From assembly GCA_905178155.1 (NCBI GenBank), contig CAJINV010000005.1:3403716-3467715 (forward strand): a DNA stretch of 64,000 bases, given 5' to 3'. The DNA comes from Amoebophrya sp. A120 (taxonomy: Eukaryota > Protista > Dinoflagellata). Positions 1-64,000 of this stretch are shown here, piece by piece. Every line of letters begins with the position of its first letter. Within the stretch, counting starts at the first letter, position 1. The notes under the pieces are model-generated. The model ran no database searches. It was not told the DNA's origin and was given only the letters and a program-made list of their open reading frames with translations. The translations under genes and the position numbers were made by a program.

Positions 1-2670
1 TGGCTCGCCGGGGTCGGGCGAGTCCTCCACCTGTCGACCACGATCTATATCTGCTACATCTTCTGGCAAAGCCTCTTCGGCGACGGTGCCTGGCGCCGCA
101 GTCATTCCCCCAGTAGTTTGATCCTCCCGCGCTGCGCCGCGGCTGCTTTTCCGGTCGACCGAGCCGACGGTGAGGCCCAGGGACGAGGACTCTTTACTCG
201 GCCCGCGTTTTGGAGAGGAAGTGCCAGCTTCTAGGGTGTTTGGGAGCGAGTCAGCTGCGTCGTTGTTGCTCTCTTGCACGAGGACGATGGCACCCTGTTC
301 AGGTGGTTGAAGTGGCGCACCGCCCATGCTCACGTCGCCGAACCCTTTTTGCGGCGGCTGCGCGTGCGGGTGCGCGGCTTGTGCTGTTGCAGCTGTTTCT
401 ACAAGAACCCTTGATATTGTGTCTCCCCCAGTGCTGTATCCTGATGTCGATGTGTGTCCTCCTTGTCTGGTGCTTCCCGCATCGCCGGATAGGTGTCTTT
501 GCGGATAATATGCTGCCGCGGGGTCGTAGCTGCTGGCACTCCTGCTTGCCCCCTGGCCCGAGAGGAAGTGCTGCGGATTTTGATTCCCTGCAACCACCAG
601 AGTTGGAGTTCCCCTTCCCGCTGCTATCGCTGAAAAAGCTGCTTGATCTTCATCCCCCTGCGCACCGGCACCATTGTAGATGCCGACGTCAACATCGTTC
701 ACCTGTCGACGTGGACCACCAACGATGCTATTGCTGCTTCCACCGAATAAAGTCCCCACTGTTCTTCGTAAACCAAACTCGTCGTACACCGGACCGCTCA
801 TCCACTGTGCCGACGAATTGCTTGCCGCTGAGATCGTTCCGCCATCACCGAAGCCACCGTTCTTTTCGTATCTCCCGAGATACGCCGCCGTACTCGGCGG
901 AAAGAGCACGTTTAAATTCTTCGCGTCAAGAAGTTGTACATTCGAAGCTGCTGCAGCTGCTGCTGCTGGTGCGAGAAGAATCGGCACTGGGGCGATGCTC
1001 ACGCCCGGCGCAACTTCGTCTTCGAGAACGGGAATCAGATTTTGCCTATCGTGATTCGACAACGCGAAAGAGCGGCTGCTATTCGAAGTAGAGCTCGGGA
1101 ACACATAATTACTCCCCCCACCTGGTGACGACGCTGGACCAAGATGTGCAGAAGCTGCTCCGGGACTGAAATGTTGACCAGCGATCGGGGACGATGATGC
1201 TCCTGTAGCTACAGTTCTATTGCTACCCGTCGCGGCTTCTGGCTCATTTATGTTTATCACACTCGCGGAACTGCTGGAGCTGGTCGCTGGCGTACTTTTG
1301 TTCGCGTGACTCTCAAAATACCGTTGCGCAATCGACCCGGCTGCCGACGCACTACTGCTCGCGGGTCCGAGCCCGGCGGGCCGGCGAGAAGACGAAGCTG
1401 TTGACCCAGGAGCACCGAGGAGGTACTTGTTTCTTCCGACGGTAGCGGTACTAATCCCATAATTCCCTGTGCTTGTAATTGAAGCTGAACGTCCATTCTG
1501 GTTCATCCACGACCGGGGAGGGTAAGGCACGGAACTCAGCCCCGGGCCCGGTGCCGGAACAGTACTAGAACTGCTTGTCGTGGGAAAGGGAAAATCATTG
1601 TGGACGAAGGTATAATTCGGTTCTGTTCCTGCCAGTGCTGCATGAGCACTGTCTACTGGGATACTCCCCGTCGTTGCAGATGACGGCAAGGTGCTACTGC
1701 TGGAGGTCGTCGTACTACTATGTCCAACCGGTCGTGGATGCAAGACCGACCGCGCCCCCTGCTCTGGCGAACAGAGTCGTTTCGGCACCGGGGCGTCGTT
1801 TCGAAACAGAAAGCTGCTGAGAAAGGTGTCGGAACTGGGGTTTTGGAAGACCGTGACCTCGCTGTTCGGAAGCGAGGTGGAGCTGTTTACTAAACGTTGT
1901 GTTGTCGGGTGATGCTGAGAAAACTCGAGCTGGTTGTTGTTCTCGTTCCACTGCTGATGGTGCTGAAAAGAAAAAGCCCCTTGCTGTACGAGAGAAGGCG
2001 TCGTCTGCGGCCGGGTGGCGCCCGGGGCTGCTGCGCTCCCCCCGGTTTGACCTTGAAGTAAATCTTCATTGCTAGTACCAACATTTGAAGATGTAGCAGT
2101 TGCACCTCCTGGAGGTGGTGGTACTGAAGTAGCTACCTCCGAGACGTAATTCTCGGTGAGCTGGAAAAACTCGCGAAAACAGCGCTCGGCGTGGAAAACT
2201 TCGGCGGCCGCGAGTTTGCGCAGGTAGGTGTTCAGCACATCGACACAGAACAGTTCGTCGCGCGCCAGGTTTTCAACCGCGATGGAACTTGGGAACTCGG
2301 GGATTTGGGTGAAGGCAGGTTGATGTATATTGGCGGTGGAGGTGGACGTGAGCTGATTGTAATTTTACAAAATTATATGTTCATACTTCGTTTTCGACAC
2401 GATAAAGAACGCTATGCGAAACAACAAGTGGACAGGACGTTGACATGGCCTACTGCGTTCAGAGACGATGGCTCACAACATGAGAAATACACGACAAAAT
2501 TGCCACTTTCTATGTCATCAATTTACTTGGTCGTGCAGCACTTGCAGAGACCGGAGCCGTTTCGAGACGTGGTGCGAAAAACCGTCGTCCTGTTGCTGAA
2601 CCTGAATTTTAAGAAAAACCTCGAGCACCGGCTCCACAATCGTGTCACACTCGATGATGCGAAGCTGCAT
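1..2670 (-). CDS. PX (phox)-like domain protein with a long low-complexity tail; runs off the window start
   Basis: Minus strand reads MQLRIIECDTIVEPVLEVFLKIQV...HVSKRLRSLQVLHDQ, then a GT-AG intron at 2353-2526, then ...IPEFPSS...LNTYLRKL...CFREFFQL, which fits the PX layout. Start codon uncertain. Confidence 0.55.
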
Positions 2671-3523
2671 GTGGCCGACAAAATAAAGTGCGGAGTCGGG
2701 ATGAAATAAACCTTGTAGTACGTGGAATCAATGAAGAGCTCAATTATATATATACATCATTTTCATCTGAAGCTACTTCGTCTTCTGCTACTTTTTTCGA
2801 CGGAGAAACAGAAAGTCACTGCAACATAAAGAAATAGCTGCAGCGACTGCACCAACTCTAGCGGACGCTTCGCGGACGTGCGCGCGCGTGCGACAACTTT
2901 AGCAAAAGCCACTCAAAGTTATGCGCAGCATCAGAACTGTTCTACTCTTCTGCTCCGGCGGGTTCTTTTGGTTTTATACAAGCGTGATGAGCAGGAGCAG
3001 TTCTTTTTGCACTTCGACTTCTTGGTGTTGAAACCTTGGAAATACATACGTCACCACCCATTCTGAACGCAGCTAAGCGACCAAAACAAGGTTGTCGTGA
3101 GTAGAGCAAAGAGTGCCTTTTGGTGTTAAGCTTGCGACGCCACTCTGTGAAATCTTCAATTTTTTGTACACGACGTTCATATCTGAAGTGCTACTGTATG
3201 CGTGTTCTTCATTGGTTTCATTTTCCATCATGTACATGTGCTCAACTTGTTGCTTGGCAACTTGAACTTCGTAAAAAACACTGCACATATATGTTCCACG
3301 ATTCCATTTCTCGTGGTGGTGGCTTCAAAAAAAAGGAAAATGTAGGGCAAAACAAGACTTACAAAAACAGGTTCTTTGTCAGCGTCTCTGAGGACTCTTT
3401 GTCTGATTACTTAAATAATTTCGTCCGCGTTTATCACGGTACGAAGACAAACTTCTACAGCTTCTTTCCTCGAAAATGATTTTTCGAGAAAGCCAACGAC
3501 AACTTTCCGTCCCTCCTCCCGCG

Positions 3524-6500
3524 TCATTTTCCCTCGCAGATTTGGTACGAATACCAAATGAAATCTTCCCCATTGATGCTTTTCGTGACGTCAATTGTGC
3601 ATTGCAAAAGTATGTTCGCACAGCTACCAAGTACGAATTGCATGAATGATAATTTCATAATCTTTCCATCTCAATTCATTCACTCACTCACGCAAGCTAT
3701 TATCCTTCTTGAAGAGTTCTTTCATCGGTTTCCCATCGTTCTCTCTCGGATGTGCTTACAAGTGTATCGCTTTGCTAAGAATCTTCGCACGCATCAGCGC
3801 GCGGCGTAGGTCCCGTCACTCATCTTTTGGAACCAGATGCCGCACACTCGGTATTCTGTCCGCCCCGAATTCTCACAGAAATCTTCGGCGTCGATTTGGA
3901 ACGTCACGGGATCGGGATCGGCGTCGCTTTTTTCGGTTTGCCAGGCGCTGCCTGTGGTGTTGGGAACTCTTTCCCAGCGCCTGCCGCTGATATTCGCTAC
4001 GAATTCCGCTTGTTTTTGCTCGGCCTCCTCCTTTTGTTTCCGGATGTTTTCGTTTTGTCGCGCGGTCCTTGCCTTGCACGCCTTGGTCTTTCCCCTCCTG
4101 TCGGCCTTTTGCTGTTTCGGTAGCGGCTTCGTGGGCCTCTTTGCTACGAGGTGCGCCTTCACCACGTGGGCCGCTGGCTGTGGCTTTAAGTCCATGAACC
4201 CGTCGACCGGAAGGCCTATGGCGTCGAAGTCCTCTTTTACCATTCTGCCCCAGGGGGTGTTTTTTCGGATCTCTTGCTTCGTCAGGTGGTGGCATGCTTC
4301 GTTGGGGTTGCGAAAGGTGTGCGCCGCCCACGCTACCCGCCTCTCCCGCAAGATGGTCTCTATCGGCGGCACGCCCGTCCTGTTGCAGAGGTCGAGCCGG
4401 CTTGCGTACTCTTCTGCTCCTTCCGCTTCCTCTTGTGCGTACTGCCATGCGCGTTTTTCCCCTTCCACCGTTTTCAGGGTGCTGTGCTGGAACCACCGCA
4501 AAGCCTTGAGGTCGTGTTCCCGTGGGTGCCAGGTTTCCGCGTTGTATAAAGCGACGGAGTTGGCAAGGCTTTGGTATAGAGTCGCTTTCATCCTCCTGGA
4601 GATGTCTCGGTCTCTCCAGATGCCCTTCAGTGCCTGGACCGTGGAACGCGCCATGCCGGTGCGCCTCGCGATCTCCTTCGTTGTCGCCGCGTTGTTTTCT
4701 ACTTGCGTGCCCAGGTATTTGAACAAGCTGACGGTCTTGATTTCTTCCCCGCTGTAGGTGGTTAGGTTTGCTGGGACGAGCTGCCGCGCGCGCTCTGCTT
4801 TCTGTTTCTCCAGTATCTGTCGCCCTACCCGGAGTTGTCGCTCTTCCTCTTCTGTCTTCGCTGGTCGGCAGAAGCCCGTCGCTTTGTGGTAGGTCAGTGC
4901 TTTTTGGTCGCTCAGGATGTCGCCGCATCTGTCGCAGACAAATGCGTTCTTCTCTTGCTTCACGAACCGAATGCGGCCCATGCGTATGAGCCTTGCCGGC
5001 GTTTCGGCCCATCGCCACCGCACTGTTGCCCACCCGCTTTTCTTCAGGATGCAGCAGTTGAAGGACCCATCATCCCACGCAAGTAGGTGCGTGGGCTTCA
5101 ACCCCATGTCCATCCGTGGCGCCTTTTTCGCTCCCTGTTTCAGCTCTGGGCGCAGGTCCGCCCCACTCCACTCGACCATCCACCCGCTGCGCTCTGTGCC
5201 GCCAAGTTCCTGGAACTTGAATCGCTCTTCTCGTGCTTCTTCGTTCGTTTTTTCGGCCGGCTGCAGGTTGAACGTCATGGCCTCGGTCTTTCCATCTCAA
5301 GGGAAGATGGGATCTATGTCTGTCATGCTCATGTAGCCCGCGGAAAAACTACATCAGATCTCCTGTCACGCCCGAACGCAATTTCATGTTTGTACAAGTG
5401 CGATACAACTTTAGCGAAGGATATCACTGAGACCGTCGCAATTCGGCCCGTCCGGCGCTCCAGGGGCGTTTAGGTCCAACGGATTTTCTGTGATGTTCCC
5501 GTTGACCGCCCCCGCCGCTTTCACGTAGCACCACTTTTTCGTGCACCAGTCTGGACGGTCCTGTGGGTCCGCGCACCGGTAATTCGCACCGGCTTTGCCG
5601 TTTTTTCCGTCAGATGCCGTCTATCCTCTGCAAAGGCAATATCGTACCTCCTTGTAGTATATTGTTCATCGAATTTTTAGTGCAGTTATTTACATACATA
5701 GTATCTGCATCTTTGCGAACTTGAATCAACATAATTAATACAAATCTCACTCTTCAATTTCATCTTGCCAAAATTTCTTGTCATGCGCTCTCTACTAATA
5801 CGATACTTTTGCACTGCATACCACCGTCTCTGTGTCTTCCCAGGCCGCGCATATCCTGAGCAAAAACGCCTCCTCCCCAGAGCTGTCACGCAAATCTGCA
5901 TGCCTGAAATGCTTATCATGCACAGCCACGGCACGAGAGGCATTCTTTCATTTCTAACGCAATCCGGGAGCCCCAGCCTGTAATGTTAGAATCAGGATAA
6001 GCATATCGATTTCTCATCATGCGGATGCGCTAGGTAATAAACAGCAGTACGCTATCATGCGCAACAGCCAAAAGCGGTGGAAGTGTGAAGCAACGTCCTC
6101 ATCTTGACTCGGGGGTGGGGAAGTTTTTGGACGGGATAACGCAGAACTCTCCGTAATTCGGACCGCCGCCGTACTTCAGCGTGTAGGCCTTTCCGTAGTC
6201 CGTGTCGTCTTTTTGTGGTGTGTATCGCGAGAAAAAACTGTTTCAACACTGGAAAGTTGTGATGCAGAGGACGCAACTACTACACCGAAGTGCTTGTCTT
6301 GCTGCACATGCAAGACAATGCATTTATTTCAGGCGTGTTTCCCCGAGAAACAGAAAGCTCGCGTGGCAAATTTTTTTTTGTGCTGGTGTGATGCAAAGTA
6401 GCGCGCAAGATTCTTACAGTTGTGACGCAGTTTTTTCGTGCGATAGTGTAAGCCACTCTTGGGCAGGAAACTGCAGGTCACAGGAAGCCAAGTTGTATCC

Positions 6501-9001
6501 CGTCCACGTTGTGTCAGTGCCTGTGCCACATCCGTCTCGCATCAAATAGCACTTGCGTTTGCCGCTAGCGTCTGCATTGTTTTCCAAGAAGAAGGATTTG
6601 CATTCGTCCGTTTTCGAGCACAAGTACCGGCATTCGCTCAGCGTGTAGGCACGGTTATTGTAGGTGCTGATCACGATGGGATTCGTACCTCCCAGAAGCG
6701 ACGTGAAAGCGCCACCAGGCTGGCACTGACCGCCGTATCCGACTATCAAGTGCAAATATCAGGTCTGGGTGGTGTGGAAAATTGCAAAACCTGAGCAGGT
6801 GCTTCTTGTTTAACACGGCTATAGCGCGTCTGGTGTATCATGTTGCGGAAGAACAGTGAATGCCTACTGAATTAAGTGGAGTACGTATCTCATGCGCAAT
6901 ACGCAACACAGCCCTGGTTCCCCAAAAGATTTTCATGCTTGGAGGCCTATTGTTTCTTTGTCACCCGCGAGTCAGCATGGCAACTTTCCAGGCCATAGAT
7001 ACAGACATATTTGCAAAAAGGCATATCGACGGCGCAGTTACTGTCGTCGACCTGCGGCACATCTGTTGCCTCTATACAACTTGCCGTGTTTTGCTCCAAG
7101 CTATACATCATCTGCGTCGATTGGAGGTATCCAGGCGACTCGAGCGGACACAAATTGGACGGAAAATGGTGGACATTCCGAAACAAAAGCAGCGGACTTC
7201 GTCCGTCATTCATCCATGAGAAAGATGCTGAATTCTGATGGAGCTGGGATTCTCATACAGCCATGTCTTGTGGTGCTTTGTGCTCCTGCTGCGCCTGCAC
7301 ACAAAACCGTAATCGAAAGAGCACCGAGCACGGCCCCACCACAGGCAAATAGAGTGGCAGATTTGGCCGCAACTGGGTGTTGCGGAAACCATGGCCGGGC
7401 CGCGCCAGGAAAAGCCAACAGCGGCGCGAAGACTTTGGCGCGCCAGGGCAGCGGGCTGGCACGCGCGCGCCGCCCCCGTGTCGTGCGGCGGGCGGCGAGC
7501 AAAAAAATTGTGTCCGACCTTTGGCGCGCATTGTGTCCGGTTTTTGGCGAATTGTGTCCCAAGGCAAGTGTGTCCGAGCAAAAAGCACACTGAAAATATG
7601 CACGGCATCTTTTACCTGGCGTGCGGCCGGGGCGCCGCCCACTGGGGTGGTCCGGCTGGAAAGGTTGCTGCTGGCAGTCGGAGACGCCACAGGCGCCGCC
7701 ACTTCCGTGGGCTTTCTCACACAAATGAAAGAATGGGAGGCGCTTCGCAGATTGGCACCACACCCAGGCGGCAGGGCGCGGACTGCCGCGTGGCATGTCC
7801 TCCCTTCAGGTGAATTGCTTTCTTTCCGTCGGTTCTCAGCCATCGGCCCCACTGCTTCTCTTCGCCCTCTACTATTCACAGAAGCTGAAAGCGCAACTAA
7901 CGCAGTCCTATGGCAGCTCGAGTGCTTCTGCATTGTGGCAATGCGATGAGGAAGCTGACAAAAAAAAAACATTCTCAGCGCTCAGGCGAAGGTGCTAGAG
8001 ATTCGGAAAAAGATGAATTTTGATTGTAATTGTGCACGTTTTTCTGCCCCGTTTTGTGTCCGCTATACGGCCTGGCGCCATCCATACGATTTCAACATTC
8101 CCATTCGTGTCGTCCAAGTACACCCGATTCGGACAGACGGCAGTGTAAAATTGGCACGTCCCACTTCTGTATGGATTGCAAATACAATGTCAGGTGTCTG
8201 ATACGGGCAGGATGCAACTTGACGTCATCCTAAGTCTGCTGACGTAGACAAAAATCCGCCGGCCTTGCTCAGTCGAAAGACACTCTGGGGTTCTTGCCTC
8301 TCACAGCTGTGGCATCTCTCATGCAGGCTACACATTGAGAGGCCTCCACGGGCACGGATCTTGTCATGACATGCTCATACTCTGAGCATGAATTCCACAA
8401 CTTCTTTCTTGCAGGTCGAAAAATTATACAAATTTCTGCATTAGCATTCTTCCTGACCCAGACATAATCGAACTCTATTTGCACTTGATACTGTGTCGGA
8501 CTGGTAGGCTTTGCACATGCCGTTAGATTCCGTACGGCACTGCAGGTCACAGCGCCGCCAGAAGAAATTTTTAGAGGCGTCGAAATAATATTCCAATTGT
8601 GGGTTGACGTTGACCTTGAAGACTTCGTCTCCTGTCAGTCCACCAGACCCATTATACTGAGAATTGCACTTGCCGCTGAACTCCTTCGCGCAGATGGGGT
8701 CTGTGAAAGTACTAGTACCGCCGGCAGCCGACAGCGACAGATCGGTCCAGGTAGGTAGGATCGGAGCAGCGTCATCCATCGAATTAACACATGTGCACGT
8801 GTCCGCCTTCTTGCTGGCTTTGGTCTGGAGGTGATTTCGATTTGTGAATGCAGCTCCTCCATCTGTGTGGGCCTGGGTCTTTTGCTGCGCTGCACCTCGT
8901 CGCAGCACCTTCACGGCTTGCACCGCCGGGCACCTAGACACGACCTGGAGGGCCGCAAGAAGACGACCGGCAAAGGAGTAACGACGCACCTGCGCGCCCA
9001 T
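3524..9001 (-). CDS. Secreted Cys-rich protein with PAN/apple-like modules and a C-terminal WCYV Cys domain; multi-exon
   Basis: Signal-like N-terminus. Modules CDLQC...CKAYQ...CQFY and CRYLC...CKSFF...CYLM. Spliced C-terminus reads YGEFC(V/A)AWED...C...PDWCTKKWCYV...C...D..KS...WYSYQICEGK*. Six introner junctions give in-frame joins; the junction across about 7250-8070 is unresolved. Confidence 0.7.
3675..5286 (-). mobile_element. 5'-truncated non-LTR retrotransposon (RTE-like LINE) nested in an intron
   Basis: Flanked by a 14-bp direct repeat TCTTTCCATCTCAA (3661-3674 and 5287-5300). The 3' tail is a short tandem GAGTGAGTGAATGAA. The ORF carries RT C-terminal motifs. Confidence 0.85.
3794..5278 (-). 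CDS. C-terminal part of a LINE reverse-transcriptase ORF with a zinc finger
   Basis: (K)TEAM motif at the 5' edge; FKYLG...EIARRTGMA...LKGIWRDRDIS..MKATLY...LYNAETW is typical of the RTE-clade thumb region; C-x2-C-x12-H-x5-C. No YADD core, because it is truncated. Confidence 0.8.
   Translation of the reverse strand: MTFNLQPAEKTNEEAREERFKFQELGGTERSGWMVEWSGADLRPELKQGAKKAPRMDMGLKPTHLLAWDDGSFNCCILKKSGWATVRWRWAETPARLIRMGRIRFVKQEKNAFVCDRCGDILSDQKALTYHKATGFCRPAKTEEEERQLRVGRQILEKQKAERARQLVPANLTTYSGEEIKTVSLFKYLGTQVENNAATTKEIARRTGMARSTVQALKGIWRDRDISRRMKATLYQSLANSVALYNAETWHPREHDLKALRWFQHSTLKTVEGEKRAWQYAQEEAEGAEEYASRLDLCNRTGVPPIETILRERRVAWAAHTFRNPNEACHHLTKQEIRKNTPWGRMVKEDFDAIGLPVDGFMDLKPQPAAHVVKAHLVAKRPTKPLPKQQKADRRGKTKACKARTARQNENIRKQKEEAEQKQAEFVANISGRRWERVPNTTGSAWQTEKSDADPDPVTFQIDAEDFCENSGRTEYRVCGIWFQKMSDGTYAAR
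5622..5820. mobile_element. Introner family B
   Basis: TATCCTCTGCAAAGG...GATACTTTTGCACTGCATA; flanks CCGTC/CCACC; in-frame join ETVASDGK. Confidence 0.75.
5852..6138. mobile_element. Introner family C
   Basis: TATCCTGAGCAAAAACGCCTCCTCCCC...GGGGTGGGGAAGTTTTTGGACGGGATA; flanks GCGCA/ACGCA; join YGEFC(V/A)AWED. Confidence 0.75.
6223..6445. mobile_element. Introner, family D-like
   Basis: TATCGCGAGAAAAAACTG...CAGTTTTTTCGTGCGATA; flanks GTGTG/GTGTA; join EWLTPQKDD. Confidence 0.75.
6744..7025. mobile_element. Introner family A (degenerate)
   Basis: TATCAAGTGCAAATATCAGGTCTGGG...CAGACATATTTGCAAAAAGGCATA; flanks CCGAC/TCGAC; join NCAV(E/G)YGGQC. Confidence 0.75.
7300..8000. other. GC-rich non-coding island inside the secreted-protein gene
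   Basis: Abrupt rise in GC, TGTGTCC repeated four times at about 7508-7577, no recognisable protein. Boundaries approximate. Confidence 0.4.
8170..8490. mobile_element. Introner family A (degenerate)
   Basis: TATGGATTGCAAATAC...CCTGACCCAGACATA...TTTGCACTTGATA. The direct repeat has decayed, but removal plus 5 nt gives CKAYQSDTGGTCQFY. Confidence 0.65.
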
Positions 9002-9631
9002 GATCCTTTTTTCACCCCACTACAATCAACATCGCGGACATTTTGAGGTTTATTCCAGCCTCGTGCATCTGAGTTGCAGCAGAGCCAAGAGGAGGATAGC
9101 AGAAGGGCAACAATGCATAACAACTTCTGGACTCCAAGCAGCTCGGGAAAGATCTGCAAGTCCGATAGAGGCAACAGATTTCTAAAATTCTTTATCGTCC
9201 GACGCCTCCGCGTCACACTCTCAATTTTCTCATAGTTGTGGCACTCGTGGTCAGCAGTTCATTTCTTCCAAACATTTGACTCTGCTCAGAATTGATGAAT
9301 GGTCACTCGCAACACAAGTGCGCTCATTTTCTTTTGCTGACAGACAAGATCTTTAAGAAACATCACGAAAGCCAGACCTACACCTACTGGGAGGTGGGTG
9401 TGGGAGTGAGTGTGGAACTACCTCCCCCTACATTCAATAATTTAAATTTTAGTCGCACAAAAGTTCTCGTTGCAATCCTGCGAAAGGGATCATGAACGTG
9501 ATATTATCATGGAAATAACTGCAATGGCGAAGAGGATTCCGACTCGAGGCCCGGAGCACTAAAACATTACGAGCAAGTTGTTCTTCAATATCTTTGATCT
9601 TTCTGCTTGTGGGCCAGGGCCACGTGACTGA

Positions 9632-12600
9632 TCAATAAGGCATGAATCCAGGTGGCGGATGAGGTGCCGGGCCCCCACTTCCGCCGGGAAACATGTTGTA
9701 GCCATACGGCAACGGCGCACCTGTTGACGAGTACTGCTGGTATTGTTGATTCTCATTCTGATTTATTGCCCCCGCCCGCGGCGCACTGTGTACTACTAGG
9801 TTCGTCCCCTGCTGATAGTGCTGGGGATGATTCGCGTGGTTCGCGTATTGCGGTGTCGTTTGTGTCTGAAAGTCCGGGGTATCGAAGCGGTTGAAGGTCG
9901 CGTTGTTGTGCGCCGGCGCCGTTGTTGTCCCAGCAGGCCCCAGCCCGACGTGAAAGGGGTTTACATTCGTGTTGCTCGCACTGTTGCTGTAAAGCATGTT
10001 TGACGTCGTACTTGCCCCCCCGGCCACCCCCGGCGGCCCTGCACTCGAGGACGACGAACCACCGCCAGGAGCTTGATATTGAAATTGTTGCTGTTGCTGT
10101 TGTGGTTGTCCGCCTGCTGCTCCTCCGCTTCCTGTTGGGACAAAAGAACTCGCAGCACCCGGATTGGCGTTCCACAAGGGTCCGCTGTTCAGCCGTGCGT
10201 TTTGTTCCTCGTGCGCCTCCCTTCTCTTCTCCAGCTCCTTCTCCCGTGCCTCCTCCTCCTTCGCCTTTTTTGCCTCCCGCTTCTTCGCAATCGCCCTTTG
10301 CACGTACGCGTCGTGTTCGCACGCCCTGAATTCCTTGTCCCACTTTTCCTTCATCTTGTGGTAGTGCTCCTGCCCGATGTTTTTGTGCAGCCAGGTCTTC
10401 ACGTAGGCCCCGGGAAGTTCGATGTTCTTCCGTCCCATGTACTCCAGGATCCGCAGACCGACCGGCTTCAATAGCCTCGACATTTCGGACTCGTCGCTGT
10501 CGTACTCGTCGTCCTTTTTCTTCGCGAAGGCCGCACTGCTCGCGCCGGAGCGCTTCCCCCCGCGGCCCTTGCCCTTCTGCGTTATTTGTTCCCGGTCTTT
10601 TTCCTCATGTCTGCGCTGGTTGATTTTGTCCTGCAGTTTTGATTGATCTGTGCCTTTCGGGTCCTGCTTCCGGTGCATGTTTTTTTCCTTCAAAAAGGCG
10701 ATGTATTTCTCCTCTTCCGCGGGCTTGGTAAGTTGCAACGCCTCCCACAGCGGATTTACCAACACCAGTCCCGTTTCTTGCTCCCGCCTCTTCTGGTGCT
10801 TTGTTTTGAACTCTTCCGACCGGTAGCTGGAGATCAAAGCCTGCGTCTCCCCCGTGCTTGTTTCCCCGAAAATAGCTTCTTGCTCGAAAAGCTCGTACGC
10901 CCGGTCGAAGAACCACTGCAGGGTTGGGTGCGTGCGGAGGAGCTCGTGGCACTTCGCGCCGCGCTATCAAGTGTAAAAGTGTCTGGGTCTGGAAGGATGT
11001 GAACTTGTGATGCGCATTTCATAACACAGACAAATCTCTCATGCATCTTTGCAAAAGGTGCCCATATGTTGTCCCCAAAATGGGGGATTTGTCATGCGGA
11101 TTAAGCAATGCGGAAGCTTCTCGAAATCTGTGATGCTAGGGCTTCCATGACAGACATTTTGTGTCATGCAAAAACAGCATGACAAAAATCTGCATTCTTC
11201 CAGACCCAGACATCTTTACATTTGATACGCGCACGCCGTGGGGAAACTTCTCCACCGGCTTCGCGAATTCCTCCTTCAGGTTGTCTCTCGTCACGCACTG
11301 CTTGTAGTAGTTTTTCAGAATCTCCAAAATTTCGTCGTCCGGAATCAAATCCTGCCGGCAATCCACCCATTTCATAAACTCGCCGTCGGGCTTCAAAGGC
11401 TTGATCGCGTGCAGATGCGCTGTGTGCGGGTGGGGTAACGCCTGGGCCTTCACCTCCCGAGAGGCAATGGCGCTCTGCTCTTTCTTCTCGTGCTGTTTTC
11501 GCACGATCTCGGAGAACGTGTCTTGATTTGGCTGCTCGGGGGACGAGCTCGCGCCGGTAGAATTTTTCGGGTTCCTCGCTTGTTGTTGATTTTGATGGCT
11601 TACTGTTCCGGTTGGTACTTGATTAGGATTTTTTGGATTTCCCCTGTCTTTGCTGTTATTTTTCCCTTGATGTTCCTCTTGAGCAGCTGCACGCATCTCC
11701 CTTCGCCTTGCTCTCTTCTGCGCCTTTGTAAGACGCTTTCCCTTCATCTGGCTTGCGTTCATTTCGGCAAGATTATCCACTTGCTGTTGCTTCGTTCCCC
11801 CACCATTAGTTGTACTTTGTGCAGCTGCCTCACCTGAAGATGCTCCGCTCCCGAACGCGTTGTAGATACCCGCGCCGTGAGGTCGTTGTACTTGCTGTTG
11901 CTGCTTGTTTTGTTCTTGCCCGCCCCCCCGAGCAGTAGTAGATGATGTTGCACCAGGTCGTTTATTCATGCGTTTTTTATTTCCATCTCGAGCAAGGTGT
12001 GCAACGGCGTCGTCGTCACTATCATCCTCGTCCCCGAGCAATGCAACTTGGTCGGCCAGTTCGAATTGGTTCTTTCCTAGGTTCGCATCCATTTCGTCCT
12101 CCGACGAATTCGAATTATTGCTGTCATCATCTTGACCATCTTGCTCCCCGTCGCCATCAGCAGCTCTCCTTATCGCAGCCGCGTCCGTCCAACTCTTCCC
12201 CATTGCAGCTAGTGTCTCTCCCTCTTTCCTAAAAGCGGCACTGCTACCAGCACCACGACCACTCTTCTTCTTGATACTATCTCCCTCGAACAACGATCCC
12301 TGCCCCGCTTTGAAAGAGGAGCCGAGAGCTCTCTCTTCTTCCAATAGTTCGTTTTTCATCTGCTCTCTTTCCCGGAACCAGTCGGATTTTTCCTGCTTCC
12401 CCCGTCTTTCCCTTTTCAGCTGCAGCAACGTCTGCTCTTCCATGGTGGAGATTCCCTGTTTGCACTGGATCATCATCGTGTCTAGGTCATCCGTCCGCCC
12501 AATGCCCATGCCCACGTAATCCAGCTCATTCGGGTACTTCGCCTTGTACTCCTGCAAGTCTTCCAGTACTTGCGCCCGTACCCGCGCCGCGCCCTCGTGC

Positions 12601-14225
12601 CAAATCCCGAACTTTGGGTCGCACCGCGGCCCCTTGGGGGCCGGGAGCTGCTCGAGCACGTCCCAGGCAAGGGGCTTGCCCAGGGTCTCCCAGCCGGGAA
12701 AGGTGCCGTGGCGGGAGACGTATTTCGTTTTCCCCGTTTGTCTGTCGGTTTGTTTGATTGCGGTGGTTTTGCCCGAAAACTCTCGGATGTACTGCTCGTC
12801 TGGCGTTGTCACGCTGTTGTAAAGAGTGCGGTGTGGTTGTGGAGCTGGAGGTGCAAGTATTTTACCTTGGTTAGTATTTTTCGTAGGTTGTCCTTGTCCT
12901 CCGATGGGCGGAGGAGGGGGCATCATGTTAAGATTCTTGGCCGCCGCATTTTTTGCAGCACTCGACGAAGAAGTAGAGGACGAGAACAACCCCGAAGCCG
13001 CCGCGGCGCTGCGTGCTTGATCGAGGTACTTCTGGCGATTTATCACCGTCTCGGCCGCCAATTTCGCATTTTTCAATTTTTTCCTCTCGTTGTTGCTCAA
13101 GCCTGGCTGTTGTAATTTCAGATCAATCAACTCTGGCGCAGCGGCGCGCAGGGTCTGCGAGTTCCGGATAGTGCCGTTTACAACTTTCTCTCTTGCTTGC
13201 AGTTGCCGTCGTTGCTCTTCGTCCTTGCGTGTTTTCTCTTCTGCCTTCTGCTGTAATTCCGCATGGCCGTCGCCTCGGACGATGCGCATGCCAAATTCGT
13301 CCTCGACGAGGCTGGATTTGTTTTTGTTCTGTTCCTGTTTCCTCCGTTTTGCAGCTTGATTCATCTGATGATCATATGGCTGGAAGGAAGAACTTGAAGC
13401 CGCAGTCGCGCCGGGAGGTGCACTACCACCGCCATGAGGAGGATATTCTTCCTGCAACCCCTGCAGGTCCGCAAAACCAACTGCAGTTCCAGCCGGCCTC
13501 TTGTTCTTCTGGTTCTGGCTTTGCGCTTGCTTTGCTGATTTTCCATTTTGCGCATTAAGATCTCGACCCCCACTGCCTGCTGTAGTCCCCGCAGCTGCAG
13601 CTCCCGCGGCCGCGCCTCGCCCTCGGTTTCGCTGCGAGTTCGCTTGAAAAGCGTTTCTTAAGTTGCTTGACGAGGAAGCGGCTTGTTGCTGCTCGCCCCC
13701 CTGCTGCCCCTGCATCGCTCCTGTCGGCACAAACCCACTGACCGGGGTCTGCGGTACCGGGAACCCGGCGGGAAGGTTTCGTTGTGACCCGAGGTTCTTC
13801 TGGATTTGCGTCATGTTCATGCGGAGATTTTGCTCTGTACTCCGCTGGGTCGGGATGTTTGTGAGATTCGGGTTGTTGCGCTGATTGTTCTCGTAGTTTT
13901 GTTGCAGCTGGCGCTGGCTGTACAGAATTTGGTGATCATAACCTCCTCCTGCTCCCGCTGTCGTATTAGGATTGTTCATGTTTACCTGCTGGTGCTGTTG
14001 GATCCCAATTTGTTGGTGCAGCTGATTCGTCATGGCAATGGTGTTGTTCACCTGCTGCTGCATCTGCAGCCACGCACCGTACAGCTCCTGCTGCGTGGGC
14101 TGTCTGCTCGGGTCCAGAATCACAGGCTGCGGGGGCATTGGCATGGTGGGCGGCGGGAAGTTCGGGCTGTTTCCCTTCCCGGGTTGCTGTTGATTGTTGA
14201 AGGGAAACATGTTTTTTTTTGACAA
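9632..14225 (-). CDS. Large Q/N-rich hypothetical protein, 2 exons
   Basis: The 1029-aa and 401-aa ORFs join in frame (FPHGVRGAKCHELL...ISSYRSEEF) after removal of the 10965-11227 element. Confidence 0.75.
10965..11227. mobile_element. Introner family A
   Basis: About 35-bp TIR TATCAAGTGTAAAAGTGTCTGGGTCTGGAAG / CTTCCAGACCCAGACATCTTTACATTTGATA; perfect 5-bp direct repeat CGCGC. Confidence 0.9.
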
Positions 14226-15104
14226 TGGGACAGGTTTCTAAATATTTCTGGTTGCGTGGAGGCGGGTCGGGAAACAAGACAAAGACTACAACATACAATG
14301 AGTAGAAATCAAACGGTTGGATGTGAAGCGAAGGGGTGGTACGTAAATTCAAAAAAACAAAAAATCTTTCTAAAAACAAAAGCGAACTTTCGAAAATTCA
14401 AACCCTGATGCGAGAAAGGCAATAAATCGGCGACCTAGATGAAGAAGTCTTCGAAGACATCAACATATAAATCTAGCGTATAAAAGATAAAGAGGCACCG
14501 GGGGAGACTTGCGACATAGGGATCAACTTCTCGACCAATTATACGACAAGTTGCATTAATTGCGTGACGGTGAAGGAACTGAGTTAGTACTATTGCCACG
14601 CTCGATCCAGAACCACGAGCTGGAGATAGCGTCGCAAGGACGATGATCTGTCTCAGTTGGTAGATCGGTTGAACACCAGATCGAGTAGCCGTGCGGGAGC
14701 AATAGCGCTCTTGGTGCAGCATCACACAAAATCGTTCGTGTGTGTGCTCTTCGTGAAGGACTTGAAAATTCCAATCTGATAAATATAAGCAATAAATTAG
14801 TTAAAACTTCTTGTCCTCTACTGGGTCAGAGAAGTTGTTGCGTTGCGTTTAGTGTACTCGGAAACCTCCAGTTCTTTGGCCTCAAACAACATCTTGGATG
14901 CGTGGGTGCAGCTGGTGGTGCACGTGGGTCGCACATCATCGCAAATAATCAGATAATTTCATTTCAAACTTCAGCGGCAAATAATGGACATTTTTATGGT
15001 GACACTTTTTCGACGAGGAAAGGCATTTATTTCGTGTTTTTTTACCAAGTGTTGAAATGAAACTATTGAATCTGCCGCCGACGTCCTGTCGCACGCCCAC
15101 CTGC

Positions 15105-17212
15105 TTACTTCTTCGCGTTGTGCATGATGTGAAGGATGTCACCGTCTTTGACCACGTACTGCTTTCCCTCCATCTTGTACTTACCAGCCGCTTTCACACC
15201 CGCCATAGACGCCTTTCGGCCCTCCTCCTGGCTTGCAAGGAAATCGTCGTACGTGCAAGTCTCCGCCTTGATAAAGCACCGCTCCATATCGGTATGGATC
15301 GCGCCGGCGCAGTTCGGGGCGGTCGCGCCCTTGTAAACCTGATAGATAAAAAATAATGTAAATGAAGTAAAACACGATCACAGTTTTTACTCTGCAAAGG
15401 AAAAGGGCGATATTATGGCGCACGACGTACAAGAACTCCTATCAGCATTTCTTGCGCATGATCTTCACGACAAAGAGGACGACTCTTGGTACCGTCCATG
15501 CCCGCACTTCGTCTTCGCCACAGGTGAAAAAGTACATCAAGTTCAGCTCTGAGTAACCGGTTTTGATAATCTTGTCCAGTTGGGAGTCCGTGTTCCCCTC
15601 TTCAGCCTTCAGGGCGGCAAGAGTTTCCGGGTTGTCTTTGGCATCGAAGAGCTGCTGTTCGAAGTCGACAGAAATCGGAATCATGGTACCCCCGCCGTGC
15701 TCGTTAATCCAGTTAAACACTTTTGGGAGCCTGTTTTGATATTCAAAGGCAGTTCTTTCTGTGTGTCTTACATTGTTAGTTTCTCATGCAAAGTGCTTTT
15801 TGAAATGCAATGTAGAAGTGGGATGCCCGTAACGCACTCGCACACGACACCTCCACATAAAATACAGGCCGTATTCTTATTCAGTAAGACTAGACAACGG
15901 AACTGAAGACAGTATCATGGATCATCTTTTAATACCACTTGCTCTTCTTGGTCTTGTAGCCCTTTTCACTCAGGTTCAAAAGGTAGACCACCGGCTTGGT
16001 TGTGATTAGGGTCGGCAAAAATTCGTTGATTTTTTCCACTTCATACGGCGTCCAGGTTTGCTTGGAAAGCAACATGTTCTTCTGCAAGTAGTCTTTCACT
16101 TTGTCCATGCAAGCGGTCCACTCCTCTGGAATCTTCTTTTGGGCCCGCTTCTGGGCAACGACGTAGGCGTCGATAATGCGGTCGTAGGTGCTGATAGAGA
16201 TTCGGAGTTGTTCAATTTGAATTTTCATTCGTTTGAAGACCATGCATGAAAAGCGCTTTGCATCATATCTTCAGTGACATCTGACATTCGTCGTGTAGTT
16301 TGTGAAGATGCGTAGTAAACAACCTATTGAACAACTACAAGCCAAACTCTGCGATGCAAGAAAGCCAAAAGATTATTATACGCCAAGTCCTTTTGGCACA
16401 ATTCGAAAGTGATGGTTTCGAGATCCCGGACGGGGTCAACGCTGTCATCGACGTGGGTCACATCGGGATCCTCAAAAAGTCGGATCATGTGGTAGATACC
16501 TGGGAGTGTGTATTGCTGAAAATACGTAATATCGCAATTGCAGTTTACTCAAGGCGAAAGTGAATGTGATTCTACTTAGTGGTCTTCGTCTTACAACTGA
16601 GTATGCCATGCATGATAGAAAAGCATAGTCCAGATTCGGAGGTAGGCGCATGATAAAAATTAACGCATCAATACCATCCACCGCCTGGATGTGTGATAAG
16701 AAATCGTTCCCGAGCCCTGCACCCTCGTGTGCCCCTCTGACCAAGCCAGCGATGTCGGTGATATTCAGGTACGCTGGGACAATGGATTTCGGCTTCCACA
16801 TGTCAACGAGCTTCTCGAATCTGCGTTGAGGGTGACAGAAATGTTAGTTTGTTTTGCATATGACGAGATGCATTTTTTTATCTACTTCATGCTGGAAATC
16901 ACAGACACTATGCAAGAACTTTTGGTCATCCTCATCTCCCACAACGTGATCCACTGCCTCGTCCGCAGCACGACTTATCGTATTAAAAAGCACTTACCTT
17001 GGGTCCGGCACCTTACACCTGCCTTCGTTCGGCTTGATGGTGCAAAAGGGAAAGTTTGCTGCTTCCGCCGCTTGTTTGGTGAGAAGGTTGAAAAAGGAGG
17101 ACTTTCCCACGTTCGGCAAGCCAACAATACCCATCTTCAGATTCGCCTTCGTGCGCCCGAACCGCAGTTCGACGGAGTACGCCGGCTTCTCATCCTTCTT
17201 CTTGGGCGCCAT
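15105..17212 (-). CDS. OLA1: Obg-like ATPase 1 (YchF/OLA1), 6 exons
   Basis: [68 protein letters not shown]. All five introns read GT-AG. Confidence 0.95.
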
Positions 17213-18068
17213 GCTGTTGCGGTTCGTTTAGAATTTCTACGTAAAAAAGTTCAGATGTTGCTAGGAAAAGTTGAAACTCTAAAAATTAGGTGTTGTCTTA
17301 CGCAGCTGAAAACATGCGCCACAAGTAATAGGAACTGGAAATAAAAAAGTTGTCGCTGGTTCCCTGATAAGTCGTGGGGTGAAGGTAAGTAAGTGAAGTT
17401 GCCTTTGTGCGAAACATTTCCATCAAATAAAGTGAAAGAACTCGTCAAGAACATGAAATTAGATCCCTCGTAGTAGTAAGGCACAGCGCGTGGTAAGAAG
17501 TATGACATCTTCAAATGAGGAAGATCATGTTTTTTTTGGTTCCAGGAAATTATGATGTCGACGAGGTTGTTGTACCACGACCGGCTTCAGATCCTTTTTT
17601 CTAGAGCTTCAAGGTCAGAAGGAGATCCAAGCTGCAGTAGGTGCGACAAAAGTACTTTTCAAACAACGAGATCTTCATGATCGAATCATTATCGTATAGT
17701 ACTTCTGTTCTGAGTCGCCCTGCTGTATGCAAGGCTTTCCTGCTATAGAAGTTTCGACACATGAGCGAACATCGATCATTCCCCGTAAAAAGGAGGCAAG
17801 CAGCTGCACGTCCGCTAGGCACTTCCACCACAATCCGCAGTGGCCTGGCATTCCTTTATTGCGATGCTTTGATGATAGTAGTCATCAAATACGAACAGTC
17901 AGCGTCAGCTGCATCAAACAGCGATTTTTTTTTTGCAAGCGAAAGCTAGAGCAAGGCCATGTCAGGTCTCAATCCTTGGTGCAAGACAAAGCTGTTGTCA
18001 TGCAGCGAGGAGAGAACAAAGGAGGTCGATGTCTCGAGAGAGAAGCATCAGCACACCTCATCACAACT

Positions 18069-19579
18069 TTAGGCACTCGCTTTCTTCATAGCCATATTTT
18101 TTCTCTTCTTCAGTAGTGGCATGCTTTCCTTCTCAGCCGACTTTTTTCCGCCTTTTCTTCCAGCTGCCTTCTTTTCCATCTCTGCTGCAATGGTCTCCTT
18201 CTCCTCATCACTTGACTCCGCCGCTGTTGTGGCTGACGTTCTTGTTCTCTTGTTGCTCTTCTCACCAGCAGTTCCGCTCTTCGCGAATTCCTTTCCGACG
18301 ACCACAAACTCGTCCTCCTTCAATTCCCTTTCGTAAACCGGAAGGGAAATGCAGTCCGTCGCGGAAACGCAGGCGGACTTGACAGAAAGGTTAAACTTCT
18401 TCAAGTATGGTTGAGCCGCCTTGATCACCTGTCGTGTTTTGCATTTTTTTTTGATACAATTACAACGCGTAGATAAATTCCAGGAGAAGAAGTAGCACCA
18501 TCGGAGATCAATTGAGCACTACGTATGGTGTGCATAGGAATCGGGCGATCAAGATCATAGTCAAACAAGAAACAAACATCAATACCGCATTGCAATTCTC
18601 CGCTAGTTCTTCCGCCTTCATGTTACACCTTCCAATCTTTATTGCCATGTCCGGCCCGTTGGGAATGTTCAAAGTCGTGCAATTAAGCGCCTCCTTAATT
18701 CCCCCAACCGGGTCCTTCTTTTCGATCACCACCGGCCACGGCTTTTTGTTCGCGTGCTTGTAGAATGTTTTGCCGAGCTCTCTCGGCATGATCTCAATAA
18801 TCGACTTGTCGCAGAGGAAGAGGTCGTAGCTGCGCGCCAGCTCGCGCTTGTCCTGGAACTGCTTGAATTCCTTCTTCAACTTATCGACAGAAATCACTTT
18901 CTTCACCTGGGATTTTTGAGTGGGTTTTGTGTGCATGATGGGACGAGCACATGAATTGGTGTAACTGGAAAAGTACAGCTACAGGATGCGCTTTTCGATG
19001 TCTTGCTCTTTTCATGCGTGTCGTAGCAATACAAGAGGAACTACCATACCTTGTGATGCAAAACAAATATAAGGAAGAACAAACAATAAACAAATACCGC
19101 CTCGACGTTCTCTTCTTTGATCATGTTCTTCCACAATTTTCGCTTTTTTTCGTGAAATTTCTTCTCCCGATCTTCCAAGTCGTCCCGCACGAAAACGCAA
19201 ACATCGGAGGATGTATAGCTGTTTTGATAATTTCAAAAGTTTTGCGAAATTTATCATGCGATGAACTGTACGAAACAAAACATGGCTCTGGCAAATGTAA
19301 CGCTACTCAGTACAACATCATACAAATTCACGGTATCAGTATGGGGTCATCAAAATCTGTCATGCAAAATCAAAAGGCAAATTACAATGGGTGCGGCAGC
19401 GTGATCCTTTGTGGTTTGTGCACCGCCTTGGCTGGTATTTCCGTCAGGGAGAATTTCAGCAAAGCCGTCTCGGTATTCTCGTCGAAGAGCTGGTTTTTAT
19501 TCTGCTCTTGATTCCTCTGCTTCACAAACTCCAACAGGCCCTTGCAGGCGCCAGTGACAACCGCCTGGTCGACTTTCAT
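18069..19579 (-). CDS. RSL1D1: Ribosomal L1 domain-containing protein (RSL1D1/Utp30-like)
   Basis: KPQRITLPHP, DVCVFVRD, KVISVDKLKKEFKQFQDKRELARSYDLFLCD, LGKTFY, IKIG, SLPVY, and a lysine-rich tail. Confidence 0.85.
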
Positions 19580-20489
19580 TTTTAGATATTAGCCTAGAAA
19601 AAAAGGAAGTGAGGAATTAAATTTGCAGTGAAAGTAGGCGAAGACGAAATTGTCGTGATGTCGTGTGGGAAATCAAGGAAAGCGTGAAAACGAGTTCTGC
19701 ATTAGACTTGGGATATTAGAGACTCGATCTCTGAAGTAATGCACACTGTTAGCGTATCAGAAAGTGCACTAAAAAGTACTAGAACTCGATGAATAGTCTG
19801 TGCCTGGTAGAAAGATGCAGATTTATGTGCGATCACAGTTCTTGTTGCTACAGAAATATGACCACTTAGAAGACGACAGAAGCAGCATTTATCTTGCAGC
19901 TCTCGTCGCGAGTCGAGCGAGCACAGGTGATCCCAAAACTTACTTTCTTGTTGAACCATTCTATGGACCATGCAATCGGTGTTGTCATCGTGAGCTTCGT
20001 GATCCTGATCTCGTGTAAAACATTCTTGTGATCCTTTTTTCGTCGGTGGCAGTACGTGCTTCACGATCCTCGGGAAAATCCTGGCATTTCCTATAAGGGA
20101 TTGATCTTCCGAACTCGAGGCTTAGTAAGTCAGATCTTTGCAGATCTTCTTCTTCATGATAATCCGACATTTTATTCATGATCGTTTTTTCTTGCTGATA
20201 TCTACCTTCTTCACTTAGCAAAGATTCCTGCGAAATCAGCGGTCTATGTGACAGGTTACCGCCCACCGCCTGCGGGGGCTGTTGTAACTACGTAACTACT
20301 TTTTGTGGTACGACGTGGAGGTCCAGCCCATCGCGTGGTGGTGAATGAAACTTATTCGCCTCGTTTGCCCCTTGCCAGTGCGGTAACGAAAGCAAATGCA
20401 AATACTTACATGATGACAAGAGATGGTTTTATTTACTTCTTCTCCGATTTTCAAGATGATTGAATTTGAAGGTGAAACAACTGTACTAT

Positions 20490-22202
20490 TCAGAGGTCAT
20501 CATGCGAGTTACTACTCGTTCTGCGCTGCCCCTGCTTCTTTACATTTTCGCAAATTTCCTGAAATTCGATTGCCTCCTCTACATACTCCTTCAGCAAAAC
20601 TAACTGCTTCTTCCTCGACGACACTCCGGGGAGCATTGCCGTCTCAATCGTGGCGCTCTTATTTTTACTCTTATCAGCATCTTCACTTTTCCTATCATTT
20701 TCCTGTCGGCTTTGCGTGATGATCACTTTCCCGGGCGGAAACGTGTTTCGCAAAATCTCCTTCTCCTCGTGAAATGACTCAGGTAAGAGCATCGTTGATC
20801 CCTTCCGGTCCGGATGGATGGAGACGAGGAAGAAGAAGTAGAAAGTCGGGCTTTTCGGATCCAGTTTCTCTATATTTTTCTTCGCGCTTTCCATACTCTT
20901 CGCCAACTGTGCCGTCCCCTCGTCGTGCAAGATTTTCTGCAGCGTCGCGGTATCCAGAAATTCCGCGACTCCGATGTGCACGTTGCAACTCCCCGCAGTG
21001 AAGAGCTTCGCGTCTTTTTCGAGGAGTTTGTCAAAGGAGAGAGCGGCTAATTCTGCGTCTTTCGCGGTTGCCATTTCTAGCCACATTTTGTTCTGGTTGT
21101 TCGGGGAAAGGCTCAGGAAGGCGTTGATAACACTCACCGTCTTCCGGTCGACATCCGTTGTGGTAGGAGAGGTCAAGTTCACCGTGTCAGAAAGAATAGC
21201 GTAAAGAATCAAGCGGAGAATGGTTTTCGGGATGAGGCTTAGCAGGTCCTTTGTGCGCTCCTTCTGCATGATGATGTTTTCATCTTCACCGACCTGGTGC
21301 TGCTGCTGCGCTACTGATGGCGAGGACGCAGCGGCTGCACTATCGGAGTTCTCTTCTGCTGGATTTGTCTTCGCAGCTGCTCCAGCTGCAACAGCACCAG
21401 CAGCCTCCTGTTCCTTCTTTAAAACCGCTTCTAAGTACGTCGTGTTCATTTTCTGAAAAAGCAACGTCGCCGTGGAGCCCACTTGCATGTACTCGACCAT
21501 GTTGGATGCAATTGCTGCGCTGCTGTCGATTTTGTGGTGGTCAAAAATTGCAACGACGTCGGCCAGTCCCTGCTGCACTGCCACCGGTCGCTGCTTCTCC
21601 TCATTATGGTCTACCAGGACGACGCAGGGTTTCGTTCTGGGTTTAGTTCCCTCAGCTGTACGTTTTGCCACTTCGTCCGAAATGGCAGCAGGCGCGGCCG
21701 TGATGAACGCCAGTGCCAGTGGTTCAGCTCCGGTTGATCCACTTACTATTTTTCCCGCGTCGGTTGCGTTTGCCTGCTTCGAAGCTGCGTGCGCGTCTGC
21801 CAAAACCAGCTGAACGTCTTTGCCCAAGTCTTTTTCCGATGCCGGTAACGTCGCTACACCATTGTACATCCAGGCTGCGACCACAGCGGACGCGACCGTG
21901 TCCACGTCCGGTGCTTGGTGGCCGACAAAGAAACAGCCGGTGAGGGATTTGTTTTTTTCCTTTTCCCGTGCGGCGCGAAGCTCCGTCTGGAGCTGGTTTA
22001 GTTGGGTGGCACGGGCCGGTGTTGTACTAGCGGAGATTGAGGATGTGCTGCAAAGTAGATGAAGTGTCGTGACGAGCAATGCAGTCGTGTTACGCTGCAG
22101 TTTTGCGAGAGTTGGGGAAGGTGTCGTGCCAGCAATCATTGCCCTACCCGCCTCGGAAGCAGGCGGTAGACGACGACCTCTGGGTGGGAGATGCTGATCC
22201 AT
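20490..22202 (-). CDS. DHH-family Mn-dependent inorganic pyrophosphatase (family II, PpaC-like), intronless
   Basis: GHQAPDVDT, VLVDHNE, DHH, VGSTAT, AILSDT..LTSPTTT, GVSSRKKQ. Confidence 0.85.
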   Translation of the reverse strand: MDQHLPPRGRRLPPASEAGRAMIAGTTPSPTLAKLQRNTTALLVTTLHLLCSTSSISASTTPARATQLNQLQTELRAAREKEKNKSLTGCFFVGHQAPDVDTVASAVVAAWMYNGVATLPASEKDLGKDVQLVLADAHAASKQANATDAGKIVSGSTGAEPLALAFITAAPAAISDEVAKRTAEGTKPRTKPCVVLVDHNEEKQRPVAVQQGLADVVAIFDHHKIDSSAAIASNMVEYMQVGSTATLLFQKMNTTYLEAVLKKEQEAAGAVAAGAAAKTNPAEENSDSAAAASSPSVAQQQHQVGEDENIIMQKERTKDLLSLIPKTILRLILYAILSDTVNLTSPTTTDVDRKTVSVINAFLSLSPNNQNKMWLEMATAKDAELAALSFDKLLEKDAKLFTAGSCNVHIGVAEFLDTATLQKILHDEGTAQLAKSMESAKKNIEKLDPKSPTFYFFFLVSIHPDRKGSTMLLPESFHEEKEILRNTFPPGKVIITQSRQENDRKSEDADKSKNKSATIETAMLPGVSSRKKQLVLLKEYVEEAIEFQEICENVKKQGQRRTSSNSHDDL

Positions 22203-22971
22203 CTTCGTGGAAAATCAATATAAATCTTTGATAATTGCGTAAAGGACTGCGACTGCTTACTCTGGTCTCATAAACATTTCAATTTCTGAAGACACGCCAC
22301 GATGAAAGATTGATAGATAAACATGGATTAAAAATTATCTGGGGTTTGCGCACTACGAGTGCTACTGCTAGCTAGCTTGTCCTCGTCTCTACAACTGGCT
22401 TTGAATGGCAAGTCTCTCTAGCACCAGCAGGAGCAGCGCCAGGTAGTAGAATCGAAATCGATTCCTCCAGCATAGAAAGAAAAAATTGAAGTCTGCAGAT
22501 CTCCAGGACCGACATTGGTTAGTTTGGAGCAACAGATGTCCCACATTGCGATGTTGTTGGGTCTTCGCGGATTGAAACCGAGACAATAAACGGATCATGT
22601 CACCCGAAGCTGAGCTTCACCGACAAGAAAGAGGTGGAGTGGCTGGAGTTGATAGTGAAGTACCCGAGTCAGTGACACTTTGTCTTTCGCTTTCCTGCAT
22701 GACTACGGCAAAGCTACTACGTGTTCAAAGCCAAGCGTCGACTGATTGATTCTGGTGAAGCAGCAATCGTGGCATAAAATCAGTTTTTCCTTGGGCGAAA
22801 GAATTGGTTTGTTTTTTCCAAACATTGAAAAATTATGCGCGTGAGCGTGAGGGTTCGGTTTTTATTTTTTTCGTACCAGAAGCAGAAACAGTTGAAACTT
22901 TGTCAACACATAGACATACATTCGTCAATTCAACATCAATATCGAAATTGAGACACAAACGAGCTAATCGC

Positions 22972-24751
22972 TCACAAATCCTCTTTCCCACCCTTTTTCT
23001 TCGCACCCTTTCCTTTCTTCTTTTTCTTACCCCCGCCACCACCGCCGTTCTTCTTTTTCGTATTCTTGAGCCCCACCTTGGCGTGCGGATTTTCGGACCC
23101 AATCCCCCCGTCCATGGGTTTGATGTGTGCCGACAGCCTTCGGTTGCACTTGGCCGCGTGCTTGCACGTCATCATCGCTAAGTGTTCGATGTTCAGCTTT
23201 TTCATCTGTTTTAGGATGAACCGCGCAATTTCGTCTCGGCGGCTGCCGATGGTCTGTTCGCAGGAGAAAAAGACGATGTCCTTCCAAAGCTCGTACGTGT
23301 TCACGGCGTGATCCGAGGGGATCTCCTTCACCGACGTTGGCGGATGAACACACGGCCAGGTCTTGCGCTCCTCTTCCGGACCTGATGTGACGAGTGGACG
23401 GATGGTATTTTTGTCGTAGGGTGCTCCTGCTTGTCTCGTAGTCGTAGTTTGCTATCAGTATCTTTTGACAGCAGGGGCAAGACGACACGGACACACATGA
23501 AGAACTACTACGTACATCGTAAAGTAGACCCTAAAGAGGCTGAAATTGAACGTAAACAAATTTATACAAATCAGTACATGGCCTGATGTTGTACCCCAAG
23601 TACAGAAAGTCGTCCTTGAACAACTTGGCACAGCCCACTTTCTTGTTCAAAACCTGCGCTATCCCGCGTAAAAAGTTCCCCACCCCATAGCTGTCATGCA
23701 AATCTGCATGGTGGAACTGTCTCGCATGCGGAGCCCCATGAGAGGCATCCTCTTGGCGTGTTTCCGAATTTGTCATGCTCCAATCAGGATGATGCGCTAG
23801 GCCTGTGATGCTGCTGAACTAGCCCAGCAGGATCACGCCACGAGGCCAAACTTGTCATGCGCAACAGCCAAAGCTTGTTGATTTGTCTTGCTGATTTCCC
23901 AACTTGACAATGGTGCGGGGGCGTTTTTAGATACGATATGCACTTGGACGCCGTCATTGACCGTCTGGTTCCAGTCCCGGCCGTCCTTGTATTTTATCGC
24001 CAATAGGTATGAGATCGCACAAAACCCCCTCCCCCACGTTTGTCATGCTAAATACCAAATCCAAGCGCTGCATTGTGGTACTCTTTGCATTACAGATTCC
24101 GAAAGCCCGAGGGGGAGCTGTGCATTGTCATAACATGCTACGGTCCGTGCCCGGGTCGCGGTGCCCCTCCATGTAATCAAGCAGGTGGTCTTCCGTGACC
24201 CTCTTACTCGCGATTTTCGCGAAGGGGCGAAGGTCTGTTGGAGTTAAACCCGGGTTGAATTCGTCCGTTATCTGCGGCTCCAGATCAGTGGCGGTTACTT
24301 CATCATTTTCGCCGAGAGAAGAAGTTGAAGCGGTAGTACTAGCATCCAAGGAATTTGTCGAATTTTTATCTTCCCCGTCCACGGGGAGCTGCACCTTCTC
24401 GAAGTCGGTGAAATTTCTCTTCAGCATCGTCTTCAGCAGCGTTGTGCAAACGTCGCAGCGGGCGAAGTCCGCCAAACGGATGGCCTCAGTCTCGTCGGCC
24501 TCCGTCGGGCCCTTCATGTAGACGTTGTAATATCTGAAAAAAGCGCCGATGGTGCCGGAAAGCTTCCCGTCAATCGGTTGCATGCCCTCGGGATGGACGG
24601 ATTGCAGCTCCGGCGTCATCCGCTGGACACTGGCGTCGAGTTGTTCTTGAGCAAAGGCAAGCTGCAGAATAAAATTATGGGGTACAAAGATGAGAAATAA
24701 GTGGGATGCCCTCAACAGCGCATTGCAAAAACGGCAGCTGCCTGTCGACAT
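22972..24751 (-). CDS. Putative ER-lumen protein (signal peptide, CxxC saposin/canopy-like, C-terminal KEDL)
   Basis: Hydrophobic N-terminus, ARCDVC, further Cys residues, ends KKGGKEDL*. Two introner junctions are in frame; the third intron is only approximately placed. Confidence 0.6.
23660..23938. mobile_element. Introner family C
   Basis: TATCCCGCGTAAAAAGTTCCCCACCCC...GGGGGCGTTTTTAGATACGATA; flanks TGCGC/TGCAC; join GVQVQVLNKK. Confidence 0.8.
24008..24132. mobile_element. Introner, family C-like (degenerate)
   Basis: TATGAGATCGCACAAAACCCCCTCCCCC...GGGGGAGCTGTGCATTGTCATA. Direct repeat decayed; removal plus 5 nt gives RSMLAIKYKD. Confidence 0.65.
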
Positions 24752-25149
24752 CTTGCTGTCACCCTGCTGGAAGGCGGTGTAGTTGTTTATGTTTGTCTCT
24801 CTGAAACTCACTTGCAGATGCAAGCAGAGTCATGAGTGTTTGCGGGTGCCCTAATTATGTATTACGAGGCACGAGCGAGGACAGTCTTGCCGAAAAATCA
24901 AGGAAGCGGGTGCTCACGTGCAAGCGAAGTTACAGTTAGCGTAGCCAAAGAGCTCCGCGAAGATCATTCTTCAATGGGCAACAAACACAACAAGAGAACA
25001 CGACAACGAGAAACAAGACATTCCTAACGAACTCGAACGCGGGGGCAAACATGCAGGCCCCAAAGCAAACTCTTGCTTTATTCTTTTTTCAGAAGCAGCT
25101 GCTGGCACTCCAGTGGCACGTTAATGGCAACAGCCCAAACAAGAATTGC

Positions 25150-26620
25150 AGACGGCCGCGGAGCGCCGCTCGCAATGAATGCGCCGGCCCACGCCATAGG
25201 GCGGCGTCACTATCTATCTAGCACGGGGGGCCGCCCGGCCGCTACGCGCGTCCGTGGCCTGCGGGCGCTCGCAGTGGCTCTCGCCGGCCCAAGCATCCAC
25301 GGCTAGCCACCCCGACTGTTCCTCGCGGGCGGCTCGCCCAAAGTAGGCAATGAGCCAAAACAACAGGAGACGGGCCAAGGAAGGGCGCGGGGGCCCGGGT
25401 GAGGGGGGGCGCGGACGGATGGGGCGGCCGACCAATCGAAGAGCCGGCCCCCTGGCCTAGGGGGCGGGCAAAGCCGGCCCATGGAATGAATGCCCAGCAA
25501 AGGGCGAAAATAAAGGGGGCCGGGGGCCGCCGATGGGGCGCCAGGAATTTTGTACGTAGTAGTAGTAGTATTACGTCACCCACAGACGGCAGGGAACCCG
25601 GAGAAGCTTGCAGCCGGCCGCCTTCATCTGGCCGCTTTCCGAAGCCACACGCCCTGCGCCGTGCGTCTAAACTTGGAGACGTCGGCGCGAAACCCGTCGG
25701 AAATGCGGCGGGGGAGTCGCGGTTGAAATGCGAATGGTGTGACCGTAGCCAATTCGTAAACTACCCTGCCCAAGGCCGGCAGATCACACAACTCACCGAC
25801 AAGGCCGCGTCGACATCTGCCCGGCTTTCTCGATTGGGGCGAATACGCCCGCCCCTGTTCGCGCAGTACATTTATAGCCCGGACCCGCCGGCGTGCCCCT
25901 ACTTCTGAAATTGAAACTGTCTGCCTGGGCACCCGGCGCAGGCGATCCCACCCGGGGGGCCACCCGCCCAGGCGGAGAGCTTCGGCGGGGCGGGTCGGTC
26001 CCGGGGTTTCTTGGCGCGCCAGTAAGCGCGCGGGCTACCGCTTCGGCTTTACCCACCCCAGCAAGGCCGGTCGCCGAGCGGAATTGCCCCCGCGCGCCGC
26101 CCCCAAAAGAAGCCGCAAACCCCTGCCGGTGCGCCACCGCCTTGGGCGTGCTGCGTGTGAACGCGCGAAACTCACAAGGGGCGCCCTTTCGCCACTGACT
26201 GCGGAAGCCGAATCTGCGCCACCCCGCCTCTGTCGCGGGGCGTCCTTAATTGCGCCAAATCTGCGAAAATTTTACAAGCGGGGAAGGCCCTGCGGAATGA
26301 GCTCTCGCTCTTCGGCTGGGCCCGGGTAAATATCAAGGCCCGCGCGCCCCGGCCCCTGGGCGGCTGGAAGCGAGGAACGCGGCGCGCCCGGGAAGCATAC
26401 AACTACAAGGGAGGGCCGCCACCATGGGCCGGCCCCCACACCTCGCAACCGCTCGCGTCTTGACATAGAAGAGGCCCTTTCTCTGGTGGGTCGGTGCCTG
26501 TTCCACGTCAACAAACTCCGAGCGCTTCTCTTCGAGATTCACACTCCCGCCGGCCGATACGGGCGCGCAAAGTTTCCCAAGCTGTAGAAGCCGCCCCTAT
26601 TTTAAAAGCGGGCTACTAGC
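25150..26620. other. GC-rich intergenic island, possible repeat or transposon relic
   Basis: Very high GC with G/C runs and no credible protein; similar in composition to the islands at 7.3, 45.5, 46.8 and 56 kb. Confidence 0.4.
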
Positions 26621-27343
26621 CGAGACGGAGACTACCCGAGTAGCAAGACCACCAGGGGAACACATACACAACACCGGGAAACGCTGCGTGCGCTATGTAT
26701 AGTGCTCTGCAACAATCTTTCTGTGCGTTCCATTCTCGGCACAACAAAACACTGCAAATGCGCTGGTTGTGATCGGCGATGGAACGTGTCGCCACGCATC
26801 TATCTACAAGTACAACTACAACGGTCAAACTGCTAGGCATCATAAGGCCAATCCAAACGATGTTAAAGTCGCCAGAGACCTGCTCGCTTGATTTGCCGCG
26901 ACAAGGGGGAAGGATACAGCAACAGCATACAGCTGTGCTTGAGGATAACAAAATGTAAGCAAAACAGTGTGTGCACGCTTTTCGAATTCACATTCAGCTT
27001 AGGTAGAAAATTCTATACTTATATACGAATAGAAGCATAGCATCTTTTATTTCGAATAGATGTAGTGCAAGTGCTAGCGTGTTGATACAATAATTTTGTC
27101 TCATTTTTTGGCAGTGAAGACGCCTATTCATGGAAGGCGAAACATTGTACAAGTTTGTGTTCGATCAGTAATTCTTTGTTCTACAACAACAAGGGAACAA
27201 CAACAGCACAGGGAAACGCGATGACTAAAGCTAACCTTTGCGTAATCGTAGTTTACTTTTACGCCTGTCTCGACCGCGTGTGCCATAGTCTCAACCCTCT
27301 TCCGCTTCTCCGCAGAAAAATTTTGTTTCAAGACCTCACCCCG

Positions 27344-30300
27344 TCATCCACACAGAACCGCCAATGGAAACAGATGCGTCGGCGGCCACAGTGCGATCGT
27401 CGCTAACATCACCCACTGTGAAGTAGCGTTCTGGTGGATCGTGAAATACCAGACCAATTGCGCAAATCCCAGCATCGACAAACACCAGGAGACGACGAAG
27501 CAAACTTCCAAATTCCGGAAAAACTGCCGCAATTCGTGGCGGTAACTCGCCGCGTCCAGCTTGTACTCGGAGGACGTAACAGCAGCGCTCGCATGATCGG
27601 CTTCACGAGAAGAGCTCTTCCGAGTGCTGAATTAGAATTTTGATGTTTTAAATTTGATGTATCCATACTTGCAAGAGAACGAAAAGCAGTGCGAGCAAGC
27701 ATAGAGAAGCAAATCCAGCGGCATGTCACATTTTTCTATGTACCTCCTACTCCGCGTCGGTGTGAACAAAAGTTTTTCGTCCTCTTTCCCCGCCGACTTC
27801 CTCTCCCCGGCACCATTCCTCGCCACCACCCTGCCCTGCACGATCGGAAGCTTGATCTCCCCCGTTTTGTAAAAAACATCGCTCTCGTCCCGATCGTCCA
27901 AAGCCCCGCCAGTGGTCAATAGTTCCCTAGCTTGTTTACTCGCCGGATTAAACGTGTCTTTCGACCCGTTTTCACTAGTCGTCGTCCCGTCCGCCATGTG
28001 GTAGTGCTGCGCGACTTGCGATCTACTGATAAAAGTTGTCTCGGAAGAGGAGGAGATAGACGCGACAGTGCCGGTGAGAACGTTCTTGCTCGTCGTGGTC
28101 GACGCATGCGGGTAGTTTGCGGCAGTAGTGCCTCCTGGAACTATCGTCCCGACCGAGGAGGCAGAACTGCTCCGATGGATGTGATGTTCGAAAGCAGCGC
28201 CAGGAGTTGTGCCTTTGTTGCTCTCATCCCCGGACGCAGTCGTGCTTCCGCCTTGCTCAACATCGATGTTTCTTGATGGTTGCTGCAATAAATTCACGGG
28301 CTCCAGCAAATTAATCGGCTTTTGCCACTCCGGCTGCTTTTTCTTCTTTTCTTGATTCAGCTGCTGTTCGGATTCGGTTGTGGAGAAGGCGGAAGAGGTT
28401 CCAGAGGACCCGGAGGCTGTAGTGGAGGCTCCTACTGGTCGTACTCCTTTTTCTTGTTTTCCATCCGTTTTGATGTTCGTCGCCGTGTTCCCCCGCACAG
28501 CAAAATCCAAACCCAAATCTTCTTGTTCCTCCGCACTGGAGCTGCTGCTGCTCGACGAGGTTCCGATGTAGATCCCCTTCTCGATGTCCCCGCCGAGAAA
28601 CAAGCCTGCCGCCCCAGTCACCGGTAGCTCCGACCGCCAGTATTTGTCGGACTCAAACGACGCTAAAAGCGGATCTTCCTCCAGCATGTTGCTGTCCTCC
28701 CAAACCGACGGCCCCGCCGGAAAATCGGAGATCGTTTCGTCCTTTTTCGTGCTGTCCGCGGTATTCCGGCTCTTGTTGTTCGCGTTCGAAATGGTGGTCC
28801 CGCCGGCCGCACCAGATTTCCGGCTCACCACGGAATTCTGCAGGATCTTCTGCCTCGGGAACAGCCCCATGCGGTGGGTTTCGAGAATCGAGCACCGCGT
28901 GAAGGCCTCGCGATTGAGCAGGTCGGAAATGTTGGGGAAGGGAAGTTGTTTTTTGGGTTTTTGACTGGTCGCTGCGTTGATGTCTTCGCGTTCGGCATGA
29001 TTCTCCTCCTCGTCATTAGACGTTGGTAGCGCGAGCAACATCGGGCACTTCTGCTGGCTCATGTACCCGATGCGAAAGAAGATGAGCCTGCGTTGATGAT
29101 GAGACGTGAGTACAACTGCTTTGTCAACATGCAGCTGCTAGACAGCTTTTCCTTTCTGATCCAAATTCGGCTTTGATACAGGAAGATTTTTTTGTGATCA
29201 TGCAAAACCAAAAACCTTTGTACTAAAATGATCCAAGAAGAACTTATACCTTCCCAAATCCATCGCCAGCGTGCACGACGACAGCCCCAACGCGACCACG
29301 TACAAGGTCAGAAACAGTGTCACACTGGCCAACCCCCACGGCACCATCGCCAACGCCAGTGACCCACTCAAGGTTAGAACCAAGATGAAGCAGTTTGTGA
29401 ACGACAGCCGCGAGGCGTAAACTAATCCCTTCCGCGTCCGCGCTTCAAACGCGATCCAGACCGCTCGGGTGTAGCAGTTGGAGTAGATGGATTTGAACCA
29501 CGATTTCACATCGGAACAAACGCAGGGCGGGTCCACCGCCGCTTTGACCACGTTTTTTAACGCGTACTGCTTGTGCATGTTGACATCGTGGTTCTGCACC
29601 GACGTGATAGCACTATCCTCGTTCCAACTGGGATCATCCCTTTCAATGCGGTAAATCGGGTGTCGGTACCAGGAACAGAGAAACAGGTTCAGCGCTGCTT
29701 TTGCCGACATCAGACGGAACAGGTTTGGCGCTAACGCGATCGTTTCCTCGATCGACCGCTCGTACCAGGGAAGGTGGTGAGAAGTACCGGCTGTAGTAAA
29801 ACTTCTACTGCTGAGAAGATGCGGTTCATGCTGCTGCGCTGTTCCGCTTCCGATCATGAACATCTTTGAGTTTGAGGTAGTCCCGTGTTCCAGAAAGGAA
29901 AGCCACGCAGTCTTGCTGTCATCTGTGGCCATCATCTGTGTAACCGATGACCCGATCGCCGCGCCAGCGCCGGCAGCCGCACTCCCGAAAGAGGAGGAGC
30001 TACCTGTTGTCATCGACGGCCCCGCGACTGCGATCAGCGCGAGTGCGGAGAAGTACACAGCGAGCATCAAGCTGCCGTGAGAAGCGAAGTATAGAAATTG
30101 CAGTCTCGGTGTTGGCGTGTAATCGCCGAGATACTTCTCGATCGGTTTGCACCAACAGGAAGTAACCGGCTCACGTTTACTAATTGCGTTGTTGGTAAAC
30201 GGCGCGGTGGCGTGTCTGGACAAATATTCACACATCAGGGACTCCCGGACAGTTGCGAAGGGGATTTTGTTGTTATTTTTCGCCGAGGTTTTGGTGTTTG

Positions 30301-30490
30301 ACGCGGAGGATGATTTACTTGTCGGGCTAGCACAGCCGGTCCCGGTTTGGTCGGAAGGTCGGTTTTCATCTTTTGCAGGGGAGGAAAACGTCGACGAGTG
30401 TTGGTTGGCGATCTCCTGTTCGTGATAGAACGCCAGATCATTTGCGCCGATGGCCACCACCCGGCCGTCATGCGTGAAAGAAGTTGCCAT
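27344..30490 (-). CDS. Multi-pass membrane hypothetical protein, 3 exons
   Basis: The 430-aa, 476-aa and 62-aa ORFs join in frame via GT-AG introns at 29088-29249 (MDLGRLIFFRIGYMSQQ) and about 27627-27743. Several hydrophobic segments. Confidence 0.7.
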
Positions 30491-30906
30491 TTTTTCTCTT
30501 CGAGATTGTGCGATGAGTCTTTCACGTTCTACGTACGTCTGGTTTCAAATCGTACACCGTTCTTGACTTCGAGTCTTGTGTACACCTACATTGCCCAGAA
30601 CTTGTACCAACATCTGATCCTCGATCTTCAGACCATGCAAACTCGCGTGGTGCGTCAAGCGATCGTTCTTCCTCGTTCTTGGCGATCTTTCGACACATGT
30701 TTATGCTCTTCGATAGAAGTAACGACTTCACGTTCACTAGTAACAACGACCAAAAGGAGCGATTACGATAGCGAACTCGAGCAGAGAACGACGAAGACTT
30801 TATTCCCCAAAACGAAAGGCGAAGTTGATTCTTATAATTTCGAACGATCTGGCGTGTGCGACTCATCGATACAAGGAGCAATGGCAATCTCAAAAATACA
30901 CTGGCG

Positions 30907-32428
30907 TCATACGATGAAGTACATCAAGTACGAAGTAGCGCGAGTCAGTTGTAAAGTGCGAGCTACCATTACGCCCGTGAGATACTCGTGCTTAGATGCG
31001 GAATAACTTGATTCTGATTTTTGCTTGGATTGCTCGACCTGATATTTGGTTGAAACCTGGCTGCGAGCGGAAGAATTGGAATTCTGACGACTCTCACTAT
31101 TCATCAAGCCACAAAGTAATCCAATATGCGTTTGCAGTTCCGCAATACCGCAACCGTCTTTCGCGGAGATTGCGTGAATCGCAGGAACAATCGGCGCCTC
31201 AGGGCCTGTTTCGTCCTCTGGATACAAATTGTCGGAATCTGTATTGCTGGCGCGTCGAGATGAAAAGCAAGCGCTGGATGAGGTCGAAGATGCGGCCTTA
31301 TTTTTGTTCAAAAACTTTCCCAACATCTTCCCCCCGTACAACCTCCTTCTCGCCTGTTGCTCTTCCGTCCAAAACAATTCGTCGAACGGCAACGGGTCCC
31401 TCAACTCCAAAATCCTCTCGCTCGCTGCTTGGACCGCTTCGTGCAACTCCGTTCTGGTTAACAAATCCACCTTTGTCAACACGATCAGCTTCGTGTACCC
31501 GCGGAAAACCTTCCGCCAAACTTGTTCGTCCTCGGTCTTGATCCCCTTCCGAGCGTCGACCAAGCAGACGACGCATTTCAACAATCTCTTCGAGCACTCC
31601 TGGTCACAGAACTTCTGCAGTAGTTCTTTCCATTTATTCCTCAATTGCTTCTCTACCTTCGCAAACCCGTATCCAGGTAAATCGACAAAGTTGAACTTAT
31701 TTCGCACCTCGAAGCGGAACAGGTGTTTGGTCTGCCCGGGCGTGCCGGAGGAAAACGCAAGTTTTCGGTTGTTGAGCAGTGAATTCAGCAAGGTTGATTT
31801 CCCGGCGTTGGATTCGCCGATGAAGGCGATCATGGGAAGTTTGGTTTCCAGCGTTTCCATGGTTGCGGCCACGAGCACCGGGTGCGCCGTGACGGGTTTG
31901 GAGAAAAGTTTCTGGCGTACTAGGAGGGTTTGATGTTGTTTCGCAGATGAATCACTAGTAGCAGCTCGGATCATATCCAAGAAAAAAACACCATCACAAT
32001 CACGGTTGGGAAGTTTTGCATCAGAAATTTGTCTCGCATGACAAATTTTTCTTGTATTGCAAAAACACAAAGGGAAATCGCCTATAACTCTTGACTGTGA
32101 TGCAGTTTTGCGCATGACAAAATTTTTTGTATTACAAAACTGTGCAAAAGTGATTGTGATGGTGTTTTTTTCTTGGATAGATCAACGGAGCGAGGTCGTA
32201 GTTATTTTCTGCTGGGGTCGTGGTCCTTGTTGCGGTTGTCTTGCTCCTGCTGGACGTCGCAGCTGCGAAAGACGACGACGAGGAAGAGGAGGAAGCACTG
32301 CCTGAAGAAGATCCGCTTGCCGTCGCTTCTGCCAGTGTGATGAAAGGTTTGGCCAAGTACGGCACCGTTTTGGTTGGCTGGAGCACACTTGGAACCACTC
32401 GAGCCGCTTCGAGCAGGGAGGACCGCAT
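30907..32428 (-). CDS. engB: EngB/YihA(YsxC)-type GTPase, probably organellar
   Basis: IAFIGESNAGKSTLLN, SGTPGQT, VDLPGYGFAK, LVDARKG, LTKVD, ISAK; transit-peptide-like first exon. Confidence 0.9.
31974..32179. mobile_element. Introner family D
   Basis: Perfect 30-bp TIR TATCCAAGAAAAAAACACCATCACAATCAC; perfect direct repeat GATCA; join LAPLIRAATSD. Confidence 0.92.
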
Positions 32429-33095
32429 TTCTTGTTTTGCAATGCCAGCGATGAAAAGAACGAAAGCTGCTTCTAATGGTCTATGATCGAGACAGAGAGG
32501 ACCACATCCAAAAAGAAAATGTCAAACAAATCGCTAAAACAAGAACAACCAAAAGTCACAGAGAATGACCTTCGATCTCATTTTCGGCTTTGCTTTTTGG
32601 CCAATGGAAGTCAGGAGCTCTGTGTTGATATAGAAAAGACAGCTGGCAGCACTTTTTACTGAAGTAAGTAGATAGGAGTAGAGGAACCGGCAAGGAAACC
32701 TCCGAACAAGCAAACATTACTAACCGGCGAAGAGAACAAATGTAGCCTACGATCACGAAGACGACGTGTTCCGCCTCTAAAAATGATACGGTTTTCTCTA
32801 CTTTTATTTTAGCGCGTCGCAACATTGAAGAAAGATATCAAAGAACTCAGATGTTTTTCACAACTGTGTTGCAAGTCGTCCTACCACAGTAATACCGTTT
32901 TGATGCATGACAAGAAGAACTGGTTTATTTTTGACACGCTAACCCTCTTCGTTAGACATCTCAGATGATGCTTCATCGAGTAGCAGCCCGTACAATATTG
33001 AGCGTAGTTGGTTTTGAAAAAGTTTTACTTTCCTGTAGAAAGATCGCGCGAAGTTGTTTGTTTCAAGACAGGGACCAACAGCGCACCACGACACA

Positions 33096-36000
33096 TTACT
33101 TCGAACTCTGGTTTATGACGTTCAAGCACTGCAGTCTGGTTTCGCAGGCCTGTAACGCGAACTCCCCACACAGCGCCGCTTTTGCCTCCTTCAGCCACGG
33201 TGTGATTTTTTCCTTGACAAAGCTGTGTTTCGGCAGGTTTTCCAACGCGTAGACCGCGGAGAGCAGATCGCCCTTCTCCACAAACTTACTCGCCGCGTGG
33301 AGGCAGTCCAGGGAAAGTTCTAGCTGGGTCGTGCCGTTTTCACTTGTCGTCCCTGCAGAGGGTCGTGTCGACGGCTGCTCTTGTGCTTCCATGGTACTAC
33401 TCGCAGCGGGACTAGTTGTCACGACTCCCCCCGTGCCTGACGACACAGAATACACCCTCCCGATCACATTGGCGTACACATGGGACCAGAGCGAGCTCGG
33501 CTTTTCGACAAAGCAGGCGACCACCCATTTTCGCAGCGTGTCGTCGAAGGATTTGGCCACCTCTAACGAGCTGCGTAGCAGGGTCCCAGACTCGCACTTC
33601 TGCATGGCGTCTTTCGCAAGTTTTTGGGTTATGGCGTCGATTTTCTGTGCGGCGAGGGGAGAGAAGGCGTCTTTCGCGTCCTTCCGTTGGCCGGCAAAGT
33701 TGATACCTAAGTTTAAGTTCATTGCAGTGGTCCTCGTTGTATAGACGATGTGGAGTAAAATTAAGAGATAATATCATACGTGTGCGGCGTCAAGAAGAAC
33801 ACACAGGCTTTTATGCTCCCCAGTTCTGCTTCTGGTCGTGGCCCACGAAATAACCGACACGCATGACAAAAGATTGAAGTGATAGCAACCACAAAAAAAT
33901 ACGTGCCGCGTTCGTCATTTTTTGCAGTTGGCGCTGGTCTTTCAGCTTTGCAATTTCTTCGGAGTCTTCTTCGACCACCCGGCTCAGGCCCATGATGTCA
34001 CCCGCCGCGTCCGCCAGGGACATTGCGTAGTTGGCATTCCTGAAGGAAAATTGAATGTGATTATATTCTCCTCATGTCTTGTTCTGCTCAATACAACGCA
34101 TGAGAAAATCAGCCCGTGATTGAAATTCAGCATGACAGAGAAGAACAAAACTGATTCTTCAAATACTGCTCCAGGAGCGTCTCCTCCGCGACGATTCCGT
34201 ACTCTGTCAGAACCTTGTCATTCTGCTCCGTTAAGGTTTTCTCGCAGGACAAAAGCGCTTTTTCCAGCTCCACCTCATTATGCATTGCAAAAGTATCGCA
34301 CTAGTAGAAATAGCATTACAAATTTTTCCAGAAGGAAAAATGAAATTTGTAATGCTGAATAAGCTAAGGAACCAGATTTGTCACGCATGACTGCAATTAC
34401 TACGAGTACGATACTTTTGCACAGGATACTCATACTCTTCTCCCAACTTCTTCTCCACTTCCTTCTTCACACTTTCCACCTCCTGTCTCGACAGTTCCGC
34501 GAAGTGCTTCGTTGCGTTTTCTATCTTCTCCACCGCCTGCACTTCAAATTTCTCGTTGAAGTTCGCAATCTCCTCGCTGAGCCGGATCGCGAAATACTTC
34601 CGGTTCTCGGCGAGTTGCTGGGTACGGTCGAGAACGCGGGTGACAAGCTCGTCGCGGGAGAGAGTGGCGATCTGATTTACGTAGCGTTTCGTCGTGGTGT
34701 GTCGTGCACGATGTTATGACATGATTAAGTTGAAGATTTTTATTGTTCTTACAAAGCAGAAGCAGCTGTCTGTGTTTGCATTTACAAAAAGGGCACAGTT
34801 GCATGGTGCCACAGCCACAATGACAGTTTCATCAAGTAATAAATTGATACACTCTCCTCCTCCGCCTTCACAAAATCTGCCACTGCGAAATTCTTCAGCC
34901 CCACCTCTTCATTCTCCTTCTTCCTCTCTGTGAGCTGTTTCAGCAATTTCCCGGGTGCGAGCAGTAACTCCGCTAACTCTTTTGTGTGGCTGCCCCCGTC
35001 GACGCAGTTCAACTTTTCACATTCCTCCAGCGCTTCCAACGTCGCCTTCTTGTCCTTCTTCGTAACCGCGGTTTCTAAAGCTTTGACGGCTTCAACTTGC
35101 TTGCCGCTCTCGTGCAGGGCGACGTCAATGCGTTGGAGGAACTGTGAAGACTTATTTGTGTGTATAGCTTGTTCATGTGAGTTATCCACAGAAAGAAACC
35201 TATCCTATCCCTAACTACTTTTTGCATGACAAAAAAAGGGATGAGAAATTAGAAGTCTCTGGACGTACAGGAAGTACTTTTTACCTTTGTTTGCTCGATC
35301 GGGTCTTCCAGCAACGGTGTGTCTCCGTCGATCTTCCCGGCCAGGTCCAGATAAGCTTCTTCATGCTGTGCAAAAGTATCGCACTCGTACTAATCGCAAT
35401 TGCGCATGCGCGCCGAATGACAGACCTATAAATAGCGTATATTCAAATCAGCATTGCAAATTGCGATTTTTTTTCATCTGGGAGAATTTGTATTGCAACT
35501 TATACTACGTCCTAGTGCGATTATACTTTTGCCATGCATATTCTTTTGTCTGTGCCAGTTCCTTCCGTAACTGCTCGCTCGGCGCCGTCGTCGCTAGCCG
35601 TTTCATCTGCGTCTCGATGTCTTCCCTTGTTTTTAAAATCCTGGTCTTCTTCTGCTTCAACGCCAAGACTTCCTCGGGCTCCATCAAATCCTCATTCGGC
35701 GGCAACAGTCTGTCCAACGCGGTCTGCTTCTCTTCCAGGTTTCTTTTCGTTGTCTGTAAGTCGTTTTGCAGTTTGAGTTTATCTTGCTTTACGCTATCCA
35801 GTTGCTTCCTGTTCGTCAGCACGGTTTGCTCCGAATTTCGCAGGGCGCTCTGCAGCTTCTGCTGCTCTTCGAAGCTGGTTTGGGCTTTTCGCTCCAGCTG
35901 GTCCTTCTGTTGCTGCAATGCTACCGCTTCCTGTTGACTGTCGTACGCCTGTTTCCCGACGAAGGCAACGCCAGCGGCGAGGGCAAGATTTGCGGCGTAG

Positions 36001-36509
36001 GAAAGCATGGCGGTCGCTGAAGTTGTCGTCGTGGAGCTGGAGGTCGACGACGAAGTTCCGGTGCTAGTGCTTGCTGCGGCGGACGAAGTAGATGCTCCGC
36101 TAGAACTACTTTTCGTTGATGCGGCACCACTAAAAGCACCTGCGGACGAAGGCGGAGGAGATGCGCTTGCGCCCCCAGCAGCAGGTTTCGCCTGACCAGG
36201 CACCACAGGTGGAGCGGACGAAGACGAACTACTACCCGGTGGCTTTCCAACTTTTCCAGCAGCTGGGCCAGTGCTGGACGAGCTGGGAGTTGCAGCGTTT
36301 TTTCCGGAAGACGGCGTTGATCCTGAGTTGAAAGCCCTCTGTTGCCGAAGGGTCCTCTGGAGCTGCTGTTGGTGTTGGTGACCATGATCTACTCCTGGGC
36401 AGTGAAATAACCACGAAGAGGACGTTGAAGTGGTAGGTTTTGCACCAGCAGTCGTGGACGATAGCAGCCGCTTCGCACTGCGACCCGAGGACCGGAGACG
36501 GGTTTGCAT
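33096..36509 (-). CDS. MIC60: Mitofilin / MICOS subunit MIC60-like
   Basis: Mitochondrial-type presequence, one TM segment, coiled coil, and a C-terminal LHAASKFVEKGDLLSAVYALENL...PWLKEAKAAL matching the mitofilin domain end. Confidence 0.7.
34279..34428. mobile_element. Introner family B
   Basis: TATGCATTGCAAAAGTATCG...CGATACTTTTGCACAGGATA; perfect direct repeat CTCAT; join EEYEVELEK. Confidence 0.9.
35362..35540. mobile_element. Introner family B
   Basis: CATGCTGTGCAAAAGTATCG...ATACTTTTGCCATGCATA; perfect direct repeat TTCTT; join TKEAYLDL. Confidence 0.85.
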
Positions 36510-37180
36510 CTTAAAGTAGTTTATTTTCAGTCATGTGGTCTTCATCTTCTTCAGGAACCACTTTAACTTTTCATAGAACGAAGCGAAATGAAAAACTCCA
36601 ATAGTCAAATACAGCTTTCTAGACGATACAGCGACAGGATACGATGTTTCCTTTCAAACAGCAGGTTCGGTGGGGAAACAACAGCGTCACTCTTTTTGCG
36701 GCCACGATTGCGGACCATTATCCGTCCCTTGTAGAAGGTCGTCGCGAAAGCTGTTTATGAGTCTACATTTTTTGCGACAGAGAAAAACAAGAACCGCAAG
36801 GAGATTTTTGTCAGCCAAGTGATATTAGCTCTTGAAGAGCTGAGGCTGCGGATGGCATCCACCGAATTTATTCATTTTATTGTCGTAGTCGTACATTCAA
36901 TTCGTCAAGACCAGCGACGCGCGCGCGCTCCACGTCGTGTCTACTTTGCAGTTTATTTGTATTTCAAGCAAAAACTTCGCTGGCACAAATGTGCATTTCT
37001 CTTCATCAAAAAGTCGTTGTCCGAGGTACAGTAAATGACTGTTGTAGCTGCACGGATGCAGAAGTTGTGCATTCTTCTTGGAAGTCGGCGGTCAATCCTT
37101 ATCACCGAAAAACAAGCTTCTTCTTCGGTTCGTCTTTGTAGTTGGCACGCCATCCTCGCAGTCCGAACATCAGCGCACTT

Positions 37181-40100
37181 CTATCCCCTCGTGCTGTTCT
37201 TGCTTCTCACGGCGGCCTGTGCACCTCCTGTCGCAGAAGATGGCATCGGGACCCCGTCACCGCTAATGTTCCCGACTCCAACCGTCGCCAGTGGATCAAG
37301 CGGCAATGCCGGGGCCAAGATAAACCCGTTCGGATTGCCCCAAGAAACCTGTTGCTGTTGCTGCTGCGCCGCGAGTTGTGCCGCTATTGCCGCTGGGTCG
37401 TTTGGATTCAGTTTATTTCGTGGCTCCGGAAAATACGCTATGCCGTTATTTGAAGATGAGTTTATTCCGTTGGCGTTGCTTGCTCGATGTTGTTGGTCTA
37501 GTGCCGGCTGTGGTGCAGCGCCAGGACCACGTGGTTGCTCCGCTGTGCTATTCCCTGTCGTTGCAGGAAGAGGACCAGGAGTTGTTCCATACAGTGGTTT
37601 CATCTTCCTCGGCTCTATCATCACTTTTGGTTGCTTCAAGCCGGCTGTTGGATTGGTACCATCGCCGATATAATTAACATCTGCTGCACCCCCTGCTCCG
37701 CCCACGACCCCACTTCCTGCTAGTCTCGAATTCCCCGCATTATAAGATGACCCACTCCTGCCGTCCTTGCTGCTAGCCACCAAATTGTTCCCCGCGTCCT
37801 TATCCGTCGGTTTTTTGTCCGGCCTGAATTCCCGAATGTCCGCGGAATTCACCGCCAGCTGGTTGTTTGCCCACCAAACGCGGTTGCGTCTCCGCAGTTT
37901 GATGATTTTCTTTATGCATTGCAAAAGTATCGCACTCGTATAAAATGCATTACAAATTTTCCCAAGAAAAAAAATCAATTTGTCATGCTATTTCAGGTAG
38001 AAAGTTGGATTTGTCATGCATATCTGCAATTAGTACGAGTACGATACTTTTGCACAGGATATTCTTGTACGGCCGTTTGCTGTACTTCGGCATCCGCAGC
38101 TGGTGCTCGAATAATTCGTATCAAATGCAAAAGTGTCTGGGTCTGGAAACTTGTGATGCTGAGTGGCGTATCATGAGGAGGCCACAAGTGCTGGCTCAGC
38201 ATGACAAGCTTCTGAGCTTCTGTTCTAGGTGTTGCTTACTCTGCATGACAGACTGCGTTTCTGCATGACAGAAAAGTGGGGCTGTTGCCGAACGTGCATG
38301 ACAGATTTAAGAGTCATGCCAGACAAGCATGCCAAACATGCACTCTTCCAGACCCAGACATATTTGCATTTGATAATTCGTCTTGCTGCGACACTTGTCG
38401 ACTGCCGGATGTTCTACTTCCAATAGGACCTCCTCCTGGTATTACAACAGCATTGTTCCCGCTAGTATTCAAGAACCCACCGTCCTCATCCCCGGAGCCG
38501 GCTCCCCCGCCGGGTTCGAAAACACTGGAACTCGGTTCCGGGCCGCCGATGGAAGAGAGGTTTTTCACGTTCTGGCTCTGGGTGCTGGTCGTCATCCTGA
38601 TGCGCGGAGTCGCGTTGGCGTCGGAAGATGGCTGCTCTTCGAAAGGGTCTTGTTCCCGAGGACGTGTGCTGGACGTGGAGGTTCCATTTGAAGATTTGGC
38701 TTTCGTTGACGATGTTGCTTTCACCGTAGTTGTTCCCTCCGGTAAAATCTGGTTTGCCGAAATCAAAGCACCAGTCGTCGCTGTGCTGGAATGAGATTGA
38801 TGCGAAGAGGACGAGTTTAATATTCCTGTAGGCCCCGTCGACGTCAGAGATTGTCTCATTCGATGTTGGTTCCGGGTCCACGACGCTGCGTCGGTCGACC
38901 CAGGAGGAATACCAGCCATGTTCATCGCCGCCACACTTTCCCGGTCGGGCGGCTCTGACCCGTCCTTGCTTGACGCCGAATTATAGAGCTGCGTCGTGTT
39001 GATCGCGTTTATTGGATTTCGGTTTGAAAACTCCGCGTTTAAGAGCACTGAACGGATCAAAAACTTCCTCCTCTTCGCTTTCAATGGTTCGTCGGTTGTT
39101 TCGAAGTCAGACGCGGAGTCGTATTCGTCTGGCTGATTATCCATTTTCGACGTCGTGTCTACTTTCTTTGCTCTGCTACTTGTTGTTCCCTGCGGACTGC
39201 GACTTTTTTTTGTTCGGTTTTTATCAGGTGATAAAGAAGCCGTGGCGTGTGCTTTCAGGCTTGCGGCCTTGTCTTTCACGGCTTGAAGGGCAGCTTCACG
39301 ACGAGTTGTAGGTACAGTACCGTGCTTCCCTCCTGTTGTAGATGATTCAGATTCTACTGCTCCTGCAGGGGCCCCCACGAATGCGCTGCTGCCGTTTGGC
39401 GCCGTGGGCAGATCCGAAGTTGTCGCCCCTGGTAGTACTATCAGCTTCCCGGTCTTTGGATCCCGCCGGCGCGTGATTTGCGGCTCGCCAGGAGGACTAA
39501 ATAGTGGTGGTTGTGATCCTCCCGAGGATGCTACCTGTGGTGGTCTTGTTGTGGTCTGCGTGTCACTTGAGCTCGACACCGAACTGCTAGTCTCGTAGTA
39601 GGGGTCGCGCGAAGTAGAGGACTGCGCGGAAGAACCTCCAGGACCGCCGGTGACGGAGGGTGTAGCCGTTCCTGTTGATTGTTCACCACCAGGAGGATTA
39701 TTCGTACCAAAATTCTTCTCCCGGATCGTTGCTGTGGTCGCGACGCTTTGCGAGTCCATTCCGCCGTCTTGAGAAAAACTTCGCTGCTCTTGTTCCAATA
39801 TCCTGTGCAAAAGTATCTGTATCGTACTCGTAGTAATCGGAATCATGCATGACAAATCTCCCTCCTAACCTAAATCCGCATTACAAATTCCATTTTTCAT
39901 GTTGACGGAATTTGTCATGCGATTTATACTAGTACGATGCTTTTGCATTTCATATCCAACACGAATTGCTGCTTGATCTGCCTTCTACTGTACTCCACGA
40001 GCAAGTCTTCGGAGTCTGTCCTTTGCTCCAAAAATTTGTCTATCAAATGCAAAAATGTCTGGGTCTGGAAAAGTGTAAACTTGTCATGCAGGTTTTCCAT

Positions 40101-42510
40101 GACCCATGAGGTCTAGAATGCGGGACCTAGCATGACAGACTCTGTGAGGTCTCTGTCATGCCTATCCTGCATGAGAAACAACCTCCCAACTTGTTCGAAA
40201 GTGGCCAGCTTTTTGCACTCATGCAGCAACACAGATTTTTGCATGATTCGGATTTAGCATGAGAAGTTGCAATCTTCCAGACCCAGACATATATTGCAAT
40301 CCATATTGTCCGCCGCTGCTTGATCCCCGTTGGTCAAGAGTTTCGCCAGCTGATCCACCGTATCCTGTGCAAAAGTATCGCTCTCGTACTAATTGCAATC
40401 ATGCATGACAAATCTTCTTGTTTCTTAGCGAAATCAGCATTACAAATTCCATTTTTCCTTCTGGAAAAATTTGTATTGCGATTTATACTAGTACGATTAC
40501 GATACTTTTGCAATGCATACACCGTTTTGTCCCGCTCCGCCAGGGCTTCGGAGGAGAGGGAAGAAATGGACTTCGACGTGGACTTCATTCGGACATTTTC
40601 CGGCGTTCTGCGCAACACTTCGTCCCACTGCTCTTCTGTGTTCAGCACTTCAATCGTCGGGCTGGTATTGTCAGCAGATAGCAGGTTAATCATGCCGCCA
40701 GGACTTGTGGCTGTGGCTAGGCTTGCTTGTTCTTCTCCTGCTGCGGTAAGAACATTCGAAGCAGAAGCGGAGGGTGTCTTGTCCGCAGCGGCCTGCTCTT
40801 GCAGCTCCTGCGCGGCTACCGTTTGCCTCTCTTCCGCCTCTTCGGCGGGTCTTTCGTCCTCATTCTGCTCACCAGCGGTTCCTGTACTCCGTAGCAACTG
40901 ATTCTCCTCTAGCAGTGTTGACTGCACTCCCTTGCTGTCCAGATTGTGCTTCAAGAAGTACATCACGCACCGCGTCACTAAACGCGGCAACTCCAGATGC
41001 ATGTGGTGTGTGCAACCCTGGATCACCCCGATGTCCCCGATGTACGCTCCGCCTTGCCGATCCATCCAGTCGGAGTCTCCGTAGAATGAGATCAGTGGAC
41101 AGTCGAAATTATCCTGTGCAAAAGTATCGTACTCGTATTGCAATCATGCATTGCAAATCTTTATCTTAAGGGTCCATCCGCATTACAAATTTTATCTCGC
41201 ATGCTGGGGAAATTTGTAATGCATTTATACGAGTACGATACTTTTGCATTTCATAGAACTCAACCCGCTCAATCAGGGGCTCCTCGTGTCTGGTAATCAA
41301 ATAATTCCCAAAAACAGCGGTCAGAGCCGATTCCGTGCCCACCGGACAGCTGCAGTTCATGTACGCGAGATGATCGACGAAAGCATCGAGCTCCGGCCCC
41401 GGGGGAACGGCGGAAAGCCGGGAACGCAGCACTTTGCGGAAAACGAACTCTCCCACCGCACCGAGTCGTTTCGCCGTGGCGAAGGGACCACCGTCGGACT
41501 GAAACACGTCCATCATGAACTCGACGGCGTGCTCCTTCACGCCCTTTTCATCTTCCCCCGGGGCGCGGGATTTCGGGAACCCGAAACACGGGGAGAGAAG
41601 GACGAGGGCGGCGATACTGTTGTTTATTTCGATTTGGAATTTGATTTTGAATGAAGGCTTTGATCGTTTTGATGTTCGCTGGAACAGGAAGAATATGAGA
41701 CTCAGCATGTTGAGCATGACAAGAACCGACATCGATTTTTCCAGCCGCGCATGACAAATAAACGTAAATTCATCTCGCACACGAGTGTACCGTTCTTTCA
41801 CCGTGTGCGCGAACGCGGTTCCAACGTACGCCCCAAACGAGTGCGCGACCAAGACAAATTTCTGCTTCTCGCCCAGGATAGTATTGCACCAAAACCGCAG
41901 CCGGCGGTTGAAAAACATCTCCACTTCATGCGGGGACCGGAACATCCGCTCTTTTCTCGTAGACGCCCCCATCCCCGGCAGGTCCAGGAAGAACAGCGGG
42001 CCGGCCCAGCGCTCCACCAGAAACTTCATCATGCGGTAGTACTGGCAGAGACTCCCGCCATAGCCATGGATGAAAATCATAGGCAGACCACCCCCGATTC
42101 CACCGCGGCCGTGACCTGTTTATTTTTTGTTTGCATTTGTATTGCACGGAGGTGCACGACCAGCTGCAGGACGTTCTTTCGTAGTTAGTTTCATTCGTTC
42201 TTGTGCATGACATTTTTTTTCTACTTGTGTAAAAACAAGCAGACAATAGTCCAAAAATTATACATTCCGCGAAGTGGAAGGTCTCTCCCGGGCGGTGCGG
42301 TATCCGCATGTCGTGAATCTGCACGGTGCATCTGGCGTGCTTGAGCAACCTTTTTTCAAACGTCGCGAGTTGGGATTCCCCGGGATCGCTGGGCGAGGAA
42401 TTTTTCGAGTCGGTTTTGTTGTTGTTCCAAATCGACGTCGTTACAGAGGAACTCGGGTCTTTATTCGCGCTGCTCCTACCTCCACCGTTTTTCGACTGGT
42501 CGTTGCCCAT
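37181..42510 (-). CDS. Alpha/beta hydrolase (ABHD4/5-like) with a long disordered C-terminus, 9 exons
   Basis: N-terminal MG, IHGYGG, LDLPGMGAS, AHSFG nucleophile elbow, YGDSDWMD, HHMHLE. Two GT-AG introns plus six introners give a continuous frame. Confidence 0.85.
37913..38061. mobile_element. Introner family B
   Basis: Family B TIRs; perfect direct repeat TTCTT; join RPYKKIIKL. Confidence 0.9.
38119..38375. mobile_element. Introner family A
   Basis: Family A TIRs; perfect direct repeat ATTCG; join QDELFEHQL. Confidence 0.9.
39799..39954. mobile_element. Introner family B
   Basis: Family B TIRs; perfect direct repeat TCCAA; join QFVLEQEQR. Confidence 0.9.
40041..40305. mobile_element. 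Introner family A
   Basis: Family A TIRs; perfect direct repeat TTGTC; join AADKFLEQ. Confidence 0.9.
40361..40519. mobile_element. Introner family B
   Basis: Family B TIRs; perfect direct repeat CACCG; join DKTVDQLAK. Confidence 0.9.
41110..41255. mobile_element. Introner family B
   Basis: Family B TIRs; flanks GAAAT/GAACT; join ERVEFDCPL inside the hydrolase domain. Confidence 0.88.
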
Positions 42511-43954
42511 GGTGGTAAGTCGCTCGTCGTGTGCTGCGGGGGAAGGCAGAGAGAAAACGTAGAAATGAATTACAGGGACGAGGGTAGTACAAGTCCAGTT
42601 CGTTGAAACAAGCACAATCGAAGAGCTGGATTCAAGGCTTGAGACGTGGCGGTGGCAGACGAAGATGACTATGCCCTTTTGCAGGAGCCGGAGCCACTTG
42701 TGTGGCACAGCGAGTCACACTTCGGCTCACAGCGAAAGGGACTACTGTTCCATCGAACGATCGTTGTGTGGCAAACCGAAGCTTCGTCCGCTGGCGATGG
42801 CGAAAGTAGGCTTCAACTACCTACCTTTCCTACCGCGGAAGCGGAACGAGTAGCCGAAGCGCCGTAGTAAGTTGGTTCATTCATCTTTTGATACAATCAT
42901 GTCGAATCATTAACATTTATCTGCATTGTGTTCACTTTGCCTTAGCCTTTGTTGGAAATCGCCGGCGTAAGGAGCCACATTATATATAGCTCTGTGCTCC
43001 AAGGAAACCTCTTGGAATTAAGTATCGGGAAGACGTGGCGTTGTGCGATTTTCGCGCAAATGTCTCTATGATTCGACTTCATCTTCCGAGAATTACTTTG
43101 TCGCTCTGCGAGGATGTCGAGGCGGGTGACCACAATGCATAGCGACAGAAACTACTACCATGAATGATTCTCTCAAACAGCATCATGTTATTCAAGTTTG
43201 CGATACCAAGTCGATTTAAATCATACACGAAGAGAAAAAGCCAGTACTTACTACTTGCATGCGATATAATAGTGACAGGGAGGTCTACGCCTAGATGCTA
43301 TGGTTAGTGTAAAGTTCTTGGTGGAGTACATTGAGAACAAACTTGGCAGAAAGCACATACAGAAAACCAAAACTGTTGCAGTGAAAGCGATGCACTTCAC
43401 ACAACAAATGCGAAAACTATTTTGTGGTGAGGCTGATGTCCTAGGGGCAGCCAGCACAGCGTAGCATTTTACACATTGACAAACGTCAATCATCAAGTGA
43501 ATGAGGATCCTGGTGATGTTTCATCAATCGCGAAGTCAGATGAATTATTTCTGCCAAAGTACACTTTCTGTCGTATGAAATTCCAGTACTCCTATGTGTT
43601 CGTCTTAGTCTTAATTTGATTTTTGCAGTGACGCACACCGACATCATTTCTTGCCTCTGGTTGCCTTTCTTACTCTGTCGAATGTACTTCATCAAGTTCA
43701 GAGAGAACACATTCACACAGAAAGGGTCGGGTTTGGGGGTCGAGCTCTAGGCACTCCATCAAGGTAGCGCCGTAGTTATGTCACGCTGCACTAACTAGGT
43801 TTCATCCTTTGGCTTTGGTGTTCTTGACTCGGCCAACCAAACCCTGTGACGCTATGGAAGGTGCAATAGTCCTCACAGCTGCCTGATCTTTTTCCGCGTG
43901 AAGAGCGTTGCTAATATTGAAGCTTCGGGTCAAAGTACACCTTCAGCGCGCTGC

Positions 43955-44821
43955 TCATACTATACACCCTTCCTCTTCATTTTGCTCGCGTAAACCAAAA
44001 ACGCCAGCTCTACTATCCCGCAGCCACCGAGCTCTCTCATACAGGCAAATCGACACTGTGTGCGCCACATTCAGGCTGCTGTGCGGTTCGCGGGCCTGCG
44101 GGATATGCGCGAACGAATCGCATGTCTCCAGCACTTCCTCCGGTACGCCAGTGTCTTCGGCGCCGAAGACAAAACAATGAGACCCGTGTTGCTGCAAACT
44201 GTCGATCGGCTGGAAGGCGCGGGCTTGCAGCGGCGGCAGGTTTTTGTCGCACCACGGTCTTGGCGCAGTTATTGTCACGCAACTGTCATCGAAAGGTCTT
44301 GGTGTTTGCGCTTCCGTTTGTGTTTCAGGAAGCCTGGTTTCCTGCATGTTTTTCTGTGACTGGCGGGTTTCCTGGACGAATCCTGGAATTTCCTTCTCGA
44401 TCGCGGTGATGTGATACGAGTTTGAGTTTCCTTTTCCACTGTCTGGGCCTACTTCCATTTGTGAGAGGTGCGCCTCGTCCACCAAGAATGAGGATCCATT
44501 TTTATTTTCCCTTACATCCATACGTCGCTTCAAGCGACTCAGCAATGTCGTGATTCCACCGTACTCGCCAAAAGCAGTTGTCGTAACACCATTAGGCGAT
44601 ATCCACTTCATCTTCAACGCATACTCACATCGCTTGACCATTCCAACCCGCTCTGCCTGTGGTCTCAGTTTGGACTCCTCTTCCGATGCGATAATCAACC
44701 CGTCCGCGCCGAGGAGAGCGCAGGAGCGCATGACACCACCGATGTTGCTCGGAAACCGGGGGTTGCAGAGGAGGACGAGAGTGCGGGGGCGGGTTGGGAT
44801 GATGGAAGAGCAGGCTTGCAT
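43955..44821 (-). CDS. SpoU/TrmH-family RNA methyltransferase
   Basis: PSNIGGVMRSCALLG, FVFGAEDTGV, HIPQ...SLNVAHTVSICLYE. Confidence 0.88.
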   Translation of the reverse strand: MQACSSIIPTRPRTLVLLCNPRFPSNIGGVMRSCALLGADGLIIASEEESKLRPQAERVGMVKRCEYALKMKWISPNGVTTTAFGEYGGITTLLSRLKRRMDVRENKNGSSFLVDEAHLSQMEVGPDSGKGNSNSYHITAIEKEIPGFVQETRQSQKNMQETRLPETQTEAQTPRPFDDSCVTITAPRPWCDKNLPPLQARAFQPIDSLQQHGSHCFVFGAEDTGVPEEVLETCDSFAHIPQAREPHSSLNVAHTVSICLYERARWLRDSRAGVFGLREQNEEEGCIV

Positions 44822-45557
44822 GCTCCGAAGTTTGGTTTTAGATTTGTTTCACTTCTAGAAGTGCGTACGTCGTGACAACTACAGTAGATCCGGCAAAGGC
44901 ACTCAAGTCAAACCAAGGATTGATTGCACCAACAAGAAGAACAATTAGCTTGCGCAGACTTTGGTCGTTGAAGATAGCGAAATACTTATACGCGACACTG
45001 GATGGAAACTTCACAAGGCGAAGGCGGAGCGGCGCAAATAATAATAAATGGAAATCGATATAATTGAAAAAAGCCATGTACGTCTGGGGCCCCAAGATGA
45101 ACATGATCTGCTTGCTTGCAACCAATCTGTACAATCCAAAAAAAAAACACTCCTGCCTGGTAACCAAACAAATGATCACACCGCGCTAGCGCGTCCACGG
45201 CTTCCACTTGATGATCCCTGTGGAGCATGATACGAAGGAATGTGGTAACTCGCCTGCGTGCAAGGAGACAACAAATTTTGCGGACTTTTTTAAGCAGAAC
45301 GGCCAGAAAGTACCTAACACAGCGAGAAATGCTATGGGAACCAACGGGGAAGAACACTCAAAATCAACGCCGACAAATAAAATCAAACAAACAATCAAAA
45401 ATGCGGCCACGGCGCTCGACAATCACTCAGCGAACTGCCAAGCGACTGAGACAAGACATGCTCACCTCACTCAGGACGGGGGCGCCTGGCTTCACTGAGT
45501 GGCGCATACTTACAGTTCAAGCCTGCAGGCAGGGTGGGGCGGGGCGCGAAAGAGTGA

Positions 45558-48020
45558 TGCGGCCGGTGGCGAAAAAGAATCAACCAGGCCCCGGCGCACA
45601 ATCAGCGCAGATGCACGCATCGCAACGATCTCCACCACAGCTGGCGGAGTACCTATGCCAACCACCCAATAAAGACCGGCCGCGGCGTGCGTGGGCATGA
45701 TATGCGGGCACGCGGAGAGATACTCGGTGCGCAGGGTGACCCGGGGAGAGGTCGGCCGTGAGGGGGGGGCAGACCGCCCCCCCGGGGCAAAGGGCCGAGC
45801 GACCCGACGCGCGTCCGACAGGCCCTCGCCCCCGGGCCAACCGATTGGGCCGCCCGGCCGGCTTCCATGCCGCGGCCCCTGCGCTGACTTAGCCCGAGGG
45901 GGGCCCCTGCGGGCGTGATGCGCTGCGTCGGCTCCGCGGGCTTGTCCGCCTCCTCTTCCCAACTTCATCGCGAAGGAGTTCGCTTCGCGCGTTGTCGCTG
46001 TCGGTCGTCGGGAAGGCGCGCCGCCGCGTCATTACCGGGAACTGTGCCGCCGCCTTCCTCCCGCAGACGCCAGGCATCTATCTATTCGGAGCTCCCATCC
46101 GCGCGCGGCCAGAAAGTTCGCAAGCGCGGCAATTTGGGCAACCAGCGGCGGCCGAGACGAACAGTCGGCGGCCCACAGCGAGAGGCCATGTAGGTCAGCC
46201 ACGCCGTGAGTTGTCTACGTGCGCCGCTGCTGCTCTTCGGCGCAACAAATACCAAGCAGAGATCTAGGAAGAAACTCCTGGCGACTTCTCATGCCGCCTT
46301 CGCCTTCTCCTATACCGTGGACGCACACGACTGACGCAAAATCTGTAGAGCCATAAACTTACAGTGTGTCTTCTTTCTATCACTGTCTCTCAACAGACAA
46401 CACGGCTGCTCCTCTCGGACCTTGGAGATGACCGTAACCAATCACCAAAAGTGCAGAAAAACCCTCGAAAAGACTCGCTCATAAACGGATCGCCCTCTAT
46501 GGATATCTATGGAAGTAGAATCTGCCACAACAACCGGCACCAACACGCACTCGTTGTGTCAACTCCTCGCAGAACCACGAAGATATTTATCAAGCTGCTG
46601 CAGGAAGATGAACAGCGTTTTCTTTTTTCTTGTATTTTGATACTAGTATCTTGATAGTGGTGGTGCTGCACACACTTCAATGTCGCGCTTACTGCATCAA
46701 CATAATTAAGAAACAGTTACTCAATCAATTCATGAGATGGATGTAGTTGTATTCATCTCCTCCTCCTCTGCGGCCGGCCCCGGCGGCGAAAGAGAATCTA
46801 TCAACCAGGGCCCGGCGCACAATGAGCTCAGATGCGAACAACACAACGGGCCCAAGAGTTGGAGGACCCACAACTTGGCCACATGGGTGGCAGGTTGGAA
46901 GCCTTCGTGCCCCGGCCAGCCTCGGTGTGGAGCACAACACACGCGCGCGGAAGATCAACAGGGTGGCGCGGGGCGGAGAGGGGGGGCGAGGAAGGGCGCG
47001 CCCCCCGCCAGAAGGTGTCTCGGCTCTCGCCCGCGATGCCTTCGCGTCCGAGCGAACCAGCCGAGTTGCTCGGCCGCCATGCTGCGACCGCTTTGCGGAC
47101 TTACCTCCGAGGCCCCTGCGGGCAAGCTGCGCCGCTCGGCGGCGCAATACGAACACCGCGCCCGCCTGATGCTCAGCGCTGCCTCCGCCTTCCCGTCCGT
47201 CGCACGTGTCGTCGGCGATTTGCCGTTGTCCATTTGGACGGGCGCCGTCCTTGGGGGTCCGCATCCGACGGAGGCCAGATCGACGCCGGCAGGGGCGCCC
47301 GGTCCGCAAGTCCGCGAGCGCAGCATGGCGAACAGCGGGCGGCCGAAACCAACGAGCAGCGAGCCCGCGCCGGCGCAAGCAAGTAGGTCAGTTTGTTACG
47401 CCATGACTTTTCTACTTGTGCCGATGCTGCACTCCGGGAAAACAAACTACACAGAGCACAAAACTAGAGTAGAGAGAAGATCCTGTAGTTCCTGACCGTT
47501 CGCCATGCCGCCTTCACCTTCTCATCTCGCACCCTGGACGAACACCAGCTCTAGCGCTCGTCTGAGACCACCTGAACTAGAGCCATGAACTTACAACTTG
47601 TTATTCATTCATACTTCCTCTCACAACTCTCCTCGTACTCGCAACACGGTTGCTCTCGAACCTTGCAGGTGAACGTAAGTAACGGACACACATGCAGAGA
47701 AACCCTCGAAAGAATAACGCCCTACCTGGAGAAAGAATCTGCCAGAATAACCGTTACAAACACGCACTCGTAGAATCTGCGGTTGTCAACTACTCGCAGA
47801 ACCACGAAATTCACATTCTTCCTGCAGCAGGTGCAGGAAGATAAGCAACGTCTTCGTTTTCATTTTTGTATTTTGATATCTTCAAGGTAGTGCACATACT
47901 TCTTCGATGTCGCGCTTACTGCATCAGCAGAGTCAAAGAAAAGTCGTTCGATGATCTTCATCGTCATAAATTTATTCATGCGGAAGTTGTATCATGTATT
48001 CATCTCCTCCTTCTCTGCAC
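45558..48020. repeat. Diverged tandem duplication, about 1.2-kb unit: GC-rich block plus TSR2 3' end and flank
   Basis: 46189-46771 aligns by eye with 47382-48020. The GC blocks share a roughly 50-bp start motif at 45558-45614 and 46769-46835. Confidence 0.75.
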
Positions 48021-49273
48021 CGTTTCAAAGCCGTCCTCATCGATCGTCGGCATTTGCTGGTGATTTGCCACACCAAACCCACTGCCCGACATCCCGGCCA
48101 CGGGCCCCTTCCCCAATGACATGTCAAACTGTCCCACTGGTCGGTCGAAAATCTCCGATGCGGATATTTCCGGGTGTTGTACCTGCAGGTTCGGAACGTC
48201 TTCCTCACTGTCTCCCTCATCGTCCATGTCCACGTCCATATCGTTGTCGTCTTGCGGATTCGAGCCGCAATTTTGGATCGAGGACAGGTGGTTCAAACCA
48301 CTTCCTGCGGTTGTGTTCAGGAAGCTCCCCTGCTCTGCAATATTTGCGGGCGCACCAGTGCCGCAGGAGGCCGGAGAGGGTCCAGCAGGAGCGCCAGATG
48401 CTGATATCACGTTGCCATGCTCGTCTGCATACCTGAGATTGTTTTTTTTGAGAACAAACGATCGTGACAAGTATGTACAGAGTGGTAAAAAACGCAGTAT
48501 TCATCGGGGCAGGCTGTGAAGCCATGTCTGTTTATTGACATTGCAAATTGAAAACAGTGAATCATCAGTCTTACATTGTTCCATCCTGGAACTTGCAAGC
48601 GTTGACTTGTGCCACGGCTTGTGCCTGCAGGGCGATTTCTCGGTCGGCGAGGCTGTAGTCCTTCGCTCGGCACGTATCGAGGAGCTGAATACACTTCGTC
48701 GCTATTACGAGGTCGCCTGTAGGTGTGTGTTGAGTGAAAGGTAAGTTTTTTGCGTCGCGCAATTCCATTTCGATGTGATAACTTCTCGACGTTTGCCTTT
48801 GCTGCGTCGAATCCCAAAGAACCCAATAATCTGTGATCACATCCTCATGCACGGAACTCCATGCAGATGCAGGTGCAGCACATGCACCAGTTTTCAACAG
48901 AAACCTTCGACGCCTGAAACACTTACTGTTACTACATAACCAAGGTAAAAATACTGTCATCCTCCAACTCCGTGTCGCAGAACGCGTACATCTTCACACG
49001 TAAAAACTCCGCTAATTTGTCCACATCGGAGTCGTCCGGCTTTTTCAGCGTTAACGGCGGCCTTCTCCGGTCCAGCAGCACCGCGAACAACTCGTCCAAC
49101 AACTGGTTTACCCGACTCCTACTGTGCCTCCCGCACCACTCTTGGTCGACGATGAGCTGCACGACCGTCCATTTTCGGAAAACGGCGAAAACCCCGTCTT
49201 TGAATTTTTCCTCCCACTCCGCCGGGGCGTTGTGGCTCCCGAGGTTGGCCTGCTGGTGCGGTGCGGGGTCCAT
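48000..49273 (-). CDS. TSR2: Pre-rRNA-processing protein TSR2, 3 exons
   Basis: FKDGVFAVFRKWTVVQLIVDQEWCG (WGG-domain variant), FCDTELEDDS, and C-terminal DEDGFETVQRRRR. Confidence 0.8.
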
Positions 49274-50398
49274 GATTTCCTCAAAATAACGGGGGTATTT
49301 TTGCTTCCAAAGGGTGCCTTGACCGGGGGACTCTGGTCAGTTCTTCACACGTAAAAACTCAAGAATTTTTTACGTCGAGGTTGAAGTAATATGCGAGTGG
49401 TCGTAATTTCTGTTGTAGCAGCAATTGGTGGTGGTGCAAAAGACAACTTCACTCGAATCTCAGAACGTTTTACTATAATGACCCGGGCGTGGTCGAATAA
49501 TGCTAGACGGGGAAAGATCTAGTTGTTCTAGGTCAGTGGGGTGCCTGGAAACATGATATGCGGGTGGACAGATGTTCCAGCAATTCGTCCGACTTCTAGT
49601 AGCTACTGATTTCTTGCTCATTTTTGCGAGAGCCAAGGGATCGCCGGGACGAGCACAGAGTAAGTGGTGATCATGGTTTCAGCTCTGCGGAACGCATCTT
49701 TTTGTTGCTTTCTTTCAAGGACCACAGGGATCGATTTGATCAGGAGGCTTATTTTAGAAGTTCCATAGTGTTCAGATTGCACGGGCGTCTCTATAAAAAG
49801 TCAACCGATGATCACGACAATTTCCTCGACCACACTAAGATCCAGATCCATCAAGTGGTGGTTGGACCATTTCTGTAACATCGGTATGAAAAATGCATTC
49901 CTTTATCTTGCTGATGCACACGACGACCGACAACATGGAGACGATTCGAGCAGTCGCCAAAGCCGTAGCAGCTACCGCGGCATCTTCATTATCATTCCTC
50001 TGCTGTTCGTTTTTTGCAAATTTTGTACAGGATGAAACTTAAATTTGTGCAGCGAGCGGCGTCAGTTGCTTTTGGCAGCAGATATGCACTCCGGCGCCAA
50101 GCACTGCTGAGGTCACACTACAATTTACCTTCGCAGCTGCGCAATTTCGGATATTGCCTGAGTTTGATTTTTCCCTCTTTGCGTAGTATAATTTTTCCGA
50201 TAAGTATAATTGATCTTGATTCCATCACCATCTTCTCGTCTGTAGATTTGAAGATTTTCAGAAATTGCGTATAATTGAAGTTGATGTACCATAGACATAG
50301 TTAGACTTGTTTTCTTCAGCGTGTTTGATGTAGTATTCTCAAGTATAATCCATCGAGTTTCAGCGTCTTTCAGGTGAAAGCGAGCTTCACTAGCAACC

Positions 50399-53302
50399 CT
50401 ACGCCTCCGCATCGTCGCCACTGGCGGCATTTGCGTCGGCACTGGCGTACTTTACCTCTTTCATGTTCTGCACCTTGGCCCGGGCTTTTTTCCCCTTGTA
50501 CAACGCTTGCACGCGTGTGGCGGCCTCCTCCTCTTCCGCCCGCTCGCGTTCCTCCTGCTCTTTTTATGGGGCTCTCAACTGTTACATACTCAACTGTTAC
50601 ATGATTTGTCATGCAAAATGATCATGAGCCGCCAGACCATCATGCTGCTTCGCATGGCAAAGTCTCGAAGGGCTAGACAGCGTCTAAATCTGTGCCAAAT
50701 TTGTGATGCGAGACGTGCAAGCTCGCCCGTTTCCCTATTGCTGTTTTTGCATCACAAACCCATGTAACAGTTGAGAATGTAACGTTTGAGAACACCATAC
50801 TTTTTTCGCTTGCATTTTCGCCTGGACCTCCGCCCGGTCGCGCTTGCCCCGGTAGAGCGATTGAACCTGAGCAGGAGCGATGTTCGTTGTCAGAATGGGA
50901 GTAGAGCTGGTTGCAAAAGATAAAGACTGGTCGGTGTGTTCACCAATGCAGCCGCAGCATCAAAAATTGAGAATGTACACAGTATACTTCTAAGTATCGT
51001 TCGACTAGTTGCAGCTACACATCACGCGCGTAACAAATACCTTCGTCGCCGCCGCCTCGTCCTCTTTTGCTTCCCTGGCTGCCTGCTCGTCGGCAGTCTC
51101 GCCCGCTGGTGCCCTTGTCGGTACCTCTTCAGCCACGGCAGTTTCCTTTACGGGCTCGGCCTTTGGCACGACTCTGGGACCACCAACTGTTGTTGAATAA
51201 CGAAGTACTACTTCGTGATGTTGCAGTGCATCAGTACCACGCCTGCCCAAACGAGAGGCACACAGGTAGTACAGAAAGGGGTCTTTTAACACAACATTAA
51301 TATAGCAGGCACAATATTTATTCGCACGTTTCGAAATAAATTCTATTCCACAGTAGAAAGTATTAAACGTGAAACGTCTACTACCTTCAGCGACACTTGG
51401 ATCCAGCAAATCCGACCTGACCGCGCAGACAGTCACTGGTGTTGTTGGTCTCCCAGCGTAGTTGACACCCATCCGACTTATTTTCCACATCTGTATGATA
51501 AAATCGGACGTGTCAGTTTCGAGTTTCTGATTTCGAAGCGCAGCCAATGACGTGGTTGATGTATGAAACTACAATCCGAAGATTTTCGCATGACAGATTC
51601 ACGTACTCTGAGGTTGCGTTGTGTTTGTAGAAGCAAAAGTACCGTTCTCATGCCGGTTATCACTCGCCCAAAAATCACCGTCTTTCCATCGCACATCGGC
51701 AACTCCTTGAGCGTCACGTAAAATTGCGAACCATTGGTGTCTAATTTGCTCTTGCACATCCCGAGTAAGCCTGGGGAATCGTGCTTGTACCTGAGGATTT
51801 CGGTATTTGCAGCTGCATGCACGTGCACACGGCGAAGTCCTTTCGCGATCGCAAAATCTTTCCGGCTTAGAAAAAATAACGTGAAAGTAAATTCAGGTTT
51901 GTAAGTTCTTACTTGTAGGAGTCGTCTGGAACTGGATCTCCGGAGTCTGATACGGAGTTGCACCCCGACCCGTCCTATCAAATGCAAAAATGTCTGGGTC
52001 TGGAAGATTCTGAGACTTGTCATGCATATTTTGCATGACCCAGGATGTCTGTAATGCACGACCTAGCATCACATATTTTTAGAGGGCTTTCTGATCATGC
52101 CTACTCCGCATGACAAATGCGCTCCCCGCGTAGCAGAAACGAGACCTCTCTTGCTGGTCATGCAATACAGATTTTTTTACAGTCCAAAGTTAGCATCACA
52201 AGTTCCAACCTTCCAGACCCAGACACTTTTACATTTGATACGTCCACTATGTCCCCGCCTTGAATGTAACAGTCCTTCTTTATTCGGTGTATCTGTGATT
52301 TTTTCGGTGATTCTGGTGATTATACATTGCATCAAGTGATTTGGCTTGAAGAAGATCATGCAGGCGAAGACATCTAAATTTATCTTCGACACTTACACTT
52401 GTTTAGAACAAAATCAAACGATGGAACAAACCCCTTCTAGAAAAATCAGTGATTACTGGGGATCCAAGGTATTTCCCGCTTTGCAGCAGCGCCAAAAAGT
52501 TGTTCACGATTCTTGGGCACTCCTTGTGAAAGAGTTCAAACGCCACGGGCTCGGCTTCTCGGTCGCCAAATTGAAACGTGACCTGGCAGTATCTCCTTGA
52601 CTTCGCAAAGTTCTGCTGCTGGGCTTTATTCGCGAGCCTCTTGTACACCAGCATCGACGTACTGTCTTCGTATTTGAACCTGACAGAAAATTGACAGAAA
52701 ATTTGTATTGCGAGAGAAAGAGAAGTAGAGCACATGTACAATGATCAATCATCTCTCTTCATACTGCGGCGCGTCTGCGAACAGGATAAAGCAAAAAATA
52801 TACATTTTTCTATTTTTACCTTTTCTCTGCCCATTCGAAGAATCTGTCCATATTTGCGAAATAGAGCGCCTTCTCGTCGTCTGCTATGGCGTACACGAGC
52901 GTGTTACTTGGCTTGCACATGAAAAACGCGCCTCCCAGGCTGCCAGCGATCTTTTTCAGTCGGATTTCGTACTGTGCTTCAAAGTAGCCCTCAATCGTGG
53001 CGCGGACGTTTGATCTGAGTTTGGGTAAGGTTTTTGCTATGCCTGAGTACTACGTTCTTGAAGCAATGAAATAATGGTCATCTCGCCGGAAAGCAAATCG
53101 AATTCTACTTCACCACATTCACCGTGAGTACCTGTTTTGCAATGGATGAATACCACTTGCTCATCATGAGCGCACGAAGAAGTGAATACCTGTTTTGTGC
53201 CAAGAACTCCGCTGCCATGCGGAGCTTGTGAAAATCTGGAGCCTGCCATTTTCCCACCACGTGAATGTGGTACTGGATTGGCTCGGCCGCGGGGGCTGGC
53301 AT
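50399..53302 (-). CDS. PPIL6-like cyclophilin with C-terminal IQ motifs, multi-exon
   Basis: FELFHKECPRIVNNFLAL, QGGDIVDGSG, HDSPGLLGM, TNGSQFYVTL, DGKTVIFGRVITG; IQ-like (I/V)QSLYRGKRDR and VQALYKGKKAR; PPIL6-like N-terminal extension. The 3' end is approximate. Confidence 0.8.
51976..52240. mobile_element. Introner family A
   Basis: Family A TIRs; perfect direct repeat CGTCC; join QGGDIVDGSG in the conserved cyclophilin motif. Confidence 0.92.
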
Positions 53303-53942
53303 CTTTTTTGCGTTGGCAGCTGAAAAATCAAAAACTTGTTCGTATATACTTGTGACAAAAGGAGCCGAGTGTTCTCAAGCTTCTCCCGTAGCTAGTGCAA
53401 GAACATATAATTTGTAGTGGTGCACTGTACTGGTGGGCGTGGGCCTGTTGCCTGTTGGTGTAGTTAGCACCTGGCAATAACAAGCATCGTGTTTACGGCA
53501 GCCCATTCTTTTCCCTGGGGAGACATCACTACACGACGACCTTCGACAATACCGAGCGACAGCGAGGTGAATCGAGGAGTGCGACAATTTCAGTACGAGG
53601 TCAAGCAGCAATCCATGATGTTGCGGCGTTCCTCATAAGTAGAAGTACGTCTTCTTGCATCAACTACAAGATGTACGGGTGCGATGAAACTTCTACAACA
53701 ATGCGGCCGATGTGTTTATTCTTTCCCCTCGTGGTAGCACTCGATATTAATAACACACTCTGTTTTCACTCATTGAAGATTCTTATTCGACTATAGAGAC
53801 GACAAACAAGCTGAGAGAAAATATCTAGAAGAACTCACTACGCGCCCGCCTGCTCATTAGCCAGTCGTAGAATCGAATGTGGTAGAGGCACTACCACTAC
53901 AAGAGGAAGACTAAAAAACCAGCAGCCCACTACTGCTTTCAT

Positions 53943-54755
53943 TCATGTGGTTTTCTTTTCGTTTCTGACTGTGGTGTTTGTACTGTCTACAACTCCACTC
54001 GCAGCCGCATCAACATCTTCGTCCGTATATGCATCAGTGTTTTCCGCAAAGCCGCTCTCCTTCAGATTTTGTGTCGTTCTCGACGGCAATTCCCCGTCGC
54101 TCATTTCGCCCGCGTCGGCCATCAAGTCTTCCACCTCCTCAAACATCCTCGCGTCGAACGCTTTTGCCCAGAGTTTTTGGATAGTTTTCAACTCCGTTTC
54201 CGTCAACCCCTTACTACCCGGCGAAACGTGCTGGACAAAGCGCTGGATCGCGGAGGGACGGAGGCTGCGCGGGTCCTCTTTGGGGAGTTGGGCGGACAAA
54301 GCGTCTGCGATGGTTTCCAAGTCGGGTTGGAGGAGCTTTGATGTTGTAGTTGTTCTGGAGAACGGGCGAGTTGAAGAAAAAAGCGGGGACGAAGATGAGG
54401 CTGACAATGAGGTTCTGCAGCTGCTGCTGTTGGACCATGGACATGCTCTTCCCGTGGCGAAACTAGAACGTTGCGCCCCCGTAGCAGCATGCGAATGAGA
54501 AGTCGACGTTGCACGGTGGATCAGCGGACGATACAACGAAGACGAGGAGCAACTCCTCGTCCTTAACATCACCGCAGCATGTACTATACCGCTGGGTTTT
54601 ATTGTTCTGCCGCGAAACGCTGGCCGCGCGATCAGTGGTGGCATAGGCAGCGAGCAAAGCGAGGGCATCTCTTGTCTTTTATCTTTATGGCTCAGCTCCA
54701 ACCACGACGGTGTGTGACGATTATAACACGTGGCGCTAAGAGAAGAACGCTGCAA
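53943..54755 (-). CDS. Hypothetical protein, possibly mitochondrial
   Basis: 270-aa ORF with an S/R-rich N-terminal part and a small helical acidic domain. The true start is probably further downstream. Confidence 0.5.
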   Translation of the reverse strand: MQRSSLSATCYNRHTPSWLELSHKDKRQEMPSLCSLPMPPLIARPAFRGRTIKPSGIVHAAVMLRTRSCSSSSLYRPLIHRATSTSHSHAATGAQRSSFATGRACPWSNSSSCRTSLSASSSSPLFSSTRPFSRTTTTSKLLQPDLETIADALSAQLPKEDPRSLRPSAIQRFVQHVSPGSKGLTETELKTIQKLWAKAFDARMFEEVEDLMADAGEMSDGELPSRTTQNLKESGFAENTDAYTDEDVDAAASGVVDSTNTTVRNEKKTT

Positions 54756-54917
54756 CTACCTCGCGGCCAACGTAGTCCAGTAAAACAAAAAGACGGCACT
54801 TATCACTCTTAGCCGTTCTCATTTAGCCTGTATATATTGTCGTAGCACCGCAAAAAACATCAAGACAGGGGTCCATCACGATGAGCATCAAACTCGTTGA
54901 TTTATCTCAGGATTAGC

Positions 54918-55634
54918 TATCGCCGTGGAAAAACGCCGGCGCGATGCAGTGCAATACTGCAGTCACAGAGGCAAACGTAGCTTGTTTTTTTTTATATCTA
55001 CATGGTAGTTTAGAGGTCGTGACCGCAACACGTTGAAATCATCACGCAGCAATTATTTCCGCACGACTTTCTGTTCAGTCCCCATGGTCATCAATAGGCG
55101 ACAACTGTGAGTAGTCACGAAAATGGTGGGGCTCCACTTGCTCCGCTTGCTCCGGTGCGTATCGCCGTGAAGAAACGCCGGCGCGATGCAGTGCAATACC
55201 GCAGTTACAGAGGAGGCAAACGCAGCTTGTTTTTTTTTTCTACATGGTAGATTAGAGGTCATGACCGCAACGCGTTGAAATTATCACGCAGCAAGTAGTT
55301 CCGCACGACTTTCTTATTCTTGTTGACTGAAAAGAAAGTTTCTTTTCAGTCCCCATGGTCATTAATAGGCGACAACTGTGAGTAGTCACGAAAATGGTGG
55401 GGCTCCACTTGCTCCGCTTGCTCCGGTGCGTATCGCCGTGAAGAAACGCCGGCGCGATGCAGTGCAATACCGCAGTTACAGAGGAGGCAAACGCAGCTTG
55501 TTTTTTTTTTCTACATGGTAGATTAGAGGTCATGACCGCAACGCGTTGAAATTATCACGCAGCAAGTAGTTCCGCACGACTTTCTTATTCTTGTTAGTCC
55601 CCATGGTCATTAATAGGCGACAACTGTTACTAGT
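54918..55634. repeat. Tandem triplication (242/271-bp units) of the last exon and 3' flank of the neighbouring gene
   Basis: TATCGCCGTG..AAACGCCGGCGCGATGCAGTGCAATAC recurs at 54918, 55160 and 55431; the units encode EQVEPHHFRDYSQLSPI(N/D)DHGD*. Confidence 0.9.
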
Positions 55635-56749
55635 GGACTTTCTCAATAAAGGACTATTTGGCCGAAGTGATTTCTAAGTGTACTCCCGTCGTGTTTCGCT
55701 TCAAAAGCCGATTGGTATCTGGATTCTTTTCTGATTATTTTGGATGGCCATACGTAGACCGATGGCATTTTGATGCGTTCTGCAAGTTTCCGTCAGTCTT
55801 CTTTCCAGCATGCCAACCAGCTTAGACTAGACCCAAAACGAATGCACTTCGCGACAACGGCTCGGCGCAAAATCGCGCGTACGAATCAGCGAAATACAGG
55901 GCAAAGAACGAAAAGAGACGCCGCGCGATGAGATTCTTTGCGCGCCGTTTGCACTAGAGAAGAGCTGGGCCGTTTGCTACGTACTCTTGCTTTTGGAAAA
56001 TTTGCAAAAGCCCCAGCCCCCCCTGCGGCAGAAAGAGCAAAGTGGCTGCGTGCCCACGTAGTGCAGTCGTGTGGCAGCGCTTACTTACACGCTGGCACCA
56101 CGGTCGCAGCCATTTTGCTCTTTCCCCCGCGCACGGGAGCTGGAACTGTTGCGACCTTTTTTCTCGGGTTTGCGACCTTTTTTTTCTCGGGTTTGCGACC
56201 TTTTTTCTTCAGTTTGCGAGGTTTTTTCTTCAGTGTGCGACCTTTTTTGCTATTTTCGACACAAAAAAGCGCCACAGAATGGCTTCCAGGTGGGAAGCGC
56301 CGGGGGCACCGGCGAGGCAGCGCGCGGCGCATCCACAAGCTCCGACGGCCGCCCGCAAAGGCGCGCGGCGCACCTTCCACGCTGCGCACGCCTTTTGTTT
56401 TTTGGCTAGTTTCGCGAGTTTTTTCGTGCCCCGGCTCTTTTTTTTTACAGTTTTTGTATGTCCCGGCGGCATTTTTCCCTGCTTTGCGCGGCCAAACAGG
56501 ACGCCGCTTGTCTTTTTTTTCCCTTGAAGCAGGTCCCAATAATCTTGCCCGCCGGAACGTACACGCACCGCGCCGATACGCCCCAACTTGTTTTGCTTCC
56601 GCGAGATTTTCCTTTCCGCTGGAGCCCTCTTCCGGCCCACTTTCCCGTGGTTCTGCGTCGGCCACGAGTCCGGAAAAAGACTTAGGGATTACTTCGGTTT
56701 TACTTAGGATTCACTTAGGCCAACACTTAGGTTTATCGAGAAAAACCAA
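55635..56749. mobile_element. Non-autonomous DNA-transposon-like insertion, about 1.1 kb
   Basis: Imperfect TIR GGACTTTCTCAATAAA / TTTATCGAGAAAAACC, TAGT on both sides, subterminal ACTTAGG repeats, internal TGCGACCTTTTT repeats. It interrupts a sequence that is contiguous in the adjacent tandem copies. Confidence 0.6.
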
Positions 56750-56751
56750 TA

Positions 56752-59700
56752 GTCCCGAAAATGGTGGGGCTCCACTTGCTATCAAATGTAAAAATGTCTG
56801 GGTCTGGAAGAGTCATGCTGTTTTTGCATGACACAGAAGGTCTGGCATGGAAGCTCTAGCATCACAGGTTTCGAGAAGCTTCCGCAATGCCGAATCCGCA
56901 TGACAAATCCCCCATTTTGGTGACAGAAAGTAGGCAGCGTTTGCTACCTATGCATGAGAGATTTTTCTGTGTTCTGAAATACGCATCACAAGTTTGTATT
57001 CTTCCAGACCCAGACATATTTGCAATCCATACTTGCTCCCGATAAACTTGCTCTCCCTCATTTTCTGCCCCACCGCCCACACCTCCCGTCCCGTCTGGCG
57101 ATAACTCGAGACTCTGACTGCTGTTCCCGTAACTCAAAAACTGGTTGCGCTTGTACCGGGCGGAGCGCTTGCTACTGTTAATGGTGTTGTAGCCTCCACG
57201 GGGAGTTACCTGGTGATACATTGAGATTTTTCTAAGGTCATGAGCTTGCCGTGAGAACAGGTTGCGATTCGAGAAAAATTGCAGAAGCAGGAGGTCGAGG
57301 TCGTGTGCGTGTGGTGAATAAAAGCAGTCCTGGTCTAGATTTTTTTGTATGACAAGTCAGCAGTCGAATTGTTCAAACGGACCAGGAAATAAAGAAGTAT
57401 AGATCAACAAATACGTATCTCGGCGTGAACAGGCTGTTGTTGAAGACGGAGGACGGCGTCAAAACGGTATCGGTTCTGCTCGTGTTAAGCATGTTGTTTC
57501 CATCCACCCCGGAAGATGATGAAGACACCGGTGCTCCTGAAAACGAACTCGGCTCAAATTGCAGTTGAGATTGTGGCCCAAGAGCGCCAGCTGCACCAGG
57601 AGGTCCTGCTACTACACTAGGAAGAGTTGTAGAAGAGGTGGTTGCAGTTGTTAACACAGCTGATGTGCCTATGCCATAATTATTGCCATAACTTCCCGCT
57701 TGTCCAGCACTGCCCGTAGCAGTCTGCCACGGCGTCGGCCGATTGTACCGGTCCCGGTAGTTTGGGTCGCCGAAGCTGGTCGACAAAAAAGACGCACTCA
57801 GTAGCGAATGTGCTTGCGCGTACATGGAATCGGGCGCCGCGGGCGATTGGGGTATGGAGGATGGAGGCAAATTCTCCACACTGTTACGCAGGAAAGAGGA
57901 CTGCTCTAGAGGGGTATCGGAGAGAAAGCTTGTTGTAGTTGTTCCCTGCTGCGGTGCCTGTGCAGCTCCTGCTCCGAATGATGTTGGTGGTCCTACAGGT
58001 GGTTGCTGGGACATCGCTCCTGCTGGTGCATTGGCTGTCGATCCTCCGACCAAAAAAGACCCGGCGTTTGATGCAGTTGCTCCACCCGATGATGAAGTCG
58101 TGTGTGACAGATAGGGCGCAAACTGGGTGGCAGGAGAAGCGGCCAGTGGGGTAGTGGTAGTAGGAACAAGGCGTTGTTGGTTGTGGGCACCTGGTGAGGA
58201 ACAAGCCGCTGCTGAACCTGGCCCAGCAAAAGGGTTTTTTGTAGGTTTGCTCGAGCTAGAGGACGAGACACTTGAACTACTTGTCCCGCCGTACATTACG
58301 TCCAGCTTCGGGGAGTGGCTCAATCTCACTTGGTGATACGAACCAAGATCAGACTGGGTGCAGTTATCCAACATTCGACTTTGATTCGACTGCTGTCCGC
58401 CCCTCACCGGTGGCAACGCTCCGACAACCGTTGAAGATCGCGAATGATTTATTGCAGCGGGAGGAGCCCTTAACGGTCTATTTGCATTCGCCGATAGAGA
58501 GGCACTAGGCAGTGTTTCCGCAAGTGGGGTAGGAATTGGCCTCAGCCCGTTTTTATCGTCCACCCGCACTCCATGGCTCAGGTAGCTCATCGTACCAATG
58601 TCAAGCTCAGGTCGGGAGGTTGCAGCCGCGAGGTTGTCCTCCACAGTGGTACTGGGCACGTCTCCCGCTCCTGCAGCAGCTGGGGTTGCTTTTCTGGGCC
58701 GCTGCAGCTCTGGTTTTATTCCGTCGGACAATCTCGGTTCATCGGGAATTGCAGCCAGACGAGGAGCACTGACACTGTAAGTGGCTCCGCCTTGTTCATG
58801 TTGGGTAGCGACTATGCCCTTTGACACCGACCGGGAATTATGATGATCACCGCCAAAATTATAACCGGAATCTGGTGACGCGGCGGAGGGTGGCGAGCTG
58901 GAACAGGACGAAGCACTGGCTGATGAGGACGAGGATTTCGAAATCGTGTGGTCGCTCAAAGTTGGTCTCAACTCCAAAGCGGTCGTGGAGAGTGTACGGC
59001 CAAAACCAGCGAAGCTGCCTTCTACTGTTTGTACCCCTGCTGCGGATTGCGCCGAGGGTCCGCACGACACGGAGTGGGAGTTGTAGTACCCGTTCCCATC
59101 TCCTGGCGCCCCCGCCTCCCGCACAGGACCCCACAGTCCCGACGAACTACAGCTCGACGCCGCTGATGAAGATCCGACACAAGAACTCGAAAACAAACCA
59201 TCCGGCGGACTGGCTGGCGTTTCATTAGTGTGCGCCCCCTCTTTCAACGGGGAACTTTTTTCCTTTTTCTTCTTTCCACCGATTTGGAAAAGGTCCATAC
59301 CAAACTTCTTTTTCTTCTTTTCGCTCGTACTAGTGCCTTCGATAAAATCTACGGCGTCGTCCAGCGGGCCGGAATGCAGGTCCGGTGATTGCGAGGAACT
59401 ACTGACAGACGACTTTTTCTTGTCCTTTTTCTTCTTCTTCGATGAGCTGGTCGGAGAGGCCGTGCTGTCGCGGGCAGTAGTTCCTTCAGCAAAATTTTCT
59501 GCTCCAGCCTCAGTGGAGGTCGCCGACTTAGTATTTCCAACCTGCGGGGTCGAGGTCGTATCCACATGGAGGTCCCGTGACGCTGAGGCAGGCGTTGCGC
59601 TTGCGTCCGCATCGACGGAGTTGTCAGCTCCTGTGGTGGCTTGAGCTTGTTTGTTGGACGTCTTTTTGCCTTGGAAGACGCTGCTGAGAAAGTTGTTCAT

Positions 59701-62700
59701 CTTGCTTTTGCTCTGCGGAGCACCAGCGGATGGTGCACCAGAAGCTGCTTGTTCCTGCTCTGTTCGTTCCTGTGTATCATGATCAGCTCGAACTACAGTC
59801 TCTGCAATAGAAGTATCTTTCTGTCGTGGGGTCACTGATTGTGTTTTTGCCCGTTCTTTTGAAGACGTGGCGCTGCGGTTCGTCATGATCAAGTTCAGAC
59901 GACCGGCGAGACTCGTGGGTTGCGCCGCTGCACTTGCTCCAGGCGGGACAGAACAAGTTCCAGCTGCACCTGCTTCCTCCTGCTCCTGCTCTTGATGTGA
60001 CTTTGGCTTTGCTTCTTCCAGCACAGCAGCTTTTGCTTTTTCCGGGGTAGTGCTATCAGCAGCTCTAGCTGTCTTCTTTCCACCCCTTGATAGCATATTG
60101 GAGAACAAATTCCGCTTCGAACTACTCTCGCTGCGGGCCTGCTCCTGCTTCTCCTTCTCTGCACTTTGAGTTCTTGGTTCGGTCGTTGACTGCTCTGTTT
60201 GATCTGCACTCTTCTGGTCGTTCGCGAATTGCTGCTGCTGCAGCTCTGCTGGTGCAGTATGCATTGCAAAAGTATCGTACTAGTATAAATCGCATGACAA
60301 ATTTCCTCAGCATGTGTAATGCAGATTTACCTTTAGAAAAAGGATTTGTAATGCGTGATTGCAATACGAGTACGATACTTTTGCACTGGATATGCAGCGC
60401 CAGTCAGCAAAACCGCTTCCTCCTCTACTTCCAGCACCACCGGACTATTGTTCTTACTGGATTCTCGCGACGGCTTTCGGAACCACGATTCTGACGGCGT
60501 AGCATCGTCCTGGTCTGTCAAGCCCCCTCTCGCCGACGCCGACGCGGAATTAGTTCCGGCGTTAGCTGCACCTGTACCTCCGCCCGCCGGTAGCTTCATT
60601 TTGTTCTATCCACAGAGAAAAACTCAACATCCCCATCCATTTTTCGCATGACAAGCACGGGACTTGATGCGTGACGTTTTGCATGACAAATTGGAAGGAT
60701 GGGGATGGGTGTTTTTTCCTGGATATGTTCCCCGCCCGTTGCATCATGTTGCCCATGCGGGAGAGGAGGGATCTTTTCCTACTCGCTTCCGAACCCGCGA
60801 TGCTCGCTGTGCCGTCGTCTTCGTTGAGATCTAGTGGAATCATGTTGTCAGCAACGTCGGACGGGCGGCGACTAGGCGTTGGAGACACTGTAGGTCAAAG
60901 GGTATTTAATTCTTTATGGGAGCGTCGCTATTTCTGTCAAACAGAGCGACACAACAAGAACTGCTTCTAGTATAAGAGATTCGTATTAACAAAACTACAC
61001 TGCGTCGCACGACGCCTTTCATGCTAGGCAAAATTCCTTTTGAGCAGGTACACGTCGAGTCACGGTCAAGCATCGTCTATTATCAAGAGTACCTTCTTGA
61101 AGGTTCTTGTCCTTTGTCGACATCGCTTTCGTCAAATTAGTTTTCATCTTGGAGAAAGCCGTTCCCATTTTTGTCGCGGCTGTTTGCTTTTTCGAACTGG
61201 AGCTCATAGTCTCTTTCTTGTGGTCTTCCTCTTCTGCTGCTGGCACGACCTCCAATGTTGCTGGTAATATTTCGTCTTCACCCGTGGTTCTTTGCATTTG
61301 CTGCTCCACCACCGCAAAAACATCATTTTCCAGCACTCTTTTGTCCTCCGGCGCACCATCGTCCTCTCCTAAGTCGATTTCGTCAACTTTGCTAGAGGGT
61401 GCGGCAAGTAGAACTGCAGCTCCTGTAGTTGTGCTGGTCGTGGTGCTGTTGATGCCAAGCGTCACATCATCTGGTTTTATTGCGACGATTTCTGTTCTTG
61501 ATGGAAGATGACCGGCATGATAATTCTTGTTCGGATCTTCATGCTGATTTATTCTTGCGTCGCCTTCGACATTATTATCAACCACTTCCTCGTACTCCGA
61601 GAAGTACGGCATGCGATTGGTAATCGTCTCGTGTAGCTGACCAGATGAAGAAGCTCTATGGTCATCGGGGTGAACATCGAGCTGCTGTGCAACTAAATCG
61701 TTCTCCGCATCAAACGCGGTCTCGTAGTCGTACTCAGCCGGAGTCCTGCGACGTCGGGGGTGATCATCTTCAATTTCTTTTTCGTGTAGTTGATCTCCGC
61801 CATCATGAACCTGAACATAATTCTCATTCGACGCCGGGGGCATTTGCAGGGTCTGCTCCTCTGACGTTCGCAAACCCTTCTCAGGACTCGCGATATTGAA
61901 CATTTCCGGTCCGGTGGTCGCGTTTTTTCCATTGGCTGCAAGAACTTCTACGTGAGGTTCTTGTGATACCTCTTGTCTTACAGTTACACCCTCACGACCC
62001 GCAAGAACAATCGCAGGCTCGGGTGCTCCCGAGACAACCGGCTCCTGATGCTGTGCCGTGCTTGCGGTTTGCTGCTTCATTTCTTCAGGGGAGTCGTGGT
62101 TATAATTTTCTTGTCGTGCTGCAAATTCGAATTCGTTCTGATCCTGCTCCGGCGGGGGTGGTGGTCTCAGTTGTACCTCTGTACTATTTTGCTTCGGATT
62201 ATACATCATCATCCCAGCAGCGGCCGGCACAGCGCCGTAATTCCTCTTCCCCGCAGCCCGGTAACTTGGCGTATCGAATGCAAAAATGTCTGGGTCTGGA
62301 AGATTGCTGAGGTTTGTGATGCTATATCTGCTTGACACAGAAGGCGTGCCATGCAAGGCCTAGCATCACAGGTTTTGAGACGGTTTCCCAATGCCTAATC
62401 CGCATGACAAACACGTTCTTTCGGCGACAGGAAAAGGAGGTCCTTTTACTGTCCAAGCATGACAGAACTTTGTGTGATCTAAGTATGCATCACAAGTTCG
62501 CATCCTTCCAGACCCAGACACTTTTGCATTCGATATGGCGTGATGCTCACCGATCGACTCCTCGCCTCCAGCAAGTCCAATCCTATGCAAAAACGTCCCC
62601 GCCCCCCTAGTGAAGATGGGGAATCGGCTAGAAAAATCCACAAGCTTTGGCTGTTTTGCATCACAAGTTTGGAGGACTCGTAGTGTACCACTGCTGTTTG

Positions 62701-63590
62701 AGGTAGTTCAGGAGCATCACAGATCTAGTATATCATGCTGCTTGGAGCATGACAGATTCCAGAAAACGACTAGAAAATGCTTTTCGTTTTCATGGGGCTC
62801 CGCATGACAAACCTTTTCAGCATGATGCAGATTTGCATTGCAACTATGGGAGGGGACGTTTTCAAATACGATAAGTCCACCACCTTTTTCATCTGCGTCA
62901 TCCCCTCGCGTAAAACCGTCCTTTGGGCCTGATGCCCTTCGAGGAGCAACCGGAACCGGTGCGCCGACTCGCTTCTCTCCCGGCTCTGCCCGCGCTTCAG
63001 CAACTCCTGCATGAACTTGGATCTCTGTTGCTTGTCGTCCGAGGTAGCAGTTGTGGGCGTTGTCGCGGAGGTGCTGGAGGTACGCGGTCGGGTTGTACTT
63101 CGCATTTGCTGCCCTCCTCCGCTTTGGTTGTTATTTCTCGTATTTCCAGCTAGTACAGCTGTTGGGCTTGCTGCAGTGCGGCCGGCGGGGGACTGGAACT
63201 GGTAGGGATTATTTGACGTGTCGTGGTGGTCATCAGCACTAGTATAAGGAGCGAAATTACCGTGTCTTTCACTAGTTGCGACGGACGGAAACATATTCAC
63301 TTCGACCAGTTTCTGCACCGTCAAAAATCGCTGTCGGTGCCGCGCAAACTCCTGCTGTTGCTGTTGCACGAAGATCTTCTGCGTCTCGACCTGCACATAA
63401 TTTTGAAAAGCTGCTCGCTCACTCGCGAGCGCCTGCTCCCGTTGCTGGAGGTCGTGGAAGTGTTGCTGGTGGGTGTGTTCTACCGCGGTATTCAAAGTTT
63501 GGCTTTTCTCAGTCACGCTGCTACGGGCGGCATCTAGCTCGCCTTCAAGCTGCGTCACCAGCGAAAGAAGTTCCTGCTCGCGGGCGCGAT
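56752..63590 (-). CDS. Very large low-complexity/coiled-coil hypothetical protein; 5' exon(s) not found
   Basis: The 262, 445, 108, 88 and 963-aa ORFs join in frame through four introners and a GT-AG intron at 60888-61092. A fifth introner follows the 119-aa ORF. The junction near 57230-57420 is approximate. Confidence 0.7.
56780..57031. mobile_element. Introner family A
   Basis: Family A TIRs; perfect direct repeat CTTGC; join YREQVEPHHFRDY. Confidence 0.9.
60258..60392. mobile_element. Introner family B
   Basis: Family B TIRs; perfect direct repeat TGCAG; join TGAAPAELQ. Confidence 0.9.
60607..60725. mobile_element. Introner family D
   Basis: TATCCACAGAGAAAAACTCAACATCCCCATCC...GGATGGGGATGGGTGTTTTTTCCTGGATA; perfect direct repeat TGTTC; join AGNKMKLP. 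Confidence 0.88.
62272..62535. mobile_element. Introner family A
   Basis: Family A TIRs; perfect direct repeat TGGCG; join VSITPSYRA. Confidence 0.9.
62579..62873. mobile_element. Introner family C
   Basis: AATCCTATGCAAAAACGTCCCCGCCCCC...GGGAGGGGACGTTTTCAAATACGATA; perfect direct repeat AGTCC; join KVVDLLEAR. Confidence 0.85.
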
Positions 63591-63782
63591 CTGAAAGTTT
63601 GTGTTTTTTTCACTCCATGAAGTTGAAGATATTTGATTATCTGTGACAGCGCATCACGACATGATCAAGACGCATGCTCGTGTCAAAAGTAGTCCTTGTC
63701 GTCCACACGAGAATCAATATGGAGTTGCAGGTAGCTATCTAAGTACTTATCTATCAAGTTAAGCCATGGCCAGGGCGTAAAA

Positions 63783-64000
63783 AACCGAGAATCGCAAACC
63801 GAGAATCGGAAACCGAGAACCGAGAATCGGAAACCGAGAGCCGAGAATTGGAAACCGAGAACCGAGAACCTGAAACCGAGAATCGGAAACCGAGAACCGA
63901 GAATCGGAAACCGAGAACCGAGAATTGGAAACCGAGAACCGAGAACCTGAAACCGAGAATCGGAAACCGAGAATCGGAAACCGAGAATCGGAAACCGGAA
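63783..64000. repeat. 7-bp-unit satellite (AACCGAG / AATCGGA variants) running off the window
   Basis: Continuous heptamer array; rare variants AATTGGA and AACCTGA recur 77 bp apart. Confidence 0.92.

Follow-up and report, generated by a model that had tools for sequence, protein, structure and literature searches.

Transposon-like introns of Amoebophrya sp. A120 are consistent with removal from RNA in one fixed, transcript-oriented register

INTRODUCTION

The introners of Amoebophrya sp. A120 are a known class of element, as the preliminary description of this locus had noted: non-canonical introns with inverted and short direct repeats were published by Farhat et al. 2021 (PMC7789003), who describe MITE-like, RNA-seq-supported sequences with 8–20-nt inverted repeats that start with TAT and run on into an A stretch, flanked by 3–5-nt direct repeats (a 5-bp example is their Fig. 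S19). In the parts of the published work considered here, >60% of the introns of these parasites are left without a splice signature. Gozashti et al. 2025 (PMC12130899) treat the A120 families as TIR DNA elements of 150–350 bp, superfamily unassigned there, with annotated sites that are mostly non-canonical and one family that has integrase-like ORFs between its TIRs; in the 22 of 118 Amoebophrya rows considered here, target-site duplications (TSDs) are given as 2–5 bp long or as absent and the models mix co-opt and carry, with no common register among them.

Comparable introns occur elsewhere. The MITE-like introners of Micromonas and Aureococcus (PMC11282704) are removed seamlessly, the TSD supplying part of the splice site, but need GT/GC and AG and are therefore limited in target and orientation. 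Fritillaria borealis has, alongside its conserved GT-AG introns, transposon introns that carry TIRs and TSDs and whose ends are not GT-AG; the latter keep the preferred ends AG-AC and AG-AT and are spliced by the spliceosome (PMC11282704). In euglenids (Nomura et al. 2025, PMC12501133; PMC11282704) a hairpin joins the intron ends, the terminal dinucleotides are free, fixed spacers run from a paired triplet with the longer spacer at the 3′ side, and a MITE origin has been proposed.

Here we analyse a 64,000-nucleotide stretch of A120 DNA (the window), with a GC content of about 51%. Its elements share with the introners of Farhat et al. the inverted-repeat class, the TAT start, the direct repeats and the MITE-like nature; whereas that account, in the parts considered here, gives no clear splice signature and variable repeat lengths and site positions, the window has 5 bp throughout and is consistent with one register of 1 nt before and 4 nt after the element (1+4). 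As in Fritillaria, the elements lie beside conserved GT-AG introns, but positions +1, −2 and −1 are unconstrained, and they are without the target and orientation limits of the Micromonas and Aureococcus introners. In their predicted fold and proposed register they share the euglenid features listed above but use TAT/ATA with spacers of 1 and 4 in place of CDG/CH′G with spacers of 3 and 5–6, in an unrelated lineage. No description of a fixed 1+4 register was found in the literature searched.

RESULTS AND DISCUSSION

Twenty-six MITE-like elements interrupt the genes of the window

The window holds 26 TAT…ATA inverted-repeat elements, and its host genes are all on the minus strand. Twenty-four elements measure 119–321 bp, one 1828 bp (3596–5423, with a LINE-like insert) and one 959 bp (7128–8086). 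The elements reported earlier are real, but their number is 26 and not 24, the 959-bp element having gone undescribed. The three terminal changes reported before were seen again (TGT at 3596, CAT at 35362 and AAT at 62579, on the plus strand). In transcript sense all 26 start with TAT[CG] and most carry an A run near position 11–14, which is the inverted repeat with TAT start and downstream A stretch of A120-type introners; being short, non-coding and multicopy with TIRs, they also have the make-up of MITEs, the non-autonomous TIR DNA transposons.

Several families can be told apart, although not the wholly dissimilar ones proposed earlier, since TAT[CG], the A run and an internal motif (TGTSATGC/TGTAATGC; 63 matches in 5.2 kb of elements versus 10 in 54 kb outside them) are common to them. 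A role of this motif as a general splicing signal is doubtful; it is carried by just 3 of 12 canonical introns. The TIRs, previously put at roughly 18–35 bp, are present but imperfect, with mismatches often at positions 4–8. An anchored inverted-repeat scan recovered 22 elements, 18 of them above the best shuffle score of 11.5 (two block shuffles); 8170, 23660, 35362 and 39799 score within shuffle noise and are supported by RNA evidence, and the boundaries of 3596, 5622, 6744 and 7128 were set by eye or from RNA joints. One TIR pattern is estimated to occur in ~440 stretches.

The elements are as follows ("relative" denotes the genome of a relative).
3596..5423, minus strand: family A element with LINE-like insert; TSD TCAAT/TCACT (4/5); plus-strand start TGT (3′ variant ACA in transcript sense)
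3592–5424, minus strand: predicted intron of the 3596 element; an RNA loose end links 5424 to 3590, from which the junction is inferred
3675..5300, minus strand: LINE-like insertion within the 3596 element; 500-aa stop-free frame at 3797–5296
5622..5820, minus strand: family A element; TSD CCGTC/CCACC (3/5); RNA joint 5616>5821, 204 = 199+5
5852..6138, minus strand: family C element; TSD GCGCA/ACGCA (4/5); RNA joint 5847>6140, 292 = 287+5
6223..6445, minus strand: element; TSD GTGTG/GTGTA (4/5); RNA joint 6217>6446, 228 = 223+5
6744..7025, minus strand: family B element; TSD CCGAC/TCGAC (4/5); RNA joint 6739>7027, 287 = 282+5
7128..8086, minus strand: decayed 959-bp element; TSD GGAGG/CGATT (2/5); RNA joint 7123>8088, 964 = 959+5
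8170..8490, minus strand: family B element; TSD TTCTG/CTGTG (3/5); skip 326 = 321+5 inferred from pieces
10965..11227, minus strand: family B element; perfect TSD CGCGC; from scan and frame
23660..23938, minus strand: family C element; TSD TGCGC/TGCAC (4/5); RNA joint 23654>23939, 284 = 279+5
24008..24132, minus strand: element; TSD ATAGG/ACATG (3/5); RNA joint 24001>24132, 130 = 125+5
31974..32179, minus strand: element in EngB-like GTPase gene; perfect TSD GATCA; RNA pieces stop at 31968
34279..34428, minus strand: family A element; perfect TSD; RNA joint 155 = 150+5
35362..35540, minus strand: family A element, plus-strand start CAT (3′ variant ATG); perfect TSD; RNA joint 184 = 179+5
37913..38061, minus strand: family A element; perfect TSD; RNA joint 154 = 149+5
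38119..38375, minus strand: family B element; perfect TSD; RNA joint 262 = 257+5
39799..39954, minus strand: family A element; perfect TSD; RNA joint 161; relative empty (gap of 161 in locus L073)
40041..40305, minus strand: family B element; perfect TSD; RNA joint 270; also in relative
40361..40519, minus strand: family A element; perfect TSD; RNA joint 164; relative empty (gap of 164 in L073)
41110..41255, minus strand: family A element in alpha/beta-hydrolase gene; TSD GAAAT/GAACT; TSD perfect in relative
50565..50799, minus strand: element with its own TIR type; perfect TSD CTTTT; from scan
51976..52240, minus strand: family B element in cyclophilin-like QGGDIVDGSG; perfect TSD; relative empty
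56780..57031, minus strand: family B element; perfect TSD; relative empty
60258..60392, minus strand: family A element; perfect TSD; relative empty (gap 140)
60607..60725, minus strand: shortest element, 119 bp; perfect TSD; also in relative
62272..62535, minus strand: family B element; perfect TSD; relative empty (gap 269)
62579..62873, minus strand: family C element, plus-strand start AAT (3′ variant ATT); perfect TSD; relative empty (gap 300)

The 959-bp element gave no Pfam hit and has no second copy in the window or the loci. The insert in the 3596 element is bounded by a 14-bp duplication (3661–3674/5287–5300); it gave no reverse-transcriptase Pfam hit, only a weak look-alike of DUF6451 (0.83), and its earlier designation as a LINE serves as a lead.

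The flanking five bases are a target-site duplication

The 5-bp flanking repeat is perfect at 16 of the 26 elements (fifteen had been claimed), and matches 4/5 at six, in agreement with the earlier tally, 3/5 at three and 2/5 at one; mean flank identity is 0.88 at length 5 versus 0.21–0.35 at lengths 2–4 and 6–10. The 3–5-nt direct repeat described at the exon/intron boundary of A120-type introners is thus 5 bp here. In the relative, 7 of 10 comparable sites are empty (a gap of element+5, or one 5-mer), three elements are common to both genomes and at least three are relative-only, so that a fixed-length TSD with presence/absence polymorphism, as in MITEs, is seen. Because the empty sites hold one 5-mer, the flanking 5 nt are a TSD made on insertion. 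Within the relative the TSD is perfect over 5 bp at 135 of 155 paired elements, compared with 0–16 at other lengths. At 41110 the relative keeps the perfect TSD, which places the changed base in the predicted intronic copy. T at TSD position 2 was counted in 3/72 cases in the relative and 5/26 in the window; this depletion is absent in the window and we make no claim on it.

A DDE (integrase-like) transposase encoded elsewhere might insert such elements with a 5-bp stagger at any target. The superfamilies IS3EU/GingerRoot, Ginger2 and IS481EU (PMC10045372) combine TA..TA or TNT..AYA termini with an integrase-like DDE domain and TSDs of 4–6 bp. The window elements have the TA..TA termini of IS3EU/GingerRoot but not its 6-bp TSD, which is perfect in 0/26 elements in the window and 0/155 in the relative; IS481EU has TSDs of about 4/15/25 and Ginger2 of 4–5 bp, against 5 bp here. 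As stated before, the window encodes no recognisable transposase, with zero transposase Pfam matches among 39 stop-free frames of ≥200 aa, and no cognate autonomous element was found in the window or in 0.6 Mb of loci (145 loci). Long TAT…ATA pairs gave 16 candidates, of which one (L069 6001–10208) was inspected and rejected, as it consists of two separate elements that flank a host gene and were paired by chance. No Rfam family was matched in the window, and the TIR pattern had no match in viral contigs.

Elements are skipped in RNA and retained in DNA

The preliminary description had proposed that the excised length be checked in RNA. At each of the 14 element joints displayed, the RNA contigs lack exactly the element plus 5 nt, the removal at non-GT-AG sites expected of A120-type introners, and two more skips are inferred (from pieces at 8170, where one RNA piece begins at 8492 and the piece before it is 78 nt, 8088–8165; from a loose end at 3596). 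The same contigs leave out canonical GT-AG introns as well, and two of the runs finish in poly(T), so they are cDNA. Both element orientations are removed, and decay of the duplication to 2/5 leaves the excised length unchanged, as had been claimed for the decayed repeats of 8170 and 24008. This informative RNA is one sample in the form of contigs, from which minor forms are dropped, over genes that all lie on one strand. Raw-read run X9 matched a TIR end only; at 90% likeness it matched no gene of the window.

Once element+5 is taken out, all seven gene regions tried (7/7) read as stop-free minus-strand frames of 415–1445 aa, which bears out the reported frame restoration except at 50565, 56780, 62272 and 62579, which these regions leave unspanned. 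Any other shift that was tried shortened the frame, in one case marginally (420 versus 430 aa), and the cyclophilin motif QGGDIVDGSG is restored at 5 nt only among 0, 3, 4, 5 and 6, as described earlier. Most elements are indeed unreadable as GT-AG introns: across six registers within the repeat one of 26 (5622) can be so read, and there the RNA joint excludes the GT-AG register. In the RNA-supported register 0/26 have the GT(GC)-AG ends of U2 introns.

A hairpin with a direct repeat is a known substrate for template-switch artefacts of reverse transcriptase, and our data are cDNA contigs from one sample; the skips might be products of this kind. We consider this very improbable, since skips are exact at 2/5 or 3/5 repeat identity and across 964 nt, retention would break the frames of conserved genes, and RNA depth over 7128–8086 (two bins) equals exon-only cover, with none from a retained form. 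The TA-bounded inverted ends are also reminiscent of ciliate eliminated sequences, and contigs would drop rare DNA forms. Excision from DNA ahead of transcription is nevertheless hardly credible: DNA run X1 is unbroken through 5261–10990 and 23862–24299, crossing the elements at flank depth (~45) with no skip or joint, and the register described below tracks transcript direction and not element orientation. The earlier proposal of reversal at the RNA or DNA level is thus supported for RNA and not supported for DNA.

One register fits all informative junctions

A perfect duplication hides the position of the cut within it, and decayed copies reveal it. Nine junctions with decayed TSDs, representing at least three families, have a single register in common (P=0.019 under independent uniform registers), and the data are consistent with an intron N·TAT…ATA·NNNN in transcript sense for either element orientation. 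The upper bound of this register hangs mainly on 24008, 1 or 2 bases fitting without it. A decayed element found only in the relative, compared with the empty sequence of the window, agrees best with the 1+4 register (1 mismatch versus 2–3). The family A copies 5622 and 3596, of opposite orientation, each exclude the mirror register, in a test based on weak alignments of the family and on a loose RNA end. Of the fixed 5-nt offset proposed earlier the excised length stands and the symmetry does not: the junctions place one cut 1 nt ahead of TAT and the other 4 nt past ATA, oriented by the transcript.

It is unlikely, in our view, that length alone is fixed and the cut varies inside the duplication (1+4, 2+3 or family-specific). 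Two registers are left without 24008, a common register by chance is not negligible at the P value above, minor forms may be hidden in contigs, and the Fig. 3 legend of Farhat et al. (PMC7789003) calls the sites variable; yet a single value is common to all nine junctions, across at least three families, the decayed element of the relative agrees with it, and T is second in all 9 predominant A120 site classes (Table S4), as 1+4 predicts.

An intron composed of D5, the element and d1–d4 returns exactly one target copy to the mRNA, and each insertion is consequently a seamless intron in either orientation. Such a code, in which T+2 and A+3 are kept and +1, −2 and −1 are free, would explain the random-looking annotated ends and how elements spread at any site and in either orientation without protein cost. 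If fixed, it would permit re-annotation of tens of thousands of introns, turning a known yet unexplained intron class into a testable splicing code, and a sequence-blind seamless intron is a possible tool.

Relaxed spliceosome or separate excision enzyme

In the 1+4 register positions +2 and +3 are T and A, just as they are in 12/12 canonical donors checked, GTA(T7/C3/A2), so that beyond +1 the elements match the host donor consensus (T+2, A+3, T/C+4). This alignment favours the spliceosome over the dedicated machinery proposed earlier, and we think it somewhat probable that the elements are MITE-like introners removed from RNA in a fixed 1+4 register, likely by a relaxed host spliceosome. In the pre-mRNA the TIRs would pair into a hairpin that leaves one base single-stranded on its 5′ side and four on its 3′ side; the donor-like T+2/A+3 may set the 5′ cut, N-T-A-(T/C) being read as a donor without need for G+1, and the 3′ cut would be measured 4 nt past the paired ATA and not at an AG. 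The Fritillaria introns offer a precedent.

Positions +1, −2 and −1 are the most constrained in known spliceosomes. Here they are free: G at +1 occurs in 23/72 versus a background of 28%, GT-AG in 4/72, and neither G at +1 nor AG at −2/−1 showed a sign of selection among these, while canonical introns in the window keep GT-AG (12/12). A fixed branch A was likewise not seen, A−7 and A−5 both varying; the window had suggested an invariant branch A at −7, which a GTA variant in locus L002 rules out. These points, with the GT-AG option ignored at 5622, speak against the spliceosome and for a possible, tentatively entertained alternative with the same register, a spliceosome-independent hairpin-measuring nuclease plus ligase that would release circles or linear RNA; on this view the likeness of the start to GTA is fortuitous and comes from the transposon terminus. 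The 3′-overhang hairpin resembles the Euglena code N3-CDG…CH′G-N5-6, euglenid introns are reported as circles (PMC11282704), and U1 is reported undetected in these strains in the published work considered here. By predicted fold the ends are joined by a stem and the terminal dinucleotides are free, as in euglenids, but the sequence is N1-TAT…ATA-N4 and not the euglenid 5′-N3CDG…CH′GN5-6/R. There may thus, still tentatively, be a second, GT-AG-blind pathway in Amoebophrya-type cells that measures 1 nt in and 4 nt out, convergent with that of euglenids, of independent origin and distinct from the standard spliceosome reaction; if so, it would undo every transposon insertion that duplicates 5 bp, whichever way the element lies.

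Terminal variants argue against a separate nuclease and for the relaxed spliceosome. The tolerated changes are asymmetric and spare exactly T+2 and A+3 (0/11, P≈0.012; strand calls are uncertain for 3 of the 8 relative variants), nine lying at the 3′ end and two being TAC at +4, a host donor type. Introns of strain A25 are published to begin with TT and to have repeats TTA-R-R, which again gives T+2/A+3. Precision also survives terminal pairs that are mismatched (ACA, ATT) or, at 6744, predicted to be open. The elements provide exact substrates to separate a spliceosome lacking G+1/AG recognition from a distinct RNA excision enzyme, and either outcome informs how intron bursts come to be tolerated.

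The predicted fold.(((…))).... is found in most elements and in 0/12 canonical introns. A bulge-helix-bulge intron of the tRNA type has a 4-bp exon-intron helix with a 3-nt bulge on either side; this class was rejected, as the flanks here repeat each other directly, in arbitrary sequence, and are not complementary. We also rejected canonical introns as converted elements, 0/12 ending in ATA-NN-AG or folding end to end. In the 6744 element an indel offsets the inner stem in the predicted fold, and excision is nevertheless exact. The predicted stem would hide positions +2 to +4, which speaks against the spliceosomal reading.

Elements and their flanking repeats

A scan for inverted repeats anchored on TAT…ATA found 22 elements in the window, 18 of which outscore the top match of two shuffled windows, and four more were bounded by eye or by RNA joints (elements are named by their left window coordinate):

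3596-5423, element in a minus-strand gene
5622-5820, element in a minus-strand gene
6744-7025, element in a minus-strand gene
7128-8086, element in a minus-strand gene

The elements are real and RNA-supported, their number being 26 rather than the 24 of the preliminary description. A perfect 5-bp direct repeat flanks 16/26 (15 had been claimed), while the imperfect repeats match at 4/5 in six, as described, 3/5 in three and 2/5 in one. Mean identity is 0.88 at length 5, and flanks of 2-4 and 6-10 are perfect in only 0-3 elements (mean identity 0.21-0.35). The three single terminal changes reported before were found again among the 26. All 26 lie within minus-strand genes; the minus strand carries every gene examined across the window, in agreement with the co-oriented gene clusters of Amoebophrya in the excerpted text of Farhat et al. 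2021 (PMC7789003).

If the element plus 5 nt (element+5) is the unit removed, the reading frame should be restored by that length. In all seven gene regions tried this removal leaves stop-free frames (453, 1445, 415, 430, 816, 1091 and 1077 aa), as had been proposed, and five alternative shifts give shorter frames in every case; the cyclophilin motif is likewise regained only at a 5-nt offset.

Within 3596-5423 the insert at 3675-5300 is borne out: it has a 14-bp duplication, its tail is a short tandem repeat, and it is LINE-like, the LINE identity being a lead only. Splicing apparently still removes the whole 1.8-kb composite, which suggests that introners offer insertions a safe place to land. 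Families that are otherwise unlike share an internal motif, TGTSATGC/TGTAATGC, often TTTGTCATGC, on either strand, with 63 matches in the 5.2 kb of 24 short elements versus 10 in the other 54 kb and 3 in 12 canonical introns; it may act as a splicing enhancer or be a transposase-binding repeat that the families have in common.

Empty sites in a relative

A TIR pattern scan of one related assembly retrieved 145 loci. Three of these, L044, L045 and L073, share ~89-96% identity with their orthologous window stretches, 51640-63745 and 38719-42018. At the ten window elements in these loci the relative is empty in seven (two judged by local view) and shares three. The empty sites keep one 5-mer, and the gaps of 161, 164, 140, 269 and 300 equal element+5, which proves the extra 5 nt to be a target-site duplication. 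The relative's loci contain 155 short paired elements, ascertained via the TIR of one family; their 5-bp duplication is perfect in 135, 4/5 in 12 and three or fewer in 8, with 0-16 at other lengths; insertion targets have no clear sequence preference.

Relative-only insertions lie at window 59234, at 54108 and ~6 nt from 51976. The last, opposite window 51970-51976, is of a different family; it independently entered the cyclophilin-like exon that houses the window's element, and a perfect 5-bp duplication of its own flanks it. At 54108 the relative's element is old (2/5 duplication), and in the window the site is empty and clean in the splice register; spliced cDNA may have mediated a precise intron loss there.

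Removal from RNA

Six of the 11 listed sequencing runs were compared with the window. Contigs of run X1 (5261-10990, 11200-23706 and 23862-24299) retain elements and canonical introns with zero differences, and this run behaves as DNA. Runs X3-X6 are contigs from one sample whose RNA label is an automatic guess; we take them as cDNA because they omit canonical GT-AG introns and two have poly(T) ends. The joints listed comprise 15 of 142, split evenly between elements, canonical introns and repeat noise of the DNA run (5 each), and 15 of 20, with 9 at elements and 6 at canonical introns. Each of the 14 at elements equals element+5, the check that had been proposed, including a 964-nt skip with a 2/5 repeat; the skips at 8170 and 3596 are deduced from where pieces end and from a loose end. 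The compared stretches contain 19 elements, with 7 outside, and 10965, 31974 and 41110 have no joint among those listed.

RNA depth in two bins over 7128-8086 equals the cover expected from exons only, leaving no sign of a retained form in that stretch, retention being read from contigs, which lose minor forms. Template switching, which would produce skipped forms artefactually, is unlikely given this depth and the exact 964-nt skip. Of the two levels of excision first suggested, RNA is supported, whereas cutting out of DNA is unlikely, as X1 is continuous through the elements.

In run X9, a 2026 RNA run, none of the window's genes matched at 90%, and a near-identical family B terminus (11196-11227) occurs with one dominant flank in 72-87 reads; the TIR seems better conserved between strains than genes.

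Cut register

Where the duplication copies differ, RNA reveals the source copy of each base, and k is the number of bases retained from the left (+) copy.

Allowed k at nine junctions
5622: 0-2
5852: 1-5
6223: 0-4
6744: 1-5
7128: 1-3
8170: 1-2
3596: 0-3
23660: 0-3
24008: 0-1

Only k=1 is common to all nine, four junctions setting the lower bound, one the upper bound k≤1 and two more k≤2; independent uniform registers share a k in 1.9% of trials. Read along the transcript, the intron is N·TAT[CG]…[CG]ATA·NNNN. Independent support comes from the relative's decayed element at 54108 (one mismatch to the window's empty sequence at k=1, two or three otherwise), from the 41110 duplication, whose changed base lies in the copy predicted intronic, and from T being second in all nine predominant A120 site classes of Table S4 (Farhat et al., excerpted text).

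Family A is removed in both orientations (34279 and 37913 versus 39799, 40361 and 35362). Opposite-orientation copies 5622 and 3596, both weakly aligned, are incompatible with the mirror register; the asymmetry therefore tracks transcription and not the element, which further disfavours DNA excision. Thus the excised length of the fixed 5-nt offset first described stands, its symmetry giving way to one 1+4 register (1 nt before TAT, 4 nt after ATA) that appears fixed, transcript-oriented and donor-like. The claim that most elements cannot be read as GT-AG holds, and the sole in-length GT-AG option, at 5622, is ruled out by RNA.

Donor likeness and mechanism

For most introns, taken in the 1+4 register, the predicted fold leaves one base unpaired at the 5′ end and four at the 3′ end, and no canonical intron is predicted to fold end to end. 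Element 6744 has an indel-shifted inner stem and terminal pairs predicted open, and is still cut exactly, which suggests that the ruler runs from the terminal triplets.

Canonical donors are GTA(T/C/A) in 12/12, agreeing with the element start N-T-A-T. Among 11 terminal variants (3 window, 8 relative; codon score left the strand uncertain for three, and long frames later backed two of these), 9 are at the 3′ end, 2 are TAC at +4, and none changes T+2 or A+3 (P≈0.012). Strain A25, where introns begin TT with TTA-R-R repeats (Farhat et al. 2021, excerpted text), gives T+2/A+3 once more. As these bases match host donors, are spared in variants and recur in A25, we lean towards a spliceosome that dropped G+1 and AG for hairpin introns. 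Counting against it, no selection is seen at +1, -2 and -1 (G+1 in 23/72, GT-AG in 4/72), there is no fixed branch A, and U1 was reported undetected (same source); these points would suit a separate Euglena-like nuclease/ligase, which we consider less likely in view of the donor-like T+2/A+3 spared in 11 variants.

At 60191 the relative alone has a ~720-bp insertion of another TIR type; by eye it starts TAG in transcript sense with T+2/A+3 kept, and it is outside the 11-variant count.

Relation to known elements

The element class is already known, and its signature points to an A120-like Amoebophrya as the host. In the excerpted texts, Farhat et al. 2021 describe A120 introners that likewise begin TAT, but with direct repeats of 3-5 nt versus 5 bp here, lacking a clear signature for splicing, and with borders given as variable or unknown; Gozashti et al. 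2025 (PMC12130899; 22 of 118 dataset rows compared) place them among TIR DNA elements whose superfamily is unknown, with TSDs called at 2-5 bp, the models being mixed; a review treating Fritillaria and euglenids gives variable TSDs of 3-5 nt (PMC11282704); and Nomura et al. 2025 set out a Euglena spacer code (PMC12501133). Neither these nor the other open-access excerpts compared (PMC13326754, PMC12005148, PMC10045372, PMC6221363) were found to describe a fixed 1+4 register. The uniform 5-bp duplication, established from empty sites, and the fixed donor-like register appear unreported, and together make the removal mechanism directly testable.

Judging from termini and 5-bp stagger, an integrase-like DDE enzyme would mobilise the elements; IS3EU/GingerRoot has the same TA..TA termini but 6-bp duplications (PMC10045372, excerpt). 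No autonomous copy was found in the window, the relative's loci or viral contigs and, as previously stated for the window, no transposase has a Pfam match among its 39 frames of 200 aa or more.

Neighbouring sequence

Pfam matches among those 39 frames are to a GTPase, hydrolase, pyrophosphatase and SpoU methylase. The intronless DHH/DHHA2 (family II-type) pyrophosphatase has named matches that are bacterial, besides one 85%-identical relative. GC-rich stretches at 25100-26700, 45400-47500, 55800-56700 and 7250-7900, the last within the 959-bp element 7128-8086, are without Pfam or Rfam match. The gene and two tandem repeats seen by eye are:

20493-22214, DHH/DHHA2 pyrophosphatase, minus strand
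54900-55650, tandem repeat, about three copies of a unit of roughly 250-300 bp
63780-64000 (window end), short AACCGAG-type tandem array

Follow-up and report, generated by a model that had tools for sequence, protein, structure and literature searches.

A LINE nested in an introner of an expressed gene of Amoebophrya sp. A120, and the probable removal of the composite intron as a unit

Can a non-canonical intron still be removed once a retroelement has split its middle and enlarged it ninefold? The question is raised by a locus within a stretch of 64,000 nucleotides of Amoebophrya sp. A120 (the window; position 1 is its first letter), where the last intron of a gene on the minus strand is a TIR element (introner) that contains a 5'-truncated LINE. 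A preliminary description of the locus had left two outcomes, that the insertion is tolerated by the splicing system or that the allele is disrupted. The exact joint found in a transcript contig favours the first, and we infer the allele from which that transcript came. The LINE lies in mid-introner, in the final intron of a gene that is expressed, and the 1833-nt composite is probably removed whole through recognition of its ends. The anatomy, the exact contig joint and the open frame across it are direct observations. The features are as follows, where lines without a strand concern features to which none was assigned.

3202-3590, minus strand: last exon of the host gene, with about 21 codons that include YSY..C, a stop at 3524-3526 and then the 3' UTR (X3 piece, 0 differing letters)
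3591-3595: copy of the 5-nt direct repeat that leaves with the intron; the other copy, at 5424-5428, has one mismatch
3596-5423: introner of TIR family B, 202 bp after in-silico removal of the LINE and one repeat copy
3596-3660: left part of the introner, with a TIR at 3596-3613 (16-nt exact match to three family members; profile positions 3-40)
3661-3674: LINE target-site duplication, 3'-side copy, in the central hairpin region of the family-B profile
3675-5286, minus strand: 5'-truncated LINE copy, 1612 bp between the two 14-mer copies, inside the introner 3596-5423
3675-3690, minus strand: microsatellite tail of the LINE, (TGAG)2(TGAA)2 as read on that strand
3691-3793, minus strand: LINE 3' UTR, about 100 nt, containing at 3701-3708 an exact 8-nt complement of the first 8 nt of the intron
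3794-5290, minus strand: intact 3' third of the LINE ORF, with the end of the RT palm/thumb and the C-terminal region, lacking active site and endonuclease
5287-5300: LINE target-site duplication, 5'-side copy, of which 5287-5290 also fit the LINE frame
5301-5423: right part of the introner, with a degenerate TIR ending at 5423 (family profile and alignment)
5424-5616, minus strand: exon 7, which encodes the WC..KWCYV portion of the cysteine domain (X3 piece, 0 differing letters; match to L001)
5617-5820, minus strand: intron 6, 204 nt, a spliced family-B introner (5622-5820 plus repeat; X3 joint and profile)
5821-5847, 6140-6217, 6446-6739, 7027-7123 and 8088-8165, minus strand: exons 6 to 2 (joints of X3 record 2)
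Within 5821-8491, minus strand: five TIR introns without GT-AG ends, of 292, 228, 287, 964 and 326 nt (X3 joints)
8492-9138, minus strand: exon 1, with the first ATG at 9001 (piece of X3 record 2, 0 differing letters)

The transcript consists of a single contig of run X3 (record 2; 1805 nt, depth 138), which spans 3202 to 9138 with seven joints. X3 is taken to be RNA because it skips seven introns and has almost no depth within them. The joint 3590->5424 skips 1833 nt, with 3 ambiguous letters and 193 letters on its shorter side, and reproduces base for base the 3590/5424 junction predicted earlier from the removal of 1.83 kb plus 5 nt. A depth of 138 over the eight exons reproduces the depths of the exon bins within rounding. 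For the six other joints of the record the listing leaves the letters between the pieces unspecified, but when the exons are joined using all seven joints the product is 1803 nt long, with 453 stop-free codons and 447 amino acids from the first ATG. If the last intron is retained, the frame stops three codons in and the YSY..C motif is lost. The possibility that transcripts leave out 3524-3595, also raised at the outset, is answered by the contig, which includes 3202-3590. Among the joints (12 of 12) and pieces (8 of 160) listed for X3, the host gene has no other ending, and none of these pieces bridges the junction between LINE and introner. This evidence is one contig of one run; rare forms are lost in contigs, which carry no measure of splicing efficiency. 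Mapping of runs X3, X8, X9 and X10 covered 1-12000 of the window; the raw-read runs X8, X9 and X10 gave 91, 0 and 0 reads there, all at an introner end near 11.2 kb, with the gene uncovered.

The last intron can be placed in four registers (TA..GA, AT..TG, GA..TT and TG..AT), none of them GT-AG. A GT-AG register is absent from all seven introns of the host gene, and all have ends of the TAT..ATA type. All seven are TIR elements, from several families, and are removed in the one contig, in which the shortest exon has 27 nt. The 964-nt intron (7124-8087) has a GC-rich interior, and nothing else in the window repeats it significantly. Next to the host gene, the downstream gene has a 174-nt intron at 2353-2526 (CT..AC on the plus strand, GT-AG on the minus strand) that is skipped in X3 record 1, so that canonical and non-canonical introns stand side by side.

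Joining exon 7 to the last exon completes a cysteine domain, as proposed before the transcript was known: the YSY..C motif that the last exon supplies also ends the same domain in the unrelated L001. This metagenome contig of another organism encodes, at 902-1657 (+), two tandem repeats of the domain with the pattern C..W..C..PDWC..WCYV..YSY..C, both ending in YSY..C. The C terminus of the host protein has the same series of motifs with longer inserts, and blastp between the two covers only the WCYV part (E 3e-6). In the window, YSY..C occurs only once (six frames, 127,996 translated positions). A metagenome scan with the host exon gave one relative, L001, among 377 candidates, and no empty allele among them. 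Protein searches found no match for exon 1 among 1759 candidates or for exon 7 among 26, and exon 7, exon 1 and L001 had no Pfam match. Exon 4 has weak PAN/MANEC matches near or below the Pfam cut-off, and as a guess the product could be an extracellular adhesion-type protein. Atlas matches of the host protein (0.82-0.89) are unnamed and serve as leads only; those of L001 (0.79-0.89) are unnamed diatom and ciliate clusters. The label 'Kringle-like' for the cysteine domain, a likeness without Pfam support, was not adopted.

The host introner belongs to a common type. Short TIR elements flanked by direct repeats of 5 nt abound in the window. Their ends consist of TAT, seven variable bases and a run of A, and eight other full-length members of family B are present. 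A family profile was built from seven other elements of the window, and a member outside the profile scores 72.7 bits against it. The LINE-free element, whose expected length of 202 bp was confirmed in silico, scores 25.0 bits and covers positions 3-150 of 150, collinear across the insertion site, whereas the separated halves score 8.8 and 7.7 bits. The insertion site is the central hairpin region of the family. Both TIRs described earlier are present, at 3596 and 5423, in degenerate form (11/16 matching; 5 mismatches compared with 0-5 in the other candidates listed). Likewise the 5-nt direct repeat does flank the element, with one mismatch (TCAAT/TCACT, 4/5 matching), and the splice joint slides by 3 nt. 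Together with an identity of 49-54% between the LINE-free element and its relatives in the alignment, these mismatches mark the introner as old and diverged.

Several other features of the window were recorded. A family-A introner at 10960-11227 is skipped in X3 (joint 10959->11228), and about 90 RNA reads of X8 match just the final 31 nt and have different flanks, so this introner end is shared with a related strain or species. In one X3 contig, 10102 is followed after 6 letters by the earlier position 951, which may reflect a repeat common to two genes. A TIR-like pair at 19498-21222 (1725 bp, perfect 5-nt direct repeat) was rejected as a likely chance match; it overlaps coding-looking DNA. 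Tandem arrays lie at 54826-55634 and 63748-64000, with units of about 250-270 nt and 14/21 nt.

The LINE copy is bounded by a 14-mer at 3661 and 5287 that is identical at 14 of 14 positions; both copies are on the plus strand, and the 64-kb window has no other. The rough chance of such a match is about 2e-5 (40x40-nt grid around both element ends). The 14-bp duplication, the TGAG/TGAA tail and the placement between family-B TIRs had all been noted from the letters and are confirmed, as are the element ends and the shared orientation of LINE and host gene, both on the minus strand. The 14-mer is not internal LINE sequence, a possibility entertained earlier. At the 5' end of the LINE it reads stop-Asp-Gly, whereas the frame of three relatives stays open there, and no more than the four final bases of the 14-mer agree with the conserved K-T-E of these relatives. 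Moreover, X3 contains a second LINE copy whose end is at 3675, the base adjoining the repeat (from_end column). The overlap of about 4 nt between repeat and LINE frame is likely microhomology. Because the two copies of the duplication are identical and the ORF is intact, the insertion is taken to be young.

A stop-to-stop frame of 500 codons (3794-5296, minus strand) is 40-43% identical to P0001-P0003, the three matches among 6047 candidates in a protein search; with P0001 the identity is 43% across 99% of the frame length. Two of these three relatives are proteins of Amoebophrya sp. AT5.2. P0001, a 1376-aa AT5.2 protein, combines an endonuclease (Exo_endo_phos) with RVT_1; among solved structures, L1 ORF2p and R2 are its best relatives. 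The alignment begins at P0001 residue 847 and the catalytic xDD lies at 811. Because the copy thus starts 36 residues past this motif, it lacks the active site and Pfam RVT_1 gives no match to it at E<=1. The '1.6-kb RT fragment' first reported therefore holds as a LINE piece (3675-5286) and not as an RT domain. With neither endonuclease nor RT active site, the copy is not autonomous and cannot move itself. By tblastn the window has one copy of the family. Two copies in X3 have their differences listed: one is about 2% from the window copy (over 317 nt, 6 changes plus an insertion of 4 nt) and the second about 6% (47 in 746). From the 40 of 55 differences listed, 25/33 and 3/4 changed codons are synonymous, an excess such as would be expected of copies of recently active LINE lineages.

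The clade of this LINE is less clear than its anatomy. It resembles RTE elements in its microsatellite tail, target-site duplication of <20 bp and 5' truncation, and its relatives resemble them in having endonuclease and RT in one long ORF. It differs from them by about 170 extra residues with CxxC..H, placed between the KTE and FKYLG motifs, and by the missing match to DUF6451. These residues (4760-5280, minus strand) follow the end of the RT palm and are common to P0001-P0003; to our knowledge, RTE elements lack such an insert. A DUF6451 after the RT is associated with RTE. In Pfam, DUF6451 has no match in the LINE fragment at E<=1, nor in P0001-P0003 at E<=0.1. According to the relevant passages of two papers, a microsatellite-like 3' tail is an RTE feature (PMC13295347) and the presence of both domains in one ORF is true of most clades (PMC2790886). 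The earlier term 'RTE-like' is thus sustained by architecture and tail and by nothing further, and on these two grounds RTE membership is suggested.

Whether the composite intron itself was spliced depends on the allele behind the transcript. Over the zero-difference pieces of four X3 records (8 of 160 pieces listed), 6,035 of 6,035 exon and UTR bases are identical to the window, so the genotype behind the RNA is that of the window or almost identical to it. The X3 transcript very probably derives from the LINE-filled allele. It is unlikely that an empty allele with a 207-nt intron was instead present in the RNA sample and gave rise to the transcript, the filled allele being recent and poorly spliced or null. 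The DNA runs that best cover the locus come from samples and studies other than that of X3, and the identical duplication copies and intact ORF of a young insertion would agree with such a history. However, no difference was seen in the 6,035 bases listed, and the expressed LINE copies listed are 2-6% from the window copy, farther than the host alleles are from each other; an insertion after the alleles split would thus need a near-identical source outside those listed. Depths of 1.3 and 1.6 are left over in the bins 4801-5200 and 5201-5600; they would fit an unspliced piece of the filled allele and, equally well, a short piece of another LINE copy.

Folding bears on the same choice. In a global fold of the filled intron, the 30 nt at one end are expected to form 0.6 pairs with the 30 nt at the other; the figure is 14.4 in the empty form and 11.6-20.4 in 12 of 12 other introns, including the 964-nt one. 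Ends predicted to pair in the empty form and not in the filled one, together with a decoy in the LINE 3' UTR, would favour transcription from an empty allele. The end duplex of the LINE-bearing introner is -20.5 kcal/mol, and 13 introns range from -15.9 to -37.4. In the minimum-energy fold of the filled intron the 5' end pairs with 3701-3775 and not with its native end; a fold constrained to the native stem is 1.6 kcal/mol less stable, out of a total of about 583, and shuffled-insert controls keep the stem in 6 of 8 cases. This gap lies within the error of a 1.8-kb fold, and the predicted structure neither supports nor excludes an end hairpin. The 8-nt complement at 3701-3708, noticed post hoc, has a chance of about 1 in 40 per 8-mer in 1.6 kb.

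The pairing of the 5' end with 3701-3775 also speaks for removal of the filled intron in at least two steps, either at cryptic sites in the LINE or with the decoy at 3701-3708 used first. This appears quite improbable, as the decoy has no matching direct repeat, no intermediate joint ending at 5424 or 3590 is found among the X3 joints listed, and the 964-nt intron of the same kind, whose ends are predicted to pair, is also skipped in X3 record 2. Were removal stepwise, length tolerance by end pairing would not be demonstrated. Relatives of the LINE do exist elsewhere, but its placement here by repeat mis-assembly is scarcely credible, given an exact 14-bp duplication at both ends, an excision that restores a collinear family member, and the fact that runs X1 and X2, which may be the source of the window, contain fractions of 0.96 and 0.94 of the words sampled from 3000-7500.

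Removal of the filled intron in one piece is therefore the preferred reading, and a sequence of events can be proposed for it. A family-B TIR element would have inserted in an exon with duplication of 5 nt and become an intron; as the intron equals the element plus one repeat copy, the mRNA would have been unchanged. The introner would then have diverged. Later, a LINE would have entered its central hairpin by target-primed reverse transcription, duplicating 14 bp, with synthesis stopping about 1.6 kb from the 3' end and the junction formed through about 4 nt of microhomology. The whole 1833-nt composite would now leave in one piece, presumably in a single step. It is likely that the non-canonical machinery reads the two ends of the introner and not its length or interior, and recognition of these ends by pairing or by a bound protein would fit equally. 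The statement that 'only the ends matter' is in this sense a fair inference. The related statement that introners are 'safe havens' for retroelements rests on one case; they may be. A wider proposition is conceivable, although we would lean against it as a whole: that ends alone are recognized over kilobases despite degenerate TIRs and a decoy, that introners shelter retroelements in exons genome-wide, that nested cases form a mutant series, and that some 'retro-derived introners' are TIR introners with a nested LINE or LTR element.

The insertion of a TE into an intron is ordinary in itself; it is the host intron that is unusual. Gozashti et al. 2022 (PMC9860276), in the portion drawn on here, treat secondary TE insertion in an existing intron as a common false positive, which they filtered. 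The present case is similar in that a retroelement lies inside an intron and leaves with it, and differs in that the host intron is a TIR element spliced without GT-AG. For such introns the closest comparison is Farhat et al. 2021 (PMC7789003). According to the sections of that paper considered here, GT-AG ends are absent from >60% of the introns of two Amoebophrya strains, a search for U1 was negative, and an end-joining hairpin was the proposed splicing mechanism. The introner elements described there share with this one the non-GT-AG ends and membership of a repeated family. They have inverted repeats of 8-20 nt and a boundary direct repeat of 3-5 nt, both present here with the TIR degenerate, and the A120 type of inverted repeat (TAT, seven variable bases, run of A) is common to that paper and to the window elements. 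The differences are the nested LINE, the degenerate ends and the length of 1833 nt. Non-canonical introns of A120 average 240 nt, and the analyses were confined to introns of 40-1000 bp, a range that this one exceeds; the longest intron given, 35,152 bp, is of unstated type. A literature search, within journals open without subscription, found no description of a LINE nested in an Amoebophrya introner.

The rows covered here from Dataset S2 of Gozashti et al. 2025 (PMC12130899) include A120 TIR families with lengths of 811 bp and about 1190 bp. In the same source fam6 (773 copies, 234 bp) is matched to LINE/RTE-BovB, with one DUF6451 match and 7165 in the TE_end column, the best TE-peptide match of fam16 is LINE/I-Jockey, and fam122 has a 6806-bp LTR call. 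A120 TIR families with LINE peptide matches resemble the introner with LINE described here, and nesting is not described in the rows and section covered. The resemblance suggests to us that the LINE and LTR matches of these families are nested insertions and that nesting is not rare. In the rows considered, however, several copies of family 38 are nearly identical, and one nesting event would not account for them. Some caution is warranted, as LINE/LTR homology within Amoebophrya introner families can stem from nesting.

Exact removal of an introner that is enlarged ninefold, has its central hairpin split and carries both weak ends and a decoy points to an interior and a length that are likely dispensable. 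The locus is thus a natural test of the Amoebophrya splicing mechanism, and a place to trap the excised intron or its intermediates. Outside this lineage, the nonconventional introns of euglenids and diplonemids (PMC11282704, PMC12621601, in the parts drawn on here) are similar in their TIR-paired ends and TSD-like repeats. In euglenids they reach several thousand nucleotides (PMC11282704), and in diplonemids they pair their ends (PMC12621601). These lineages are unrelated to Amoebophrya, and the likeness drawn here is one of features.
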